DNA from: a virus
Reading direction: 5' to 3' (one strand)
Length of the DNA: 64,000 nucleotides
IMG/VR virus record: IMGVR_UViG_3300021599_002733
In this document: piece after piece, positions 1-64,000 of the stretch
How positions within the stretch are numbered: the first letter of the stretch is position 1
How the letters are laid out: every line of letters begins with the position of its first letter
Made by a program: the position numbers and the translations under genes
Notes under the pieces: generated by a model
What the model was told of the DNA's origin: nothing
Databases searched by the model: none
The model's input: the letters and a program-made list of their open reading frames with translations, nothing else

Positions 1-46
1 ATTTTTATTTTATTATAAATATTGTTTTTTCTGTTAAAAACTATTT

Positions 47-1771
47 TTACCCAAAAGAAACTCCAGTTGGTAATATATTGAAATCCAAGTAAATGAATTC
101 TGATGTTTTAGTTGGTTGTAAATAAATAGCACCTATCAATTGGTTATTGTCTATTGTTGTAGGTGTATTGTTTGTCTCATCCATAACTACTCTAAATGCA
201 TATAAACCGTTTCTTTGTTGAACTGATGATAAATATGGGTTAACTTGGAGTAAGAAGTTGTTACGCGTTGCAACTGTGTTTTGTTCAAATACAAGTGTAT
301 CTGCAATTTGTGTAATGTAGTTTTTAAGTTCAATTAATAAACGTCTAACGTTTACACGATCGAGTGCACTTGCTTTCTTTTGTAGTGTTTTTTGTCCAAA
401 TACTACAACTCCAACATTTGGAAATGTTGCAATTGGGTTTACATTTGCTTCATATAACGTGTCTCTGTTTCCTTGAGTTAAATATCTTTCAGCCATTATT
501 ACTGTAGGCATTAAACCACGTGTTGTTCCAGCAGGTGCAAACCATGCTTCAGCAGCATTATCGTTAAATGCATATACACCAGGAATCATTGTTGAAGCAG
601 GTACCCATACTTGTTGACCTGTTCCCGGATCAATTGTACGAACCCAAGGCCAATATGCAGCAGCATATGAAGAATCTATACCAGATGCTTCTAAAGCAAC
701 AGATGATACTTGAGATCCGTATGATTTAAGATCAAATACCAACATTGAATTTCCATTATTACTGCAAACAGAATCTAAAAGACTAATAGTTGAAGTATGA
801 GATGAAAAATCATATATTAACCCAGGTACTGTGATAAAATTAAATTTATATGCATCTTTGTTAGAGAGCAAATAAATAGAATCGGTGTATTCTGATGCTG
901 GGATACCTTGTGGTAATGAATCACTAATATTTTCATAGTAATTACCTGTACCGTTTGGTAGGTTAGAACCAAATGCAGCTCCAAATGTTCCGCTAGCGGC
1001 AGTTGGAATAGATGCTGTGTATTGTGGTTTTGGGTTACCTGAATTATCTAGGTAATTTGGTGTGGTAATGTTAACTTGTTTTACTCTAACATAGCTTGAA
1101 GCATTTCTGTAACTTCCAGATAATTGGATATAGAATTCCCCACTATCAGAGGCTACATTTTCAGCTTGGTTACCAATTACTTTCTCTATGTAGTTTGAAG
1201 ATAATGGATCTAAAGATAATGGGCCCCATGATTCTAGAATAGAAGGGGAGTTTGTTGAATCGTTTCCTCGTCTAATCAACAATGAAAATGTTCCGGTGTT
1301 GATATTTGGAGAAACAATTTGCCATCTAAAGTTATCTGCTGATCCTGAAGGTAAAGTACCATCTGCGTTTAGAGGGCTAGTGCTGTTCATGATTTGTCCT
1401 TCAGATAATGTCTCTAGAACAAATACACTGTTTAAAGAACCCGAATCAGGGATAAATGAAGAAGTAGCAGGACTCCAATGAGTACTACCACTTACTACTC
1501 TAGTTACAAGCAATGAAGCACCTCCATTCTGGAAGTAGTTGTATGCTGAAATTGATGTGAAGTATGAGTAGGTTTGGCTACCACTTAAGAATGTATCTCC
1601 ATATTTGTTTAAATATTCACTATATGTTGTTACAATAGTTGGGATTCCTACAGGTCCTTTAACTGTAGGTCCTATAATTGCTGCTCCAGCTTGTACAGGT
1701 TGTGTTGTAACAAACGATTGATCGTTTTCAATTGCTAAAACTCCTGGGGATATTAATATTTCTTGTGGCAT
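47..1771 (-). CDS. Contractile tail sheath protein (T4 gp18-like)
   Basis: N-terminal SPGVLAIEND..GPTVKGP; C-terminal YWPW, WFAPAG..RG, LYEANVNPI, FGQKT, RVNVRRLL, FEQN, PTKTSEFI sheath motifs. Confidence 0.96.
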   Translation of the reverse strand: MPQEILISPGVLAIENDQSFVTTQPVQAGAAIIGPTVKGPVGIPTIVTTYSEYLNKYGDTFLSGSQTYSYFTSISAYNYFQNGGASLLVTRVVSGSTHWSPATSSFIPDSGSLNSVFVLETLSEGQIMNSTSPLNADGTLPSGSADNFRWQIVSPNINTGTFSLLIRRGNDSTNSPSILESWGPLSLDPLSSNYIEKVIGNQAENVASDSGEFYIQLSGSYRNASSYVRVKQVNITTPNYLDNSGNPKPQYTASIPTAASGTFGAAFGSNLPNGTGNYYENISDSLPQGIPASEYTDSIYLLSNKDAYKFNFITVPGLIYDFSSHTSTISLLDSVCSNNGNSMLVFDLKSYGSQVSSVALEASGIDSSYAAAYWPWVRTIDPGTGQQVWVPASTMIPGVYAFNDNAAEAWFAPAGTTRGLMPTVIMAERYLTQGNRDTLYEANVNPIATFPNVGVVVFGQKTLQKKASALDRVNVRRLLIELKNYITQIADTLVFEQNTVATRNNFLLQVNPYLSSVQQRNGLYAFRVVMDETNNTPTTIDNNQLIGAIYLQPTKTSEFIYLDFNILPTGVSFG

Positions 1772-1791
1772 TTGCTATTTAGTTATAAATA

Positions 1792-2055
1792 TTATAGAGA
1801 TGATGTAATTTCACCTGTTTGTGGGTTGAGATTAACTCTCCCATATTTTTCAAATACGAGTTGAGTGAAATCTTGTTCTTTTTGAGATACTTCGGATAAA
1901 AAAGCTTTGGCTTTTTCTCGTCGTTCTTCAAGTTGGAACTTGATCAGTTCAATTTCACCTAGCTCATTGATTAGAGCTTGTGTTTCTTGTTGGATTGTGT
2001 TTAGTGTTTGTAACTCTTCTTGGGTTAAAACTTTGTTTTCTGTAACTGTTTCCAT
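1792..2055 (-). CDS. Small coiled-coil hypothetical protein (possible fibre assembly chaperone)
   Basis: 87 aa, heptad-rich, KYGRVNLNPQTGEI tail, directly downstream of a fibre gene. Confidence 0.6.
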   Translation of the reverse strand: METVTENKVLTQEELQTLNTIQQETQALINELGEIELIKFQLEERREKAKAFLSEVSQKEQDFTQLVFEKYGRVNLNPQTGEITSSL

Positions 2056-2065
2056 TTTATTTGTT

Positions 2066-4165
2066 TTATAGGGTTAATTTACGCCAAGCACTTCCGCTTC
2101 CAAAATAAAAATCTCCACTTGAAGAGAATGCAATAGCACCATTTGTAACTGTTGGGAGAGGGGAAGTTGGTTCAATAGTTAATAAATCTCTAGTATAAAG
2201 TGATCCTGTTATACCCGCTGTTACATTTAATGAGCCAGTTATTGTAGTATTACCGTTAACATCTAGTTTTGTGTTTGGGGTTGCAGTTCCTATACCAACA
2301 TTACCTGACCCTGATATTCGCATACGTTCTACGCCGGCGGTTAAAAACGCCATACTGTCATCGGTATTATTATAATTTACCAATCCGTAATTACCTGTGG
2401 CTAATCCTTTTGAAAATAATACCCCAGCATTAGATGCAGTGGATGCGGCTAATTCTAAATAATTTTGTCCAGCTATATTCTCAGAATATACTACAGTCCC
2501 AACACCTCCACGTTTTGCAGTAGCTGAAGCAGATCCGGATTTGATATGTAATAATGCTAACGATGATGTAATACCAATACCGACGTTACCTGCGGCATCA
2601 ATTATAAATGGCGTTGCATCTGGATTTGTGGAATCTTCAACTAGGAATGATGCTGATGTTGAGGTATTATTTACATGGAATTTAGCATTAACTTCAGTAG
2701 GAAGACTTACTCCGACCCCAACATTTCCATTAGCTTGTATTGACATACGGATTAAATTTTCCGTTGCAAATAACATTCTGCCTCCTATGGGTTGGTTAAA
2801 TAATCTTAAATCTGTTGACCCAGAACTGCTGTATCCTAAATATCCAAATCGAGTTCCACCACTTTGAGGATAGAATTCTTGGAACATGTGATCTGTTCCT
2901 TCAAGTCTTAATATAGCAGGACCTCCGGAAACATGTAATTTAACGGAGGGTGTAGTTGTTCCTATACCAACGTTACCAGAAGCATCAATAACAAATGGTG
3001 TTGTATCTGGATTGGTTGAATCTTCTACTAAGAATGAGTTGCGTGTACCAACATTTGTTACATGAAGTGTTGCACTTCCGCTTTCAAGTGGACTAACTCT
3101 AGGATTTCCTATCAATACTTGACTGGCAGATGTAATATACATAGCCTGCGATATATTGTTAACAACAAAAGCAATACCAGCTGCCGTTCCTGCATTTAAT
3201 CCTAGATTTCCATTGGAATTTAAGTTAATAATATTTCCGGAGCCCGGAGATATGAATGTTGTAGAAAAAGTTTGCGAACCAGATGTTATGTTTAAACTTC
3301 CAGATGATATATTTAAACTACCTGTTATTCCGTATGATCCACTTAATTGATTGGTATGTTCCCATACTCCAAAAGAGCCACTTTGTTTATATACCCAAAG
3401 ATCTCCATAACTGTAAGATCCTGATTTGTATACAGAACTTAAATCTGAAAAATCAAGTGGTTGTTGTACAGCAACATATATAACACCACTTGTTCCAGGG
3501 GATGCTTTCACACATACACCTACAGGAATAATTTCATAGGGTGCTGAAGGGGCTGTATTTTGTAAGGCACCTGATGAGCCTGTTCCTACAAAAAGTGTAT
3601 CACCATCGTTAAATACATTTGTGTTTAATCCTCGAACTAGACCTTGTGTTGTTACATATCCAAAACTACTATCTTCAATAGTGTGAGTTGCAACACCTAA
3701 TATTTGGGTATCTACATTTATACTACCTGATTTGGCTATAGATTGTGCTCTTTCTATTGTAGGGGCATCACCTTGTGATCCTATAATTCTTACAACAGTA
3801 CCATTTGTTACGGTTGTTCCCGTATTGTTTCTAACACGGGTCCAGTTTTCCTGTCCTACTTGTAATGTTACATCTGCTTCAGCATTATATACCGATAATG
3901 CTCCATCTACATTATCCCAAAACACACGACCTGATTTCCAAGCAGGTACAGCTGAGCCTGTATTAAAATCAATATAATCCACATTATTTATGGATCCAGA
4001 CATTTGTAGGTTATTGGAATATGAAGCTGTTAGGGCATAGCTAGAGGAAATTGCGTTTAGAGCATATGATGCTGTTCCATGTAAAGATCCTGTTATGCTT
4101 GGAGCATATAATGAGTTTAATTCTGCATCACTACCTGAGGTGATGACTTTTTTCCAACTTGGCAT
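2066..4165 (-). CDS. Tail fibre segment with GNVGIGT repeats
   Basis: Four GNVG(I/V)G units, duplicated SFLVEDSTNPD.TPF.IDA.GNVGIG block, Ser/Gly/Thr-rich. Confidence 0.85.
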   Translation of the reverse strand: MPSWKKVITSGSDAELNSLYAPSITGSLHGTASYALNAISSSYALTASYSNNLQMSGSINNVDYIDFNTGSAVPAWKSGRVFWDNVDGALSVYNAEADVTLQVGQENWTRVRNNTGTTVTNGTVVRIIGSQGDAPTIERAQSIAKSGSINVDTQILGVATHTIEDSSFGYVTTQGLVRGLNTNVFNDGDTLFVGTGSSGALQNTAPSAPYEIIPVGVCVKASPGTSGVIYVAVQQPLDFSDLSSVYKSGSYSYGDLWVYKQSGSFGVWEHTNQLSGSYGITGSLNISSGSLNITSGSQTFSTTFISPGSGNIINLNSNGNLGLNAGTAAGIAFVVNNISQAMYITSASQVLIGNPRVSPLESGSATLHVTNVGTRNSFLVEDSTNPDTTPFVIDASGNVGIGTTTPSVKLHVSGGPAILRLEGTDHMFQEFYPQSGGTRFGYLGYSSSGSTDLRLFNQPIGGRMLFATENLIRMSIQANGNVGVGVSLPTEVNAKFHVNNTSTSASFLVEDSTNPDATPFIIDAAGNVGIGITSSLALLHIKSGSASATAKRGGVGTVVYSENIAGQNYLELAASTASNAGVLFSKGLATGNYGLVNYNNTDDSMAFLTAGVERMRISGSGNVGIGTATPNTKLDVNGNTTITGSLNVTAGITGSLYTRDLLTIEPTSPLPTVTNGAIAFSSSGDFYFGSGSAWRKLTL

Positions 4166-4180
4166 ATTATTTTAGTTTTT

Positions 4181-4244
4181 TTATTGTGGTTAGATACATA
4201 CACTCATGCCGTGTATATGCCTACTTCCTTACGGCCAACAATAG
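4181..4244 (-). ncRNA. Putative structured 5' leader (three-way junction) upstream of the fibre gene
   Basis: Minus strand: TATTG(T)TGG/CCACAATA closing stem, CC-GTAA-GG GNRA hairpin, 13-position stem TAGGCATATACAC/GTGTATGTATCTA; GC-rich relative to flanks. Confidence 0.5.
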
Positions 4245-4258
4245 TTTTGTTATAAATA

Positions 4259-5077
4259 TTATATATATCGGAACTCTTTAAAGAACCAATCGTATTTTGA
4301 TTTGATAAAATTGCATGTTTGACTTCCTAGTACTTCTTTGTATGTATTTTGTACTGGTTCTACTTTTTGTCTGATGTTGTGGTCACCATATATTCCATAC
4401 ACTTCATCATCCTCTACTGTAAGTTGTTCTACATTGTCAAAGTCGTGTTGGTATGTTGAAATATTTAAATATCCATAAATTTTATCCATAGTTTGTTGTG
4501 GGTTGGATGTTAAATCTTCAAATTTTACAAACAATACCTTTTCCCCTATTCCCTCATGCAACATTTGTTGGATGCGCTCAAATGCTAATCCAACAGGAGG
4601 TGTTGAAGACCATGTTTCTACACGTTTTTGTGTAGTTGTGTTTTGCATTTTTGAATGGTTAACAAAACCAGGATCTTTGTCAGGATTCTTTCTATAGTTT
4701 TTTTCCATAGAAGCATATATAGCTCTAGGATCCCGGACCATACATACAATTTTAGGTTCTGGGTAAAATGAGTTTAAGAATCCATAATGTATTCCCCATC
4801 CTCTTGACTTATCCATTACATATAGTTTGTTTGTGATTCCGTTGAAGAATCCAGACAATGCATATACGCAAAACGATTGGAATCCACGACGCATCAATTC
4901 ACTATCTTGTGCTTTGAATTCGGGTGATGAACTATAGTTTGCTCTAGCAGCATATAATAGCTCTAAAACACCTGAAGTTGGTGTAACATAAAAGTCTGGG
5001 TTTTGTCCTATAATGTTTTGTAATAGAGTGGATCCTGCTCTTGGGAGAGAGGATTGGAAAAATATCTGTTTTGGCAT
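4259..5077 (-). CDS. Sulfotransferase (Sulfotransfer_3 type, RaxST-like)
   Basis: 5'-PSB loop SLPRAGSTLL, 3'-PB motif VRDPRAIYAS, DKSRGW, FEDLTSNP, HDFDNV. Confidence 0.9.
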   Translation of the reverse strand: MPKQIFFQSSLPRAGSTLLQNIIGQNPDFYVTPTSGVLELLYAARANYSSSPEFKAQDSELMRRGFQSFCVYALSGFFNGITNKLYVMDKSRGWGIHYGFLNSFYPEPKIVCMVRDPRAIYASMEKNYRKNPDKDPGFVNHSKMQNTTTQKRVETWSSTPPVGLAFERIQQMLHEGIGEKVLFVKFEDLTSNPQQTMDKIYGYLNISTYQHDFDNVEQLTVEDDEVYGIYGDHNIRQKVEPVQNTYKEVLGSQTCNFIKSKYDWFFKEFRYI

Positions 5078-5079
5078 AA

Positions 5080-5241
5080 CTATTTTTTGGATGGTTTTGG
5101 AGGACTTTGAGAGAGTTCTTGTAGTTGTTGTTCTATTTTGATTTGCAGTTGAGCCAAAAATTGAGCATCTGCTCCCTTGATAGTAATGGAATCCAACCCT
5201 GCTCGTAAAAGTTGGAATTCGGGTAAAGAAAATTCAATCAT
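5080..5241 (-). CDS. 53-aa protein missing from the ORF track, paralog of the adjacent 60-aa ORF
   Basis: Hand translation MIEFSLPEFQLLRAGLDSITIKGADAQFLAQLQIKIEQQLQELSQSPPKPSKK; ATGA overlap with the upstream stop; fills the gap exactly. Confidence 0.8.
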   Translation of the reverse strand: MIEFSLPEFQLLRAGLDSITIKGADAQFLAQLQIKIEQQLQELSQSPPKPSKK

Positions 5242-5420
5242 TTGTTTAAATATTGTTGTTGTAGTTTATATGCTATATTGTAGAGTATCTCTACATGTTC
5301 CCCTTTAAAGGTGGATTCTTTTAGCAGCAACAATATAAATTCAATTTCGTGCTTCTCCAAGGAAAAATCCCCTTCCTTTTGAGAAGGGGATTCTTGGTTG
5401 ATTTTGTCTAATATACTCAT
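5238..5420 (-). CDS. 60-aa hypothetical protein
   Basis: Tightly packed in the operon; shares FSL..E...T(F/I)KG...L....K.(Q/E)QQ pattern with 5080..5241. Confidence 0.75.
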   Translation of the reverse strand: MSILDKINQESPSQKEGDFSLEKHEIEFILLLLKESTFKGEHVEILYNIAYKLQQQYLNK

Positions 5421-5438
5421 AACTTTTTAAATATTCTA

Positions 5439-8258
5439 TTAAGCGTAGATATAAATATCACTTCCAGATACTCTGATGTTTCCGTTTTTCTGGTATTTTG
5501 CTATATCTGATTGACCACCGTCTACATCTACTACAGCTGCAATGTATGCTTCTGGTGCGTAGCTAGTGGAAGTAGCATTGAACGATCCTGTGAATCCCCA
5601 ACGTTGTACTCCACTGTCATATCCATATAGCTCACCTATATTTTGGGTTCCTTGTTGAACTACAATACCACCATCTCCTGTTGCATTTGAGCCAGAAGCA
5701 AACAATACGAATCTATCTGCCACTAACAGATTTTCTGCGTTTTGGAAAGATGCTGTACCTTGTACTGTAATATCTCCTTGGAATAAAGCGTCTGTTGAAA
5801 AAGTAACTAACGTTCCATCATCCGTAATGCTAGTGTTTGCAAATGCATCTCCTGTCCACTTTGTAAGTGTGTTTGAGCTTAAAGCAGAAGCACCCGATAC
5901 TTCAACTGTTACGTTTGAGGTACCATTGTATGTGAATGTTGAGATACCTGTTCCGTTTGACGCTGAACTTGCTAGGTATGAAGCAGATATTCCTGTTAAT
6001 CCACTACCATCTCCTACAAACGAACCTGTAAATATAGAACCAGTTACTGGTTGGTTAAATGTGATGCTTTGTGAGTTGAATAAAGCTAAATCGCTTCTGT
6101 TTGCATCATCTACACCGTTACCAATTACTACTAGCGAATCTAGATTGTTGTGGGTGTTGTATTTACCCGCTGCTAATTGACCAGAACCAGATGCGATAGT
6201 GTGTAAACCTTCAGCGTGTGATACAGGACCATATGCAACTGTACTTTCACCTTCAGCGTGAGAATAATCACCTAATGCTATTGATGTATCACCTTCTGCG
6301 TGTGAAAATGAACCAGATGCTATTGTACCAGAACCTTCAGCATGTGAATAATTACCGGATGCTGTTGTTCCTTGTCCTTCAGCATGTGAATAATTACCGG
6401 ATGCTGTTGTTCCTTGTCCTTCAGCGTGTGAACTATAACCAGATGCTGTTGTACTAAGACCTTCTGCATGGGAATAATTGCCGGATGCTGTTGTTCCTTG
6501 TCCTTCAGCGTGTGAGTATGAACCAGATGCTGTTGTACTACTACCTTCTGCATGGGAATAATTGCCTGATGCTGTTGTGGTATTACCTTCAGCGTGTGAA
6601 TAATTACCGGATGCTGTTGTGGTATTACCTTCAGCGTGTGAATAATCACCGGATGCTGTTGTAGTACTACCTTCTGCGTGTGAACCAATTGCAGATGCTA
6701 CCGTTTGGTAACCTTCAGCATGAGAGTATGAACCAGATGCTATAGTTAAATAACCTTCTGCGTGTGAATATAAACCAGATGCCGTTGCGTCTCTACCTTC
6801 TGCGTGTGACCATGAACCAGATGCTATAGTTCCGTTACCTTCTGCGTGGGATGCATATCCGGATGCTGTTGTACCGTTACCTTCTGCGTGTGATGTATAC
6901 CCAGATGCTGTTGTACCACCACCTTCAGCATGAGAATAATTTCCAGATGCAGTTGTAGTATCACCTTCTGCGTGTGAATAATTTCCAGATGCTACTGTAT
7001 TAACGCCTTCTGCATGACTCCACGCTCCACTTGCAGTTACATTTAAACCATTTTCAAATCCACCATTTGCTCTAACATTCATTAAAGCGATAGATTCGGA
7101 AACTAGTGTAAATGAGTTTGAACCTACATCAACTGAACCTGTAACAGATCCTGTTGCAATTTGGTTAGATTCAAATGATTGTGTTGGTAAATTAGTTAAC
7201 CCACTACCATCACCTTGGAATGAACCGGAGAATGAACCGGAGAATAAACCATTTTCCCAATCTACTATTATATCTCCATTAGAATTATTTAATTGTCTAT
7301 TATCAACCCAAACAGCTCTACTACCGTTTAAATCAAATAATTCAAAACTAGATCCTGATTGGGCAAATACTATTTGAGAATTGTTATTATCTATACTAAC
7401 TTGCCACTGCTCAGTGATAAGATTAATATTGGAACCAGTTACATCCAATGATCCCGTTACTGAGATTCCATTATCAGCTCTTAACTCCATTGAATTATTT
7501 GTACTGTAATTGTCAACTTTTACATAAGTTGTATCATCACCTAAAAATAACCAACCGCCGCTTGCTGTAATGTGTGTATCTTGAGCAGCTGTATTATAGA
7601 TTTCTAAGTATCTAGCATCATTTGAATCAGGTTGTAGTTTTAAACTACCCGTACCTTTAATATTACCAGTTACAGTTAAAGATCCGCTCAAAACAGCATC
7701 ACCAGAAGAGGAGATGTTGAATAGATCAATTGAGCCACTTGAAACTGTAAATATATCGCCACTTAAATCATCTACTATGCTAAATAGAGCACCACTAGAG
7801 CCACTTACTTCAAATACTGTTGAACCTGAGTTGTACAAAGTAGTTAATCCAATTACCTCTAAGCTACCTGATATAATAGCAGACCCTGTGTATGGGAATG
7901 GAGATACGGAAGGTGCATATGAAGCAGATGTTGCTGTGTCCGCATATGAACTAGATAATGCATATGAACTTGATTCAGCATATGAAGCACTAGTTGATGT
8001 TTCAGCATATGAAGAGCTTGTAGCTGTTTCAGAGTATGAAGCACTTGTAGCTGTTTCAGCGTATGAAGCACTCGTTGCAGTGTTAGCATATGATGCTGAT
8101 GTTGCATATGATGCGGTACCTGTAAAATCTCCTATAAAGGAACCACTAAAGGAGCCTGTTAAATAAGCTCCATCTTGCCCTTGAATTAAATAATTTACGT
8201 CATTGTTGAGTTGCGATATATCACTACCCGAGACAACAACTTTTTTCCATTCTGCCAT
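5439..8258 (-). CDS. Tail fibre/adhesin segment with YadA-head-like 14-aa repeats
   Basis: 20 SHAEG..T.ASG repeats, ASYA repeats near the N-terminus, fibre-like C-terminus. Confidence 0.85.
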   Translation of the reverse strand: MAEWKKVVVSGSDISQLNNDVNYLIQGQDGAYLTGSFSGSFIGDFTGTASYATSASYANTATSASYAETATSASYSETATSSSYAETSTSASYAESSSYALSSSYADTATSASYAPSVSPFPYTGSAIISGSLEVIGLTTLYNSGSTVFEVSGSSGALFSIVDDLSGDIFTVSSGSIDLFNISSSGDAVLSGSLTVTGNIKGTGSLKLQPDSNDARYLEIYNTAAQDTHITASGGWLFLGDDTTYVKVDNYSTNNSMELRADNGISVTGSLDVTGSNINLITEQWQVSIDNNNSQIVFAQSGSSFELFDLNGSRAVWVDNRQLNNSNGDIIVDWENGLFSGSFSGSFQGDGSGLTNLPTQSFESNQIATGSVTGSVDVGSNSFTLVSESIALMNVRANGGFENGLNVTASGAWSHAEGVNTVASGNYSHAEGDTTTASGNYSHAEGGGTTASGYTSHAEGNGTTASGYASHAEGNGTIASGSWSHAEGRDATASGLYSHAEGYLTIASGSYSHAEGYQTVASAIGSHAEGSTTTASGDYSHAEGNTTTASGNYSHAEGNTTTASGNYSHAEGSSTTASGSYSHAEGQGTTASGNYSHAEGLSTTASGYSSHAEGQGTTASGNYSHAEGQGTTASGNYSHAEGSGTIASGSFSHAEGDTSIALGDYSHAEGESTVAYGPVSHAEGLHTIASGSGQLAAGKYNTHNNLDSLVVIGNGVDDANRSDLALFNSQSITFNQPVTGSIFTGSFVGDGSGLTGISASYLASSASNGTGISTFTYNGTSNVTVEVSGASALSSNTLTKWTGDAFANTSITDDGTLVTFSTDALFQGDITVQGTASFQNAENLLVADRFVLFASGSNATGDGGIVVQQGTQNIGELYGYDSGVQRWGFTGSFNATSTSYAPEAYIAAVVDVDGGQSDIAKYQKNGNIRVSGSDIYIYA
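6185..7040 (-). repeat. 42-nt coding tandem repeat (about 20 units, SHAEGxxTxASGxY)
   Basis: Directly visible; some neighbouring units are nucleotide-identical (about 6335-6425). Confidence 0.95.
7910..8120 (-). repeat. Short coding repeat (T/S)SASYA, 18- and 27-nt units
   Basis: TASYATSASYANTATSASYAETATSASYSETATSSSYAETSTSASYA... Confidence 0.9.
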
Positions 8259-8303
8259 TTTTTCTTTTTTTCTAGTTTATTAATATTCTATATGTTATAT
8301 ATA

Positions 8304-8708
8304 TTAATCAAGTCCTATATATAGCGCACCTGATGTGAAGTATATTGCACCATTTGGTGCCGGGTTTGTTAATGTTAGTGATTGTGTGGATAGTGTTACC
8401 ATACCACTTTGAGATACCGCTAAAACAGATGTTCCAACAGCATTTTTGATTAGAAACAAATCAGAAGCACTACCCGAAATTGTGGTTTGTCCTTGTGAAT
8501 CTACTTTTAAAAATGGAATGCTACCGGACGAGATCAAGAATACATTTGTTCCAATATTAAGTTGAGTTGATCCAGTTACAGTTAAAGATCCAGATATGGT
8601 AATGTCATATGCCTCTATACCAGTAAATGCATCCACAGATTGGGATACATGCCACGGTCTAACTACACCTAGGGATACAATGGATGATTTGTCGAGTATT
8701 TTTGCCAT
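8304..8708 (-). CDS. Short fibre-proximal/adaptor protein
   Basis: ISGSLTVTGS and FLISSGSI motifs shared with the neighbouring fibres; C-terminal NGAIYFTSGALYIG. Confidence 0.7.
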   Translation of the reverse strand: MAKILDKSSIVSLGVVRPWHVSQSVDAFTGIEAYDITISGSLTVTGSTQLNIGTNVFLISSGSIPFLKVDSQGQTTISGSASDLFLIKNAVGTSVLAVSQSGMVTLSTQSLTLTNPAPNGAIYFTSGALYIGLD

Positions 8709-8739
8709 CTGTTTTAGTTATAAGTATTTGTAAATCGCA

Positions 8740-9666
8740 TCATATTCTAGATGATGTTGGGTTAGTATTTGGTAGATTCACAACTGTTTCTGTTCCAATA
8801 GTAACCTTTGATTTACTGTTATATTTCTTGATAGCAGTCATATCTTTTTGGATTGTATCTGGTATGATGTATCCATTTAAAACTAAAGTAAATGAGCTGC
8901 GTACTATACGCTCATCGTCTTGTCTCAACTCTGTGATTGAGTTGAATCCATTGATGTTTGCTTTGAATTTAAAGCGTTCCGGATCTCCCCAATATGAATT
9001 GGAAGCATAGTTGATAGCTTCAACTATTTTGTTTAATTGTTCAATGTAGTATGTTTGTATAATAAAACTATATGTTAATGTAACATAGTCTGGTATAATG
9101 TTAACTACATATTGCTGTGTAGGTACTCTATTGTTAAGCAAGTCAAAGTTAGAGTATGAATTTTTTGGGTTATATGTTTTTTGCCACGAAGTATATAGAT
9201 GTGGTTGGTTAGCATCTAGTTTGTTTGATATGGATTTATTTGGCTCCATACTATCGCGCTTAAACATCATGATCGGGGACATGATTTTCCCATTCACATC
9301 TTTGTAGTATCCGTCTTTTTGAACAGATTTCCACTTTTCGGGAGCGCCGTATATCAACGGAACAGGTATGCGTACACCATTTTGGTGAACAAACGGTTTG
9401 ATAACATTTTCCACGTAATATAGAACAGATTCGTCTATATCCTGTATACCGATGGTAAATGGTTTTGTTGTATCGTCTTTGAATGATAGCTTTTCAGATC
9501 TGTTAAAGTCTACTCCATTTTGCTCATTTGGGGTAAATTGTCTAAAGTCAGAAGGCATGTTAGGATTTCCCAGAGTCTCGCCATTCTCCGGGTTAACATA
9601 CGGGTTAACTTGCTCGTTGGAGATTTCTTTTTGTGACTTTGGTGTAGGTCTTCTGTATTGTGGCAT
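8740..9666 (-). CDS. Tail terminator / sheath stabiliser (T4 gp15-like)
   Basis: VPLIYGAPEKW, P.MMFKR, PDYVTLTYSFII..YIEQLNKIVE, FTLVLNGYI motifs; synteny with neck genes. Confidence 0.75.
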   Translation of the reverse strand: MPQYRRPTPKSQKEISNEQVNPYVNPENGETLGNPNMPSDFRQFTPNEQNGVDFNRSEKLSFKDDTTKPFTIGIQDIDESVLYYVENVIKPFVHQNGVRIPVPLIYGAPEKWKSVQKDGYYKDVNGKIMSPIMMFKRDSMEPNKSISNKLDANQPHLYTSWQKTYNPKNSYSNFDLLNNRVPTQQYVVNIIPDYVTLTYSFIIQTYYIEQLNKIVEAINYASNSYWGDPERFKFKANINGFNSITELRQDDERIVRSSFTLVLNGYIIPDTIQKDMTAIKKYNSKSKVTIGTETVVNLPNTNPTSSRI

Positions 9667-9673
9667 ATCAGGT

Positions 9674-9704
9674 TATAAATATAATACGATTATAAATATT
9701 TATA
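9674..9704. promoter_or_regulatory. Divergent promoter region containing the palindrome TATAAATATTTATA (9691-9704)
   Basis: Window-wide TATTTATA motif present in both orientations between divergent starts at 9666 (-) and 9719 (+). Confidence 0.7.
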
Positions 9705-9718
9705 GTAAATGGATAAAC

Positions 9719-10294
9719 ATGAGTAAAAAACTAGAACAACTTGAGATACAAAAACTGCTCCAAGAATATAGTTTTTTGCTACTGGATGAGGAATATAAGT
9801 TGGAAGTTGTGGACACTAACAAGATGGAGTTTTTAAATAAAGTACGCGAGATTACAGGTGCATTACCTGAACCGCCTCCACCGCCTCCACAAGAGGAGCA
9901 AGATGCTCCACCACCCAAAAAGGAAAAGATAGATCCTTCCACAGTGGATCCTTCCACTAGAGACAAGGTTAAGAAACTCTATAGAGAGATAGCTAAAATC
10001 ACACACCCCGATAAGGTAAATTCAGAGGAACTAGTTGATTTGTATATGCGCGCAACAGTAGCGGCAGAGGAATTTGACTTGTTTACTTTATTTGAGATAT
10101 GCTCTAAATTGCAAATAGAGCATTCAGTGGATGGGGAAGATAAAGAAATTTTAAAGGTCAAAATAGACAAGAAGAAAGATAAACTCAAGAACATTGAAGG
10201 GTCTTTCATATGGTTGTATGCACACGCTAAAACAGAACAAGAAAAACAATTTTTAATTAACCAATTTGCAGAAAAACATGGCAGCAAAATCTAA
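9719..10294 (+). CDS. J-domain (DnaJ-like) co-chaperone; start corrected to ATG at 9719
   Basis: VKKLYREIAKITHPDKV (HPD motif) after a polyproline linker; the longer ORF overlaps the gp15-like gene in antisense. Confidence 0.8.
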   Translation: MSKKLEQLEIQKLLQEYSFLLLDEEYKLEVVDTNKMEFLNKVREITGALPEPPPPPPQEEQDAPPPKKEKIDPSTVDPSTRDKVKKLYREIAKITHPDKVNSEELVDLYMRATVAAEEFDLFTLFEICSKLQIEHSVDGEDKEILKVKIDKKKDKLKNIEGSFIWLYAHAKTEQEKQFLINQFAEKHGSKI

Positions 10295-11522
10295 AAAGAA
10301 GAAAAACAAGCAAGTAAGCAAACCCCAAACTATCAAGATTGGTATCACGTTGGGTTTAAAAGACAACAAGGAATCTATCTGGACAAATGGTATCAAACAG
10401 AATGTGTTGATGATGATCCACATGTTGAAGAATTCCGAGAAGAACTATGAGGTGCATCTATTAAATACCTTGAAAGCAGATTTTTCCACTAAACCATCTT
10501 ACTTGAACGATATAGATGTAAGCTACTTTGAGGACAAGTATTTGGAGATGGATTTGCTTGTGGTTATGGGTGCACAAATCCACAACCACCAAATCGATTC
10601 GTTTAAAAAATCAGGTGCTAACAAAAAGATTGTTGCCTACAAATGTGGAAACAACTATGTGATTGCTATGGAAAATATTTTGTTTGGTGAAAATCCAAAC
10701 AAATCTTACCAGTTTGATGAAGTGTACGATGAGATATGGTACATACCACAACAGGATGAGGTTAACCGCGGTTACTACCATACACTATATCGTACAAACG
10801 CTCTTATTGTTCCGTTCATTTGGCATCACAAGTTTCTTTTAGAAAGTGTAACGGATATTGAGAAAGGTTTCAAACGTGGAACATACAAAAAATCATGGCA
10901 ATACGAGATTGGCAAAGACAAGAAAATATTAGGTATCATGGAGCCGAATTTGAATATCGTTAAGTTTAGTTTGATTCCAACTATGATTGCGGAGGAGTGC
11001 TATCGTGGAGATATTGGTAAAGAACATATAGATAAACTTCGTATCACAAACTCTGAGAAAGTCAAATCACATAAAGAGTTTCTAGCCATGATTGCCACGT
11101 TTGATTTATATAAAGACAATAAGATTTCTGCTGAATCGCGTTATCAAACAGCATATATGTTAACTCAACATTTGGATGTGTTGATTTGTCATCAAATATT
11201 GAACCCACTGAATTACTTGTATTTGGATGCTGCCTTTTTAGGGTATCCAGTGTTGCATAATGCTCCGATGTGTAAGGATCTTGGCTACTATTATGAAGGT
11301 TCAGATACAATAGATGCTGCTAAACAATTGGATTATATTTTAACAGAGCACGATAAGAATATAGATGCATATGATGAGCGTAACGATAAAGTGTTGCAAC
11401 GTTACCATGCAGACAATATGGATATTGTTAAAACATACGATAAGCTAATTGAGAATTTGTTTAATGGTGGAAACCATGGGTTGGTATACAATCCAAGTAC
11501 AAACTTGTACGATAACTTGTAG
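10278..11522 (+). CDS. DUF2827-like protein (putative GT-B glycosyltransferase)
   Basis: SIWTNGIKQN, CGNNYV, EPNLNIVK...P, HQILNPLNYLYLDA..LGYPVLHNA..DLGYYY motifs. Confidence 0.75.
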   Translation: MAAKSKKKKNKQVSKPQTIKIGITLGLKDNKESIWTNGIKQNVLMMIHMLKNSEKNYEVHLLNTLKADFSTKPSYLNDIDVSYFEDKYLEMDLLVVMGAQIHNHQIDSFKKSGANKKIVAYKCGNNYVIAMENILFGENPNKSYQFDEVYDEIWYIPQQDEVNRGYYHTLYRTNALIVPFIWHHKFLLESVTDIEKGFKRGTYKKSWQYEIGKDKKILGIMEPNLNIVKFSLIPTMIAEECYRGDIGKEHIDKLRITNSEKVKSHKEFLAMIATFDLYKDNKISAESRYQTAYMLTQHLDVLICHQILNPLNYLYLDAAFLGYPVLHNAPMCKDLGYYYEGSDTIDAAKQLDYILTEHDKNIDAYDERNDKVLQRYHADNMDIVKTYDKLIENLFNGGNHGLVYNPSTNLYDNL

Positions 11523-11535
11523 AATATATGTAGGG

Positions 11536-11569
11536 AAAAGGAAGGGAACGCGTTTGCGTTCCCTTTTTT
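11536..11569. terminator. Intrinsic terminator between convergent genes (probably bidirectional)
   Basis: AAGGGAACGC-GTTT-GCGTTCCCTT followed by a T-run, with an A-run on the other side. Confidence 0.85.
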
Positions 11570-11579
11570 CTATGTTTCA

Positions 11580-12233
11580 TTAAAACTGGTAGTCAAATAA
11601 ATCCATATAAAATTTAAAGTGTTTTTCAACTAAGTTTTTTGTCTCCTCTGTATACATTTTTTTCCAATCTTTATCGGGTCTTCTTTTATTCTTTTTATAT
11701 TCAGATAATTCTCTTGTTGGTTCGGGTAGATTTAACTTAATCAATAGTTTGTTTATATCACTATCCAAGTTTTCAAATCTTACAATCTCATCAACGATAA
11801 ATTGATTATCAATATACATTAGATCCCAATATTTTTTAGACAAATCCTCAACCACATTAGTTGTTAATAGATAATCCTCAAAAGACATTTCAACTCTACT
11901 ATATAAATCAAATGTTGGTTTGAAATAGTAATGACTAACCATCATATCAAATGGGTTTCTAACATTTATAATTTTTGTATATGAATTGAATTTTTCCTCA
12001 CCAATACTATTTTTTATTTTGTATGGTGGCATATGGTTATAGAACTCTGACATTTCAGCTAACATCTGATTCATTCTAGTTCCGATTATACCTTCTTCGG
12101 TTTGGGTCATTTCTCTACCGTGACTTTCCTCTATGTGAGATACACAATATGGTTCTAAAAATATTTCAGTACTTGTTCCTGCTGTCTTTATACTTTTGAT
12201 AAAAATGAATTTGTGTTTATGAGATACTAACAT
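11580..12233 (-). CDS. Sulfotransferase family 2 (carbohydrate sulfotransferase-like)
   Basis: MLVSHKHKFIFIKSIKTAGTS, VRNPFDMMVSHY, VRFENLDSD, D..LFDYQF. Confidence 0.88.
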   Translation of the reverse strand: MLVSHKHKFIFIKSIKTAGTSTEIFLEPYCVSHIEESHGREMTQTEEGIIGTRMNQMLAEMSEFYNHMPPYKIKNSIGEEKFNSYTKIINVRNPFDMMVSHYYFKPTFDLYSRVEMSFEDYLLTTNVVEDLSKKYWDLMYIDNQFIVDEIVRFENLDSDINKLLIKLNLPEPTRELSEYKKNKRRPDKDWKKMYTEETKNLVEKHFKFYMDLFDYQF

Positions 12234-12238
12234 TGTTT

Positions 12239-12805
12239 TTAATTTTCGGTTTTATTATGGTGTCCAAATTGAGTGGATTTTATTTCAATATATTCAGAGA
12301 AAAACTCTATTAATTTATGTGATTCACTTTCAATATCAAACACTAGTAAATCTTTTGGTCTGTCTTTAAAGTATTCTTGAACTGAAGTTATATGGTCGTT
12401 CCATTGTTTTTTCCAATGTTCAATAACACCATTTTCATCCAACCCTGTTATTCTTTGAAAAACTTTAAGATAGTTTTGATGTTTGATTCTTGATTGTATC
12501 CATTTATCTACTGGTCTTAGGTTTAAGATAAATTTTGAGTTTGGGTATTGTTTATCCAATTCTTTAAAGTGGGTTAGATATATGAATGTGTTACTTTGTA
12601 CTTCTTCCATATCTGTAAAACAATCATAATCCTCGTATCCTCTTAAAAGTGGTTGATTTGTTTCGTGGTTTCTTTTAATGGTTGTTGCTAACATACTCAT
12701 ACCCCAATGAATTGACTGTAAGCCATTTTCTTCAAAGAAGTGATGTATGGATAAGGTTCCACATTTGTTAAACCCTATTTGAAATATTTTATTTATTTTC
12801 TCCAT
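12239..12805 (-). CDS. Sulfotransferase-domain protein
   Basis: KIFQIGFNKCGTLS, YPNSKFILNLRPVDKWIQS, YFKDRPKDLLVFDI. Confidence 0.82.
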   Translation of the reverse strand: MEKINKIFQIGFNKCGTLSIHHFFEENGLQSIHWGMSMLATTIKRNHETNQPLLRGYEDYDCFTDMEEVQSNTFIYLTHFKELDKQYPNSKFILNLRPVDKWIQSRIKHQNYLKVFQRITGLDENGVIEHWKKQWNDHITSVQEYFKDRPKDLLVFDIESESHKLIEFFSEYIEIKSTQFGHHNKTEN

Positions 12806-13403
12806 TTTTTAAAATGTCTCTTGCTTTTGGTATTTGTGTTTTAAAATCCCAGTTATTTTGACGAAATATTATTTTTTTACTAAATATTCCAATGATATCA
12901 TCATTTGCTATCAACTCCGCAATTCTATAATCAACGTGTGTTATTGGTTCACCTAATTGATCTAATATTTTATTAACACTTAATGGGTTTATAATATATC
13001 CGTGCATTCCAATAAATCTATTGAGTTTAACAAACGTATCACAAATCTCTTTTTTACTAAAGTCTTCGTGGTGTGGAAAATACCCAATAACCATTATATC
13101 CCATTGATGTTCTGTTTTTAATAGTTCATCAATATGATTTAGATAATTGTTATCTCTTGGAGTTGAATCATCTTCTAAAATTAGTAATGGTACACCTTTA
13201 CAAGAACCAATTATTTTTCTATGTGATTCAAATGTTGCGACTGCCTCTCTTGATAATAATTCAGGTTTATTTTCAAATAACTTTTCATCAATATCCTTTG
13301 GGGACAATGCTTCAAAAAAGGAGAATGAAGCCCCAGATAATTGGGACTTCATATACTCTCTTCTTTTTGTTTCGGTTTTAAGATTTAAAACTTTGATTTC
13401 CAT
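12789..13403 (-). CDS. Glycosyltransferase family 25 (start probably at MEIKVLNL)
   Basis: VLNL....KRR, FFEA, SHRKI, LILEDD, HGYIINP, VD motifs of GT25. Confidence 0.85.
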   Translation of the reverse strand: MEIKVLNLKTETKRREYMKSQLSGASFSFFEALSPKDIDEKLFENKPELLSREAVATFESHRKIIGSCKGVPLLILEDDSTPRDNNYLNHIDELLKTEHQWDIMVIGYFPHHEDFSKKEICDTFVKLNRFIGMHGYIINPLSVNKILDQLGEPITHVDYRIAELIANDDIIGIFSKKIIFRQNNWDFKTQIPKARDILKNGENK

Positions 13404-13410
13404 TGTTTGA

Positions 13411-14079
13411 TTAACCGATTGTAGTTGCACCTTTGATTCGGAGTTTTCCTGTTATGTTGATTCCTCCGTTACCTCCAGTTAAATCTAAACCAATTAAATT
13501 CCATCCTTTACCTACCAACGCATCGTAATCTGCTGTTCCAGCCGATGTTCTACCATTGATTGTAAAGAATTGACCATTTTCAACACCATTGGCATTAAGT
13601 TGATCCAATATTGAATTGTTGGATACCGCAGTCATTGGGTTAGTTAATGTTCCATATGCATCGGCCAAATATAAATTAGTTAAGGATACCATAGGAGAAA
13701 CATCTAATGATGTTAAGAGGTTACCAAATAAAACCAAATAATTTAAACCTGATAGACCTGTACCATTAAATGAGGTTAATTGGTTATTACCTAAATCCAA
13801 ATAATTTAAACCTGATAGACCTGTACCATTAAATGAGGTTAATTGGTTATCATATAAATACAAATAAGTTATATTCCCACTAACTGTTCCATCAGATAAA
13901 CATGGAATGATTGTGAATTCACCATTTGCATTTGCTACAGTAATAGTTTGATTACCACTATATTGGTTAAATACACTTGAATCAGATCCATCGTGATTAT
14001 ATTTCCAATATCCTGTTGATGTTTGAACATAAATGGTAATGTCTTGACCAACTGCTTTGGATGTTATGAATGTTGCCAT
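13411..14079 (-). CDS. Leucine-rich-repeat surface-type protein
   Basis: 21-aa LRRs (YLDLGNNQLTSFNGTGLSGLN), L..KGW C-cap. Confidence 0.85.
   Translation of the reverse strand: MATFITSKAVGQDITIYVQTSTGYWKYNHDGSDSSVFNQYSGNQTITVANANGEFTIIPCLSDGTVSGNITYLYLYDNQLTSFNGTGLSGLNYLDLGNNQLTSFNGTGLSGLNYLVLFGNLLTSLDVSPMVSLTNLYLADAYGTLTNPMTAVSNNSILDQLNANGVENGQFFTINGRTSAGTADYDALVGKGWNLIGLDLTGGNGGINITGKLRIKGATTIG
13735..13855 (-). repeat. 63-nt near-perfect tandem duplication in the LRR gene
   Basis: aaataatttaaacctgatagacctgtaccattaaatgaggttaattggttat occurs twice, 63 nt apart. Confidence 0.9.
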
Positions 14080-14121
14080 AGTTTTTTATTTTTTTAAACG
14101 TTTAATTTATTATAATTATTT

Positions 14122-14191
14122 AAAAAACATCAAGGAGCGTCCCCCTTGATGTAATTTTGTTTAGATATTGGGAGGAGTATTTCATCCTCCC
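14122..14191 (-). terminator. Two hairpins after the coiled-coil fibre gene; the distal one is an intrinsic terminator
   Basis: GGGAGGA-N8-TCCTCCC (14170-14191) and ACATCAAGG-N8-CCTTGATGT plus T-run on the minus strand (14122-14152). Confidence 0.7.
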
Positions 14192-14216
14192 TTTATCTTG
14201 TTTTAATCGTTATGGA

Positions 14217-17200
14217 TTAATATACTCCGTAGATCACTACTTTATCACCTGTTTCAGGTGCTGAAGTAAAATTAAATGTACCACCCCCACTATAGGTGTA
14301 ATCTACACCAGCCTCTTGTAATAGACCGTTTAGGTATACTGTATCTGAGCCAGCTCTAATACCAGTTTCCAATTGAAACTCAACGTTTGTTCCATTGATA
14401 GCCCCAGTGTAAGATGCTCTCTTGAAGTAAATTGCTTCAACATCATCCACCAATGCTGACAATTCAGTTGAAATTTCAGCAAATGAATCAATTGATGTAA
14501 GATCTGTGTTAGCGATTAGGTAAGATACTTCAGTAGACAATGCAACTTCCAATGAATCCTCAGCTGCTTCAGCACGAGATACTTCAGAAGAAATAGCCGC
14601 CATCACGTCAACACCACCAACAGTTAATGTATCACTAACTTCAACATTACTGTTGAATGTGTACATTCCAGATGCAGGAGCAGCAATAGCAGCTTTCAAA
14701 CGGATTGTGTTAGTTGCAGTGTCAAGACTGATTGTAGCGTTATCAACATCAGCTAAACTATCAATGTCAGAAGACAATTGAGCTTCCAATGAAGTGTCAA
14801 CAGATGTAAGTGAAACAACTTGTGAAGATATTTCAGTTGACAATGATTCATCACCAGCGATACGTGATGATTCTTCAGCAGATACAGCAGCAGCTCTATC
14901 AACGATTTCAGTTGAAAGGTTTGCAGCGATTGAACCTTCAGCAGCAATAGCTCTTGATTCTTCAGCGTCAACGTCAGCGATACGAGCAGATGTTTCAGCA
15001 GACAAGTCAGATGCCAATGAACCATCAGCAGCAACACGTAAAGATGCTTCTGTAGATACAGCAGATTCACGGTTAGCAATCTCAGAAGACAAATCAGAAG
15101 TCAATACTGCTTCAGCAGACATTGCTCTTGTTTCCTCAGCGTTAACATCAGAGATACGAGCTTCAATTTCACTTGACAAGTCAAGAGCAACAGATGCATC
15201 ACCTGAGATACGTGCAACCTCTTCAGTAGAGATAGCAGCTTCACGGTCAGCGATTTCTGAAGATAGGTCTCCAGCAATTGAATTATCAGCGGCCAAACGG
15301 ATAGATGCCTCATTGTCAACAGCTGCAGTAGCTGCAGTAGCCAATGAAGTGATAGCTCCGTTCAAGTCGCCATCTGCGCTTTGGAATGCTCCAACAATCT
15401 CAGTCAATGAATCAATTGCAGCAGGGTCTGTGTTAGAGATTACAAAATCAACTTTTGTATTCAATGACAATTCAGCACTTGTAGCACGAGATGCTTCAGC
15501 AGACAAATTAGAAGCCAATGAACCTTCAGCAGCGATAGCTCTTGATTCTTCAGCGTCAACATCAGCGATACGAAGCGATGCTTCAGCGTCGATATTGTTT
15601 TGAAGTGAAATTTCACCAACTACTCTTGTAGATGCTTCAGCAGAAATAGCTGAATCTACAGATGCGTTAGCGTTTGATAGGTCAGTACCAATTTTAGTTT
15701 CCAATGAACCTTCAGCAGCTGTAGCACGAGATGCTTCAGCAGACAAGTCAGATGCAAGAGATGCATCACCAGATACTCTTGAAGATGCTTCAGCAGATAC
15801 TGCAGCAGCTCTATCAACTAGTTCAGAAGAAAGGTTAGATGCGATAGAAGCGTCACCAGCAACACGAGCAGAAGCTTCAGCAGATACTGCAGCAGCACGA
15901 TCAACGATTTCTGTTGAAAGGTTAGATGCGATAGAAGCATCAGCAGCTAAACGGATAGAAGCCTCAGCTGAATCAGCAGCAGCCATTGCTGTAGCTAATG
16001 AACCTTCAGCAGCGATTGCACGAGATTCTTCAGCGTCAACGTCTGCAATACGAGCAGAAGTTTCTGAAGATAGGTCAGCAGTGATTGATTGGTCAGCAGC
16101 CAAACGAGTTGAAGCTTCAGCAGATACTGCAGCAGCACGATCAACTAGTTCAGTTGAAAGACCAGCAGCAATTGAAGCATCACCTGATACTCTTGCAGAT
16201 TCCTCAGCAGATACTGCAGATGTTCTATCAACGATTTCAGTTGACAAGTTAGCAGCGATTGAAGCGTCAGCAGCAACACGACCTTCTTGTTCTTGAACAA
16301 GTTTGTAGTCAGCTACAGCAACTACAGATGCATCAGCAATTGACATTTGTTCCATCAATGAGCTGTCCATTTCATCAACATACATTTCCAATGAATACTC
16401 AGCGCTTGCAGCACGAGCAATTTCAGAAGACAAATCAGAAGCCAATGAACCTTCAGCAGCTGTAGCACGAGATGCTTCAGCAGATACTGCAGCTTCACGG
16501 TTTGCTGTTTCTGTAGACAAATCAGCGTTAACTGAAGCGTCACCTGAAATACGAGCAGCTTCTTCCAAAGATACTGCAGATTCGCGGTCAGCGATTTCTG
16601 AAGAAAGATCACCTGCGATTGACTGGTCAGCAGCCAAACGAATAGATGCTTCATTATCAACAGCTGTTGTTGCTGCAGTAGCCAAAGATGTGATAGCACC
16701 ATTTAGGTCACCATCAGCTGATTGGAACGCTCCAACGATTTCAGTCAATGAATCAATTGCTGCAGGATCAACGTTAGAGATAACGTAATCTACTTTAGTG
16801 TTTAATGAAGTTTCTGCACTTGTTGCACGAGATACTTCTGCAGACAATGCTGTGTTGATAGAAGCATCAGCTACACTCATTGCAGCCGCTACTGACTCAT
16901 CACCAACAATACGTAAAGATGCTTCAGCATCAATGTTATTTTGTAATGAAGTTTCAGCAACAATTGCACGTGATTCCTCAGCGTCAACGTCTGCGATACG
17001 GTTAGCTACTTCTGTAGAAAGGTTAGCTGCAAGTGATTCGTCACCAGCAACACGAGAAGATGCTTCAGCAGATACTGCTGCTGCGCGGCTAGATGCTTCA
17101 GAAGAAAGATCTGCAGCTACAGATGCATCACCAGCGATACGGTTAGATACCTCAGCGGACATATCAACGCTAGCTTGAGTATCAATGGATGTTACAACGG

Positions 17201-17309
17201 ATTGTAAACCATCGATATCAGCAACGACGATACCAACTGGGGCAGTAATTTGTGCGTTGTCCAATATTAAATCGGACTGTCTATTTAAGACAATTTTAGT
17301 TTCTGCCAT
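14217..17309 (-). CDS. Long Ala/Ser-rich coiled-coil fibre (whisker/neck-appendage-like) with C-terminal beta domain
   Basis: Alternating 18- and 11-aa E..(.)R units, DPAAIDSLTEI neck motifs, C-terminal VYLNGLLQ..G.DY domain. Confidence 0.8.
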   Translation of the reverse strand: MAETKIVLNRQSDLILDNAQITAPVGIVVADIDGLQSVVTSIDTQASVDMSAEVSNRIAGDASVAADLSSEASSRAAAVSAEASSRVAGDESLAANLSTEVANRIADVDAEESRAIVAETSLQNNIDAEASLRIVGDESVAAAMSVADASINTALSAEVSRATSAETSLNTKVDYVISNVDPAAIDSLTEIVGAFQSADGDLNGAITSLATAATTAVDNEASIRLAADQSIAGDLSSEIADRESAVSLEEAARISGDASVNADLSTETANREAAVSAEASRATAAEGSLASDLSSEIARAASAEYSLEMYVDEMDSSLMEQMSIADASVVAVADYKLVQEQEGRVAADASIAANLSTEIVDRTSAVSAEESARVSGDASIAAGLSTELVDRAAAVSAEASTRLAADQSITADLSSETSARIADVDAEESRAIAAEGSLATAMAAADSAEASIRLAADASIASNLSTEIVDRAAAVSAEASARVAGDASIASNLSSELVDRAAAVSAEASSRVSGDASLASDLSAEASRATAAEGSLETKIGTDLSNANASVDSAISAEASTRVVGEISLQNNIDAEASLRIADVDAEESRAIAAEGSLASNLSAEASRATSAELSLNTKVDFVISNTDPAAIDSLTEIVGAFQSADGDLNGAITSLATAATAAVDNEASIRLAADNSIAGDLSSEIADREAAISTEEVARISGDASVALDLSSEIEARISDVNAEETRAMSAEAVLTSDLSSEIANRESAVSTEASLRVAADGSLASDLSAETSARIADVDAEESRAIAAEGSIAANLSTEIVDRAAAVSAEESSRIAGDESLSTEISSQVVSLTSVDTSLEAQLSSDIDSLADVDNATISLDTATNTIRLKAAIAAPASGMYTFNSNVEVSDTLTVGGVDVMAAISSEVSRAEAAEDSLEVALSTEVSYLIANTDLTSIDSFAEISTELSALVDDVEAIYFKRASYTGAINGTNVEFQLETGIRAGSDTVYLNGLLQEAGVDYTYSGGGTFNFTSAPETGDKVVIYGVY

Positions 17310-17405
17310 TTTTTTTAAGTTTTAAACAGTTAAATAAATAAATAAAAGTGTGAACCAGAGTGTTTCCCTTAAATTTTTGACAATAAAATCCTATAAAGGA
17401 AAATA

Positions 17406-17636
17406 TTACCTGTTAAATAAGAGGTTTTTAAGGTTCTTTATGGCGTTTGTATAAGCCAAAGGTTCGCACGAACCCGTTTCTGTTAAATACTCATCTACAT
17501 GGGATAGTAGTTCGGGACTAGATACAAATACGAATGTAGATTTTTTGCTTGATTTTTCTACGGTGAATTTGTGCCCCTTGATCTTAAGGTAGGCTGTTAA
17601 ATATAAATCTGATGTTGAATATACTTCTGGATTCAT
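17406..17636 (-). CDS. DUF5659-like small protein
   Basis: YSTSDLYLTAYLKIKG...TFVF...Y..AIKNLK pattern. Confidence 0.65.
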   Translation of the reverse strand: MNPEVYSTSDLYLTAYLKIKGHKFTVEKSSKKSTFVFVSSPELLSHVDEYLTETGSCEPLAYTNAIKNLKNLLFNR

Positions 17637-17673
17637 CTAAATAGTCTTGTTTTATTATACGTATGAAGGATTT

Positions 17674-18381
17674 CTATAAAATATAATAGTACGTACAACG
17701 AAGTTTCATTGTGGATAAAGGTGCATCCATGAACGTAATTACGGAGCTAGATATATTGTAATCTCCACCGCTCTCTTGCAATACACCATTCAAATATATG
17801 TGCTCACTTTCCTCAACGGGTGTATGGTTTAATGTAAAGGTCATGTTATTCCCGTCAATACTTCCACTAGGTTGTTCTTTGTCTTTAAATACTTTTACAG
17901 GGGAAGAATCTTGGTAGTAGTATGTGCAACGAAGTTTCATTCCAGGCAATAGTGGATTCGAAAAGGTAATGAGAGAGCCAGATATGGAATAGTCGTTGTC
18001 TTTGTCCTCAATAAGAACGCCATTTAAATAAATATGATCGCTACCTAAAATAGGTTTATGTAAAAGTGTATATGTTGTGTTAATTCCATCAATATTTCCC
18101 GTAGGAATTTCTTTGTTTGAAAACAATTTGTTTGATCCGATTGAGCGAGCAGTTGTCTCTAAATTTCCAATTTGTATACTTTGTGAAACAAAAGAGCCAG
18201 ATATATCTTTGAGGGATTGGGATACAAATGTAAATGAGGAAGTAATTTGAGATATAACATTTGTAACATCTCCCATCATAGCCAAAACATCTCCCGAAAT
18301 ATCAATGGTGGTTGAAACCACATTTCTATTTTTAAATTGGTTTAGATATTTACGTGGTTGGTTTGTTGGAAAATCTGCCAT
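17674..18381 (-). CDS. Virion protein with two tandem small beta domains
   Basis: Two copies of KE.P.G.IDG.N.T(Y/F)TL.H.P...S.HIYLNGVL......DY.IS.S.ITF..P...MKLRCTYY. Confidence 0.75.
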   Translation of the reverse strand: MADFPTNQPRKYLNQFKNRNVVSTTIDISGDVLAMMGDVTNVISQITSSFTFVSQSLKDISGSFVSQSIQIGNLETTARSIGSNKLFSNKEIPTGNIDGINTTYTLLHKPILGSDHIYLNGVLIEDKDNDYSISGSLITFSNPLLPGMKLRCTYYYQDSSPVKVFKDKEQPSGSIDGNNMTFTLNHTPVEESEHIYLNGVLQESGGDYNISSSVITFMDAPLSTMKLRCTYYYIL

Positions 18382-18382
18382 A

Positions 18383-18904
18383 TTATAAACGTTCACGAGT
18401 TATTGCTACACGATCAGCAGGTACATAATGTGCTTGACATATTACAGAAATACTTGAGCCAAAGTTTTCCAATCCTGGGTTCAATGGGTTATTTCCATTG
18501 TCATCGTAGTTAGGGTATGCAGGGTTTTTACCTACAAAGTATTGGTTGGCATTTGTGTTATCTACTTCATAGTATCCTTCTTGGTACATGATGATATCTC
18601 CTACTTCAGGTACTAGATTTGCATCAACCAAATCATCCAAGAAGAATCTAAATTCAGTATTCCATGAGAAATCTACACCGAATTCATCTATTGGGTTGGT
18701 TTGGGCTTCTCTAGATATAAGTGCATTAAAGAGTACAGGTGCTTCATAGAATTTCTCACCTGCTGATTCACCATACATGTTTACTTTGGTTTGAGTTAAA
18801 TTCAATTTATAGTAAACACATTGTTGTGTGATAACATCCCATAGCAACTCGCGGTTGAGGTGTCTAAAAAGTGAAATATCTCTTGCAGATCCAAATAATG
18901 CCAT
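18383..18904 (-). CDS. Neck / head-closure protein (T4 gp14-like)
   Basis: NMYGES, PEVGDII, YYEV motifs; adjacent to the gp13-like gene. Confidence 0.7.
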   Translation of the reverse strand: MALFGSARDISLFRHLNRELLWDVITQQCVYYKLNLTQTKVNMYGESAGEKFYEAPVLFNALISREAQTNPIDEFGVDFSWNTEFRFFLDDLVDANLVPEVGDIIMYQEGYYEVDNTNANQYFVGKNPAYPNYDDNGNNPLNPGLENFGSSISVICQAHYVPADRVAITRERL

Positions 18905-18914
18905 GTTATCTTAT

Positions 18915-20069
18915 TTATCCAATGAATATAGGCCATGGAACATTGTTGAGTTCCTGTTTCAAAAATTCAGCTTCAGCTGCTTTTCTCTCCAATAGTTTTT
19001 GACGGGATGAATTATCAAAATAGTCTCGTAAACGCGTTATAAGCGCATCACGATCCGCTGTCGCCGAAGCAATCAAATCACTTTGGTTAAGCGTTACTTC
19101 CGCGTTTGGAATAGGTATAGATGAATATTTTCCCCTAACATACCCCAAAATTTCTTTAACTACAGCTAAAGCATACTCAAATATCCATTGTCTACCAATT
19201 GAGTTAATTTGAGAATATGTTGGATTAGAATATGGTACTTGTGAAATATTTGTAATTGAACCTCCATTAGCTGCATTATTTACATATGGATTGTTTCTAT
19301 CTGATTTTTTAATATATTGTACCCATAGTTTGGTTTGGAAGTTTCCTGGTATAGGGAATATTTTCAAATGGTTGTTTACTAGTTCAAAAGAATATTGTGA
19401 CTTTCTAATTTGATCGTTAAATTCAATAGCTTGTAGTTTCTGCAAGTCATAGTTCATTGGCATCATCAAAAAGTTGATGGCAGGTGAATATCCACCGAAT
19501 CCAAAACTATCCAATAATTGCATCATCCCTGTACCTGTACCAGCGTATGGATCAAAGTATCGTACGATTGCAGGTGGTGCTTCGTAGTATACACGTTTAA
19601 TTTCAAGATCACCTTCAGCTATACCCAATTCCAGTGCCCATTCAGTCAAATTATAGTTTTGTTGTCCTGGTGTTAATTGAATTGATCCTGAATAGTAGGA
19701 AACTGTTCCACCAACACCAGCTTCAACTCCATATTGATCAGCTAAACGAACTATAGTTGCTAGGTTTGGTTGTGGTAAACTGTTGTTTGCGGATTCTATT
19801 GTTAAAGGAGCACCTTGAAAAGACAAGAAATTCTCTTGTGCTTGGTATGCATATAATTCGTTTCCGTAAGTGGTAATTGCTTCCTCAAACGCTGCATAAA
19901 AATTGATATCCTGTAGTTCTATTTCAACTATTGGATATCCCAATCTACGTGAGGCAAATACAGCAAATTTATCTGCGTCTGCTTGAAATTGAGGATCATT
20001 ATCGTAGAACCCAAACGGAGTTTCTCCGGGTTGAAATGAGCTCGAGCCTGGCCAAATTGGAATATTCAT
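18915..20069 (-). CDS. Neck / head-tail adaptor (T4 gp13-like)
   Basis: RRLGYPIVEIEL, WIFEYALAVVKEILGYVRGKY, VTLN, P.PIFIG. Confidence 0.85.
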   Translation of the reverse strand: MNIPIWPGSSSFQPGETPFGFYDNDPQFQADADKFAVFASRRLGYPIVEIELQDINFYAAFEEAITTYGNELYAYQAQENFLSFQGAPLTIESANNSLPQPNLATIVRLADQYGVEAGVGGTVSYYSGSIQLTPGQQNYNLTEWALELGIAEGDLEIKRVYYEAPPAIVRYFDPYAGTGTGMMQLLDSFGFGGYSPAINFLMMPMNYDLQKLQAIEFNDQIRKSQYSFELVNNHLKIFPIPGNFQTKLWVQYIKKSDRNNPYVNNAANGGSITNISQVPYSNPTYSQINSIGRQWIFEYALAVVKEILGYVRGKYSSIPIPNAEVTLNQSDLIASATADRDALITRLRDYFDNSSRQKLLERKAAEAEFLKQELNNVPWPIFIG

Positions 20070-20073
20070 ATGT

Positions 20074-20520
20074 TTAAGCGTTTATTAGTACATACTCAAC
20101 ATCTACACTACCACTAAGTGCATACGCTGTAACAAATTCTATATTGTCTCCAAAAGTACCATTAAAGTTACTTGAGGTAATTTGAGAACCGGCTAGAAAT
20201 AAAGTGTTGCTTGGTGTCAATTCTTGTGTAAATTGTCCTTGAGATCCACTTAATGTAATTGCAATACTGTTTGTATCATCCAAATTGGTAATTCGAACAT
20301 ATTGTAAACTACTTGAAGGGAATGTACCTGCTCCTGGGTTTACTCCATTTATATTAAATATATTAATTGAGGAAGAGTTAGGGCATGTTACTATTCTATG
20401 GTCAACGTTGGTAACGTTTTGGATAGAATGAACTACTTCGTTTTTAATTACATTATTGCGAACAACTTGCTCTTCTGTAATTTTAATTTTAAATGTTGAT
20501 GGAGTTAAGGTAGAAGCCAT
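20074..20520 (-). CDS. Hypothetical virion protein
   Basis: 148 aa, beta-rich, YVRITNLDDTN, preceded by the late-type motif. Confidence 0.6.
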   Translation of the reverse strand: MASTLTPSTFKIKITEEQVVRNNVIKNEVVHSIQNVTNVDHRIVTCPNSSSINIFNINGVNPGAGTFPSSSLQYVRITNLDDTNSIAITLSGSQGQFTQELTPSNTLFLAGSQITSSNFNGTFGDNIEFVTAYALSGSVDVEYVLINA

Positions 20521-20566
20521 TTCTATTTTTTGTTATAAATATCTAAAAATACCTCCTAGTCAATAT

Positions 20567-21265
20567 TTATCCTCTAATATCTCTATACACCTCCAAAATA
20601 TGATCTACTATCTCGTGTCTATGATTTGTTTGCAATGTTACAACACCAAACCCAGGTACATCTTTCATATGTTTACATACAATGTCAAATCCAGAAGTTT
20701 TTCTGTCTTTCAAGTCAACTTGAGCTCCATCTCCACAAAATACCATTTTGGAACCATAGCATATACGTGTTAAAAGTAGTTCAGTTTGGTTGTCTGTTAA
20801 GTTTTGTGCTTCATCCACCACTACTAAACAGTTTGTAAAGTTTCTACCTCGCATAAAAGATACAGGTACAATTTCGATCTCGCCTTCCGCTATACATTTT
20901 TCAATTTTCTCTTTGTTGTATAAACGGTGCATATTCTCGTACACTGGGGCAGTAAATGGGGCTAGTTTCTCGTTTACATCACCGGGTAAAAAGCCGATGT
21001 CTTGTCCTGCTACTACTGTGGGGCGTGTGATGATTATTTTCTCTATTTCTCTACTAAAGAGCATATCAAGTGCAACATTAGCTGCTAGTAAAGATTTACC
21101 CGAACCTGCTTTACCTTTTAGTACTGTAACAGTATTGTTTAGGATTTGCTCTTTAGCTCGCTTTTGCTCTTCGTTTAACGAAATTTCAAATTTGATTGGA
21201 CCTTTGGGTTTTCTTTTTGCTTTAAAAACCTCTTGCGCCTGTGGCGTTCTATTAAAATCGGACAT
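20567..21265 (-). CDS. phoH: PhoH family ATPase
   Basis: GKAGSGKS, ITRP, GFLPG, FMRGRNF, DEAQN, LTRI, GDGAQVD, HRH. Confidence 0.96.
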   Translation of the reverse strand: MSDFNRTPQAQEVFKAKRKPKGPIKFEISLNEEQKRAKEQILNNTVTVLKGKAGSGKSLLAANVALDMLFSREIEKIIITRPTVVAGQDIGFLPGDVNEKLAPFTAPVYENMHRLYNKEKIEKCIAEGEIEIVPVSFMRGRNFTNCLVVVDEAQNLTDNQTELLLTRICYGSKMVFCGDGAQVDLKDRKTSGFDIVCKHMKDVPGFGVVTLQTNHRHEIVDHILEVYRDIRG

Positions 21266-21300
21266 ATAACGTTATTTGTGTATAAATATATAGTATAGTA

Positions 21301-22809
21301 TCATAGATACAAAACATATTTGGTAGAACCACAGTCCCATACTCTAGTATATCCCATTTCTTCCATAATTTGGCGTTCTGTTTTATTTTCTGTATCTGCT
21401 CCTAGTTTCTTCAGATGGTATTTTGTGAAATTATACCTATGGATTCGTGTTAAGTAATTTTTTGTGTAAAAATATCCGGGAGACGAGGTTCCTGTTTTAG
21501 AAAAACCTATAACCAAATACATATTTTTGTTTGGGTTTGTCCATCTGTTATCAGAATACGAGTATATTTGTGTTGGGTTGTATGTATTTTGAAAGAATTT
21601 AATGAGTTTGGATGCACCTCCAACAACGTTAAATGAAGAGGCATATCTTGACAATTCATATACATCAGGGGTTGGAGTTGCTCCTAGAGATACACGTGGG
21701 TGTGAAAATGTCATAACTGCTACTAGTTCACCTCTATTAAATAGACCCAATTTGATAGAACTTCTATCTTCTCCTTGTATGTGATGGTTGTTGAGAAATT
21801 CATTTTTTTGTTTGGATGATATTTCTTCTATATGACATTTACGGGCGTATATTGTATGGGATTTTGGCGATTGTTTCAATATGGATTGCAGTTTGGCTTT
21901 TACAATGTCTTTTTTGTTTAGCCATTCATCTGAGAATATTTGGATAAGGTGGATGTTTTGAGCGAGACAATGATTTGTTTTGTTAATGTGATAGTCTTTC
22001 ATGCGCCCCCCTTTTTCAGAATGCCAGTAAAGACCATTGTATTCTATACCTATAGACAATTCAGGGAAAAATATGTCTATTTCATTACGAGGTACTATAC
22101 CCTTGAGGTTGGTTTGTATTTCCCCATCATATATAGATTGCACATATTCAAGAAGCTCTATTTCTTCTTTGGATTGTTTACCAACACTAGAAAACACATC
22201 CCAATCGACATGTCCTTTTATATAATCTCTATGGTATATATCTTTACCAAGGTCACAATTTCTTCCATTTATCAATATGTTTACTTTCTCACCACACCCA
22301 CATTTACATAAAGGATCATTTCCATCTAACATATGTTTTATGATATATTCACTTTTGGTGGTTTCTGGGTGTTTTTTGTTAATATGGAACATTAGGTGTC
22401 TATTGCTAGATAGGATTTCTCCACATTCTTGGCAGGTGAATTTAGGGTTTTGTGAGGTTTTTGCTTTGAGTTGTTTGGGGCGAAATTCCCCGTGTTGGGT
22501 TACATATTCTTCTGTTGATATATTATGGACCCACTTTAAGTGCATACTCATGGAGCGTATAGTTTCGGAAGAACCACAGATATTACATATATGGTTGGGT
22601 CCATCTATTTGTTTTGAATATGAAATATTGAATGAATCTCCTTCAAACCGCCATATATATCCTCCTGCTGTTTTGTATTTTCCTTTACAACAGTTTATAA
22701 TAGAATCATAGTTTACTATATGGGTGGCTAATTGAGGTGTTGGGAAAATGTCAATAACTGTCCCATCTAACGAATATTGTATAACTTTTTTATTGTATAT
22801 TTTTTTCAT
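21301..22809 (-). CDS. Hef-like putative homing endonuclease (NUMOD1 + C2H2 zinc fingers + PD-(D/E)xK nuclease + GNAT-like domain)
   Basis: QYSLDG..CCKGKYKTAGGYIW; CxxC..HxxxxH twice; CKCGCG; EIDIFFPELSIGIEYNGLYWH; IYARKC..ELSRYAS..VGGASKL..SYSD..RVWDCG. Confidence 0.75.
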   Translation of the reverse strand: MKKIYNKKVIQYSLDGTVIDIFPTPQLATHIVNYDSIINCCKGKYKTAGGYIWRFEGDSFNISYSKQIDGPNHICNICGSSETIRSMSMHLKWVHNISTEEYVTQHGEFRPKQLKAKTSQNPKFTCQECGEILSSNRHLMFHINKKHPETTKSEYIIKHMLDGNDPLCKCGCGEKVNILINGRNCDLGKDIYHRDYIKGHVDWDVFSSVGKQSKEEIELLEYVQSIYDGEIQTNLKGIVPRNEIDIFFPELSIGIEYNGLYWHSEKGGRMKDYHINKTNHCLAQNIHLIQIFSDEWLNKKDIVKAKLQSILKQSPKSHTIYARKCHIEEISSKQKNEFLNNHHIQGEDRSSIKLGLFNRGELVAVMTFSHPRVSLGATPTPDVYELSRYASSFNVVGGASKLIKFFQNTYNPTQIYSYSDNRWTNPNKNMYLVIGFSKTGTSSPGYFYTKNYLTRIHRYNFTKYHLKKLGADTENKTERQIMEEMGYTRVWDCGSTKYVLYL

Positions 22810-22854
22810 CCTACTGTTTGTCTAGCATATCGTGTATACATATTAGTAAGATAC

Positions 22855-22883
22855 AAAAAAAGCCTGGCTTTCACCAGGCTCTT
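22855..22883 (-). terminator. Intrinsic terminator after the major capsid gene
   Basis: Minus strand AGCCTGG-TGAAAG-CCAGGCT-TTTTTT. Confidence 0.88.
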
Positions 22884-22904
22884 TAGAAAATGTTTGTATT
22901 ATGA

Positions 22905-24578
22905 TTAGATAGATGCTAGATCATTTACAAATACACGTCCATAAAACTCAGGTCTTATCATTTTCTTAGCGTAACGAGTTAAGAGACCTTTACGTGGAGT
23001 AAATGTGTCTGGATCGTACACAAGTGGAGTCATGATTAACGGAATGTATGGAGCAAATACAGCACCTGTTTCAAGGAACTGAGATCCTCTATAACCCATC
23101 AAGATAACGTTCTCAGTCATATAAGGATTCTTATAAACTGTGAAACGGTTATTCAATTGACCTGATTTTTGGATACCGAATGCGTAAGACATTTTAGTAG
23201 CTTCACCATCTGAAGTTGAAGCGAATCCTGGGATTGACTCAAGAACAGTAGCAACTGTAGGAGAAACAACCATGAAGTTAGCACCTCCACGTAGAGTTTT
23301 CTGGTGGATTTTGTTGCTTACTTTTTGGAATTTCGTACCCAAAGTTTGGAACCACTGACCTTGTGTATTGTAGAATCCAAGGTTATCATATCCTGTGTTA
23401 GCAGAATTCAATGAACGGTTATTTACAGCTGACCACCACTCATCTGCAGCAGAAGCGTCTTGGATCAACATATCAAGTACTTCAAGGTCAATTTCCAATG
23501 AAATGTACTCAGACATGATAGATGTCAATTCAGCTTCAGCATCAAGTGCTTGGTAAGCGTTCAAATCTTGTGCGAATTCAGGTGTCCATTGTGCTTTCAA
23601 CTTACGAGTTTTAGCAACGATAGCTTCTGATTTCAATTTAACGTCAATTTGTGGGATAGCTAAAGCATCAGCAGATGTAGATTGTGCGTTTGGATAACCA
23701 CCAGCATTTCCTGATTGGTCTTCGAAATCACCTCTGTAGTTATCTTTTGGTTGTACGTTGTAGTAAACAACAAGTTTTCCTGTGATAGGTCCAACAGATG
23801 GAGTGTTGTATACAAAACGAATAGCACCACCAACAACTTTAGTGTATTGTGGAAGTAATGTATTTGCAGAGTATGAACCTGAAAGAGCAGCAAATGCACG
23901 AACACCTTCAAGATCTGGGCTGTTCAATGAACCTGTTGGTACATCGATGTATGAAATAAGACTACCAGCAGCAACTGAAGCAGATAATTCAGCATCGTAG
24001 TTAACCATAGCCCAAGTTGCATCACCTCTTTGGATTGACCATTCAGATCCAGTAACTGAAGCTGAGAATTGGTTGATTGAGTATCCGAAACGACCTGCTC
24101 CGTAAAGACCACCTTCAGGGTCAACACCAGCACCAGGGTTAGTGTTACCGTACATTGAAGAAGGAGATGTAAATACTTCACCTACTCCACCAAACTTCAA
24201 TTGTTTTGCTTGGTCATATTGGAAATCTAGGAAGAATACAAGTCCAGAAGGCAAGTTCATAGGTTGTACAGAAACGAATTCTTTTGAAGAAATCGCACCG
24301 AATACCTTACGTACCAATGGAAGAGCAACTCCAGCCCACTGTGCACCTGCACCAACTGTAAATGTACCACCTACTCCAGCAGTGTTAGTTGAAGTTTCAA
24401 CAACAAGTTGTTTTGCTTGGTTTTCAAGGATCATAGCCATGTTGTTTTTCTCAACCTCGTTTCCAAGGCCTTCCAACAAACCTGTCTTACCCCATTTTGC
24501 AGCCATTCTTGCTGCATCACTCTGCATGTTTTTCCAACCGCTTGCAGAGCTTTCTAGTAATGAATTAATGTTTGACAT
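22905..24578 (-). CDS. Major capsid protein (T4 gp23-like)
   Basis: ILENQ, VSVQPMNLPSGLVF, AKTRKLKAQWTPEFAQDL, AELTSIMSEYISLEID, FAPYIPL, FTPRKGLLTRY. Confidence 0.98.
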   Translation of the reverse strand: MSNINSLLESSASGWKNMQSDAARMAAKWGKTGLLEGLGNEVEKNNMAMILENQAKQLVVETSTNTAGVGGTFTVGAGAQWAGVALPLVRKVFGAISSKEFVSVQPMNLPSGLVFFLDFQYDQAKQLKFGGVGEVFTSPSSMYGNTNPGAGVDPEGGLYGAGRFGYSINQFSASVTGSEWSIQRGDATWAMVNYDAELSASVAAGSLISYIDVPTGSLNSPDLEGVRAFAALSGSYSANTLLPQYTKVVGGAIRFVYNTPSVGPITGKLVVYYNVQPKDNYRGDFEDQSGNAGGYPNAQSTSADALAIPQIDVKLKSEAIVAKTRKLKAQWTPEFAQDLNAYQALDAEAELTSIMSEYISLEIDLEVLDMLIQDASAADEWWSAVNNRSLNSANTGYDNLGFYNTQGQWFQTLGTKFQKVSNKIHQKTLRGGANFMVVSPTVATVLESIPGFASTSDGEATKMSYAFGIQKSGQLNNRFTVYKNPYMTENVILMGYRGSQFLETGAVFAPYIPLIMTPLVYDPDTFTPRKGLLTRYAKKMIRPEFYGRVFVNDLASI

Positions 24579-24604
24579 TGTTTTTGTTTTTTAAAATGAA
24601 AAAA

Positions 24605-25747
24605 TTATTTAATACCTGCCAATTTTTGGAATCGAGCCACCATTGGATCAGATTCAACAATTGGTTGTTTTGTGTTTGTAGTACCTAATGTTTTAGAAGC
24701 GCTACCTAAGTTTTCTTTAAGTGATGTTGGTTTTGTTTTAAGACCTTCGCTTAAAGTTTCAAACACCAATTTAGTTTCTTTTACAGTAGTTGCTTTATCA
24801 AACATACCAAGTACGTTTATTTTTTGACTTTCAGTCAAGTTTTTCGCTTTGAAGATTTTATTTGTGTAAAGCAATTTAGCATTTAACAAATTAACTTCAT
24901 TTAAATCTTTACGAAGAGATTCGATTGTAGAATAAGCTTCAGATAATTCTTCAGAAACTTCTGGTTTAGCTTCAGATTTTACTTTATCGATGATGTTTTT
25001 AACTTCTCCTTTATTTTTTGCTTTCTTAATTTGAGCAATTGTAGAAGTAGCTGCTGCTCCAACTACACCAAATGCAGCAAGGATAGCAGGTAAGAATTCA
25101 GACATAGATACAGCAATATTTCCATAATCTTCTTCTAATTCTTCCTCATACATCATACCTTCGTCTTTCATTTCATCTTCTTCAAGAGAAGCGATTTCAG
25201 CAAGTAGTTCATCAAGGTTGATTTCCTCTTCTTCTTCACCCATTTCCATTTCAGGTTCCATTTCTTCAGACTCTTCAGCTTCACCAGCTTCAAGATCTAG
25301 TTCACCAGAACTCATCATATCAGCGATAACATCTTCGATCATTTTTTTAAGATCTTCATCTGTCATGTCTTCAAGATCAAGTGGTTCACCTTCTTTTTCT
25401 TCAGATTCTTCAGATTCTTCAGACTCCATGTCTTCTTCCTCTTCTTCTTCGTTTAGCTCGTTAAGTAATTCATCTAAATTCAATTCTTCTTCTAACTCAC
25501 CTTCTTCGTCAAGTGCTTTTTTAAACATTGATGAGTCTGGGTTTTCTCCGTCGTCTGAGAATTTTCCAAAATCTTCTTCTAATTCATCCTCTTCTAATTC
25601 CATTTCTTGGAGTTTAGCAGAGAGCATAGATTTCAATTGTGGAGTGAATGATTCCTCTAGAGCTGCTTTTGCGTTTGCTATAGCCATGTCTTTAACAGCT
25701 TTAGCGTCTGCGATTGCTTCTTTAAGCAAATCTCTGTTTGTTGCCAT
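24605..25747 (-). CDS. Prohead core/scaffolding protein
   Basis: Highly acidic coiled coil with many L-x-E sites, between protease and capsid genes; ends ARFQKLAGIK. Confidence 0.85.
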   Translation of the reverse strand: MATNRDLLKEAIADAKAVKDMAIANAKAALEESFTPQLKSMLSAKLQEMELEEDELEEDFGKFSDDGENPDSSMFKKALDEEGELEEELNLDELLNELNEEEEEEDMESEESEESEEKEGEPLDLEDMTDEDLKKMIEDVIADMMSSGELDLEAGEAEESEEMEPEMEMGEEEEEINLDELLAEIASLEEDEMKDEGMMYEEELEEDYGNIAVSMSEFLPAILAAFGVVGAAATSTIAQIKKAKNKGEVKNIIDKVKSEAKPEVSEELSEAYSTIESLRKDLNEVNLLNAKLLYTNKIFKAKNLTESQKINVLGMFDKATTVKETKLVFETLSEGLKTKPTSLKENLGSASKTLGTTNTKQPIVESDPMVARFQKLAGIK

Positions 25748-25883
25748 TTTTCCTAAATTTATTTTTTTGTTGGGAAAGTACGTTTATTAAGAAACGTAAT
25801 AGAAATTATTTAATTGATACTGTATAAGAGACAGCATATTCATATTATATGTATGTATATAGAATGTCAAAATCGCAAGAGAC

Positions 25884-25906
25884 AAAAAAAGCTCCCCGAA
25901 GGAAGC
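25884..25906 (-). terminator. Intrinsic terminator with cUUCGg loop after the protease gene
   Basis: Minus strand GCTTCC-TTCG-GGGAGC-TTTTTTT. Confidence 0.8.
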
Positions 25907-25931
25907 AATTTCTGTACCGGTTTGCATATTT

Positions 25932-26540
25932 TTACCAAATAGGACACACTCCTTGCGAGCAAAGAATTTCAGTCACTATTGAATTTACTTTAGAATATTG
26001 ATTTGTTGTTGGTTGTTCTAAACCTTCTCTAAGTGGAGACATATATGATCCTGGGTTTGAAGGTGTAGAGACAAAATCCCAACATAATAGATCAAAATCG
26101 TTTTGTACCACTAATAGGCCTTTTTCCTCTTGTAATGATCCCATACCACGAGAAGATACTCCAACATTAATACCACTATCAATAAGTGCTTTTAAAATGT
26201 TTCCTGATGGGGTAGGTAATATTTCAATTTTACCCATTACGTTATCTCCATCCCACCAAATTTCTGAGATATTATGGGAAACATTTTTTAGGTTGATGAT
26301 AGAGGATTCAGGGTGATCTAGTTCACCTAGAGCACGTTTTTCTTTAACGCTAGACATATATTTGTCTATTTCGCGTTCCCATAAATCTTTAGAGTAGTAT
26401 CTACCGTTTCCGTTTTTTACTTCAGCAGTAGCTAAAATACCCTCTACTAGCGGATTACCACGATCAGATATTTTACCTTCTGTTAGGGAAACAGGGGATG
26501 TTTTGAAGATTTGGGTTTCTATTAATACTTGTTTGCTCAT
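25932..26540 (-). CDS. Prohead protease (T4 gp21-like)
   Basis: NGNGRYY, ALGELDHP, VSH, TPSGNI, GVSSRGMGS, DFVSTPS. Confidence 0.97.
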   Translation of the reverse strand: MSKQVLIETQIFKTSPVSLTEGKISDRGNPLVEGILATAEVKNGNGRYYSKDLWEREIDKYMSSVKEKRALGELDHPESSIINLKNVSHNISEIWWDGDNVMGKIEILPTPSGNILKALIDSGINVGVSSRGMGSLQEEKGLLVVQNDFDLLCWDFVSTPSNPGSYMSPLREGLEQPTTNQYSKVNSIVTEILCSQGVCPIW

Positions 26541-26542
26541 GT

Positions 26543-28165
26543 TTAGTCGTTGTCGGTACCTTCATATCCCATTCTTAAATGGCGTTCAATATCATCACGC
26601 ATATCCGGGTTGAATTTGGATAAAATATCATCCATATCCAAACCATCTTCATACATTTCTTCGGATTGGGCAAGAGCTTTTGACAATTCCGGGTTAACTT
26701 CTTCGTCTCCCATTTCATCAATTAATTCTTTTTTCTTGCCTTTACCTTTAGACATCATTTTCTCTATTTTAGCTTTTGCTTTTTCTAGAGCTTTGATGTC
26801 TTTTTCAAGTTCTTTTACTTTTTTAGCGTCGGTAAGGTTTTTCATATCCTCATCCTCATCTAATTTGTTGAGTTGGGATTTGCGTTTTTCAATAGCAGCA
26901 TCAATTTTTTCTAGTTTAGAAGCTAGGATTTCATGTTCTGCTTCTTTGTTAATTGCTGCTAGTTCTTTTTCGATGCTTTCTTTTAAAGTTTCAGTTACTT
27001 CTTCTTTCATCACATTTAAATTTGGAAATAAGAAATCACCTGCAGCCCAATATTGTTTATCACCAGCTTTATTAAATTTATCTTCTTTTGCTTTTGTTAC
27101 TTCAGCTTTTAATGGATGGTATACTTTAAATTCCTTTGGAAGATCAACTGTAGGGCCATAGTTGTCAGGTTTATTTAAAATTTGTTTAACCATAGGTGGA
27201 ATATCCATAATCAACTTTTTAATCGCTGGTTGATTAGCATATCCTTTAACTAAATTGTTATACAAGATATCTGAGATATAAAATGTCTCACTGCCAGGAT
27301 TATATACCATATGGTCTTTAAAGTGTTTTCTAATATTTGAAGGAAATGGTAATTGTTTAGGGATAAAACGTTTACCACCACTACCCCCACCATGTGTGTT
27401 GATGGTCATCATTCCATAGTTACCACCACCTCTTACTTCTTCTAATTCTTCATTGATGATAGAACGAATAATTTCACGTAATGTTTGTTCTTCCTCGTTG
27501 ATAGGTTGAATAGATTCTTTCAAATCACCATATCCGGATGCTTTATATTTTCCTGTTGGCTCTTTCGGGGTACCTAATCCAGGATGTTCAGTTGTATATC
27601 CCAATCCTTTGATTCCGAATTGACCATCTTTAACATAGTATGTTGAATCCTTTTCTAGGTTTTTCAACACAATATCTCTAATTTGTTCTACTGTTTTGTC
27701 CTCGTTTTTAGGGTCTTTCATTTCAGCGTAATAACCTTTCATCAATTGACCATAGATAACATTATCTAGGTTTTTCTTATCAGAATGATCGTATCCGTGT
27801 TTAAGGTCATCTTCAACTTGGTTTGAAGTTTTTTTCAATTCAGCCTTTTCGTCTTCTTCTTGAGATTTAAGTTTTTTCTCTTTAACTTCTTTGGCTTTGA
27901 TTTGTGGATCTTTTGCTTCTTCTAAGAATTTCTCAAATGCAAGCTCATATGATTCTTTTTTAGATTCACCTAGTGTATTAATTGGAGATAGACCTACTAA
28001 ATTTTCATTTACAATCCCTTTTTGTTTTAGAATTGTAGTTGCTTCGTCAAACGTAGCAGCATTACGAATATAATTTGGAAATTGACGTTTTGCTTCAGTT
28101 AAGAATACACCTTTGTGTCCTTTTCCTTCTTTAATTAATTGATATTGTTCATTTAAGGTTTTCAT
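26543..28165 (-). CDS. Charged multidomain protein, probable prohead core/internal protein
   Basis: Between portal and protease; numerous (L/I)-x-E sites. Confidence 0.6.
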   Translation of the reverse strand: MKTLNEQYQLIKEGKGHKGVFLTEAKRQFPNYIRNAATFDEATTILKQKGIVNENLVGLSPINTLGESKKESYELAFEKFLEEAKDPQIKAKEVKEKKLKSQEEDEKAELKKTSNQVEDDLKHGYDHSDKKNLDNVIYGQLMKGYYAEMKDPKNEDKTVEQIRDIVLKNLEKDSTYYVKDGQFGIKGLGYTTEHPGLGTPKEPTGKYKASGYGDLKESIQPINEEEQTLREIIRSIINEELEEVRGGGNYGMMTINTHGGGSGGKRFIPKQLPFPSNIRKHFKDHMVYNPGSETFYISDILYNNLVKGYANQPAIKKLIMDIPPMVKQILNKPDNYGPTVDLPKEFKVYHPLKAEVTKAKEDKFNKAGDKQYWAAGDFLFPNLNVMKEEVTETLKESIEKELAAINKEAEHEILASKLEKIDAAIEKRKSQLNKLDEDEDMKNLTDAKKVKELEKDIKALEKAKAKIEKMMSKGKGKKKELIDEMGDEEVNPELSKALAQSEEMYEDGLDMDDILSKFNPDMRDDIERHLRMGYEGTDND

Positions 28166-28620
28166 TCTTCTCCTTTTAATAATGTTAATGTTTTTTCTAA
28201 AAAGTCTATAATCATTTTAGTTGATATAACCACATCATACGTATCTGGGTTAGAATTGTATGCTGATATTACTTTATCTTTTGCGTTATCCATTGCTGGG
28301 GATAACTGGTTGATGAGTTCTTCAATTTTGTTAAAATCACCTAAAATATCTTGTTGGAATTCGTTGTATTTATTGTCTTCAAACAATTTTTTTACCTCTA
28401 AACCAGACCCTTTAATCTTGTTTGGAACTGGTTTCCATCCTAGTTTATAGTAGTATGGTTTTTTTACTCCTTTTTCGTTTGTTCCTTTTTTAAAGGAATA
28501 TTTGGAAACATATTGTGCTCCAGCTCCGGGTGAAAAAGTTGCACCTCCAGTTCCTGTGCTAGATTCTTCAGATAAGTTTTTTAACTTTTCCTTAATTATA
28601 TTTATAATTCTATCACGCAT
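28162..28620 (-). CDS. Hypothetical probable internal head protein
   Basis: Leader MRDRIINIIKEKLKNLSEE; located in the head module. Confidence 0.55.
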   Translation of the reverse strand: MRDRIINIIKEKLKNLSEESSTGTGGATFSPGAGAQYVSKYSFKKGTNEKGVKKPYYYKLGWKPVPNKIKGSGLEVKKLFEDNKYNEFQQDILGDFNKIEELINQLSPAMDNAKDKVISAYNSNPDTYDVVISTKMIIDFLEKTLTLLKGEE

Positions 28621-29470
28621 TTACTGTTTCCAATTCTGTTAACAAGTCACAGTATTGTAAAAGATCAACCAAATCATTGTCCGTTACCTTATAGTTTTTA
28701 TCTACGGGTTTGATCAATGATGTAATTTCGTTGATTTTAATTTTAGTTACTGGGTCTTTTGTTTTGTTGTTTAGGGTTGTTAATTCTTTTTTAATTTCTT
28801 TTGATTTAGAAATATAGAATTCTTTTAAACGTGGAGTGTTATCAATTGAATTAATTAATTCTTTTAATATAAGTTTTTGATGTGTATTCAATTCGTTGTA
28901 TTTACCGTTAAATTTTTCAAGGATAATACGGTATGTTAATATGCGAGTATCTTTATCTTCTTTTCTAAATTCCTCCAATATATTTTCACGTACTTTTTTC
29001 TCTGCAATAGGGGCTGCTGTTAAGTGCTCTAAAATAGTTACTTTATTGATGATGATATATTCGGGATTGATCGGTGTTGGAGTATTATACATTTCTAACA
29101 ATGTATAGAAAGCAGCTTGTGTTTTGTAGTTGGGAAGCTTGTGGTTGAAAAATTCATTCAAATCATAATATTTTTGAATTTCATTAATCAAATTGTATTT
29201 TTGTTTTTTAATTGATTTTCTATTTAAAGTTTTAGAAGACTCTAAAAGTGTATCAATAATCACATTAGCTTTAGTTTCTGTTAAACTAGTACGTTTAAGT
29301 AATGTCTCATACAATCTATATTCTTTCCCTAGTTCTGTTTTGACAAAATATTTTTTCAAAAGACCTTTAATTGGGGAATCTTTCCCCTCTAAAGTGTCAG
29401 CTGTGATTTGTCTAACGAGCAATTCAAAAAGAATGCCAGAATTTTTGTACTTCGAATGTTTAATCTTCAT
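28613..29470 (-). CDS. Head-module hypothetical protein
   Basis: 285 aa helical protein (KHSKYKNSGILFELL) directly downstream of the portal, with a late-type motif. Confidence 0.6.
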   Translation of the reverse strand: MKIKHSKYKNSGILFELLVRQITADTLEGKDSPIKGLLKKYFVKTELGKEYRLYETLLKRTSLTETKANVIIDTLLESSKTLNRKSIKKQKYNLINEIQKYYDLNEFFNHKLPNYKTQAAFYTLLEMYNTPTPINPEYIIINKVTILEHLTAAPIAEKKVRENILEEFRKEDKDTRILTYRIILEKFNGKYNELNTHQKLILKELINSIDNTPRLKEFYISKSKEIKKELTTLNNKTKDPVTKIKINEITSLIKPVDKNYKVTDNDLVDLLQYCDLLTELETVNA

Positions 29471-29510
29471 TCTGTGGTAATTAGTTTATTTATAAATATA
29501 TTAAATTTTG

Positions 29511-31406
29511 TTACTCACGTATCTGATTTTCATCTAATAGCGATTCTTTGTTATTATCCGCCTCAAACACTAATTGTTTTCTATTAATTGGGATTTTCTT
29601 TAACATATCTGATTGGGTATTAGATAGTGGTTTGTTTTCAAGTGCTAAAGGAGATCCACCTTTATATTGAGGTTTAATGGAATCTGATGCATCGTTATCT
29701 TTCTTCATACCTAATGATCCAATTCTGTCTTTACCAAAAGCATTATCTTGTGTATTTCTGTTTGTTACTTTTTCTTCTGGTCTTCCTAGCTCTTTATCTT
29801 CATCATACCCTACAGGTACTTCTCCATTATCATATCTACCTCTACCATATAGAGAAGCTAAATCGTGTGGTGTACCATATGATTGGCCTGTTTCTACTGG
29901 GTCATTTCCTTCAGATTCGATTTGTGTGATTCTAAATTTACGTTTAGCATCTTCTCTAATTAAATCTCTATATTCATCATATTGGTCTTGGCTTAAATGC
30001 CATATGTTTTCATATATCCAATCAGAAGGCATTAAATGTCCATCCATCATTTGATTAGATAACTCAACTTTTTCCTTCATTAACGCTATTCTTTCTTGAT
30101 CATAAATGATAGAAGGAGTAGTTAAAGATAATTCAAAGTTTGTTAAACTTTCAGCTGTATACCCTTGAGTGTATAGGTGAACTAGAGCAATTTTGTTTAA
30201 TTCTGAAAGTATAATGCGCTGGATTCTGTCAATTGTACGAGCAAATCTGATATCTTCTGCAGCTAGTGTAGCTTTACCTGTTAGATCTTTTTCGTATCCT
30301 AGGAATGCTTTTGGAATTTTAAGCGCAGCAAATAATTTATCTCTTAAATATTCTACGTCAGTAATACCATCATACTGTAAACCTTGAAGTGTATCAATTT
30401 TAGTTGATTGATCATTTCCACGAATTGGGATATAAAAATCTTCAAGTAAGTTTTGCATGTTGTACTTTAAGTTATATTCACCTGTACTTTGGTCAATATA
30501 TGGAGTACGTTTCATTTTAGAGATTGTCTTTTGCATGAAGTTTTCTACTTCAGCAGGAGCAATATTTCCAACGTTTACATAAAATATACGTTTTTCAGGT
30601 GCACGTACAATTCTATGAATTAACATTGCATCTTCCATCAATGTATATTGCTTAAACAATTTACGACCCGGCTCTAGATATGATCTACCATAAGGTAAAA
30701 AGTTAGTATCTGTCAGCAATCTAAAGTGAGCAATTTCGTAGTTGTCAAAGTATATGTCTCTACCTTGATCCGCTGAATTCGGCACGTTATAATAGCCGTA
30801 ACTGGATGCTGATATACCGTCTGGGTCAAATCTAAATCGAACTGATGCTGGGTTTTTAAGGTCATATCCTTCTTGTCTTTCCATGTGGTAAGAAGAATAT
30901 GGGATAACATTATATACACCATACTTTTCAGCAATTTCTAATTTTAAAAAGAAATCACCATATTTACACATATTACGAATCCATGGCCATAGGTTAAATT
31001 CAATATTTAACACATCATAGAACAAATTGTATAGGATTTTTTGTACATCTTCATCCGAACTTCGAATTTGAAGTACTTCTCCCATATCATTTTTTAATGT
31101 ACTTTCATCTGCTATAATATCAAGTGCAGAAGCAATGATAGCATCTGTATCCATTGCATCGTACTCTGAATATAGAGTAGGGCGCAACATTTGATAGTTA
31201 AATGAGTTTTGGTAACCATACAATGAAGTTGCTGAGTTGGTATAGATTCGATTGAATCTATCTACTAGCGAGTTGGTTTGTAATTCTCCAGATTGTTGGA
31301 TTTGATTAACGTCCATAACCTTGAGTTGAGTACCTCCTTGGTTACGTATGATAACGTCCGTTGAAAATAATCGTTTTAATCTAGAAAATAATGTAGTATC
31401 TGCCAT
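29511..31406 (-). CDS. Portal protein (T4 gp20-like)
   Basis: MEDAMLIHRIVRAPEKRIFYVNVGN, LEDFYIPIR, IDTLQG, DVEYLRDKLFAALKIP. Confidence 0.97.
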   Translation of the reverse strand: MADTTLFSRLKRLFSTDVIIRNQGGTQLKVMDVNQIQQSGELQTNSLVDRFNRIYTNSATSLYGYQNSFNYQMLRPTLYSEYDAMDTDAIIASALDIIADESTLKNDMGEVLQIRSSDEDVQKILYNLFYDVLNIEFNLWPWIRNMCKYGDFFLKLEIAEKYGVYNVIPYSSYHMERQEGYDLKNPASVRFRFDPDGISASSYGYYNVPNSADQGRDIYFDNYEIAHFRLLTDTNFLPYGRSYLEPGRKLFKQYTLMEDAMLIHRIVRAPEKRIFYVNVGNIAPAEVENFMQKTISKMKRTPYIDQSTGEYNLKYNMQNLLEDFYIPIRGNDQSTKIDTLQGLQYDGITDVEYLRDKLFAALKIPKAFLGYEKDLTGKATLAAEDIRFARTIDRIQRIILSELNKIALVHLYTQGYTAESLTNFELSLTTPSIIYDQERIALMKEKVELSNQMMDGHLMPSDWIYENIWHLSQDQYDEYRDLIREDAKRKFRITQIESEGNDPVETGQSYGTPHDLASLYGRGRYDNGEVPVGYDEDKELGRPEEKVTNRNTQDNAFGKDRIGSLGMKKDNDASDSIKPQYKGGSPLALENKPLSNTQSDMLKKIPINRKQLVFEADNNKESLLDENQIRE

Positions 31407-31452
31407 TTTTTATTTACAATATAATAATAAATATTGAGAAAACCAATGAATT

Positions 31453-33033
31453 TTAAAGAAGCCATCGTATGTCTTCCTCCCCTCCAGAATATGGGTTATC
31501 TATTTTCCAAGGGTTTTCTGTTAAACCTGTATTTGAGTAACCACCTGCAAAGTTATGTTTTGCAGTAGCCATACTTTGGAGCATACTTTTGGTTAAATCT
31601 ACTCCGTGTTGTTTAAATTTAAATGAAGTATCTCGCATGAATTGTCCTATAGCAAATGACATTACAAGATCATCATTGTAGCCTGATTGGGCTTCTGCTC
31701 TACCATTTTTCCAAACAAATACTTTCATTTCCTCAATTAAGCGTTTTGATTGGATGGTTACACCTTTATCAGATAATGCTTCTACAAGTTTTGAAATACA
31801 TAAAGGACGTGTACGTGTATTAGTTGTAAATCCAGGTACCATTTTACTTGTATCCATATATTCAGAGAAATATGTATCAGCATTTATTTCTCCACTTTTT
31901 GGAGAATAGTACAAGTTTGGATAACCTCTTTCAATTACTGTTTGAATAGTAGCCCATCCAATGTTTGCATTTTCAATTACTAGTAGTGCATTGTTATATT
32001 CTGTTGCTATACCTACAAGTAAATATCCAAATTCTTTGGTACCAATTTGACCTTTATATTCAGCTACTTGTGTATTTGTTTCAATATCTAAAATATGGAA
32101 TGCTGAGTAATCTCTAGAATCACCTCTAGCAACATCCGCTATAACCATATATGAACGGGAATAATCAGCTGGTTCCCATACCCATAGGTTTCTGTCGGCT
32201 CCACGTTTCTCTAGTGGTTCTTTTACATATGTTTTTTCATAGAATTCTATAAATTCAGAATAGAATACAACATCACCTGAGGTACTAAAGTCACAGTCAC
32301 ATTCTTGGGCTGCTTGTCTAGGATCACCTAGCAATTCATCTTGCTTATCTCTCCAAGCTTGATCACGTTCAGGGTGAACAAACCATGGTAATCTAACGGG
32401 TAAAAAATCGTTTTCTTGGTTTTCTGCTCTAACCCATGTTTGATGAAACCAGTTACCAGTACCATAAGGGGTAGATAGTACAATAGCTCCACCACCCGTT
32501 GCTAGGGTTTGTTGAGCTGAAGCCCATGTCTCACCAATATTTTCAATGAAGGCTGCCTCATCTACTAGTAGCAAAGATACTGCTTCTGATCGTGCTGCGT
32601 CTGCATTTGATGATTTTGCTTTAATTTGAGAACCATTGGTTAAACGAAGTGTTAATTTATTGTTTTCTTCTGCTGGTACTTTGAGCCATGAAGGTAAATT
32701 TTCGTACATGAATTTTACCTTAGTTACCATGTTTTTGGCTGTTTCTTGTGTAGTTGCTATACACAGCACGTTTTTGTCTTGATGGAATATCATTAACCAC
32801 AAAGCATATCCTGCTCCCAATGTTGATATACCCAACTGTCTAGATTTAAGTACAATAGAGTATGGATTATCTTTCCATAAATGAAGTACTTTCTCTTGAA
32901 ATGGATATAAATTAAATTGAATTCTACCTCGTTGTGGATGTTGGATAAAACAATATTTTCGCATAAAATGTGCTGGGTCGGAGGCACATTTAATATATTC
33001 TTGGCGAAGTATCTGTTTTATGTCTTGGCTCAT
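31453..33033 (-). CDS. Terminase large subunit (T4 gp17-like)
   Basis: LYPFQ, KSRQLGIST, LLLVDEAAF, STPYG, DVARG..DYS, IENAN, DDLVMS. Confidence 0.97.
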   Translation of the reverse strand: MSQDIKQILRQEYIKCASDPAHFMRKYCFIQHPQRGRIQFNLYPFQEKVLHLWKDNPYSIVLKSRQLGISTLGAGYALWLMIFHQDKNVLCIATTQETAKNMVTKVKFMYENLPSWLKVPAEENNKLTLRLTNGSQIKAKSSNADAARSEAVSLLLVDEAAFIENIGETWASAQQTLATGGGAIVLSTPYGTGNWFHQTWVRAENQENDFLPVRLPWFVHPERDQAWRDKQDELLGDPRQAAQECDCDFSTSGDVVFYSEFIEFYEKTYVKEPLEKRGADRNLWVWEPADYSRSYMVIADVARGDSRDYSAFHILDIETNTQVAEYKGQIGTKEFGYLLVGIATEYNNALLVIENANIGWATIQTVIERGYPNLYYSPKSGEINADTYFSEYMDTSKMVPGFTTNTRTRPLCISKLVEALSDKGVTIQSKRLIEEMKVFVWKNGRAEAQSGYNDDLVMSFAIGQFMRDTSFKFKQHGVDLTKSMLQSMATAKHNFAGGYSNTGLTENPWKIDNPYSGGEEDIRWLL

Positions 33034-33599
33034 TATTTTTTAATTTTAATATTGTTAATGACTGCAATTGTATCTTGCATACATTCACTATATACTTTAG
33101 AAGTGTAATATGGTTTGAATTTTAACAATCCCCACAAATATTTTTTATCCCAATCTTTATACAAGAATGTTGTTATATTATCGTTAAATGTCTTGCTAGT
33201 AAATGATATAGAATCTTTTTTAATGAATCCAGAAAACTTATAACATTTTTCAGCCAATGTAAAATATGCCTTTTCAGATATACTATCTTTTTTTAGTACA
33301 GTTGTAGTTAAAGTAGAATCTTTAAAGCGATATTGAGTTTCTACTATATCTGTAATATTTTTGGTTTTGATCTGGAGTAATTTGGCTATAGAATCGTATT
33401 TTGGGTATAATGTTTTAAGTTCATCTATAGTAAGTGATTGTTGTCTATTCTTATCTCCTATAAGAGCAATCATATTATTGTTGTATCGTTTACGCTCTTC
33501 TTTTTCGTGTTGGTATAGTTTAAATAGACCATATAGAGCCATCAAACATATTACTAGCACGGCTAGCAATCCAAGAATTAATTTGTTTTTTGTTATCAT
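33033..33599 (-). CDS. Membrane-anchored protein, possible spanin-like lysis protein
   Basis: N-terminal transmembrane helix, coiled coil, C-terminal KKYLWGLLKF. Confidence 0.45.
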   Translation of the reverse strand: MITKNKLILGLLAVLVICLMALYGLFKLYQHEKEERKRYNNNMIALIGDKNRQQSLTIDELKTLYPKYDSIAKLLQIKTKNITDIVETQYRFKDSTLTTTVLKKDSISEKAYFTLAEKCYKFSGFIKKDSISFTSKTFNDNITTFLYKDWDKKYLWGLLKFKPYYTSKVYSECMQDTIAVINNIKIKK

Positions 33600-33606
33600 A
33601 TTGTAG

Positions 33607-33639
33607 AAAAAAGTGTCTGCTCTATATTAGAACAGACAC
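33607..33639 (-). terminator. Intrinsic terminator
   Basis: Minus strand GTGTCTGTTCTA-ATA-TAGAGCAGACAC-TTTTTT. Confidence 0.8.
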
Positions 33640-33679
33640 ATAATTATGTTAATATAAAAATAGAACCATTTAAATAAGA

Positions 33680-34660
33680 TTATGCTTCAACTTCTCTTCC
33701 AGCAGCACGTTTAAGATCTTTAATCATATTAGCAGGAAGTTTATATTCGTCTTTTGCTTTTTTCAAATACGCATCGATTACTTTTTTATCGTCTTTGTAT
33801 TTTTTGATGAATTTTAAACCAGTGTTAAATTTTTCTAGTTTATCCGAAGAAACATTACCAAATTCTTGTTCAGCAGATTTAACATCTTTTGCAGATGGTT
33901 CTTTTTCTGTTGATCCAAATTCTTCTTCTGATTTGTAGTATGTTGAATCATCTATTTCTTCAGCGTCTTCCTCTTCGTCTTTTGCTTTTGATTTTGATTT
34001 AGATTCTGGTTTTTCTTTTGCAGGTTTTTCTGCTTTTTCTTTTTTAGCTTTAGGTTCTTCTGCTTTCTTTTCAGATGATTTACGTCCGCGTTGTCCAGCT
34101 TCTTTTCCTGTTATTTGGTTAGCAGCATCTTTTTCGATAGTATTTGTTGAAATATCATCTTTAAATTTATCTCCTGCCTCTTCAGCATCTAGCATAACTA
34201 CAGTTAATAAATCTTGTAATCCAATATCGTGTGATGCTTTAAGTTCTTTTTTAAATGCAGATACATATCCTTTTAAACGACCATCTGAAGTAATGTTTGG
34301 GTCTTTTTTAAGGGCATCTAAAACTGTTTTCTCAGTAGCTTTAACAGCTTGAAGTTCTTTTTCTTTGCCTTGTTTCTCTAATTGAGCTTTCAATTGTTTG
34401 ATACTAGCCATTTCATTAAGAGTTTCCTCATCAATTTGATATTTATCGGCTAATTCTTTAATTTTTTGTCCAGCTGTAGTTTTAATCCCAGCAATATTAG
34501 AATCTTGTTTTAATTTATTTACTTCGGCTTTTTCAACAGGGCTATTATATGGTAAAGTATCACTTTCACCTTTTTTATTTGTGATTATAACATTAGTAGT
34601 TTCACTTAAAGCGCTAGTAATTTCTTCACGTATAATTTCGAGTAAACGAGTTTTTTTCAT
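33680..34660 (-). CDS. Lys/Glu-rich probable internal head protein
   Basis: Leader MKKTRLLEIIREEITSALSE; GQRGRK motif; late-type motif upstream. Confidence 0.6.
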   Translation of the reverse strand: MKKTRLLEIIREEITSALSETTNVIITNKKGESDTLPYNSPVEKAEVNKLKQDSNIAGIKTTAGQKIKELADKYQIDEETLNEMASIKQLKAQLEKQGKEKELQAVKATEKTVLDALKKDPNITSDGRLKGYVSAFKKELKASHDIGLQDLLTVVMLDAEEAGDKFKDDISTNTIEKDAANQITGKEAGQRGRKSSEKKAEEPKAKKEKAEKPAKEKPESKSKSKAKDEEEDAEEIDDSTYYKSEEEFGSTEKEPSAKDVKSAEQEFGNVSSDKLEKFNTGLKFIKKYKDDKKVIDAYLKKAKDEYKLPANMIKDLKRAAGREVEA

Positions 34661-34684
34661 TTTAATATATTTTTGTTATAAATA

Positions 34685-35215
34685 TTAAGAAAACATTACT
34701 TGTTTAATTTTTTCAATCCTTTCCTCGGTTGTACCAGATAGTTCAACATATTTTTTAATTTTATTTCTGTTGGATGAAATAATTTTTTTAATTTCTTTAT
34801 CTATCTTCATTCTATATTCAGGATCAATTGCACGCACTCCATTATCCTCTAATTCAACTCCCTCAGGTGAAACATAAAATACATAGTCATACTCTGAGAT
34901 TAAACGTGATGCTAGTTGATCAAATTCATCACATACATAATGTGGGATTGATTTAGCTAGATGTGTAAATGCTATAACATCAATTACTGTGCGATCTGTT
35001 ATGATTCTTGGTTGGATCAATTCACTAGCACGTTCAGCTAAAAATATCATTTGACCTTTAATTGTTGAATCTGTATTTAAAGGTATTCCCAAATCACGTA
35101 AATATTTTGAACGTTCAGTTGCAAATGTATATTCTGTGAATTCAGGGAGTTCCTTTAATGCGTTTACTAGTGTTGTTTTACCTACACTTACTGTACCTAC
35201 AAATCCTATCTTCAT
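34685..35215 (-). CDS. AAA_28 / NadR-type P-loop nucleotide kinase
   Basis: GTVSVGKTT, ITDRTVID, EDNGVR, LSGTTEER. Confidence 0.85.
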   Translation of the reverse strand: MKIGFVGTVSVGKTTLVNALKELPEFTEYTFATERSKYLRDLGIPLNTDSTIKGQMIFLAERASELIQPRIITDRTVIDVIAFTHLAKSIPHYVCDEFDQLASRLISEYDYVFYVSPEGVELEDNGVRAIDPEYRMKIDKEIKKIISSNRNKIKKYVELSGTTEERIEKIKQVMFS

Positions 35216-35216
35216 A

Positions 35217-35450
35217 TTAAAATCTTGATTTAGCTACACCACTTTTATAATATGGTAATCCATCACCACCTTTTTTAGCTGCTTTCCACTCAGCTTCTGT
35301 ATATTTGAGTCCGTTAATATAGTATTCTCTTTTGGATTCATCACCTTCAGGTATAAAAGCAGGACCTTCTAAGTTATGCATTTTACCATCCAAATAATAT
35401 ACTATAGTTCCATTAGGAGAAACTAACCTCTTTGTTTGTGTGTTTGACAT
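35217..35450 (-). CDS. Small hypothetical protein
   Basis: GKMHNLEGPA..EYYING motif; tight operon packing. Confidence 0.6.
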   Translation of the reverse strand: MSNTQTKRLVSPNGTIVYYLDGKMHNLEGPAFIPEGDESKREYYINGLKYTEAEWKAAKKGGDGLPYYKSGVAKSRF

Positions 35451-35455
35451 ATATT

Positions 35456-36793
35456 TTATTTTAATAAATTTTCTGCTACATAAATTGCTTGCGCTCCTGA
35501 TACTGTAATTCCACGAGCACTTAAAGCATCACCCACGAAATGTACGTTAGAATAGTCAATCAAACTAAGGTTTTTATAATCTACTTTAACCTCAGGCGAT
35601 AGATATTTTACCTCAGGTATATAGATCCCCCAATCATCTCCCAATGTTGGGAATACTTTTTTCATGTCTTGAATAAAATCCATAACATATTTAAAGTAAC
35701 CTTCCATAACAGGTTCAACAACATGAGTTAATGTATCTAAACTAATTTGGGTACTAGATACTTCATATCCTTCAGACGTTCTTGAAGGTTTTCTTGAAGG
35801 AGAATAATACAAACCAGTTCTATCATTCCCTAATGGGTTATGAGGTTTATAGGTATATTGTAATTGGTTTACCACATTACGTGACCAAGTAAATGGATCC
35901 TCAATACCATTAATTTCCATTAATATACCAAAGTTAGTCATATTGTTTCTATATGCTTCATCTTTCTTTGCGTGGCCATTATATGAATGATCACCATAAG
36001 TTTCCTCTACAGCAACATAAGCAGCATTATTGTTTGTACAAAATGAACGTAATGAAACACCTTCATCATCAAATTTTCTATATAACTTAAAGTCATATGA
36101 AATATCAATTAATTTTTGAAAGTGTTCTTGTGGTGCTTCAAATCGAACTCCAATTTGTACTGATTTAGGTTCATCTGGTAATTCATATTCGTTTGCTAGT
36201 TGTTGAGCGAAGTCAATACCTGATTTACCTACAGCAAATATAAGCTCATCATATTGAATTTCACCTGCAAAGTGATGGTTTGCAAGTGATACTTCATTTT
36301 TAGTAAAATCAATACTATAAACTTTATGTTCCCATACAAATTCTACACCTTTAGATACTAAATAATCGTACCAATTTTTTCCTATTTCGTGTAGGTAGTC
36401 AGTTCCAATATGATAAACCCCAAATAAACGCAGACCGAAATATGGTTTAATGAAATCTGGTTCTTCTGTTGGGTTTGAGTACATGATTTTGGATGGGTCT
36501 GGGTGGAATCGTTTCCATGTTTCTATAACTTCATCCATTAACTGGTATGCTTTTTCTTCTCCACAATATTTTGAAAGTTGTCCTCCGATCATGTGGTGAT
36601 ATGTTAATTTACCGTCAGAGAATCCTCCACTCCCTAGCCAACCTGACATTACCTCTTCTGGTTTTCGGTTATATGGGTCTTTACCCATATCAATTACTGT
36701 AATGAGTTCTCCAGGGTAACCATTATCTACTAACTTTGTTATGGCATGAGCACCCGCTACACCACCACCAACTACTACAATTTTTTTATCCAT
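35456..36793 (-). CDS. FAD-dependent oxidoreductase (start probably at MDKKIVVVGGG)
   Basis: Rossmann GGGVAG, GSGGFSDGKL, HIGTD, AVGKSG, GVRFE, RSFC, PEVKY, VGD. Confidence 0.9.
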   Translation of the reverse strand: MDKKIVVVGGGVAGAHAITKLVDNGYPGELITVIDMGKDPYNRKPEEVMSGWLGSGGFSDGKLTYHHMIGGQLSKYCGEEKAYQLMDEVIETWKRFHPDPSKIMYSNPTEEPDFIKPYFGLRLFGVYHIGTDYLHEIGKNWYDYLVSKGVEFVWEHKVYSIDFTKNEVSLANHHFAGEIQYDELIFAVGKSGIDFAQQLANEYELPDEPKSVQIGVRFEAPQEHFQKLIDISYDFKLYRKFDDEGVSLRSFCTNNNAAYVAVEETYGDHSYNGHAKKDEAYRNNMTNFGILMEINGIEDPFTWSRNVVNQLQYTYKPHNPLGNDRTGLYYSPSRKPSRTSEGYEVSSTQISLDTLTHVVEPVMEGYFKYVMDFIQDMKKVFPTLGDDWGIYIPEVKYLSPEVKVDYKNLSLIDYSNVHFVGDALSARGITVSGAQAIYVAENLLK

Positions 36794-36818
36794 ATTATAT
36801 TTTATAATTTTAATATAC

Positions 36819-36852
36819 AAAAAAAAGTAGCCCAATCCAAAGATCGGGCTAC
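36819..36852 (-). terminator. Intrinsic terminator
   Basis: Minus strand GTAGCCCGATC-TTTG-GATTGGGCTAC-TTTTTTTT. Confidence 0.85.
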
Positions 36853-36906
36853 AACTCCAAAAATATTTTTTAAGCGACTAGGCTATAGATCTAGTCTAAA
36901 TGTTTA

Positions 36907-37380
36907 TTAAATTGGTTTAATTACTATAGTATTTTTTCCTATTATGTCTTCTAGTGTGTATTTTGTTTTATCTAAAAATTTATTTAATGTTTGTCTATAC
37001 AATCTATGACGTAAATTATCATTAGCTTCTAAATAAAATTCTGTAAAATATTCTGTATAGTATTTTAAAATTTCGTTTAAGAAAATATAGATAAATGTGT
37101 TAAATATTTTTTCATCATATGTGGGGGGTTTATCATAACGTTTATTTCCGTTTTCATCTACCCATCCAAATTTAATTTCAGCTATTGTATCTCCTTTATA
37201 AAGGGATTGGTTTAAAATTATAAAATGTTGAATATCCTTTCTATCTTTAAACACCCATAAATTTTTACGAGTATGTTCAAAATCATAATGATTATCAGGA
37301 TTAACAGATTCAAACATTAACTCATATGAAGAGACTATAAGCTCTTCTCGAATTAATTGTTTTAAATCTTGTTTTTTCAT
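36907..37380 (-). CDS. Hypothetical protein with head-cargo-type leader
   Basis: MKKQDLKQLIREEL. Confidence 0.6.
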   Translation of the reverse strand: MKKQDLKQLIREELIVSSYELMFESVNPDNHYDFEHTRKNLWVFKDRKDIQHFIILNQSLYKGDTIAEIKFGWVDENGNKRYDKPPTYDEKIFNTFIYIFLNEILKYYTEYFTEFYLEANDNLRHRLYRQTLNKFLDKTKYTLEDIIGKNTIVIKPI

Positions 37381-37637
37381 GATTTATATATTTTTAATTT
37401 TAAATTACCATTTCCCTTAATTACTCTGTGCCACATATGTTTAGGGATATGGATTTGTTCGTTTAGTGAGGTTGGTAATTGATTATCAAGTTGCAATTTC
37501 CAATCTGTTTCTCCAAGTATCTCTATTGTTCTAGATTCATCATCACGGTGCCATAAAAGTTCAATTGGGTCTATATTTTCGTTAAACTCACGAATAATAT
37601 ATTTGTCTGTAACTTCTATGTCAGTGTATGGGGTCAT
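37377..37637 (-). CDS. Small cupin-like protein
   Basis: WHRD..R, IPKHMWHRVIKG..LK beta-barrel motif. Confidence 0.6.
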   Translation of the reverse strand: MTPYTDIEVTDKYIIREFNENIDPIELLWHRDDESRTIEILGETDWKLQLDNQLPTSLNEQIHIPKHMWHRVIKGNGNLKLKIYKS

Positions 37638-37954
37638 AAACCTAGATTATCTTTAACAAAATAATGGGCTATATCCCAGGCTTGTTTAGGAGACATATTG
37701 TATTTAAGTTCTAAAGTTTTCATTATAGCTCTCTCCACATATTCATGCAATATTACTTTTTCAATTTCATCCAAAGGAGTCTTATCTGAGATGAATATTT
37801 CGTCCTCTGGTATGTGGGTGCTTTCTTTACCATAATGATGGCTACCTAGATAATTGTTCCATACAGGGTATAATTTACTTAAAATAGAGGAATCAATCAA
37901 ATATACTTTGATTCCATCTATAGTAGTCAATAGTTGTTTTTTATATGAAATCAT
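37634..37954 (-). CDS. Small zincin-like protein
   Basis: IPEDEIFI...ILHEYVE...AH. Confidence 0.45.
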   Translation of the reverse strand: MISYKKQLLTTIDGIKVYLIDSSILSKLYPVWNNYLGSHHYGKESTHIPEDEIFISDKTPLDEIEKVILHEYVERAIMKTLELKYNMSPKQAWDIAHYFVKDNLGL

Positions 37955-38388
37955 TCTCCTTTACGCTCTTGCCACTCGTAAGATATGCTATCTTTTTCAA
38001 TAGGACCACCTTTTGCCCATGTTCTACAAGTACGAGCAGAATGGCATTTAAAACTATGCATCCAACAATATCCTAGTCTTCCATCTTCATCTGATAATGG
38101 GCCGGGCATACAATCTTCCATTCTTGGGGAAATATCAAATGCAGCACAATTAGCACATAAAGATTGTTTAGCTGCTTCAACTGTTGTGTCCCAATGTTCT
38201 GCTAATTCATCCCAGTAATCACCAGGTTCATCAACATTTAAAGGACCATATTTAATATAGTCTGCTTTGATAGCTGAATCTCTATTTCTAGTGTTTAATT
38301 CTAAATCTTGGGTAGGTAAAGGGCAAGACATTGCCGCCTCATATAATTTACCTTCAGCTAAATATTTTTTTAAATCAAAATTATCCAT
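37951..38388 (-). CDS. Cys-rich hypothetical protein (start corrected to MDNFDL)
   Basis: CANCAAF, GYCWMHSFKCHSARTCRTW; the longer ORF overlaps the upstream gene. Confidence 0.65.
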   Translation of the reverse strand: MDNFDLKKYLAEGKLYEAAMSCPLPTQDLELNTRNRDSAIKADYIKYGPLNVDEPGDYWDELAEHWDTTVEAAKQSLCANCAAFDISPRMEDCMPGPLSDEDGRLGYCWMHSFKCHSARTCRTWAKGGPIEKDSISYEWQERKGE

Positions 38389-38389
38389 A

Positions 38390-38857
38390 TTATTTTGTTT
38401 TTCCCCATTTAGTACCTTTTCCAGGTGTTTTACATTGTGCTGCTGTAGGACGACATGAAGGATATTTTGAGCGTGTTTCTCCTTTTTCCCTACCACATGC
38501 TTTACATTTTGTTTTTCCGTCTACTTCACGGCAAGTATTGCAATCTACCCATCCACCTTTTTTACCAGGTTCACCTTTACGTGAAAACCATTTACGTAAA
38601 GATTCGTCTTCTTGGATAATGTTTAGAATAGTTTCTTTTAATTTAGCATATCCTGATCCGTAAGGGGCAGCTTTACCTGATTGAGGGTTGTCTGTTTCTT
38701 TTAGGTCTTTCCAAATATCTCCTTTACGACATCTAACTACAGCACCAGATTTGTAAGCGGAAGGTTTATCGAATTTGCGATCAGCAATGCGTAAACATCT
38801 GTCGCGTTTTTTTTCCTCTTGTAGGACTTCTTGTATTATTTTTTGAAGTCTATTCAT
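38390..38857 (-). CDS. Basic Cys-containing hypothetical protein
   Basis: Leader MNRLQKIIQEVLQEE; SLRKWF..GGWVDC..YPSCRP. Confidence 0.65.
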   Translation of the reverse strand: MNRLQKIIQEVLQEEKKRDRCLRIADRKFDKPSAYKSGAVVRCRKGDIWKDLKETDNPQSGKAAPYGSGYAKLKETILNIIQEDESLRKWFSRKGEPGKKGGWVDCNTCREVDGKTKCKACGREKGETRSKYPSCRPTAAQCKTPGKGTKWGKTK

Positions 38858-39064
38858 TTAATACTTTTGTCTTTCTTTTTCAAATAACTCATCGTCTTGT
38901 AAAATCCTATTTAAACGATCACATTCATCCAAAAATGCTTGGACTTTTGGAGATATATTTGTTGAATCTTCTTTTAATGTTCTTTTAGATTCGAGTTTTT
39001 CTAAATATTTTTCTATAGGTCCCATAATATTTTTATCACCAATACCCACTAAAGTTTTTTGCAC
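38858..39064 (-). CDS. Small hypothetical protein (start uncertain)
   Basis: Fills the gap between co-oriented genes; ATG start probably at MGPIEK. Confidence 0.45.
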   Translation of the reverse strand: MQKTLVGIGDKNIMGPIEKYLEKLESKRTLKEDSTNISPKVQAFLDECDRLNRILQDDELFEKERQKY

Positions 39065-39716
39065 CTCCTAGTTGTTTCCAGTAACGACCGATTCTACAAC
39101 TCCAATATGAAGGTTTTGTACGGTCAGTTTTTTCAGAACATCTATGTCTTTTCGCAAATGCTTGTCTAGCTTTAGGGTCATTGATTTTAACAGATAATCC
39201 AGTTGTGCCTCCAAAACTAACTTTTTTAATTTTTTTAGTTTTTGGATTACGAACATAAACATAGAATTTTTTAGATCCACCACGTTTTGGTTTTCCAATT
39301 GGTGGGTTTTTCTTTTTATCTTTTGCTTCTTCTAGTTCGTCTTCCTCTAACATAGGTATGTCCAATGGTACTTTAACACCTTCATATATTCCATATTCAC
39401 CTAAATCAGTTTCTGTTAAAATTTCTCTATCATCTTCATTTACATGAATCGCTTCACGGACATACAGATAACGAGCTTCCGACCATAAATTAAGGAAAGC
39501 TTCAGAGCCATATCGGAACGTGTTTTCTGTAAGTGGTAATTGATTATCCACATGATATTGCAGATTTTCCGATAGTATTTCTTTTTTAACTAAACTTTCG
39601 TTTATAAGCACTCCGGGATTACCAACATTTTCACATGTATGACATCCACAATTACACTCATCTTTTTTGGGTGGTGTAGATAATACTTCTTTTATTAGTT
39701 TACGTAAGCGTTCCAT
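39036..39716 (-). CDS. Hypothetical protein with basic C-terminal domain
   Basis: Leader MERLRKLIKEVL; KKFYVYV..KKVSFG..FAKRHRC..YWSC. Confidence 0.65.
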   Translation of the reverse strand: MERLRKLIKEVLSTPPKKDECNCGCHTCENVGNPGVLINESLVKKEILSENLQYHVDNQLPLTENTFRYGSEAFLNLWSEARYLYVREAIHVNEDDREILTETDLGEYGIYEGVKVPLDIPMLEEDELEEAKDKKKNPPIGKPKRGGSKKFYVYVRNPKTKKIKKVSFGGTTGLSVKINDPKARQAFAKRHRCSEKTDRTKPSYWSCRIGRYWKQLGGAKNFSGYW

Positions 39717-40876
39717 TATTTTAAATCATTAAAATCTATCTCTGCACTAGATCCTTTTAGGTCTTGGTCTTTATATAATAATCCTTTACTAAAAGATCTA
39801 AATTCAATTCCATAGGCTTGACCGATATGATTAGAAAAAGCAAATACAGGTTCATCAAATGTTCCTTCTATATCTGAAATATCATCATATATAATATGGC
39901 AATTTAAAGTTAAAATTCCATTTTCAAATGTATAATCATCATATCCACCTTCAAATGTTTCTTTAACTACTATTGTTTTTGGGTTATCTTTTCCAAATAC
40001 TACTTGTTCTAAAACATCTTCGGGAGTATTTTTAACTACTACTTTGGAGAGTACTTGATTTGTTGTTGGATTATATAGTTTATATTTTCCTTGTCTATCT
40101 AAAGGATAAAGAACTACATTTTCAAAATCCCCAACTTCATCATCTGATCCTACAATTCCAACTTTGTCTAGGAATGCTTTAAATATATTTACTCCTCCAA
40201 TGGGTCTACTTTTAGAACTTTCCCATCGGATAGCATCCCTTTTCTTTAAAGAAATATTAGCTACTACTTTATTACTAGGATCTAAAAGTTGAGTATCTGC
40301 TTTTGCAAATTCAGTTGCACCTTCTACTGATGCATCTTTTGCATTTTGTACGTTAGGTATTTTGATATTTTTCTTGGAGCTTTTTAATACAACAGTTATA
40401 GGGCCTCCATTTTCAGCTACTTTATTATTAATTAAATCATTAAATGATGCTTCGTTTACTTTTCCTGCTGATTGAGCTCCTTGGCCTGAAAGTGGTTTAA
40501 GGATTACTTCTATACCTTCTGGTGATTTTACTCCACCTTGGGATGAACCTTTAATATTTGGGTCTCTTTCAAATCCCATATCAACTAATTTCCGTAAAAC
40601 ACCAGGTCTAGAATCATCTGTTAGAATAAGGATACGATTAGCAGCATCAGAAAGAATATTTTCTTTGGGGATTTGTAGTTCTTTAGATATGTTTAAAGCT
40701 ACTTCTTGGGCTTTAGATGATAATTTTTCAAATGGGCCTTTAGCTTCTTCTAAATCTACCCCCATTTTTTTTAATTCAGACTCAATAATTAAGATATCCT
40801 GTTTATTTTTCATATCAGGATATCCTTTAGGGAATTTGTATGCTATACTATATAAAAATTGTTCTAAAACGTCCAT
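39716..40876 (-). CDS. Putative PD-(D/E)xK restriction-endonuclease-like protein (start corrected to MDVLEQ)
   Basis: GKVNE...AKADTQL...ISLKK spacing typical of the restriction-endonuclease fold. Confidence 0.45.
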   Translation of the reverse strand: MDVLEQFLYSIAYKFPKGYPDMKNKQDILIIESELKKMGVDLEEAKGPFEKLSSKAQEVALNISKELQIPKENILSDAANRILILTDDSRPGVLRKLVDMGFERDPNIKGSSQGGVKSPEGIEVILKPLSGQGAQSAGKVNEASFNDLINNKVAENGGPITVVLKSSKKNIKIPNVQNAKDASVEGATEFAKADTQLLDPSNKVVANISLKKRDAIRWESSKSRPIGGVNIFKAFLDKVGIVGSDDEVGDFENVVLYPLDRQGKYKLYNPTTNQVLSKVVVKNTPEDVLEQVVFGKDNPKTIVVKETFEGGYDDYTFENGILTLNCHIIYDDISDIEGTFDEPVFAFSNHIGQAYGIEFRSFSKGLLYKDQDLKGSSAEIDFNDLK

Positions 40877-40877
40877 T

Positions 40878-41339
40878 TTATGCCGGTGTTTCTTCTGGGG
40901 TTTCTGTTGGTGGTGTTTCCTCAACTGGTGGAGTTTCTTCCATTGTTGTATCTTCTAAAGGTGCTTCCGGTTCTGCTTTGGATCCATATTTTAAAATACG
41001 TCCGATTGCTTCTGCTGCTCTTTCTTCTTCTGGGAGATTAAGTAGGTAGTATTTTTTGCCTTCAACTTGGGCAATCCAACTGCGTTTACCATATGTAAGA
41101 TAAAAATCTTGTCCGTTTTTCAAATTAATACGGAAAGTAGTAGGACGTGGAGCAACCCAATCAATTGAGGATAAAAAATTACTAAATTCATTTGTCATTA
41201 AATCAATAATAACCTGTTTTAACTCGGGGAATTTTGTAAGTTCATCATATTCAACGGCAGCTTCTTCTGCTTGTTCCCGCCCCTTGACAACTTCGGGGGC
41301 AAGTTGTTTAATACGTGCTATGAGTTCTTCTCGCGTCAT
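40878..41339 (-). CDS. Hypothetical protein
   Basis: 153 aa, acidic Pro-rich tail. Confidence 0.65.
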   Translation of the reverse strand: MTREELIARIKQLAPEVVKGREQAEEAAVEYDELTKFPELKQVIIDLMTNEFSNFLSSIDWVAPRPTTFRINLKNGQDFYLTYGKRSWIAQVEGKKYYLLNLPEEERAAEAIGRILKYGSKAEPEAPLEDTTMEETPPVEETPPTETPEETPA

Positions 41340-42154
41340 TATTTTTTATCTTTAAGACGTTGCATTATTTTTTCTGCAATCGTTTCTTTCATTTTCATAG
41401 ATTTTGAAGTAGCAATTTTACCTGCTTTTTCATCAGACATCCCTTGTGATTTTAGGGCATCATAAATCTCACCTCTTTTTTTGATTTGTTTTTTTGACAT
41501 CTCATCAATCACCTCTTCTTGATTCATAACACTAGTCATAGCATCAATTTGTGGTTCTTTTAATTCAAAATCAAGATAATGTTTTGCTGAAACTAGCATT
41601 GATTTGGCTTGGATAATTTTTGATTGCCACCAATGCGGGAAATCAACTTCTTGTTCACCTTCAAATTGATCAACCATTTTGTAAAGTTCCATAGCATATT
41701 TTCCGATACGATATAGATCTGATTTAAGCATATGAGGTTCATCATCTTCGTGTCCTAGGTCAAGATCCTCATTTTGCATTGATTTTTTATCTTGAGATGC
41801 TTTTTTCATTGATTCTTCTTTATCTCCATCTTTGTCAATATCTAAAAAATCAGGTTTTGCTTTTTTCTCATCTAAAGGTTTAGACAAAGCAGCTCTAACC
41901 ATTTCACGTAATTTATCCTCTTTCATTTCTTTAGCTTCAGGTTTTTGTAGAGATTGCTCTACTTCTTTTTCATTTGCTTTTTTAGCTTGGTTAATAGCAG
42001 TGGCGCGGATATACTTTCCAGCACCCGCACCCTTACTATTAAAAATTTTTTCTCCTCGAGATTTTATAATAGCCATCTCGATTTGATCAGCTCTTTTTTT
42101 AACTTCAGGAGTTATAATTTCATTCAATATGTTATTTATCTCCTTGTTAGTCAT
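41339..42154 (-). CDS. Charged multi-motif protein, probable internal head protein
   Basis: PDFLDIDKDGDKEE loop; several L-x-E sites; FPHWWQSKI domain. Confidence 0.6.
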   Translation of the reverse strand: MTNKEINNILNEIITPEVKKRADQIEMAIIKSRGEKIFNSKGAGAGKYIRATAINQAKKANEKEVEQSLQKPEAKEMKEDKLREMVRAALSKPLDEKKAKPDFLDIDKDGDKEESMKKASQDKKSMQNEDLDLGHEDDEPHMLKSDLYRIGKYAMELYKMVDQFEGEQEVDFPHWWQSKIIQAKSMLVSAKHYLDFELKEPQIDAMTSVMNQEEVIDEMSKKQIKKRGEIYDALKSQGMSDEKAGKIATSKSMKMKETIAEKIMQRLKDKK

Positions 42155-42157
42155 ATT

Positions 42158-42328
42158 TTAAGCTTTGTCTTCAGCAGAAGACACTTTTTTAAATTCACCA
42201 GCTAATTTTTTCAATTCACTAGCTGCTTTACGAGCGCGTCCGTGAGCTGCTTTAGCTGTTTTTGAGTTTTCTGTTTTTACTGTTTCTAGCAATGCTTCCA
42301 TTGCTTCTACTAATTCTGTTGTGTTCAT
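42158..42328 (-). CDS. Histone H1-like (Hc1 family) protein, missing from the ORF track
   Basis: Hand translation MNTTELVEAMEALLETVKTENSKTAKAAHGRARKAASELKKLAGEFKKVSSAEDKA; KAA..RARK...E..K...EF(K/R)K.S signature. Confidence 0.8.
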   Translation of the reverse strand: MNTTELVEAMEALLETVKTENSKTAKAAHGRARKAASELKKLAGEFKKVSSAEDKA

Positions 42329-42355
42329 AAATTTGATTTTAATTATAGATTTGAT

Positions 42356-42895
42356 TTATTGTTCTCCACCCCCAATATATTCGCTAACGAAGAATTTAAG
42401 TGTGTTTCCAATTTGTGTTTCCAATTTTTCATTGTTCATTCCTTTAGCGATTTGAAGAGCATCCATTAGATTTTTCATTAATTCGCTTTCAGTACCTTCC
42501 ATGTTAGCTGCAATATCTTCTAAACCACCATCAGTTGTTGGAGTTTCTTCGGGCATATCACCTGGTAGGTCTTCTGTTTCAGTGTCTGTTACTTCAACGT
42601 CTTCAACTTCTTCTTCTTTTTTCTTTTTAGCTTCTTCAAGCTCATAGTCTTCTACAGGTTCATCTTCAAGATCACTAACGTGAGGGAAGTAATCTTTTTC
42701 TTCATCATCATAGTCCCCGTATATGTCTTCTTCCTCATAATCATAGTTATCTGGGTTGAGTTCAGTTAAGATCATTTCACGGATCTTAGAGCGAAGATCA
42801 CCTTCAGAAAGATTTTCTTTAGAGATTATAGGATTAAATTTTTCAAACGTTTTATTTTCGGTTAAAAATTTTCTTAAGTCAAAATTATCTGCCAT
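42356..42895 (-). CDS. Acidic probable internal head protein
   Basis: Leader MADNFDLRKFLTE; late-type motif at 42916. Confidence 0.6.
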   Translation of the reverse strand: MADNFDLRKFLTENKTFEKFNPIISKENLSEGDLRSKIREMILTELNPDNYDYEEEDIYGDYDDEEKDYFPHVSDLEDEPVEDYELEEAKKKKEEEVEDVEVTDTETEDLPGDMPEETPTTDGGLEDIAANMEGTESELMKNLMDALQIAKGMNNEKLETQIGNTLKFFVSEYIGGGEQ

Positions 42896-42896
42896 T

Positions 42897-43520
42897 TTAT
42901 TTTTTATTTGTTTGGTATAAATATTCGGAAAGTAGTGTTCCTATCACTCCTACTTTTTGTCTTAGGTAAATCCACTCATCTTTTTCCATATGGTGAGCAT
43001 CTTTAAACGATATCCCTAATATACCAATTACATGATTGTCTAAACTATGCAAGCTTATCATACAAATAGATTTTGTATCAAATTGGGTGGTGAATGGTTC
43101 TACACCATATGTTTCCTCACTTAATGTAGCATCAAATACAGTTAGTTCTCCGTTTTTATATATTTTAGAAAGTGCTTTTGGAAATAAAGAAACTGGTATA
43201 TTTTGGAATGTTGTCTGGATTGAAGGGATGTTTGGGGATGTTTTCTCATAGAATATAGAGAATTTTTGGATGGATCTACCCGTTGGGTAAAAATGACCTC
43301 CATTATGGAATTGAGCTATCCAAACTCTATCACACTCCAATTCATCTATCATATCCTCTAATTGATTGTCTATTAAAGTAGATGTTTCAAGAGCATCATG
43401 CATTGGAGTAGTTGCAGATTTCTTTTCCATTTTAATTTTAACCCAACTAACAATAATAGGGCCAAACACAGCAGTTATTAATGCTACTGTAACAGTTGTA
43501 AATACAGTTAATAGTTCCAT
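42897..43520 (-). CDS. Single-TM protein with GAF-like domain (T4 holin T-like architecture)
   Basis: N-terminal TM helix; DRVWIAQFHNG, IGILGISF. Confidence 0.5.
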   Translation of the reverse strand: MELLTVFTTVTVALITAVFGPIIVSWVKIKMEKKSATTPMHDALETSTLIDNQLEDMIDELECDRVWIAQFHNGGHFYPTGRSIQKFSIFYEKTSPNIPSIQTTFQNIPVSLFPKALSKIYKNGELTVFDATLSEETYGVEPFTTQFDTKSICMISLHSLDNHVIGILGISFKDAHHMEKDEWIYLRQKVGVIGTLLSEYLYQTNKK

Positions 43521-44089
43521 TACTTCTTTAAGTTTTCTAAATATGTTATTACTTCATTTAATGATTCCTCGGCACGTTCTCTATTAACAGAACCTACCCA
43601 TTTTTCGACTTCACCACTTTCAGTAACTGTACCTAGATTACTTTCTTCTAGTCTTTCTTTAAAGAAAACTTTATATTCTTCTATTGTTTGATCTATTTCT
43701 TTATTGTATGTGTCTTTAACATAATCTTCCCATTTTCCCTCAAGTTTGAGTTTGGTTTCAAATTCAGTTCGACAATCCAAACATGAACCATATGATTTAT
43801 AGTAGTGGGGATCCAATTGTTTATCCATTACACCTTTGCAAGAAGGACAAAATAAAGGAACAGATACTTTTTTAAATTTATCTAATTTAGTAATATTTTG
43901 TTTAATTCCATCTTTAATAGTCCAAGAACGACCATCTTCTTGCCATACATCACCTTCAACATGATCTGTTGTTTCTTGTGTATAACCTATACCATGGGTA
44001 ATTTTTTCTCCATTCTTACCCTTAACAAGGTTACGAATACGTTGAATATCCCTTTCGGAAAATTGCTTTTTTAAAACGTTATCTGACAT
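43520..44089 (-). CDS. Zinc-finger hypothetical protein
   Basis: CPSC...CLDC. Confidence 0.65.
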   Translation of the reverse strand: MSDNVLKKQFSERDIQRIRNLVKGKNGEKITHGIGYTQETTDHVEGDVWQEDGRSWTIKDGIKQNITKLDKFKKVSVPLFCPSCKGVMDKQLDPHYYKSYGSCLDCRTEFETKLKLEGKWEDYVKDTYNKEIDQTIEEYKVFFKERLEESNLGTVTESGEVEKWVGSVNRERAEESLNEVITYLENLKK

Positions 44090-44619
44090 TATAATCCTAG
44101 TTCTTTTAATGTATCTATGGTTGCTTGTGGGTTTTTAGGGTCATGTAAGATTCCTATACCACCATTAGCATTCCATTTTTCAATAGTATCTGCTCTATCG
44201 TCTATAAGTATTTTATTTTTTCCTGAGAAATCTGCTTTGCTAGAGGCTTTTCTAAAATATATATTTTTCATATTATCTAGGCGAGTAACCCAATCTCTTT
44301 TTCCTTCTCTAGATTCTGGGTTTAAGGAGGGGGATGTTAAAATGTATGGGTTATACGATTTAATATAGTTCCAAAGCATGGGTCCACCTTTTTCCCAATC
44401 TAAACCAGCCCAATATTCGTATTCGGACATACCTTTTTCTTTTAAACTATCTTTAAAGACATCCCAAAAAGTATTTTTATCTTGAACATCAGCATGTTTG
44501 GTGTGAACACCAGTTAAATCTTCATAACCCTTATCAAAGTCAACTAATACACCATCCATATCACAAAAGATAATGTATTTTGGTTTGATTTCTTCGTATA
44601 TTTTTTTTAAACTAATCAT
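44089..44619 (-). CDS. HAD-family 5'(3')-nucleotidase/phosphatase
   Basis: FCDMDGVLVDF, ILTSP, K..W, LIDDR..I.KW...GG.GI. Confidence 0.9.
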   Translation of the reverse strand: MISLKKIYEEIKPKYIIFCDMDGVLVDFDKGYEDLTGVHTKHADVQDKNTFWDVFKDSLKEKGMSEYEYWAGLDWEKGGPMLWNYIKSYNPYILTSPSLNPESREGKRDWVTRLDNMKNIYFRKASSKADFSGKNKILIDDRADTIEKWNANGGIGILHDPKNPQATIDTLKELGL

Positions 44620-44620
44620 C

Positions 44621-46195
44621 TTAGAATTTGGGTAAAGATAATGCCTTTGCTCTGGTTCTCCAAATATCTAGAACTTCTTCTTTTTCTTCTGGGGTAATTT
44701 TTTGGGAGTTTAGGTAAGTGTCAAGTACATCTATGAATGGTCTTTTTTCTTTTTTTGCTCTAAAATACATTCCTTGCAATTGAGCATCTACTTCTTTTTC
44801 AAGTTTAAAGTATTCTGCTTTAGGGAGTAGTTTAGCATCAATCAGGTTTCTGATTAACTGGTCATCTTCCAGGAACTTACCAGGTTTTAAATTAAAACCT
44901 TCTCCATGAGTTAAATGTTCGATTTCGTGTCTAACAACATCCTTTAAATTCATTGATATTTCAGACCACATTTTAGGTAAAAGTTTAGGATCTACTTCAA
45001 AACGAATTTCTAAATAATCCGTGTTCGAATCAGCCCCACCATCAATATTTAAATCATTTAACTCAGGTATAAATGAAATATTAGCATCCACGTCTATCAT
45101 TAAATCATCTGTTTCAAATGTTTCTTCATAACGTGAGGCATCCGCTCCACTTTCATAATCTTCTTTCCATTGATTAAAAATAGTTGAAGATATCTGATTT
45201 GAGATTTTATCATATCTACCTTCAACTAAAATTCCCTCAGTTAAAGTGTCTGTCCAATTTCTAAAACACATATTACCCTTTTCATATGCTTCTCTTTCAA
45301 TTTCAGGTAAATCACCACCCTCATTAGTGTTTTGTGTTGTGATATTATCTAATCTGTTCTCACAATTCTGCATATGGTGAATCATTTCATGCGCAAATGA
45401 ACGCATAATATCTTTTGGATGACGATTCATAGTATAAAGTACTATAATGCGGTTATCCGAATCATAGTAGGCTGTTTTACCAAAGAAATCTTCGGCATTT
45501 TTAGCATCATCTTTTACAAATTTAACTTTTGGTAAAGGTTGAATATTTAAACCTTGTTCAATCATATATTTTGTAAGTGATTTAATTTTAGGGGTGTAAT
45601 CAAATTTAGGGGTTTCTATATTTTCTTTAATAACAGAAGCTACATACCCAAAAACTGTATTTTTTTCTTTATCTGTTAGTTGGGTTGGGATATATTTAAA
45701 AAATTCTTCTTTTGATTGGGTTGCTGCTTTTCTAGCATTAGTTCCACTAATCCCATCTCCCGTTACAATGTTTAATACTTCAACATTATCTCCATATTTT
45801 TCAAAAAACTCCTTTCGTTTAACAAAGTCTTCAATATCTCCTTCATTTCCTTCCCTTGTACCTAAAACAGCATATGTTTTTATATCTGGGTTTTCTTCAA
45901 GGTAATCTTTAATATATTTTAAAGGTGATTGGGCTGTTACTATCTCAACTTGAGAAGGTAAATATTGTTTGTAGATGTTCCATATAGAATATGATTCATC
46001 TTGAGTTATATTATTTCGAACTCCACTCCCAATTACAATATAAAATTTTGTTATTTCGGGGTGATCTCTAAGGGTTTTTTCAACAACTTCAAAATGACCT
46101 TTTGTAGGAGGTTTAAACCCACCACCATACAAGGCAGTTACTTGGGATTCGTTTTCTAATAATCCTACTAATAAAGATTTAGCTAATTTATTCAT
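44621..46195 (-). CDS. HIGH-family nucleotidyltransferase fused to two zincin-like domains
   Basis: YGGGFKPPTKGH and ISGTNAR; HEMIH..EREAY; HEIEH..EVDA. Confidence 0.8.
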   Translation of the reverse strand: MNKLAKSLLVGLLENESQVTALYGGGFKPPTKGHFEVVEKTLRDHPEITKFYIVIGSGVRNNITQDESYSIWNIYKQYLPSQVEIVTAQSPLKYIKDYLEENPDIKTYAVLGTREGNEGDIEDFVKRKEFFEKYGDNVEVLNIVTGDGISGTNARKAATQSKEEFFKYIPTQLTDKEKNTVFGYVASVIKENIETPKFDYTPKIKSLTKYMIEQGLNIQPLPKVKFVKDDAKNAEDFFGKTAYYDSDNRIIVLYTMNRHPKDIMRSFAHEMIHHMQNCENRLDNITTQNTNEGGDLPEIEREAYEKGNMCFRNWTDTLTEGILVEGRYDKISNQISSTIFNQWKEDYESGADASRYEETFETDDLMIDVDANISFIPELNDLNIDGGADSNTDYLEIRFEVDPKLLPKMWSEISMNLKDVVRHEIEHLTHGEGFNLKPGKFLEDDQLIRNLIDAKLLPKAEYFKLEKEVDAQLQGMYFRAKKEKRPFIDVLDTYLNSQKITPEEKEEVLDIWRTRAKALSLPKF

Positions 46196-46940
46196 TTATA
46201 AAATTTGTTACTTTTTGTTTAGCTTCATCAAACGTATCAAATTCACGTTCTATATTCAATAATGATTCAATAGCTTTATCTGTTTTTTCTTTATCAGCTT
46301 TTGATTTAGCTAATTCCTCAGGTGTTTTAGGTTTACCCTTAGGCATAGGAAATAGTTGTTGGATTGTTTTAGGATCAAATGATTTGTCAACATCTTCTGG
46401 GTCATTGTTAATTAATACAATATTATCTCCAAACTCTTGTTTATATAAATCAATATTTGAAACTAAACCTTGCCAACTTTTTAATACAGCACTTGTAGGT
46501 AAACTTCTACCCCGTTCAGCATTTCGTTTTAAAGAGGTCATAGGGGAAACATAGATCATAATCATAAACGTTTCATATCCTCTTGCTTCTAGTTCTAATT
46601 TTTTCTTGAGTAATGGTTTAGAAGCAGCACCCGTACCATCAATTACAATATTTTGTAAAGATTCTACTGATTGAAGTTCTTTTTCTCTGGTGGTTACTCT
46701 AGCTCGTCCCATTAATTTACCTGCTTGGGATAGTTCTTCGGGGGACATAGAGGCAAAGTCTTCTTTGCCTAATTCTTTTTTAAGAAGTTCTTCATAGTCT
46801 TCATCTACATTTATCATAGTAAAACCCTTAATTCCTAATTTATTAAGCGTAAAAGTTTTACCAGCTCCAGCAGGACCAGCCATAAAAATTGCTTTAGGTC
46901 CAGATTGGATTTCCTTTAAAAGTTGAACTAAACTTATCAT
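46188..46940 (-). CDS. Zeta-toxin/AAA_33-like P-loop kinase
   Basis: AIFMAGPAGAGKT, INVDE, IVIDGTG, RNAERGR. Confidence 0.85.
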   Translation of the reverse strand: MISLVQLLKEIQSGPKAIFMAGPAGAGKTFTLNKLGIKGFTMINVDEDYEELLKKELGKEDFASMSPEELSQAGKLMGRARVTTREKELQSVESLQNIVIDGTGAASKPLLKKKLELEARGYETFMIMIYVSPMTSLKRNAERGRSLPTSAVLKSWQGLVSNIDLYKQEFGDNIVLINNDPEDVDKSFDPKTIQQLFPMPKGKPKTPEELAKSKADKEKTDKAIESLLNIEREFDTFDEAKQKVTNFINE

Positions 46941-46951
46941 GTTTATACATA

Positions 46952-47725
46952 TTACATATCCCTTTTAGCTATAGTTCTAAATTCGGTGAATATGGGTGAA
47001 TGTGTTGGGTTTTCAAGGTCAAATAATTTTTTAACTGTTTGGAAAATATCAATATTTTCTTCAAATGTTCTATTAGATTCAACAATTTCCCACCCTTTAC
47101 CTTGCATTTTACCTTTAGATGCTTTACGTTTAGAGGATTTTAACCATAGAATACCATAACGATCTATTTTCTTTCCAAAACATTCTTCATAGCACTGACC
47201 ATAAACGGCTGTTTGGAGTTCATATGTTGATTGGAGTTGATTTGAGGTTTTTAAATCTAGCAACCATAATTCTCCATCAAGTTCAACAATTAAATCGCAT
47301 GTACCTGCTACTTTAAGTTTATCTGAGAATAGGTGTACTTCTGTTTCAATTAGAGTGGGTTTAAATTCTTCCCAAAATTCAACAAAACGTAAAAACATCT
47401 GCCAAACATCTGGGTTAAATTGGGGTTTTCCAGCACTATTTAAAAAATGGAGTTCTTTACCATTTAAATAATCTTCACATAACTCGTGTACTTGGGTTCC
47501 TTCTTCAGCTGCTCTTTTAACAATATGTTCAGAAGCATATCCTACTTTTTTTAACCAATCCTCAAAAAACTTACCTTTAGGATAATATGATAAAACATAT
47601 GTTACTGAGGGGTAATAGTTTCCATTTCTACGGTAGTACCTAGAATCTGGTAGAGTGATTTGTTGGGCGTCTTCTGAAATTTCAAGGATTCTATTATAAG
47701 TTTTTTTAATGTTCCTTTTTTTCAT
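46952..47725 (-). CDS. PD-(D/E)xK exonuclease
   Basis: YPSVTYVL, GTQVH, E, AGTCD, DLKTS, Q...Y. Confidence 0.88.
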   Translation of the reverse strand: MKKRNIKKTYNRILEISEDAQQITLPDSRYYRRNGNYYPSVTYVLSYYPKGKFFEDWLKKVGYASEHIVKRAAEEGTQVHELCEDYLNGKELHFLNSAGKPQFNPDVWQMFLRFVEFWEEFKPTLIETEVHLFSDKLKVAGTCDLIVELDGELWLLDLKTSNQLQSTYELQTAVYGQCYEECFGKKIDRYGILWLKSSKRKASKGKMQGKGWEIVESNRTFEENIDIFQTVKKLFDLENPTHSPIFTEFRTIAKRDM

Positions 47726-48642
47726 ATAAATTGGAGTTTTTTCTCCATTAGTTTATAGTTGGTTAATGGAGAGGTGGTTTGGATTAGTTTTGTAAAATGT
47801 TCAAATCCCATTTCACTTGGGTCTTTCCCTTTTAATTCCACTAAATATACTTCCTTACCTTCGTTAAGAAGCAATTCACAGAATTCTAATGCCTTTTTAA
47901 TAGCATCATTATCTAAAGCAATATATATTTTTTGTACCTTTGAGGTAACGATTTTTTTCATTAAAGATGGTTGTAAATTTTTTCCAAATAATGGAATAGC
48001 ATTTCGCTTTATTGCTATTGCATCAAATGGACCTTCACACAATATAATAGGTAAATCCCAATTAATAAACAATTCAAACGGGATTATATCGCGAGACACT
48101 TCGGGGTTGCGGTACTTGATGTAAGGGTCTTTCTCGAATGATCTCGCGGTAAAATAATTTAATTTACCGGTTGAATCATATGATGGTATAATAACCATAT
48201 TTGAATATTGCCCAAATTCACAATATCCTATATTGTATTTTAAAAGATCACCTTTGGATAAATTTCGTTTTTTAAGATACGCTAAGGCATGTCTGGAGAT
48301 GATACTATCATCAAATGGTTTATATTCTTTAGGGAGTTCAACTATAGTGGAAGATATTACTTCTTCAACATCACTTCCAGATTTAACTAGTGGTTTAAGT
48401 TGAGCAAATATTTCAGGGGAAACTTCTATTTGTTTAAATAGAGTAGATATTTTTTTACCTTTTTTACCACATACCCAACAGTTCCAAGGATTGTTACCTT
48501 GCTTATTTTCTGTAAAATTAACTTCTAGTTTTGGTTTTGAGTGGTGGCAGAAAGGACAGTGGTATGCTTGATTACCACGTGCTGTTCTTTTACCTGTTCC
48601 TAAAACAGAATTTACTAAATTAACTAGTAATTCATTTACCAT
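47722..48642 (-). CDS. DNA primase (zinc ribbon + TOPRIM)
   Basis: CPFC..CWVC; CEGPFD; LDND; KDP. Confidence 0.92.
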   Translation of the reverse strand: MVNELLVNLVNSVLGTGKRTARGNQAYHCPFCHHSKPKLEVNFTENKQGNNPWNCWVCGKKGKKISTLFKQIEVSPEIFAQLKPLVKSGSDVEEVISSTIVELPKEYKPFDDSIISRHALAYLKKRNLSKGDLLKYNIGYCEFGQYSNMVIIPSYDSTGKLNYFTARSFEKDPYIKYRNPEVSRDIIPFELFINWDLPIILCEGPFDAIAIKRNAIPLFGKNLQPSLMKKIVTSKVQKIYIALDNDAIKKALEFCELLLNEGKEVYLVELKGKDPSEMGFEHFTKLIQTTSPLTNYKLMEKKLQFI

Positions 48643-48660
48643 AACCATTAAAATACAACC

Positions 48661-49110
48661 TTAATCTTGGGTATCAAAGTCTTTTCTGAAAAAACGGCCC
48701 TGGATATTATCGTTAAACCAATCCTCTGGGTCTTCTAATACCTCATATTTAAAGAGATATTTACTTTCAAGATATGTTAGTATTTTTTTATTATGTGAAA
48801 GACATAAAATTTTTCTTGTAAATTCTTCTTGTTTTCCCTGTTTAATTAACTCTAATATTGGTTTAGCAGAACCATAATATGTTTTCCAATCTGATTCTTT
48901 TTGGGTTGTTTTGGTAGTTGGTTTACGTCCAGGACCAGTTTGTTCAGCTAATTCTTTTTTAGTTAATTTTTTCTTTACGTTATGGTAAAGTACTTTTTTT
49001 CCAATATAAGATTTACCAGTAGGAATATGAGTTACAATATATACAAAACCATATGTCCACTCGGGGAGTTGAGAAATGTCATATATTTTTTTATCTTGGT
49101 ATAACCACAT
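48661..49110 (-). CDS. GIY-YIG endonuclease (T4 endonuclease II-like)
   Basis: GFVYIV...YIGKK, ESDWKTYYGS, E...N.NI. Confidence 0.85.
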   Translation of the reverse strand: MWLYQDKKIYDISQLPEWTYGFVYIVTHIPTGKSYIGKKVLYHNVKKKLTKKELAEQTGPGRKPTTKTTQKESDWKTYYGSAKPILELIKQGKQEEFTRKILCLSHNKKILTYLESKYLFKYEVLEDPEDWFNDNIQGRFFRKDFDTQD

Positions 49111-49111
49111 A

Positions 49112-50101
49112 TTATAAATCTAGGTTAATTAGTATGTTCATATCAGTTACTGCTGATAGAGGTAATGGTTGGGCTAATTTAGCTACAGCTAATAGTTCTT
49201 TATCATTGTTATATAAACCTACAGTTGTAACATATGGATTAAAATATGAACCTGTAGCGTAATCATACACTTTACCACTATTTGAGCTACCTGAGATTAG
49301 TGTTGGGTTTTGTGAAAAGTTAAATTCGTTTTCTCTAATAGTACATTTATATTGAGATTCATAGATAGTAATAGTACTATCAAATGAACACGTTATATTT
49401 TGAGATATTATTATAGATTGATTAAATAATTGAGGGATCGGGGGTTGAAGTGTTTTAGATGGTGTTAATTCTTTTGGAGCTGTCAGTTGTAGTGGGGGAG
49501 GAGTATAAGTGTTTAAATTTAAAAGATTTAAAGTTTCATCATGAGTTATAATAACCATCCCATGTTCATATATAATATCTCCTACTTTTGAACTTCCTGT
49601 TATAATATTTCCTTCACCATCATCTGTAAAAGAACCACTCTCATACGATAAAGTAAATGTTCCTGGTTTGATATACTCTCCAAATAAGTTTGAAGGTATA
49701 GCAATTACTCCTATTGTATCTCCAGAACCTGTTGGGAAATATCTATTAGCAGGTAAAGTATTTGATAAGTAATTGTATGAATTTGGAGTATAAAGTAAAC
49801 CTGTAATAGTACCATCAGGATTAAATGATGCTGTTGCTACTGAGGATCCATCAACTCCATCAATATAATTATAGTAGTAAAGTTCTCTAATGGAACGATA
49901 TACTAGAAATTGATCTTGGATTGAGTTATAACCTGTTGAGGTTGAGCCAGAAACCCAAAGTGTTGGGTTTGTGTTTTCCCCTAAAAATAGATCTATTCCG
50001 GAACCTGTCAATGCAGCTATCCCTTCAAAGTAAAAGTTTTTATTTACCTTAAAGGGTGAGACTACAACGTCCGAAGTTATAAATGGCTTGAATACGCTCA
50101 T
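49112..50101 (-). CDS. Baseplate/fibre-attachment structural protein
   Basis: DDGEGN, NEFNFSQNPT, YVTTVGLYN...LLAVAKL; paralog of the next gene. Confidence 0.7.
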   Translation of the reverse strand: MSVFKPFITSDVVVSPFKVNKNFYFEGIAALTGSGIDLFLGENTNPTLWVSGSTSTGYNSIQDQFLVYRSIRELYYYNYIDGVDGSSVATASFNPDGTITGLLYTPNSYNYLSNTLPANRYFPTGSGDTIGVIAIPSNLFGEYIKPGTFTLSYESGSFTDDGEGNIITGSSKVGDIIYEHGMVIITHDETLNLLNLNTYTPPPLQLTAPKELTPSKTLQPPIPQLFNQSIIISQNITCSFDSTITIYESQYKCTIRENEFNFSQNPTLISGSSNSGKVYDYATGSYFNPYVTTVGLYNNDKELLAVAKLAQPLPLSAVTDMNILINLDL

Positions 50102-50107
50102 TCATTC

Positions 50108-51115
50108 TTAAAAATCTAATTTTACTCTAACAAGTGATTCTTTTGTAAAGTCCTTAAGTAAAGGTCTTGACATTTTAGCTACAGCTAACAATTCGTTTGA
50201 ATCATTATAGAATCCTATAGTAGTAACATATGTTTGTGGGTGATTGATAAAATCACTATAAATTACTTCCCCAGTTGACCCTGAAATAAATGTTGGGTTT
50301 TCTGAGTAATTGAATTCACTATTTCTAGATCTAACAAATATATAGTCTGAAGTTATTGTTTCTTGGGAATTTAATGAAAAGCTAGCTCCTCCACTAATAG
50401 CTGAGTAAAGTACTCTATTGTTAAAGTCATCTGTGTCGGAATTTCTTCCAGCGGTTACTCCAATTGATTGGGAAATTGCTGCAGGGTTCAATAGAACAGT
50501 TCCAAGATCAGGGAATACTAAACCATATGAACCAGATCCAGCTACATATCCTCCACCCGAAATTCCAAATCCATTTGACCCAGAAACTAATTGGAATACT
50601 CTAGTTGAGCCAATAAATGTATTTACCAATACATCATTTGAATTATCTGTTAATTGGATTACTCCACCTGATCCAGATAAAGTTAAATTTAGAGATCCAG
50701 GGAATAATGATTCTTTATATCTAGCACGCTCAACAGACAATACCCAGAAATTTGATCCAGTAATTACGTTAGTGTTAGAACCAAATATAAAACTTGCATT
50801 CTCATCCTCTAATATAAGAGAGCGATATTGCCCATACATTGTTTTTGAAGGTGAATTACCATCAACAATATTATTATACAATACACTTCCACTACCTACA
50901 GAATCACAATATACTATATCAAATTGGGTAGCTGCTGTATCTTGTGTAGAAGCAGTTTGATATACACTTAGGTAAAAATTCCCTGCAGAACCAGCTTCTT
51001 GAATAGAAGAAGTATAAAATTCTGTTAGTGTTGGGGAATCTGTTGACCAAAGAGTAGAAGTAATCGAGTCACTACTTACTACAAAATCTTCGGGATCTAA
51101 TCTTTTAAAGCTCAT
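50108..51115 (-). CDS. Baseplate/fibre-attachment structural protein
   Basis: SEFNYSENPT, YVTTIGFYN...LLAVAKM. Confidence 0.7.
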   Translation of the reverse strand: MSFKRLDPEDFVVSSDSITSTLWSTDSPTLTEFYTSSIQEAGSAGNFYLSVYQTASTQDTAATQFDIVYCDSVGSGSVLYNNIVDGNSPSKTMYGQYRSLILEDENASFIFGSNTNVITGSNFWVLSVERARYKESLFPGSLNLTLSGSGGVIQLTDNSNDVLVNTFIGSTRVFQLVSGSNGFGISGGGYVAGSGSYGLVFPDLGTVLLNPAAISQSIGVTAGRNSDTDDFNNRVLYSAISGGASFSLNSQETITSDYIFVRSRNSEFNYSENPTFISGSTGEVIYSDFINHPQTYVTTIGFYNDSNELLAVAKMSRPLLKDFTKESLVRVKLDF

Positions 51116-51128
51116 TTTTTATTTTTTA

Positions 51129-51791
51129 TTAGCTAACTCTATTAATAGTAATTGGAATTGTTAATCTAGCTCCACTATCTAAACCAACTACAGTTAATGT
51201 AGCTGCAAGTTGTGTATTAGAACCAAATAATGTATTTACAGTAGTTGCTCTTAAGTTAAACTGTGTTCCAAGAATTGTTTTGGAAACATTTGTACCTAAA
51301 GTAGCAGTAGCATTAACATTTGCCTCGTTAGCAGCTGTTGTATTAATACCAACTCCTGTATATGTGTTTAATAAACGAACATCTGATATAGTAGCTGAGT
51401 ATCCACTAGTTTCGTATGTTTGAGTATTTCCTAGATAATTTAATGTTTGTGGTGTGATTGAAAGTGCAGCTCCTTGTTGTAAAGTAATTGCTGTGTAACC
51501 CAAATCAAGTACAGGTAATTTAGCTGTTCCACGTGGTAGAGTAGCTAATTTGTATTTCATAATTTGTGTTTCTTGAGGAAATGCCTCTAGTAATGGCATA
51601 TTTTCAATAGCTTCTCCGTAAAATGAAGACCCTGATGGGTGGGTAGGGTTGTAAAGAGTGTAGTCAATTTCGTCATCTGCTAAAGCAAATTGTGTGATTC
51701 TAAAAGAACCATCGTTTTTTGCTAGTAATTCTCTACCTTTTGTTGTTAAAATTGCGTCGACTGTTACAACTTGATTATTAAGATATCCCAT
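51129..51791 (-). CDS. Baseplate-associated structural protein
   Basis: DAILTTKGRELLA...ITQFALADDEIDY. Confidence 0.7.
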   Translation of the reverse strand: MGYLNNQVVTVDAILTTKGRELLAKNDGSFRITQFALADDEIDYTLYNPTHPSGSSFYGEAIENMPLLEAFPQETQIMKYKLATLPRGTAKLPVLDLGYTAITLQQGAALSITPQTLNYLGNTQTYETSGYSATISDVRLLNTYTGVGINTTAANEANVNATATLGTNVSKTILGTQFNLRATTVNTLFGSNTQLAATLTVVGLDSGARLTIPITINRVS

Positions 51792-51831
51792 TTTTTATTT
51801 TATTATAAATATATTATACTAATAAATATTG

Positions 51832-54800
51832 TTAAAGCAAACCTTTCTGCGTAAGATCTACAATAAATGAATCAAGATCTTTATTTAGTGCAGGAACTAC
51901 GAATTCAGGTCTAATAATATACGGGCCTTGGGAGTTACCTGGTTTTAAGCCTTCAAATATAATAGTGGCAGCATCATCAATGTATCTTCGAATTAGAAAA
52001 TGATCTAGATTAATAGATGAAGATGGTAAAGCACTATTTAAATGAACCTCAACAGACCCTGTATTTGATATTCTTTCAGGGGATTGGTTTGTTGGGGTAA
52101 ATACTTTCTTAACAATGTATGTTCTATTTTCTTTACCTTCAAATCTAAATTCATCTCCTACTTTTATCGACCAATCTAAAGTTATATTTTCAAAACCTGA
52201 TCCTGATATATTTTGTTGGCGTATCCCGGGGAGGTTATAGTATGAGTTCAGAGAGGAGGTAACTTCTGGGATATATATAATTCCAGCTTGGCTAGATGAC
52301 ACCTGGTTATATGTGGATGAAGTTGGGTAATTCCAGATTGAGCTAGTTCCCACAGGAATTATTTGTGATGGGCTAGGGAGAGGATCTTGAGAAATATTAA
52401 AAAATGTTGGTGGATTTACAGATGTTACTTGAAGAGTTGTTCCATACCCAGTATTTTCTTCAGGTCCATCAATTTGAAATACCCCAAAATAAAATTCATC
52501 TGTTGAGGTAAAATCTATATCTGGAGTTAATTCTATATAGAATGGTACTGCTTTCTTTTGTCCTGGGGTTAGGGTTTCAAATTTAGTTGATATTATATCT
52601 CCACCATTATTTTTATATAAATTTATTTGTACTGTTGTTGGGGAGGGATCAACGGAATTATATCTAGCTAATCCGATTTGTGCATTTATTATGAGATTAA
52701 CCCCTTCAATTATAGTATCATTATCTACATTATATTGCCAATCAATAGATCTATTATTTCCGGCGTCGTATAGAATGGACCAACCTGCTGAAGAACTTGG
52801 GGAAAATCCTTGGTATTGTCCTATATAATGTTCTGTGTAAAATATTGATTGTCCTGTGTTTATAGAAGAATATGTATTTAAAGTAGAAACACATGTGTTA
52901 TCTGTAATGGTTTGGACTATTTCAGAATTATATAAATTTATAGAAGAAGTCCAATTTGGAGGAGTATGTCCTATTTGAGTATATAAAATAGGTTCAATTC
53001 TATATCCACCTTTAAAAATATTTCTATATGAACTTTCTCCGGACCCTATTGAATCTGTATTGATAATAAGTCTTTCTCCTGTTTGGAAAGTACCTTGAAT
53101 ATTACTTAATGAATTTTCTGTTGTGTTTGGAATATCAACATTACCATTCTGGTCTATTAAATATTTTACTATGATTCCAGAGCAATCCATTCTATCTGGG
53201 GTGTATCCTCCTATAGTTTCAGCATAAGCTACCCATGTTTTTAAAGTATCTACTGTAGGTAATTTTCCGTATGTTCCACTATCTCCTGATGTCCATTGAT
53301 TTAATCTTTGGGATGTTGATTTACTACCGTTATATCTTGGATTGGTATGTCTTAGTAAAGTATAATTTGAATCTTGAACAGCCGCTCTTTGAGCATCTCC
53401 TTCTATTATAAGATCAAAATTAGTTGGAACTAATATACCCGAAGAATAATCTACATCTTGGAATGTTGTACTAATTCTATCTTCAAATACATTATTCATA
53501 ATAGCATTTTCATCACTATTGTAGAAGTTTGCTGTTGTAATATATGGCTCAAATATAACATGGTCGCAAACAGAAGCTGTAGGGGTTATACTTTGAGTGA
53601 TTAATATGTTACTAGAAAGTAGTGTTAAGTTAGGGTTTAATATATTAGCTGTATATGCTCTTAAATATAATTTATCTCCTTGTACCCCATAATATGAAGC
53701 TGTGATAGTAGTTGTTGTATTTGAACCTGCTGATATTGGGAGAAAAGATAAGGCTGAATATTCTCCTTGTCTATCCAACATTAGTCTAAATGATCCAGCT
53801 GAGCCACTAGTTCTAATTGAGGCTGTAATTTGTAAAGGAATGTTTGGTGTATTTTCAGGGGTAAAATATCCTGAAGAGGTTTGAAAGTATGGGGTTCCGT
53901 AATGCGCTATATTCCCTAAACTAGTATCCCATGGATCTAACTTACCACTAAGTGGAAAAGCTTGTGGGGCTATAACTAATGGTAACGTTTGAGAACTTGT
54001 AATTGAAGAAGAAACATAATAGTTTTTAACTTCATTGTCCATTCCAGCTCCCGCTAAATCAACATCTTGGTTATTTATTCTATATAAATAATATGTTTGG
54101 AATTCAGATATATCTAAAACTTGATAGTTAGTATATGTTGAATTTGATGTGTATTTGATTAATAGATTATTAATTTGCCCTAATGGAATTGAATTATTAT
54201 TTCCGTTACAATCAAGTTTGCTAATTTTAATAAATGCTTCTCTTCTAACTACATTAAGTAATGGGGGAACTATTCTCCATCTAGGAATCATTATTAACAT
54301 CTCACCCGATTGTGGTTGGGTAGATGTATTTAAAAATTGTTCTTCTGTAAGTGTTGAAAAATTAGTTTGTCCATATAAACCATTCCTATAAACTATAGGA
54401 GTATATTCAAACTCACTTAAACTAAGTGGGTATGGTTGATTTAAACTACCAGTTGTAACAATAATGATAGAGCCACTAAACTCACCATTATAAAATTCAT
54501 CTTGTGAATCATGTAATATAGTAATGGATCCTGAAGGGGTAGAGTAAGTTTCGTTCCAGTTTTGGGATGTATTGGAAGCATAGTTAAATGGTTCAAACAT
54601 TCCAGCTGTTCCTCCACTAAATTCTTCAATTAAAGAATGAGATATATAACTGCTTTGAGATATAGGGTCCCATACTTGAGTAGATTTTATAGTACCAGAA
54701 ATATCTAAATCTTCCCAAGATACTTGTGGTTCAGGGTATCTATTTCTTTCAAGTAAATGTTGTTTAATAACAACTCCAGAAGCAAGACTTGTACGAGCAG

Positions 54801-57800
54801 GTACAAAATCTTTAATCATTTTGAATAATGAATTGTCAAAGAATTTTATTAAACGTATAAAGTCGTTTAGGTTATAGTTTTTAGTGTATTTTTCAAAGTA
54901 CTCATTTCTTAACTTATCTAAATTAGGGTATGAAGTTAAACGTGAAGATCTAAAAGCAGGATCACCTATAAACTCTCCAATATTAAAATATCCAATAGAT
55001 GAATTAATATCATCATTTATCTCATCTTGTGGTGAAAATGCTACCTCAAGTAAGTTAATATTTGGAGTATAACTTGCACTTGCCTCGGTTGTTTGAGCTA
55101 ATCTTCTAAATGGAGATAAGGTACTTCCCGAAGGTAGGTTATCATTTTCTAATCGTATTTTATCACTTACAGCATTTTTAATACCCGCTACAGGTTGATC
55201 AAAAAATAAATATTCAGTGTTTGGTTTGAATATTGGAGTTAAGTCGTAATAAAAATTACTATCTGTAGGGAATGATTGAGTTATAACCCAAGATCCTGTT
55301 ACTTTAGGGTGTATAGAAATAGATTCAGTAAAAAATTCTCCACCAATGGATGCTCTAAAGGCTAGTTCATTGGGTGTACTATTTAAAAAGTTACCCTCAA
55401 TTGAGTAAGGATTCATTGTATAATCCTTAAACACACTTGAGCTAATAACAGTTGTATAGTATCTAATTTCTTGGTACGAACCCGAGAATGGTTCATATGA
55501 TCCAGCTAATGATCCTGTTCCATCATATATTGCAGTATTGTCGTATGTTACTATATCATACCCAGATACTGTTGCAGCTGAAAATGAGATTGGGAAATAA
55601 CTTGTTGATGAGTTAGCCCAAGGTATATCATTTCCTGTTATAGAGGAAGATTCATAGAAACCTAAAATAGTTCCGTTATTTCCACCCTCATATATTTTGT
55701 TGGAGGCATTTAATGTAAATTCACTTCCACTTCTATTTACCATTACAGACCACCATCCACCATCAAAAAATGGTAGGTATACGCTTGCTGTAACTGTTAT
55801 ATTTGCTACATCGGGGTAAAATTCTAGAGTAGCGTATTGGTAGTAAGGGTCAATAATAGACCCGGAATATGAACCTGTAGAATATGCTGAACCTGTATAT
55901 CTTAGAGTAACAGCTGAGCCAGAATCATTTGACCATAAACTTTGGGAGTATCTAATATTTGCGGTAGGTAATCCTGGTGTTTGGAATCTAAATGCTAGAG
56001 TAGAAGGTACATCATCTGGGGAATTCCAATCGTTATTTAAAGTCCAAGATGAGGAAATAAAGTTATTTTCTTCTGTAGAGTAAGCATAGTTAAATTCATT
56101 TTGCCAATAATCCCAATCGTTTGAATCTACTTTATCTTTTCCACCATACTCATTTATTCTTAATATAGTATCAGGGATACCATATGAGGTGATAAGGGCG
56201 CGCAAACCAGGTAAGGTACCTTTTGATTTGAGTAGGTATGGTAAGTTATGGTAAATGCGTTTATATAGCGATTTATTCACATCATCTAACGGTATATAAT
56301 CGTTGGATGCAGATACTAAGGTATCAATATACTCAAACCCACTTGGTGTTGGTAAAGATCCTGTAATATTTGGGAATGGAAATAAACCGCCCTCAGGTGT
56401 TAAACCTAAAAACGCAGTATATAGATCATTGTTGGAAAAACTATTTTGATATAATTTAATTCCAAAATCACGTATAGCATCAGCTACTATATCTTTTGAA
56501 ATACCAGACTCTAAACGGTTATCAGCATTGAATTTTTGAGTAACATCCTTATAATATATCCAAATATTATCAAAATGTTGGGCAACCATATCAATGAACA
56601 ATTCATACGGTTCGTTGTTTGGGTCTTCTCTTAAATATTCTGGTATAGAGAATAAAAGGTTATCTTTATTATTTTCATCATATAATGAGGCAGATAATAT
56701 AATTCCTCCATATTGAGGACTATATTCGTTTGTACTACCAAACCAATTTAAAACATCTACACTTCCTGTTGTAGCTAATTGGTAAGGTGGTTCTGTATTT
56801 GTTTTAGGCCAAGCCCATGAACCGCTAGTGTAATATAAATAGTAATCCCAACCATCAAAGTTGGTTATAATATTGTTTATTTTAGATTCTAGAACAGCAC
56901 TACTTTCACTAACCGCTATTGATGATGAATTTGTTGTATTTAAGATAGCAATGGAGGATGAATATTGTTCTATTAAACTAACTTTATAGTAAAAATTTTC
57001 TAGTCTAGTTTGAGCTGAGCTAAAGTGAATATAGTCACTAAATGTAGTGTAGTCAATATTGATATCTATTTCTTTTTCCTCTAATAAACTATTTATTTGG
57101 TTTTGGGAACTAGTTAAAGATGTAGTTACTAAATCGGTATAAGATAATTCTTGTGTGGAATTGTTAACTTGATCTTTTAAATCAATGTTGAAATTTGGAC
57201 CTTTAATTCTTAAAGTATCATTGAATACTATTGGTTCTTCTATAAAAGATACTTGGTATGCTATTGGTTCTTCTACAGAAGATACAACCCATAATGTAGA
57301 ATTAACTAAAAAATCCTCAGGTAGAGGTTCATATAATTTAATTAATATAGTTGGGTTATTTGGATCTTGATTATCTAAAGCAATATTGTTTGCTATAAAA
57401 AGAATATTGTCTCCAAAATTTAAATAAAAATCTAAGAAATATGTACTATCTTCTCTCTGTTGAATAAAGGCATTTGTTTTTTCAACTATGTCTTGATTTG
57501 ATAAAACAGTACTATCTAATCTAATTTCAGTTCTATCTGAAGATATTTCAGCAATATATAATTGTTCAATATCTGAACCTATTTGCTTATTTAAAAAGTT
57601 ATAGTATGAAATATAAGCACCTTGAGTAAACCCATTATTAATTAGATTTTGTTCAGGGTTGATTGTAATTTGAGATAATACTCCATCACTACCTGCTGAT
57701 TGCCCATCATTTAAAACTGTATATTGGGTGAAATTATATTCAGTAGATAATAAATTTTGGTTAAGATCATATATAAAATACTCAATATAACTACTTGAAG

Positions 57801-57906
57801 ATAGAGAAGTATTGACATCAAAAGTAGATATCAAATTTGTATCTTGAGATTCATATAACTGAGTAGTTAAGTCTTGGGTGTCTATTTGTACTATTTCTAC
57901 TGCCAT
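51832..57906 (-). CDS. Large baseplate wedge/arm protein (2024 aa)
   Basis: IPEYL..FIDMVAQHFD and LLKSKGT..GLRALI..YG (gp7/P2 gpI-like), FVPAR; LamG-like middle region; baseplate synteny. Confidence 0.75.
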   Translation of the reverse strand: MAVEIVQIDTQDLTTQLYESQDTNLISTFDVNTSLSSSSYIEYFIYDLNQNLLSTEYNFTQYTVLNDGQSAGSDGVLSQITINPEQNLINNGFTQGAYISYYNFLNKQIGSDIEQLYIAEISSDRTEIRLDSTVLSNQDIVEKTNAFIQQREDSTYFLDFYLNFGDNILFIANNIALDNQDPNNPTILIKLYEPLPEDFLVNSTLWVVSSVEEPIAYQVSFIEEPIVFNDTLRIKGPNFNIDLKDQVNNSTQELSYTDLVTTSLTSSQNQINSLLEEKEIDINIDYTTFSDYIHFSSAQTRLENFYYKVSLIEQYSSSIAILNTTNSSSIAVSESSAVLESKINNIITNFDGWDYYLYYTSGSWAWPKTNTEPPYQLATTGSVDVLNWFGSTNEYSPQYGGIILSASLYDENNKDNLLFSIPEYLREDPNNEPYELFIDMVAQHFDNIWIYYKDVTQKFNADNRLESGISKDIVADAIRDFGIKLYQNSFSNNDLYTAFLGLTPEGGLFPFPNITGSLPTPSGFEYIDTLVSASNDYIPLDDVNKSLYKRIYHNLPYLLKSKGTLPGLRALITSYGIPDTILRINEYGGKDKVDSNDWDYWQNEFNYAYSTEENNFISSSWTLNNDWNSPDDVPSTLAFRFQTPGLPTANIRYSQSLWSNDSGSAVTLRYTGSAYSTGSYSGSIIDPYYQYATLEFYPDVANITVTASVYLPFFDGGWWSVMVNRSGSEFTLNASNKIYEGGNNGTILGFYESSSITGNDIPWANSSTSYFPISFSAATVSGYDIVTYDNTAIYDGTGSLAGSYEPFSGSYQEIRYYTTVISSSVFKDYTMNPYSIEGNFLNSTPNELAFRASIGGEFFTESISIHPKVTGSWVITQSFPTDSNFYYDLTPIFKPNTEYLFFDQPVAGIKNAVSDKIRLENDNLPSGSTLSPFRRLAQTTEASASYTPNINLLEVAFSPQDEINDDINSSIGYFNIGEFIGDPAFRSSRLTSYPNLDKLRNEYFEKYTKNYNLNDFIRLIKFFDNSLFKMIKDFVPARTSLASGVVIKQHLLERNRYPEPQVSWEDLDISGTIKSTQVWDPISQSSYISHSLIEEFSGGTAGMFEPFNYASNTSQNWNETYSTPSGSITILHDSQDEFYNGEFSGSIIIVTTGSLNQPYPLSLSEFEYTPIVYRNGLYGQTNFSTLTEEQFLNTSTQPQSGEMLIMIPRWRIVPPLLNVVRREAFIKISKLDCNGNNNSIPLGQINNLLIKYTSNSTYTNYQVLDISEFQTYYLYRINNQDVDLAGAGMDNEVKNYYVSSSITSSQTLPLVIAPQAFPLSGKLDPWDTSLGNIAHYGTPYFQTSSGYFTPENTPNIPLQITASIRTSGSAGSFRLMLDRQGEYSALSFLPISAGSNTTTTITASYYGVQGDKLYLRAYTANILNPNLTLLSSNILITQSITPTASVCDHVIFEPYITTANFYNSDENAIMNNVFEDRISTTFQDVDYSSGILVPTNFDLIIEGDAQRAAVQDSNYTLLRHTNPRYNGSKSTSQRLNQWTSGDSGTYGKLPTVDTLKTWVAYAETIGGYTPDRMDCSGIIVKYLIDQNGNVDIPNTTENSLSNIQGTFQTGERLIINTDSIGSGESSYRNIFKGGYRIEPILYTQIGHTPPNWTSSINLYNSEIVQTITDNTCVSTLNTYSSINTGQSIFYTEHYIGQYQGFSPSSSAGWSILYDAGNNRSIDWQYNVDNDTIIEGVNLIINAQIGLARYNSVDPSPTTVQINLYKNNGGDIISTKFETLTPGQKKAVPFYIELTPDIDFTSTDEFYFGVFQIDGPEENTGYGTTLQVTSVNPPTFFNISQDPLPSPSQIIPVGTSSIWNYPTSSTYNQVSSSQAGIIYIPEVTSSLNSYYNLPGIRQQNISGSGFENITLDWSIKVGDEFRFEGKENRTYIVKKVFTPTNQSPERISNTGSVEVHLNSALPSSSINLDHFLIRRYIDDAATIIFEGLKPGNSQGPYIIRPEFVVPALNKDLDSFIVDLTQKGLL

Positions 57907-58268
57907 TATTGTGGGTTAGCTAGTGGGGTTCCTGTTTGTAATTCTATTATTCGTTTTTGAGCGTCAAGTAGTTCAGTTCTTAATTGAGCTATTTCAGCTT
58001 GTAGAGCTTGTATTTCTTCATTATTTGCATCAAATCCAATATATTCACTACTTTTTTTAATTAAATATTCATGTGAATTTGCATCACCTGTTTCAGGAAT
58101 ATCATAGAACAAATCATTATACATTAAAAAAAATTCGTTAACAGTAGGCTGTTGTGCTAACTGTTGTTGAATAGTTTGAACACCTAGTTGTTTGAAAGAG
58201 GTGTCAATGATTTTTTGATAATCATTTTTATTATATACCTGTTTATTTAATTTAATATTTTCACTCAT
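57906..58268 (-). CDS. Small baseplate-region protein with coiled-coil tail
   Basis: Overlapping start/stop in the baseplate operon. Confidence 0.65.
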   Translation of the reverse strand: MSENIKLNKQVYNKNDYQKIIDTSFKQLGVQTIQQQLAQQPTVNEFFLMYNDLFYDIPETGDANSHEYLIKKSSEYIGFDANNEEIQALQAEIAQLRTELLDAQKRIIELQTGTPLANPQ

Positions 58269-59401
58269 CAGTTAATGACTTTAAAATAATATTGATCATC
58301 AAAAATAAGTGTAGAACCATTAATTATAGTCTTGATTAAAATCGCATAATATCTTTCTGGTTCAAGTCCATTCATGTAAATATCAAAATAATTCCCACTA
58401 GCATCAGAGCTAATTTGAGTATATTGAGTATCAAAGTTAATAATAAACTCATCAGTATCCAAGTCTTTTACAGCATAGAATGAAGAAGTAGGTAAAAAAT
58501 TCAAATCTACAAAGTAAGATGAAGTTTGGTATACACGTGTAGGGTATAAAGGGCTTGAATTAACTCTAAATCTATTTACACTATCAGTATAAAATACTCC
58601 AGGATTTTCGTTTAAAGCTAATTTTAGGTTAGTTGTAGTAACTATACTACCTGTTAAAGAACCTGTTAATACTGTTGAATAATCTCTCCATCTAAATTCC
58701 AATTGTGGAGGATAAATTGTATTTGTATCAACACTATAGTATTTTGCTACAGGTTGAACATATTGGCTATTTGTAAATTCAACTGAGTCTTCCCATTTAG
58801 TTATAAATCCGTAATTTGGGATAGAGCCGCTATACCATTTATCTACAATAGTTTTTACGTTTACATCTATATCCTTATCACTTCTTAATCCAAAAGATTG
58901 AGTTACTTTATATGATGGTACCCCAGACCCAGAATAAAACCAGTTACCTCCTCCTTGAGTTGAAAATGAGGGGTTAAATGAACTTGTATATAGTTCGGAT
59001 CCATTTGATCCACTAGCACTCCAAAGTCCTGATCCTGAATAGTTAGAGTATGTCCATGAAATTCCATCTTGGGTTTCAGGTGAATCACCAAATTCACCAG
59101 TTCCATTATTCCAATCTTGGGCAACTGGATAGATTTCAACATCATATTCTGAAGAGATTCCTTGGGCAGATGCTATAAATCCTTTAAAATGAACATCCCA
59201 AGTAGAGCCATTTATTTTATTATCGATTATATTTACTATTTCGTTGGAGTCAAATTGCGTTAAAAAACGAGCTACATCTGGGGTTCCTTCTGGGGTAATA
59301 GTATTATATATTTCGCTTATGGCATCCATTCCCGAGTTCATGCTCGGATAATAAGAGTATATGGAAGCATCCTTATAAGGGAATATTTTATAAACAGCCA
59401 T
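58268..59401 (-). CDS. Virion beta-sandwich protein (DNRLRE-like)
   Basis: KDASIYS, RFLTQFD, DWNNGTG, NYGFI, PQLEFRW. Confidence 0.6.
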   Translation of the reverse strand: MAVYKIFPYKDASIYSYYPSMNSGMDAISEIYNTITPEGTPDVARFLTQFDSNEIVNIIDNKINGSTWDVHFKGFIASAQGISSEYDVEIYPVAQDWNNGTGEFGDSPETQDGISWTYSNYSGSGLWSASGSNGSELYTSSFNPSFSTQGGGNWFYSGSGVPSYKVTQSFGLRSDKDIDVNVKTIVDKWYSGSIPNYGFITKWEDSVEFTNSQYVQPVAKYYSVDTNTIYPPQLEFRWRDYSTVLTGSLTGSIVTTTNLKLALNENPGVFYTDSVNRFRVNSSPLYPTRVYQTSSYFVDLNFLPTSSFYAVKDLDTDEFIINFDTQYTQISSDASGNYFDIYMNGLEPERYYAILIKTIINGSTLIFDDQYYFKVIN

Positions 59402-59416
59402 TTTTTATTATAAATA

Positions 59417-61267
59417 TTATAGAGGCACAACTTTCCCCTTAATATCTAAATTAGGATAACGAACTTCAAATATACTTGGATCTAGTGAAGGGTATATTAC
59501 TTGATTTTGAGTAGCACCCGTTATATCATATGCGTATGCTGAGTATCCTGATGATGTGCCTGCTTTATTTGAAATGTTAATATTTTTAACTGTTTGAACA
59601 CCTTTAACTCTATCTAATAGAATATAAAGATCTCTTAACATTATTGGTTGGTTGATTTGCCAATTATTGATGTTAAAATAGTTTTGCAAAGCAGTCACAC
59701 ATGCTAATAATACCTCATTATTGTTATATTCAGGTAAAACTATAATTTCAAAATTAATTCCAATATTAATAATATATGCGTCTCTTATTTCAATATTATC
59801 TCCAATTACTCTATATTGAGATAGATATGTTCTAAGATTCTTTTTTAACAAATCAGAAGCATAATCTAATTGCCCAGCTGCGTTTTGAGATAAGCAATAT
59901 AAATTAAGAGTTTCAATTGTAGAAACTTGCTCATCAGTTAATTTAGGTTGTTCAATATATGCTTTAGTAAGGGATCCATATTCAGAAGGCATACTCAAAG
60001 CACGTATTAAATAATCATCAGCTGTAACTGAACGTTGTTGGGAAGCAACTAATGCTAAAGTATTTTGTCTAATTTCCTCTATAGTATCTCCACCCTTACC
60101 ACCAGATGCCGCGTTAGGGTTAGTTGAAGCTAATGAATTGAATATGTAATTAGCTGTGGTAGGATTTAAATTTATGTTATTAAATTGAGAATTTGCTTTA
60201 TTTAAGTTAGTTAAAGTGTTAGCTGCTACATTTGAAGTAACACCCCCACCAGTTAAATATCTTACAGTCAATGTTGTATTTGAAGGTGAAATCCCATAAG
60301 TATTGGTATAAAGAAAATTAGCTGGTGAATATGCTGTTGTTAATTTATCTTTAATAAATGGTAACCCTAAACCTACATTATTTGGGTTTGGAGTAATTTC
60401 TTCATCGCTATCAGCTGTTGTTCCTGAACCAAATTGGATTTGTAAGTTATTTAAAGATGTAAAACGAGTAGCAAATCTTCTTTGTACTTTTTCTAATTTT
60501 AGAATATATGGAACTAAATTATTAACAACATTATTGGGGTCATTTATATTAGTATTTGATATAGGTTTATATACCATTTCTTGCCCTAGATGATCTACTT
60601 CATACCATACATTCCCATCAGAGTCAACTATATCTAAAATTCCTATAATATTTGCAGTAGAAATATTTATAGTTTGAAATGATTGTGGTTCATTAAAACC
60701 AAAAGTTTGTGTATTAACAGTTGCAGAAATAGCATTTCTACTTTTTTTCAATAAGAAATACTGGGGTGTATTCCCTGAAATTTGATAGACTGAAACTTCT
60801 GTAGGGTCTTGTGAACTGGAAACTGAAAAGTCTAGTTTATCTTGGATAATGAAAGGAGATCCGTTTTGGGGGGTAATTATTGAGTTTTCTCCAATGGTTA
60901 TAGCGTAATCATAATCAGGTATAACAGAACCACTAACTGTTTTAGCAGGTAATTGTTGATAAAAATCAATAGTGGATTGTGCTACTCCAGTTGTTTTTGG
61001 TTTATAACCAAACATATATGCTAATTCAAATACATTATTTGTTTGTTGAGCATATTGAATAAAATTTTCTTGGAATTGATTATCTAAATAGAAACTTAAA
61101 ACATCACCTACATATGAAGCTTGTTCCATGAATAACATCCCAGGAGATGCTGGGGAAAAGTCATTGTAAGTGTTAGGGAAGTAAGTTTTAGTATATTCAA
61201 TCAAACGTTGTCTGAAATCAGAAAAATCCCTGTTTATATATTTTATATCTCTATTAGTTGTTGCCAT
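59417..61267 (-). CDS. Baseplate wedge subunit (T4 gp6-like)
   Basis: RDFSDF..L, YVGDVLSFYLD, A..FGYKP, FGSG, ASGG...DTIEEIR, QQRSVTADDY. Confidence 0.92.
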   Translation of the reverse strand: MATTNRDIKYINRDFSDFRQRLIEYTKTYFPNTYNDFSPASPGMLFMEQASYVGDVLSFYLDNQFQENFIQYAQQTNNVFELAYMFGYKPKTTGVAQSTIDFYQQLPAKTVSGSVIPDYDYAITIGENSIITPQNGSPFIIQDKLDFSVSSSQDPTEVSVYQISGNTPQYFLLKKSRNAISATVNTQTFGFNEPQSFQTINISTANIIGILDIVDSDGNVWYEVDHLGQEMVYKPISNTNINDPNNVVNNLVPYILKLEKVQRRFATRFTSLNNLQIQFGSGTTADSDEEITPNPNNVGLGLPFIKDKLTTAYSPANFLYTNTYGISPSNTTLTVRYLTGGGVTSNVAANTLTNLNKANSQFNNINLNPTTANYIFNSLASTNPNAASGGKGGDTIEEIRQNTLALVASQQRSVTADDYLIRALSMPSEYGSLTKAYIEQPKLTDEQVSTIETLNLYCLSQNAAGQLDYASDLLKKNLRTYLSQYRVIGDNIEIRDAYIINIGINFEIIVLPEYNNNEVLLACVTALQNYFNINNWQINQPIMLRDLYILLDRVKGVQTVKNINISNKAGTSSGYSAYAYDITGATQNQVIYPSLDPSIFEVRYPNLDIKGKVVPL

Positions 61268-61269
61268 TA

Positions 61270-61674
61270 TTAAAATTGGATTTCTAGATTATCAGTAATA
61301 TTTGTGTTAATTACTGAGTATTGTAGGGTTACTGTTATTTGATTGGTATCTACTTGTCCAGTAACTGTTAAATCATTTACTTGAACATTTGGAAAATAGT
61401 TGATTAATTTGGAGTTAATATCTTCTCTAAGAAAATCTAAATTATCACTTGTAATTTGTTCAAAAATAAACGCTCTTAAACCACCACCAAATGTTGGATT
61501 TAAGTATCTTTCACCTGGGTTGGTTAAGAAGAAATTGATTAAGTTATTTTTTATAGCATCCTTAGTTAAGTAATTTGATTTAAAAACCGCATTACCATTA
61601 AAAGGAATGTCAACCCCAACCGCCTTACTAGCGTTTAAATCAATTGGATATATTTGTTGGGGATTAAATGCCAT
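61270..61674 (-). CDS. Baseplate wedge/sheath initiator (gp25-like)
   Basis: IKNNLINFFLTNPGERYLNPTFG..L..FIFE. Confidence 0.93.
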   Translation of the reverse strand: MAFNPQQIYPIDLNASKAVGVDIPFNGNAVFKSNYLTKDAIKNNLINFFLTNPGERYLNPTFGGGLRAFIFEQITSDNLDFLREDINSKLINYFPNVQVNDLTVTGQVDTNQITVTLQYSVINTNITDNLEIQF

Positions 61675-62012
61675 TATCTATTACTCATTAAATTCATTAT
61701 TTGATCCATCCCTAATTCACCTTCAGGTAAAGAACCATTTACAGGGTCTGCGTTTACTCCAGGGTTAAATCTTGATACATCTTTTGAGGTAAAACTTAAA
61801 GCAGTTTCTCCTAAAACATCCATATAGGCTTGTCTTTTATCCATTGTAATAGGTGGAATTGAAGGGGATGTAGTTGGAGCAGGAGTGTAAGACTCATGTA
61901 CGATTACGGGTTTTGGATTTTTAACGGCTTCCAATAAAATGTCCTTCAATTCTTCTTGAATTGCTTCTTTAACAGCTTCTTTAATAAATTTTTTAAGTTC
62001 TGTTGCTTTCAT
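61674..62012 (-). CDS. Hypothetical protein
   Basis: MKATELKKFIKEAVKEAIQEEL leader; late-type motif 5 nt upstream. Confidence 0.65.
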   Translation of the reverse strand: MKATELKKFIKEAVKEAIQEELKDILLEAVKNPKPVIVHESYTPAPTTSPSIPPITMDKRQAYMDVLGETALSFTSKDVSRFNPGVNADPVNGSLPEGELGMDQIMNLMSNR

Positions 62013-62030
62013 ATGGTTATAAATATTAAA

Positions 62031-63137
62031 TTAATCGGCTTTTAAATTATTTGTTTGTATATAAAATACAAGTTCATCTATCAATATCTGATCAATTGAG
62101 CTAAAAGACCACTCTCCTCTTAACATGACTACACCTTGTTTATTTCTAGCTATAGCTCTTCTACGTTTTAAAGGATTTTCTGTTGTTTCTGTTTCAACTC
62201 CCATTTCAAATCCATTTACGTTTGAATATACAGGTTGACCCTGTTGTGTTTGCTGTTGAGTAAGAGCAATTAATTCTGTTGATAATTGTTCTTGTGTTTG
62301 AGTAGAGTTAGGAGCACAATGTTGGATAAATTGATCCAACAAATTCAAATAATTTATAATTTCAGATAATGTATCTTTTAAAATTAATAAAGTTACTAAT
62401 GTTACTTCTACTACAGTTTTATATTTTTTAATCTGTTTATCAATAGTACTAGATGTTTCTGTTACAGATGCAGGTACAGGTGTGGGGTTTAAAAGAATTG
62501 CTTTAGAAGCAGTAGATAAAGTAACTATTAAAGCTTCTATAACAGTTAACGCTGTGGTAATTGTTGATATTGTTTTATAAGCTATATTTAATTGTTTAAC
62601 TAGTTTATTTTTTTTATTAATTATATCCGTTAATTCTTGTGGGGTAGGACATGAATTAGGGGTGGAGAAGTTCTTTGCTAGTGCTTCTTTAGCATTAGAT
62701 ACACCAAACTTTGCTATTAATTTTAATATTAAAGGTAGTAAGGTAAATGTTAATGTAGTTAATAGATTATTTAATTTTTTTTGTTGTAACGTTTCAAAAT
62801 TTGTTTTTGAAGCAGTAATAGCTTTTATAGAGGATTCTGGTAGGGATGCTGTTTTGGCTATTTGTTGGTTTAAATCTATTTGTAAAGGAACTAATTCAAT
62901 CACCCCCAAATCAGATTTTATATTATTATTTGAATCAAAGGGGAGGTATGTATAAGTAGCAAAATTTGATTTAGTGATAATTAAGTTAAATAAATCAATA
63001 TAACTCCCATTTATAGTAAAATTTCCACTAGAGTCACTGTAAACTACATTAGAGTTGACCTCAACTTTAGCCCCAGTAATAGGTTCATTATTGTAAGAGA
63101 TTTTCCCTTTTATATTATATGTTTTAGTATCTTCCAT
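62031..63137 (-). CDS. Protein with N-terminal carboxypeptidase-regulatory-like beta domain and hydrophobic helices
   Basis: IKGKI..NEPITGAKVEV...SDSSGNFTI; long amphipathic and hydrophobic helices. Confidence 0.55.
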   Translation of the reverse strand: MEDTKTYNIKGKISYNNEPITGAKVEVNSNVVYSDSSGNFTINGSYIDLFNLIITKSNFATYTYLPFDSNNNIKSDLGVIELVPLQIDLNQQIAKTASLPESSIKAITASKTNFETLQQKKLNNLLTTLTFTLLPLILKLIAKFGVSNAKEALAKNFSTPNSCPTPQELTDIINKKNKLVKQLNIAYKTISTITTALTVIEALIVTLSTASKAILLNPTPVPASVTETSSTIDKQIKKYKTVVEVTLVTLLILKDTLSEIINYLNLLDQFIQHCAPNSTQTQEQLSTELIALTQQQTQQGQPVYSNVNGFEMGVETETTENPLKRRRAIARNKQGVVMLRGEWSFSSIDQILIDELVFYIQTNNLKAD

Positions 63138-64000
63138 TAAGTAGTTTTAACTGTTTTAGATAAAATTTCAGTTAAAGTAGTTTTAATATTAGTTAATTGA
63201 GCTTTAACATTTGAGGAAGTAGTCATCATTCCTCCATCAGGTGCAGCTAAACCACCAGGCCAAAGTTGTTGTACTTCTAATACACTCACTAATGTAATTA
63301 ATGATTCTAGTACAATATCTAATTTATTGTATAATGTATCACCCATTACTCCACGCTCAATAGCGTTACTATCCCCTAAAAATATATTACTCGATTGAAT
63401 AACTGTTTTAGGCGCATCTATATTCACTGATTTGATTGAAGATAAACCAACTGATTGTTGCCCGCTAATTAATATATTGTCGGTTTTAGCGTTTAATATA
63501 ATTCTAGTTGAATTAAGAATTATTTGAGGTGAAGTAAATGTTTTAGGGTCTGGTGCTGATCCGTTATATGAGATTAGATTAGGTTGGGCTAAATTAAATG
63601 GTATCTTCTGGTTAGATGTTAAGTAAATAGAGGATAAATCATTGTTAATGTTTTCTGTAATGGGAATCCATCCTTCATCAGTTGAGTTAGTTGGTTGACC
63701 ATTCCTCAATATAGTGATAGGGTCACCATTATTTCCTCCTTCAGACCAATTGTTTTTATATTTACTTTGTGATTTAGAGGTAGAGCCAAAACGTAAACTA
63801 TTACCATATCTCCCCTCATGTATTATATCTCCTTCAAAGGGCATTAAAGGGTGTATGTTTGATTTTTCAACAAATGTTGCTTGACTAGGATTATCAAGAG
63901 AATTTACAACAATTTCTTGTGGTTGATTATCTACAATATTGATAGCTCCTGTCCCTATTTGAGTGTAATCTAAATTTTGAGATGCAGGGGTAATGTTTTG
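63137..64000 (-). CDS. Baseplate central spike/hub protein (gp5/gpV-like), 5' end beyond the window
   Basis: Frame is open from 64000; PFEGDII.EGRYGNSLRFG, beta-helix-like QIILNSTRIILNAK, VMGD.L, ILSKTVKT. Confidence 0.7.
   Translation of the reverse strand, partial: QNITPASQNLDYTQIGTGAINIVDNQPQEIVVNSLDNPSQATFVEKSNIHPLMPFEGDIIHEGRYGNSLRFGSTSKSQSKYKNNWSEGGNNGDPITILRNGQPTNSTDEGWIPITENINNDLSSIYLTSNQKIPFNLAQPNLISYNGSAPDPKTFTSPQIILNSTRIILNAKTDNILISGQQSVGLSSIKSVNIDAPKTVIQSSNIFLGDSNAIERGVMGDTLYNKLDIVLESLITLVSVLEVQQLWPGGLAAPDGGMMTTSSNVKAQLTNIKTTLTEILSKTVKTT

Follow-up and report, generated by a model that had tools for sequence, protein, structure and literature searches.

An order-dependent [ST]GS motif enriched on outward-facing virion proteins of a Far-T4 phage, a possible acceptor site for phage-encoded O-glycosylation

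Results and Discussion

The window, by which we mean the whole 64,000-nt stretch of DNA analysed, belongs to an uncultured freshwater Far-T4 phage (IMGVR_UViG_3300021599_002733). Its large structural and baseplate proteins were scanned against PHROGs only, and other proteins of the window against Pfam. The tripeptide [ST]GS occurs at 104 sites in 15 proteins of the window, and its carriers are sheath, fibre, baseplate, and capsid-insertion sequences. A preliminary description of this DNA, based on hand counts, had called the carriers unrelated. BLAST bears this out for most of them, but the N-termini of the two fibre proteins are related, and the genes at 49112 and 50108 are paralogues.

The tail sheath of 574 aa (47..1771, minus strand; PHROG 23 tail sheath, E 2e-70) contains five SGS, at residues 63, 94, 110, 142, and 218, against 1.0 expected (p 0.003), and all five lie within residues 63-220, in the outer insertion domains. 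Immediately downstream of the sheath gene, among ORFs of 80 aa or more, [ST]GS was found only in a second sheath copy and two large tail proteins. A fibre protein of 699 aa with PHROG tail fibre matches (2066..4165, minus strand) carries 19 sites against 2.4-2.8 expected (p<1/2000), and a second one of 939 aa (5439..8258, minus strand) carries 27 against 5.6. The latter also contains about 20 SHAEG repeats of the YadA-head type, with HAE and SHA occurring 20 times each and a faint match to YadA_head. A small fibre-associated protein of 134 aa without a Pfam family (8304..8708, minus strand) has four sites against 0.55 expected (p about 0.002), and its homologues at 11 related loci have 54 against 11.3. 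The motif was also found in a 240-aa protein (17674..18396, minus strand; three sites against 0.4 expected, p 0.007) and in a 148-aa protein (20074..20520, minus strand; two sites), whose immuto homologue has four.

The major capsid protein of 557 aa (22905..24578, minus strand) matches PHROG 138 over residues 298-539, and a weaker match spans residues 14-112. Its three sites, at residues 176, 215, and 233, fall inside the middle insertion (residues 113-297) that the major-head profile leaves uncovered, as the preliminary description had said of a variable middle region. The capsid signal is weak (3 against 0.7 expected, p 0.03), and immuto shares only residue 233. The baseplate module includes two paralogous proteins of 329 and 335 aa (49112..51115, minus strand), with seven sites (in 49112-50101) against 0.5-0.9 expected and six against 1.0-1.1; their orthologues in immuto and Mel-JY01 have 4-5 sites each, and a few sites are conserved as far as RM378. 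A 2024-aa protein of the same module (51832..57906, minus strand) has 18 sites against 2.9-3.3 expected, with 5 in the immuto orthologue, 11 in that of Mel-JY01, and 2 in that of LR756508, and a 377-aa protein (58268..59401, minus strand) has six against 0.7-1.2, with none in the LR756508 orthologue. For the sheath, the 134-aa protein, 49112-50101, 58268-59401, and the capsid protein, these totals agree exactly with the earlier hand counts, and the "many" sites reported for the fibres and the 2024-aa protein amount to 19, 27, and 18.

Outward-facing particle proteins carry [ST]GS about five times above chance. Global shuffling of the proteins gave 16.9 expected sites, and local shuffling in blocks of 30, 15, and 10 aa gave 18.2, 19.2, and 19.7, against the 104 observed, a number reached by none of 2000 shuffles. 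Composition in Ser, Gly, and Thr, which the preliminary description had named as a competing cause, cannot explain this excess (104 vs 17-20). The order of the residues matters as well. In the tripeptide counts of the window, SGS occurs 66 times, but SSG 10 and GSS 7 times, and TGS occurs 34 times, against 3-12 for each of the five other residue orders. Position 3 prefers Ser over Thr (SGS 66 vs SGT 4; TGS 34 vs TGT 3), and N or D before Gly is rare. TAS and SAS are likewise order-specific when the repeat-rich fibre is left out. When near-identical internal repeats are counted once, 97 of the 104 sites remain. In proteins with at least two sites, 59 different 9-mers were found among 100 sites, and codon usage is ordinary, so the signal acts at the protein level.

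The portal, the terminase, the protease, and the product of 24605-25747 (1739 aa together) do contain no [ST]GS, as had been counted before for portal, terminase, scaffold, and protease, but this zero is uninformative because only 0.97 sites were expected there. Cytoplasmic phage proteins contain 2 sites against 9.9 expected; the ratios of 0.40-1.07 found here compare with 0.47-0.85 in T4-like and other controls, and with so similar a deficit in the controls, a depletion specific to cytoplasmic proteins, such as a genuine sequon could bring about, was not demonstrated.

The motif excess is shared by related phages. In the sheath family, 98 ORFs from 80 related loci hold 561 [ST]GS against 89.5 expected, and the excess is seen in 95 sequences from relatives. 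immuto contains 117 against 47 expected, RM378 contains 53 against 18.8, and two Mel-JY01 baseplate proteins contain 11 against 1.4 and 9 against 0.6. In contrast, the T4-like phage Sf23 has 16 against 26.9 expected over all ORFs and the cyanomyovirus S-SM1 has 60 against 49; neither shows an order preference, and their sheath homologues contain no [ST]GS. The excess is specific to the lineage and is not a property of the fold class. Since these two phages lack it, the excess does not reflect a beta-turn preference common to the surface proteins of myoviruses; the preliminary description had named beta-turn preference as another competing cause. Individual sites turn over while the density is kept: only 3 of 14 sheath columns are common to the window, immuto, Mel-JY01, and RM378, and the window, immuto, and Mel-JY01 share 4 of 29 columns in the wedge and 8 of 57 in the fibre. 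To judge from these alignments, this looks like selection for the number of sites and not for particular turns. The hosts of the lineage are unrelated (Flavobacterium, Microcystis, and Rhodothermus), which argues for a phage-intrinsic acceptor.

The surroundings of the motif allow a purely structural reading to be weighed. The sheath model (pLDDT 83.6) has the fold of the T4 sheath and of other sheaths. In it, the sites fall at the ends of strands and in loops of the outer insertion domains: S63 and S218 each stand last in a strand, G64-S65 make up a hairpin loop of two residues, and loops hold the remaining three sites. The residues at -1 and +1 are hydrophobic in 55-57% of cases against 33% in the background, Asp is merely 1.3-1.7-fold enriched at -4 and +4, and Tyr or Phe often follows the motif. 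Several sheath sites recur in 70-80% of the 96 sheath-family sequences in the alignment, whose same columns may hold NGT, SGG, or SGT instead of SGS. The hydrophobic flanks, the placement at strand ends and loops, and these recurrent columns would suit a lineage-specific structural or physicochemical habit without any modification, in which small hydroxyl-Gly-hydroxyl turns close beta-strands and yield an uncharged, well-hydrated, Ser-rich surface, while the glycosyltransferases and sulfotransferases act elsewhere. The general richness of the carriers in Ser, Gly, and Thr fits this habit too, as does its loss together with the motif in the relative LR756508. However, the same fold classes in the T4-like phage and the cyanomyovirus show no excess, ordinary turn statistics would not give so strong a bias toward Ser in position 3 or so few N or D in front of Gly, and sites turn over between lineages with their density kept. 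Moreover, among nine recurrent sheath sites, S or T occupies position 1 in 85% of sequences and S occupies position 3 in 69%, whereas the middle Gly gives way mostly to S (52%) or A (23%) and not to the turn-formers N and D. We consider such a habit without modification somewhat unlikely, yet it deserves serious weight.

The enzymes noted in the preliminary description, three sulfotransferases, a GT25, and a DUF2827 protein, were confirmed by Pfam. A sulfotransferase (Sulfotransfer_3/_1, E 5e-18) lies between two fibre genes (4259..5077, minus strand), with its PAPS-binding motifs intact (PRAGST at residue 12, RDP at 115). Its orthologues, about 50% identical, are present in 3 of 5 large related contigs, where they stand just upstream of the sheath gene in a cassette with a GT-A-like protein, a GT-B, an FkbM methyltransferase, and an APS kinase; this gene context points to a carbohydrate acceptor. 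On the plus strand, a J-domain-like gene (9452-10294; weak DnaJ match) overlaps the DUF2827 gene (10266-11522; E 1e-97). The pair (9452..11522) is a mobile two-gene module; it also stands next to a fibre gene with Peptidase_S74 in a phage contig unrelated to this one, and it has 788 homologues, with 71-99% identity among the 120 matches listed. The DUF2827 model is too poor for a fold assignment (pLDDT 54.9): of the two Rossmann-like domains that mark a GT-B enzyme, it shows such a beta-alpha pattern in the N-terminal half only, and a profile search of solved structures gave no match. Next comes an accessory block on the minus strand (11580..14079), consisting of two sulfotransferases (11580-12233, with KTAGTS and RNP motifs, and 12239-12805, in which a KCGT-type loop alone was found), the GT25 (12789-13430), and a leucine-rich repeat (LRR) protein (13411-14079), none with a transmembrane-like segment. 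The best solved relative of the GT25 is mimivirus R655, at a modest E of 4.5e-5. The accessory cassette also includes a 1030-aa protein (14217..17309, minus strand) with 15.5% Ser, in which SAE and EAS are the commonest tripeptides and [ST]GS is absent, against about 1.5 expected from composition.

The preliminary description had made these enzymes the source of a sulfated, glycosaminoglycan-like coat attached to Ser-Gly sites over the whole virion. These enzymes do exist and are soluble, at least two of the sulfotransferases keep PAPS-binding motifs, and their genes stand within the cluster of fibre and neck genes. The orthologue cassette of 4259-5077 resembles a sulfated-glycan cassette, and the nearest solved relative of the GT25 is a putative mimivirus protein (collagen) glycosyltransferase. 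However, the DUF2827 module, the 11580..14079 block with the GT25 and two of the three sulfotransferases, and the 1030-aa protein have no homologue in seven motif-bearing relatives (the five large related contigs G001-G005, immuto, and Mel-JY01). The complete genome of immuto has the motif but no Sulfotransfer_3 gene, and the Ser-rich fibre of the cassette itself lacks [ST]GS altogether. The proteoglycan analogy failed as well: the flanks are hydrophobic and not acidic, and no xylosyltransferase or linkage-region family was matched among the Pfam-scanned window proteins or the genes of a glycosyltransferase island elsewhere in the genome. The sulfotransferases, GT25, and DUF2827 of the window do not track the motif across relatives and do not explain it, and we regard the coat so built as improbable.

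A further reading makes [ST]GS a recognition or acceptor site, but not for a glycan: Ser might be directly O-sulfated or phosphorylated, the motif might dock a decoration protein or an assembly chaperone, or a host enzyme might use it. It could draw on the fact that a hydroxyl-small-hydroxyl pattern is conserved rather than Gly geometry, on the Tyr or Phe after the motif, and on the sulfotransferase between the fibre genes, which among solved structures comes closest, if only weakly, to protein-tyrosine sulfotransferases. But these PDB matches (TPST1 at E 0.01, a bacterial sulfotransferase, and heparan-sulfate 3-OST at E 0.16) do not discriminate, the 4259-5077 enzyme is missing from immuto, and unrelated hosts make a shared host enzyme unlikely. 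To our knowledge, no protein Ser O-sulfotransferase has been described. We judge this family of explanations very improbable.

Another set of enzymes lies outside the window, about 52 kb from the sheath gene in the same genome. This island encodes soluble GT-B1, GT-B2, and GT-A glycosyltransferases, and its neighbouring genes code for a methyltransferase, a DegT aminotransferase, a PglD-like acetyltransferase, and a further GT2. A crude hydropathy scan found no clear transmembrane segment in the island enzymes (highest value 1.73, in the PglD-like protein), and no flippase-type family was listed among the called genes of the island. GT-B1, GT-B2, and GT-A are orthologous in the genome of the window, G001, immuto, and Mel-JY01, whereas RM378 has clear counterparts of GT-B1 and GT-A and a weak one of GT-B2. 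A search of 50,697 phage records found GT-B2 in immuto and Mel-JY01 only. LR756508 is the only Far-T4 relative without GT-B2 and GT-A; it does have GT-B1. It is placed inside the clade bounded by RM378 (support 87/88 for TerL and 92/96 for the portal), with RM378 on a long branch and the MCP tree unresolved. It shows no excess of the motif: its sheath orthologue has no sites against 5 in the window, three of its baseplate orthologues have 0 vs 7, 0 vs 6, and 2 vs 18, and these proteins lost their Ser/Gly/Thr richness together with the motif. The set thus appears to track the motif on the basis of one clade and a single co-loss, and the link is for this reason confounded by shared ancestry. The substrate of the island might just as well be DNA or a small molecule.

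We tentatively propose, in what is close to an evenly balanced judgement, that [ST]GS is the acceptor site of a phage-encoded cytoplasmic O-glycosylation, to which the window enzymes contribute strain-specific tailoring at most. The earlier idea of a sequon-directed glycan survives in this form, since the genome encodes soluble sugar-transferases and an amino-sugar pathway, although the distribution of the enzymes it named does not follow that of [ST]GS. The enrichment, its dependence on order and lineage, the turnover of sites at maintained density, and the distribution of the enzymes are observations, whereas the modification itself, its target residue, and the enzyme responsible are inferred. 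The motif is dense on the outer sheath domains, fibres, outer baseplate proteins, and capsid insertion, and in a looser form it is hydroxyl-small-Ser, usually flanked by hydrophobic residues at the end of a beta-strand. Soluble glycosyltransferases of the phage itself, for which the conserved GT-B1/GT-B2/GT-A set provides the candidates, would glycosylate virion proteins at these sites in the cytoplasm. The sulfotransferases, GT25, and DUF2827 belong to strain-variable cassettes embedded among fibre genes, and the motif does not depend on these enzymes; at most, they might tailor the glycan by adding sulfate or one more sugar, or act on their own fibre. That a virion glycan is sulfated is conjecture. 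The wider view, that Far-T4 phages, which are aquatic and abundant worldwide, coat the whole particle exterior with a self-made glycan attached in the cytoplasm at an [ST]-[G/A/S]-S strand-end sequon through a conserved soluble GT-B2/GT-A pair, with strain-variable cassettes diversifying it by sulfation, methylation, and extra sugars as O-antigen loci do on cell surfaces, seems to us rather doubtful. We found no experimental report of a virion glycan in the literature for immuto, Mel-JY01, RM378, or Far-T4 phages.

Far-T4 phages occur widely in lakes and oceans (PMC4360716). The lineage is represented in culture by three phages: immuto, which grows on Flavobacterium sp. LMO8, Mel-JY01, and RM378. 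If these phages make a strain-variable glycan, host recognition, adsorption to particles or mucus, grazing, decay, and antigenicity would be affected. If the glycan is attached at a sequon, no earlier protein glycosylation system of that kind would have been described for phage virions, and a short portable acceptor motif with soluble enzymes for cytoplasmic protein glycosylation would become available. Even if purely structural, the motif is an unusually sharp lineage-specific signature by which virion proteins that face outward stand out among genes without annotation.

Several known systems may be compared with the proposed one. Glycosaminoglycan attachment in proteoglycans takes place at Ser-Gly with acidic flanks and involves a xylosyltransferase. 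The Ser-Gly core and the sulfotransferases encoded nearby are similar here, but the flanks are hydrophobic, no xylosyltransferase or linkage family was matched in the Pfam-scanned window proteins, and the sulfotransferases do not follow the motif in relatives. Glycosylation by autotransporter heptosyltransferases is cytoplasmic and acts on a beta-helical passenger. In Aah/AIDA-I and TibC/TibA, many Ser in the passenger repeats are hyper-glycosylated by a glycosyltransferase, and the mapped TibA sites described in that source include NSGG and TSAA (PMC4358343). As at [ST]GS, Ser is followed there by small residues. The likeness is mechanistic only: no heptosyltransferase (BAHT)-type family was matched in the Pfam-scanned window proteins or among the island genes, the substrates are unrelated virion proteins and not one repeat protein, and the motif differs. 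Mimivirus has its own collagen-modifying and fibril enzymes such as R655/R699, R655 being a putative glycosyltransferase (PMC9546862). Similarly, this phage carries its own candidate sugar-transferases for its own particle proteins, and the window GT25 is closest to R655 among solved structures, although that similarity is modest and the gene is accessory. In mycobacteriophages, phage-encoded glycosyltransferases modify structural proteins, with glycans on the C-termini of capsid and tail-tube subunits, according to the account in PMC12619734 of Freeman et al. (2023, Cell Host Microbe 31:1216). In contrast to these C-terminal glycans, the candidate sites here are dispersed over internal outer domains of sheath, fibres, and baseplate, and the candidate enzymes are a different GT-B/GT-B/GT-A set with an amino-sugar pathway. 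As in mycobacteriophages, soluble glycosyltransferases encoded by the phage would act on structural proteins in the cytoplasm, either ahead of assembly or while it proceeds, giving the particle a glycan layer.

Genomic context

The window is part of a T4-superfamily myovirus, and the same sequence is contained in a 164,422-bp contig from a freshwater metagenome (JGI 3300008108 Ga0114341_10000025), with the window starting near contig base 91,027. Nearly all of the window genes are carried on the minus strand. They code for the sheath (47-1771), PhoH (20567-21265), the major capsid protein (22905-24578), the prohead protease (25932-26540), the portal (29511-31406), the large terminase (31453-33033), and a gp25-like baseplate protein (61270-61674), among others, and a baseplate module of large proteins with no PHROG family match extends from about 49112 to 63844. 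The closest isolates are Flavobacterium phage immuto and Microcystis phage Mel-JY01, and the Rhodothermus phage RM378 is more distant. The window and these isolates belong to the "Far-T4" group (Roux et al., 2015; PMC4360716), which formed a 100/100 clade in the TerL and portal trees, separate from the T4-like phage Sf23 and the cyanomyovirus S-SM1.

Excess of the tripeptide in virion proteins

The preliminary description had proposed the Ser/Thr-Gly-Ser tripeptide ([ST]GS) as a candidate sequon for a possibly sulfated glycan coat, and its hand counts were all reproduced on recount. The 15 window proteins concerned hold 104 sites, against 16.9 expected from a composition-preserving shuffle and 18.2-19.7 from local shuffles in blocks of 30, 15, and 10 residues. 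None of 2000 shuffles reached 104. In the residue-order comparison, the cleanest control and one insensitive to composition, SGS occurred 66 times vs 10 for SSG and 7 for GSS, while TGS occurred 34 times vs 3-12 for each of the five other orders. The third position was nearly always Ser (SGS 66 vs SGT 4), and S or T preceded Gly-Ser in 100 of 136 cases. Outside the repeat-rich fibre, the related triplets TAS and SAS, said to follow the same pattern, were likewise order-specific. Composition or local low complexity as a cause is ruled out by the local shuffles and the residue-order comparison. Near-identical internal repeats account for only 7 of the 104 sites, and a DNA-level cause, such as a repeated oligonucleotide or a recombination signal, was rejected since the 100 sites in proteins with at least two sites are encoded by 59 distinct nine-base words in the genes' usual codons. 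The fibre at 5439-8258 (minus strand, 939 aa) contains about 20 SHAEG units, often as T-x-A-S-G-S-[YFW]-S-H-A-E-G. These units are similar to YadA-head (Hep_Hag) repeats known from trimeric autotransporter adhesins, and a faint YadA_head match is given in the public annotation.

The carrier proteins had been called unrelated, which BLAST bore out for most of them, but the N-termini of two fibres are related and the proteins at 49112 and 50108 are paralogues. The reported lack of sites in portal, terminase, scaffold, and protease is a correct count that carries no weight, because only 0.97 sites were expected there. A further 66 kb of the genome yielded [ST]GS sites in a second sheath copy (6), in a pair of large tail proteins (3 and 2), and in a small ORF (1), and nowhere else. 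A non-virion set defined by position and function held 2 sites vs 9.9 expected (P 0.003). That non-virion proteins specifically avoid the motif is not claimed, as the ratios in a composition-defined set (0.40-1.07) overlap those of the controls (Sf23 0.47, S-SM1 0.85, and the related uncultured phage LR756508 1.3). Residues at -1 and +1 of the motif were hydrophobic in 55-57% of cases vs a 33% background. The suggested analogy with proteoglycan attachment sites is unsupported, since the flanks are not acidic and no xylosyltransferase was found among the window proteins scanned against Pfam.

Distribution of the motif among phages

The [ST]GS excess is not a general trait of phage surface proteins. 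Over all ORFs, Sf23 had 16 sites vs 26.9 expected (SGS 11 vs SSG 27) and S-SM1 had 60 vs 49 (SGS 31 vs SSG 36), and no site was found in their sheath homologues. The Far-T4 sheath family (98 ORFs from 80 IMG/VR loci) had 561 sites vs 89.5 expected, with SGS 372 vs SSG 79 and GSS 38. Excess was also found in immuto (117 vs 47 expected), RM378 (53 vs 18.8), and two baseplate proteins of Mel-JY01 (11 vs 1.4 and 9 vs 0.6). Few of the positions were shared: 3 of 14 sheath columns among the window, immuto, Mel-JY01, and RM378; among the first three, the 2024-aa protein shares 4 of its 29 columns and the fibre 8 of 57. Deep lineages thus hold most of their sites at different positions, yet each keeps the excess. 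Because sites turn over while every lineage remains enriched, these sequence comparisons suggest that site number is under selection, as opposed to particular turns being passed down. The turnover may look greater than it is because variable regions can be misaligned.

An alignment of 96 sheath-family sequences placed all sites within residues 60-300; four were kept in 70-80% of the sequences, and the others come and go. At nine recurrent sites, S or T occupied position 1 in 85% of sequences. At position 2, the shares were 74% G, 14% S, and 6% A, and at position 3, 69% S and 10% T; a replaced Gly was Ser or Ala in three cases of four. The positions of the sites were read from an AlphaFold model of the sheath (pLDDT 83.6), whose fold matches T4 and other sheaths. 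In this model, one strand ends at S63 and G64-S65 make up a two-residue hairpin loop, S218 is likewise at a strand end, and the three remaining sites are in loops. In T4 gp18, insertion domains form the sheath exterior. The predicted location at strand ends and the hydrophobic flanks are what a purely structural habit would produce, and NGT can stand in for SGS. Such a habit is a serious rival, which we rank second. A site pattern that is order-specific, confined to outward-facing domains and to one lineage, and kept in density despite turnover argues instead that [ST]GS may be a density-selected acceptor site on these domains.

The second sheath copy, with its six sites, is a full-length paralogue (566 aa; Phage_sheath_1 and _1C) coded at 11785-13485 of the same-genome locus L164, directly downstream of the sheath gene and left of window base 1. 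The locus L002 and the 98 ORFs in 80 loci suggest that several relatives also have two sheath copies. Tandem sheath genes are unusual for a myovirus.

Enzymes coded in the window

Pfam confirmed the three sulfotransferases (4259-5077, 11580-12233, and 12239-12805), the GT25 (12789-13430), and the DUF2827 protein (10266-11522), and also gave matches for an LRR protein and, weakly, for a J-domain protein. PAPS-binding motifs are kept in at least two of the sulfotransferases, and no hydrophobic segment was found in any of the five enzymes. Their proposed role as the cause of the motif was not supported. No homologue of DUF2827, GT25, the LRR protein, two of the sulfotransferases, or a neighbouring 1030-aa protein was found in immuto, in Mel-JY01, or on five large related contigs, all seven of them motif-bearing. 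These genes form an accessory cassette between gp14-like and gp15-like genes, which in relatives lie close to the sheath gene, and the cassette's own Ser-rich 1030-aa fibre (14217-17309, minus strand) has no [ST]GS site. This fibre has an even 12-19% Ser over its first 1000 residues, with abundant SAE and EAS tripeptides, and over the C-terminal 50 residues it is similar to the protein at 17674-18396.

The J-domain-like gene overlaps the start of DUF2827 (9452-11522, plus strand), and the same pair adjoins a Peptidase_S74 fibre gene on an unrelated phage contig (L173:7433-9206). DUF2827 has 788 homologues, the best 120 of which are 71-99% identical, and the pair looks like a mobile, highly conserved, fibre-associated two-gene module. 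The DUF2827 model (pLDDT 54.9) was too poor for a fold search, and sequence and profile searches of solved structures gave no match.

Of the five enzymes, only sulfotransferase 4259-5077 is conserved, with about 50% identity in three of the five large contigs. Its closest solved relatives (E 0.01-0.2) did not discriminate between acceptor classes. In these relatives, a cassette upstream of the sheath (L088:6673-11795 in contig G001, with equivalents in G002 and G003) codes for a GT-A-like protein, a GT-B, an FkbM methyltransferase, a 114-aa motif-bearing protein, the sulfotransferase, a 320-aa unknown protein, an APS kinase, and a nucleotidyltransferase. This context fits sulfation of a carbohydrate, and the phage appears to supply part of its own PAPS. 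No sulfotransferase of this kind was found in the complete genome of motif-bearing immuto. LR756508, though lacking the motif, codes for a 31%-identical homologue of sulfotransferase 11580-12233 at 312825-313442 (L177), about 6 kb from its GT-B1. A literature search on phage sulfotransferases near fibres found nothing relevant. The window sulfotransferases, GT25, and DUF2827 would be at most strain-specific tailoring or fibre-specific enzymes.

A conserved glycosyltransferase set

Walking along contig Ga0114341_10000025 led, about 52 kb downstream of the sheath gene, to an island coding for GT-B1 (477 aa), GT-B2 (433 aa), and GT-A (207 aa), followed in order by a methyltransferase, a DegT-family enzyme, a PglD-like acetyltransferase, and a further GT2. 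The three glycosyltransferases are orthologous to a set (about 480, 430, and 207 aa) common to G001, immuto, and Mel-JY01; in RM378, the orthologues of GT-B1 and GT-A are clear, and GT-B2 has a weak match at the expected position. A search of 50,697 phage records turned up GT-B2 in immuto and Mel-JY01 alone, and neither GT-B2 nor GT-A is present in Sf23 or S-SM1. A crude hydropathy scan found no clear transmembrane segment in the island enzymes.

The case that tells most is LR756508, a 484-kb uncultured jumbo phage, which has capsid and sheath proteins as close to those of the window as Mel-JY01's (48%). It branches within the clade bounded by RM378 in the TerL (87/88) and portal (92/96) trees; the MCP tree is unresolved, and RM378 sits on a long branch. 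It keeps GT-B1, and neither GT-B2 nor GT-A was found. The motif is largely gone from its surface orthologues, with 0 [ST]GS sites vs 5 in the window's sheath, and 0 vs 7, 0 vs 6, and 2 vs 18 in three baseplate proteins; the orthologue of 50108 keeps 3 vs 6, the deeply conserved ones only. This single co-loss is suggestive of a link between the motif and GT-B2/GT-A. On the side of a structural habit, the loss accompanies a general drop in Ser, Gly, and Thr richness, and the enzyme-motif link is confounded by shared ancestry.

A promoter-like element, ATAT[G/T]TAT(A), is strand-biased in the window (23 vs 8 copies), and ATAT[G/T]TAT occurs within 80 nt upstream of 13 of the 58 window genes, among them those for the sheath, the portal, and baseplate proteins. 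It precedes the genes at 47, 8740, 20074, 20567, 28613, 29511, 33680, 42356, 51129, 58268, and 61674, and L172:6183 at the glycosyltransferase island, where it lies 33 nt before a small gene leading into GT-B1. Because it also precedes non-structural genes, the element is no proof of late co-expression.

The island might act on DNA instead. The same genome has clustered genes for QueC, QueD (PTPS), and GTP cyclohydrolase I (L169:13299-17966), which suggest that its DNA is modified with 7-deazaguanine and not with sugar; even so, the island may be a DNA-modifying one. Close to this cluster are genes for GroES and GroEL (L170:15817-17761).

Taken together, the acceptor-like site pattern and the conserved soluble transferase set lead us to rank phage-encoded O-glycosylation of virion proteins first, as a tentative reading. 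The conserved soluble transferases and the amino-sugar pathway would act on a phage-intrinsic acceptor, because both are common to phages of unrelated hosts. Our searches found no paper on the motif or on virion glycosylation in Far-T4 phages, Mel-JY01, or RM378, or on Far-T4 glycosyltransferases. In mycobacteriophages, phage enzymes are known to glycosylate virions, according to PMC12619734. In comparison with that system, a short candidate sequon dispersed over many tail proteins would, if real, be a new form of virion glycosylation.

What the first reader, a model, noticed from the sequence alone, without database searches (positions are those of the whole stretch)
2066..8708. Fibre segments apparently chained by a beta-domain split between consecutive genes
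Seen: the distal 699-aa fibre ends with a complete motif, NGAIAFSSSGDFYFGSGSA-WRKL. The 134-aa protein ends with only the first part (NGAIYFTSGALYIGLD*) and the next gene starts with the missing part (MAE-WKKV-VVSGS). That 939-aa protein again ends with the first part (NGNIRVSGSDIYIYA*) and the next fibre starts MPS-WKKV-ITSGS. Inference: the W(K/R)K(V/L) strand of each segment completes the C-terminal domain of the previous one. This would be donor-strand-like complementation building an ordered 134->939->699 fibre whose last subunit is self-capped, a plug-and-socket joint allowing segment exchange.
Basis: partly seen in the sequence, partly recalled or inferred. Interest (0 to 1): 0.8.

Follow-up and report, generated by a model that had tools for sequence, protein, structure and literature searches.

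The report
Phage tail fibre joined by split hairpins
An uncultured aquatic phage related to Flavobacterium phage immuto encodes its tail fibre as three proteins, and each joint probably forms when the first residues of one protein supply the beta-strand missing from the end of the previous one; this is conserved in hundreds of relatives and predicted, not yet shown by experiment.

Summary
P0001 (134 aa) and P0002 (939 aa) end right after the second strand of a small three-strand motif. P0002 and P0003 (699 aa) begin M-x-x-WKKV-x-x-SGS. P0003 ends with the whole motif. One correction: two small conserved ORFs and a sulfotransferase lie between the 939-aa and 699-aa genes.

The pattern is not chance:
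- 148 of the 150 best cluster representatives of the first "socket" domain stop at the same point, and none is fused.
- All 120 best relatives of the second socket end the same way, and 115 also start with the plug.
- Four distant loci tested blind show the same gene order.
- Synonymous codons vary under invariant residues, so selection acts on the protein.

A 3+3 multimer model of joint 1 passes its controls (0.82 against 0.10). It pairs AEWKKV antiparallel to ALYIGL, in the register expected from the intact motif.

I read this as a cut hairpin rebuilt between two trimers, a non-covalent plug and socket that allows module swapping. Joint 2 and the specificity of each pair were not tested.

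I found no description in print. This scan has noted similar split fibre joints on other DNA. It is a new variant of a known principle.

The parts
8304..8708 (-). P0001, 134-aa adaptor. It has an N-terminal anchor (about residues 1-50), a short beta-rich shaft and socket 1.
   Evidence: The N-terminal anchor is shared at 60-85% identity with many single-chain fibres. The C-terminal 95 aa define a family of 279 cluster representatives.
8307..8372 (-). Socket 1: P0001 residues 113-134, which hold strands 1 and 2 of the motif (NGAIYF / ALYIGL) and end 3 residues after strand 2.
   Evidence: Modelled interface residues are 113, 115-121, 123 and 126-134. 148 of 150 relatives end at this point.
8223..8258 (-). 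Plug 1: P0002 residues 1-12, MAEWKKVVVSGS.
   Evidence: Modelled interface residues are 1-7 and 9. M1, W4, S10, G11 and S12 are invariant in 30 sequences. Synonymous codons vary under the invariant residues.
5439..8258 (-). P0002, 939-aa middle segment with a plug at the N-end, YadA-head-like repeats in the middle and socket 2 at the C-end.
   Evidence: Pfam YadA_head E = 2e-18. 115 of 120 relatives of its C-terminal domain also start with the plug.
5442..5498 (-). Socket 2: the last 19 residues of P0002, KYQKNGNIRVSGSDIYIYA.
   Evidence: All 120 best relatives end ..G-N-[IM]-x-[VI]..[DE]-I-[YWF]-I-Y-[SAGT]*.
5238..5420 (-). Small ORF A (P0126, 60 aa). It always lies between the socket-2 gene and the MP-plug gene. 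Its role is unknown; it may be a joint or fibre chaperone, or a knee component.
   Evidence: It is present in phage immuto (gp054), L064, L107, L123, L125 and L126.
5080..5241 (-). Small ORF B (P0127, 53 aa), a weak paralogue of ORF A.
   Evidence: (pairwise E = 0.002). It has the same distribution as ORF A.
4259..5077 (-). Sulfotransferase (P0004, 272 aa), inserted in the fibre cluster. It is not part of the joint.
   Evidence: Pfam Sulfotransfer_3 E = 5e-18. It is present in only some relatives (L001, L012, L038).
4130..4165 (-). Plug 2: P0003 residues 1-12, MPSWKKVITSGS.
   Evidence: M, P, W, S, G and S are conserved in 14 of 14 third fibres. Joint 2 itself was not modelled.
2066..4165 (-). 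P0003, 699-aa distal fibre.
   Evidence: PHROG tail-fibre families match it. Its repeats match Bdellovibrio MAT fibres, 8ond, E = 3.5e-8.
2069..2143 (-). Intact three-strand cap: NGAIAFSSSGDFYFGSGSAWRKLTL.
   Evidence: The AF2 monomer model has strands IAF, FYFGS and AWRK with a 2-residue turn, pLDDT 82-85. The same cap closes other fibres: L042, L048-L052 and P0033.

Best explanation
The fibre is built from three separately encoded trimers in the order P0001 (baseplate adaptor), P0002 and P0003. Each joint is a small three-strand beta unit whose last hairpin has been cut in its turn. Strands 1 and 2 sit at the C-end of the proximal protein (the socket). Strand 3, W-K-K-V, is the very N-terminus of the distal protein (the plug). 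On assembly each plug strand pairs antiparallel with strand 2 of one socket chain, and its Trp packs on strand 1. Three rebuilt hairpins then form the trimer-trimer joint. There are two joint types. Socket 1 (..F-[FY]-V-G-L-D*) takes plugs that begin M-A-x-W. Socket 2 (..I-[YWF]-I-Y-[AS]*) takes plugs that begin M-P-x-W, and its gene is always followed by two small ORFs. Because the joints are conserved while everything between them is free to vary, shaft and tip modules can be exchanged. Shown here: the sequence pattern, its conservation and the gene order. Predicted: the geometry of joint 1. Inferred: joint 2, the specificity of each pair, the trimeric state and the order of assembly.
For: The termini are as described. 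Socket 1 is always terminal and cut at the same residue in 148 of 150 50%-identity cluster representatives; the 2 exceptions look truncated or frameshifted. Socket 2 is the same in 120 of 120 relatives, and 115 of those also carry the plug. The order socket1 > plug+socket2 > plug holds in all 14 complete loci that carry all three genes; L107/L108 rewire the same parts, and the other loci are cut by contig ends. The same order holds in cultured Flavobacterium phage immuto and in 4 of 4 distant loci tested blind. Invariant residues are written with several synonymous codons, including Ser AGT and TCA. The multimer model scores ipSAE 0.82, 0.80 and 0.83 against a best control of 0.10, with partner pLDDT 89 and at least 95% contact agreement between runs. 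That mark was reached by 58 of 80 solved complexes and 2 of 110 mismatched pairs, and the counts hold only roughly for my own alignments and a 3+3 job. The best-supported contacts L133-E3, G132-W4, I131-K5, Y130-K6 and L129-V7 are the register expected from the intact cap. In the cap, AF2 places strands FYFGS and AWRK around a two-residue turn. No similar solved complex was found by sequence, so the pass is unlikely to come from memory. L107 carries socket 1 with an MA-plug fibre and, separately, a different anchor with socket 2, the two small ORFs and an MP-plug fibre. So each plug type stays next to its own socket type. YadA-head repeats and MAT-fibre repeats support trimeric fibres.
Against: There is no experiment. 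Only joint 1 was modelled. The two plugs are nearly identical (AEWKKVVVSGS and PSWKKVITSGS), so what makes each pair specific is unexplained, and one relative (L004) has an MP-type plug after socket 1. Homology between socket 1 and the intact cap rests on 15 aligned columns (hhalign probability 13%, E = 0.0022). No fused socket-plug form exists among close relatives; the only internal fused-looking unit (L097) is not significant by BLAST. In the control runs the socket trimer is still modelled with pLDDT 77-81 beside an unrelated partner, so it may be fairly stable alone.
Confidence: 0.7

Rival explanations
1. The conserved ends are independent features. WKKV..SGS is a generic N-terminal trimer-nucleating or baseplate-docking motif. 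P0002 and P0003 each attach to the baseplate or to another adaptor on their own (parallel or branched fibres), and the C-terminal hairpins are complete caps in the trimer.
For: The two plugs are almost identical, and the socket trimer is modelled fairly confidently without the true partner. L107 shows that plug proteins can be terminal and that sockets sit on different anchors.
Against: A plug gene always follows a socket gene, also after rewiring in L107 and in 4 of 4 blind tests. Sockets stop at one exact residue in 268 of 270 relatives. The model places the plug in the register of the missing strand.
Confidence: 0.15
2. The conserved termini are mainly recombination linkers: DNA homology boxes at module borders that promote shuffling. 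Physical joining is then done by other contacts or by the two small ORFs acting as a knee, like T4 gp35.
For: The sharp identity break after residue 32 of P0003 against L001 shows a swap at the border. The small ORFs are always present at joint 2.
Against: Synonymous codons vary freely under invariant residues, so selection acts on the protein and not on the DNA. Joint 1 has no small ORFs and still models as a tight interface.
Confidence: 0.08
3. The gene pairs are translated as one protein, by stop-codon read-through, frameshifting, ribosome hopping or splicing.
For: P0001 and P0002 happen to be in the same frame, 45 nt apart.
Against: Four in-frame stop codons lie between them. In relatives the gaps are 30-54 nt and not multiples of three. 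Every downstream gene has its own ATG after an A-rich leader. Joint 2 is interrupted by whole genes. No intron or other RNA family was detected.
Confidence: 0.02

Closest known systems
Donor-strand complementation and exchange in chaperone-usher pili (Fim, Pap). From established knowledge.
   Same: A subunit lacks a beta-strand, and the N-terminal extension of the next subunit supplies it. This gives an ordered, non-covalent chain.
   Different: Here the unit is a tiny three-strand meander cut in a hairpin turn, not an Ig fold with a groove. The subunits are trimers. There is no usher or periplasmic chaperone. There are only two joints, each of its own type.
T4 long tail fibre, (gp34)3-gp35-(gp36)3-(gp37)3. 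See bioRxiv 10.64898/2026.03.06.709160, read.
   Same: A myovirus fibre made of serially joined, separately encoded trimers. An extra small component sits at one joint (gp35 kneecap in T4, two small ORFs here).
   Different: No sequence relation was found. The paper as read describes the gp35 kneecap but no split motif at the gp36-gp37 joint. The small ORFs here are 53-80 aa, against 372 aa for gp35.
T4 fibritin foldon. C-terminal sequence read from NC_000866..AYVRKDGEWVFLSTFL..
   Same: A C-terminal beta-hairpin of a trimeric fibre with the same Tyr-to-Trp spacing (Y+7) and a two-residue turn, compared by eye: AYVRKDGEWVFL against FYFGSGSAWRKL.
   Different: Only 3 of 12 residues are identical. 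Neither sequence nor fold searches returned fibritin. The foldon is never split between proteins. This is a resemblance, not an established relationship.
CBA120 TSP4 N-terminal anchor (7REJ, 7RFV) and Bordetella phage Mtd N-terminal beta-prism (1YU0).
   Same: Small trimeric beta modules at the ends of receptor-binding proteins, some of which hold other fibres. They are the best structural rows for the cap model.
   Different: The scores are weak (Z = 4.0, rmsd 3.4 over 64 residues; Z = 2.4, rmsd 2.4 over 38). That is within the range of common arrangements.
Split fibre joints noted earlier by this scan on other DNA (knuckle module, Ig, BACON): e1-5556954, e1-5556935, e1-5350557.
   Same: One small fold is cut at a gene boundary between consecutive fibre genes. 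In the knuckle case the downstream gene also starts M-A-R-W.., just before a Trp strand.
   Different: The hosts and lineages differ, and so do the modules (collagen-interrupting knuckle, Ig). Those are AI notes that I did not re-test.

Membership tests
Donor-strand complementation systems (chaperone-usher type) | The subunit fold lacks one strand, which the next subunit's N-terminus supplies | tested here: met
   Met by prediction and comparison only. The sockets end after strand 2, and the modelled plug strand pairs in the missing register.
Donor-strand complementation systems (chaperone-usher type) | Ig-like pilin fold with a hydrophobic groove; periplasmic chaperone and usher | tested here: not met
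   No Pfam pilin, chaperone or usher family matched in the cluster. The unit is a three-strand meander. It works in a similar way but is not a member.
T4 fibritin foldon | Detectable sequence or fold similarity to the 27-residue C-terminal foldon | tested here: inconclusive
   No PDB sequence hit at E <= 10. Fibritin is not among the rows shown by Foldseek or VIA. Only the by-eye pattern match to the sequence remains.
T4-type long tail fibre proteins gp34-gp37 | Homology to gp34, gp35, gp36 or gp37 | tested here: not met
   Pfam and PHROGs gave only generic tail-fibre PHROGs and YadA_head. tblastn against phages found no T4 fibre genes.
Socket-1 domain family (unnamed; profile A1) | A C-terminal domain of about 95 aa ending ..NGAIYFTSxSxFVG[LI][DE]*, followed by a gene that starts M-A-x-W-K-K-V | tested here: met
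   P0001 is the seed. There are 279 relatives at E <= 1e-3. The downstream plug was confirmed in every locus that extends far enough.
Trimeric autotransporter-like YadA head repeats (PF05658) | Pfam match above the gathering score | tested here: met
   P0002 scores 66.6 bits against a cut-off of 25. This concerns the shaft only and supports a trimeric state.
Mtd N-terminal beta-prism / CBA120 TSP4 anchor | Fold similarity of the cap to these domains | tested here: inconclusive
   VIA Z = 2.4 and Z = 4.0. Foldseek E > 1.

The most novel reading that the evidence does not exclude
The two joint types are a natural pair of orthogonal, portable trimer-to-trimer connectors. Socket 1 pairs with MA-plugs. 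Socket 2 pairs with MP-plugs, with the two small ORFs acting as joint-specific assembly factors or knee parts. Each connector is a foldon-like hairpin split between two proteins. Completing the hairpin would then both dock the distal fibre and set its trimer register. If so, about 20 residues at each end would be enough to programme the order of fibre segments in a large clade of aquatic myoviruses.
Probability: 0.3. Interest if true: 0.75.

Novelty: new variant of a known kind. Interest (0 to 1): 0.6.

Why it matters
How separately made fibre segments recognise each other and join in order is poorly known even for T4. Here the joint reduces to roughly 20 C-terminal plus 7-12 N-terminal residues that can be read directly from sequence. 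It is conserved across hundreds of aquatic phage lineages and is present in a cultured phage (Flavobacterium phage immuto), so it can be tested. It would explain how these phages swap host-recognition modules without disturbing assembly. It would also let annotators decide from gene ends alone which fibre genes form one fibre.

Tried and rejected
- Pfam at E <= 10 on the cap, both sockets and two internal motif regions gave no family for the motif.
- PDB sequence searches with P0001, P0003, the cap and the L097 unit found only MAT-fibre repeats for the P0003 shaft.
- Foldseek against the PDB with the cap model found nothing at E < 1. The top weak rows were the collagen XV/XVIII trimerisation domains.
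- VIA wide search gave a best Z of 4.0.
- hhalign of socket 1 against the intact cap aligned only 15 columns, probability 13%.
- Search for fused forms: there are none in 46+73 viral loci apart from C-terminal caps. There are none among 120 longer relatives of P0001, none among the 150 best profile hits and none among 120 relatives of socket 2. L097 has an internal unit, GLITY..GLYYY..GWHKVLTNSGS, but pairwise BLAST to P0001 and P0003 is not significant there.
- Read-through, frameshift and intron readings were rejected.
- The sigma-70 promoter and terminator scan was uninformative.
- The window's own whole genome is not held.
- Literature searches for strand complementation, donor strand, augmentation or foldon together with tail fibres, and for phage immuto, found no description of such a joint.
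- Megablast of the region against phage records gave no match.
Full report
**What the window is.** The window has about 33% G+C. It carries a tail sheath gene (47..1771, minus strand; Pfam Phage_sheath, PHROG tail sheath) and a T4-type major capsid protein gene (22905..24578, minus). The closest cultured relative of that capsid protein is Flavobacterium phage vB_FspM_immuto, at 59% identity over 99% of the length. There is no near-identical phage record. It is therefore an uncultured aquatic myovirus of the immuto-like group. No whole genome is held for it.

**Checking the observation.** All fibre genes lie on the minus strand.
- P0001 ends ..NGAIYFTSGALYIGLD*.
- P0002 starts MAEWKKVVVSGSD and ends ..NGNIRVSGSDIYIYA*.
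- P0003 starts MPSWKKVITSGSD and ends ..NGAIAFSSSGDFYFGSGSAWRKLTL*.

A six-frame scan of the whole window finds these motifs at ORF ends only in these three genes.

One correction is needed. The 939-aa and 699-aa genes are not consecutive. Between them lie a 60-aa ORF, a 53-aa ORF and a sulfotransferase.

**Is it more than chance?** Three comparisons say yes.
- Among 46 viral contigs that encode relatives of P0001, 21 non-redundant loci have a protein ending ..APNGAIYFTSxSxFVG[LI][DE]*. It is followed after 30-54 nt by a gene that starts M-A/P-x-W-K-K-V-x-V-S-G-S and ends ..G-x-I-x-V....G-D-I-[YFW]-I-Y-[AS]*. Where the contig continues, the next fibre gene starts M-P-x-W-K-[KR]-V.
- A profile of the last 95 residues of P0001 was searched against 1.84 billion cluster representatives. 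It found 279 relatives at E <= 1e-3. In 148 of the best 150, the protein ends 3-5 residues after strand 2. The two exceptions look truncated or frameshifted. The N-terminal parts range from nothing to about 775 residues.
- All 120 best relatives of the C-terminal domain of P0002 end at ..I-Y-[SAGT]*, and 115 of them start with the plug.

A tally of architectures over all loci gives socket1 > plug+socket2 > plug in all 14 complete loci that carry all three genes. L107 and L108 rewire the same parts (see "Modularity" below), and the remaining loci are cut by contig ends.

As a blind test I took four distant socket-1 proteins (437-869 aa, with unrelated N-terminal parts) and fetched their contigs. 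In 4 of 4, the next gene starts MA[TQ]WKKV..SGS. In the 3 contigs that continue, that gene ends with socket 2 and is followed by two small ORFs and a gene that starts MP[NS]WK[KR].

Cultured phage immuto has the same module, gp056 > gp055 (annotated "virion structural protein") > gp054 > gp053 > gp052.

Invariant residues are encoded by several synonymous codons: Gly by GGA, GGT and GGC, and Ser by TCN and AGT. The constraint therefore acts on the protein, not on the DNA.

**What the intact motif looks like.** The C-terminal cap of P0003 also closes other fibres (L042, L048-L052, P0033). Several of these carry the same N-terminal anchor as P0001. An AF2 monomer model of P0003 residues 630-699 places three strands, IAF, FYFGS and AWRK. 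A two-residue turn (G-S) separates the last two strands, and pLDDT there is 82-85. Other single-chain fibres with the P0001-type anchor end in variants of the same hairpin-plus-Trp pattern, for example ..YYFDGSSWVSLI and ..FYLYVFLGGNWRKTTLT.

Aligned by motif, P0001 stops two residues into the last turn, and P0002 begins just before the Trp. If Met1 is removed, which is my inference from the usual rule for Met-Ala and Met-Pro, then LYI-GLD|AE-W has the same length as FYF-GSGSA-W.

**Modelling joint 1.** I modelled three copies of P0001 residues 40-134 (alignment A1) with three copies of P0002 residues 1-60 (alignment A2).
- The scores were 0.82, 0.80 and 0.83, against a best control of 0.10.
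- Partner pLDDT was 89, and the runs shared at least 95% of their contacts.
- In the tool's calibration this mark was reached by 58 of 80 solved complexes and by 2 of 110 mismatched pairs. Those counts hold only roughly here, because I used my own alignments and a 3+3 job.
- The interface is P0001 residues 113, 115-121, 123 and 126-134 with P0002 residues 1-7 and 9.
- The best-determined contacts are L133-E3, G132-W4, I131-K5, Y130-K6 and L129-V7. W4 also touches A117, A121 and Y123.

This is an antiparallel strand pairing in the register implied by the intact hairpin: S61-A64, G60-W65, F59-R66, Y58-K67 and F57-L68 in the numbering of the cap model. I inferred that cis register from the DSSP strands and the two-residue turn, because no contact list is available for the monomer.

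No related solved complex was found by sequence, so a pass from memory is unlikely. The model supports binding; it does not show it.

**Modularity.**
- P0002-type proteins range from 189 to 1197 aa, third fibres from 144 to 2200 aa, and socket-1 proteins from 56 to 869 aa. Their ends stay the same.
- P0003 and the third fibre of the close relative L001 share residues 1-32 exactly and then have nothing in common.
- P0002 and its L001 counterpart differ mainly in the number of YadA-like repeats.
- In L107 the same parts are wired differently. Socket 1 is followed by a terminal MA-plug fibre. A separate 930-aa protein with another anchor carries socket 2, followed by the two small ORFs and an MP-plug fibre. 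Each plug type therefore stays next to its own socket type. This is the best comparative hint that the pairs are specific.
- The exception is L004, where an MP-type plug follows socket 1.

**Rivals.**
- Translation of the gene pairs as one protein is excluded. Four in-frame stops lie between P0001 and P0002. The gaps in relatives are not multiples of three. Whole genes interrupt joint 2. No intron or other RNA family was detected.
- A pure recombination-linker role does not fit the synonymous variation.
- Independent attachment of P0002 and P0003 to the particle cannot be excluded without experiment. It does not explain the exact truncation point, the fixed socket-then-plug adjacency or the modelled register.

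**Comparison with what is known.**
- The principle, a missing strand supplied by the next subunit's N-terminus, is that of donor-strand complementation in chaperone-usher pili. The fold, the trimeric state and the absence of a chaperone or usher differ, so this is not a member of that family.
- T4's long fibre is also a chain of separately encoded trimers with an extra kneecap protein. I found no homology to it.
- The last hairpin resembles the T4 fibritin foldon in position, Tyr-Trp spacing and turn length (sequence). No search tool confirmed this, so it remains a lead.
- Structural searches with the cap model gave only weak rows: CBA120 TSP4 anchor Z = 4.0, Mtd N-domain Z = 2.4, and collagen XV/XVIII trimerisation domains at Foldseek E of about 1.
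- Profile comparison links socket 1 to the cap over only 15 columns.
- I found no paper describing such a joint.
- Earlier notes of this scan report analogous split joints in other viruses. One is a collagen "knuckle" that is also cut just before a Trp strand. I did not re-test those notes.

**Verdict.** Four things remain open: joint 2, what makes each pair specific, the role of the two small ORFs, and any experimental proof. I rate it a new variant of a known principle, with interest 0.6.

Noticed in passing
window 5238..5420 and 5080..5241 (minus strand): Two small ORFs of 60 and 53 aa are weakly paralogous (BLASTP E = 0.002; shared pattern E-[IL]..L...L...T..G........K..Q). In every relative they sit between the socket-2 gene and the MP-plug gene: phage immuto gp054/gp053, L064, L107, L123, L125 and L126. 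No Pfam or PHROG family matches them. They could be a joint-specific chaperone pair or a knee component.
   Followed up: partly
window 8559..8708 (P0001 residues 1-50): The N-terminal anchor, MAKILDKSSIVSLGVVRPWHVSQ.., is shared at 60-85% identity with more than 80 longer single-chain fibres. Their tips differ widely (Peptidase_G2 PF11962, YadA_head, others). It is a second, baseplate-side exchange point.
   Followed up: partly
L107 1357..9233: A relative rewires the same parts into two two-part fibres. One is socket 1 (127 aa) plus a terminal MA-plug fibre (680 aa). The other is a 930-aa protein with its own anchor and socket 2, then two small ORFs, then an MP-plug fibre (689 aa).
   Followed up: partly
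window 4259..5077 (minus strand): A sulfotransferase (Sulfotransfer_3, E = 5e-18) is inserted inside the fibre cluster between joint-2 partners. The same gene occurs near fibre genes in L001, L012 and L038 but not in most relatives. Two more sulfotransferase-like ORFs lie at 11580..12805.
   Followed up: no
window 5451..5498 against 8217..8258 (P0002 residues 919-935 against 1-14): The C-end of P0002, IAKYQKNGNIRVSGSDI, aligns with its own N-end, MAEWKK---VVVSGSDI. The plug strand may therefore be followed at once by the first strand and turn of a further unit of the same kind. That would suggest a repeating strand-turn pattern running through the joint.
   Followed up: no
L097 9157..9420: A 933-aa fibre of an unrelated contig has an internal, uninterrupted unit, ..QGFLPPRTHLTSNIDTPAQGLITYVTGSGNGGDGLYYYNSGSSIGWHKVLTNSGS.. 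It looks like socket plus plug in one chain. Pairwise BLAST to P0001 and P0003 is not significant there.
   Followed up: partly
window 2066..4165 against L001 5287..6222: P0003 and the third fibre of the closest relative are 100% identical over residues 1-32 and unrelated afterwards. This marks a recent module swap directly behind the plug. L047 carries a P0003 whose last 90 residues are 100% identical.
   Followed up: yes
window 5439..8258: P0002 contains about 20 tandem YadA-head-like repeats (SHAEG..T.ASG). The L001 homologue has many more (1197 aa against 939 aa), so fibre length varies by repeat number.
   Followed up: partly
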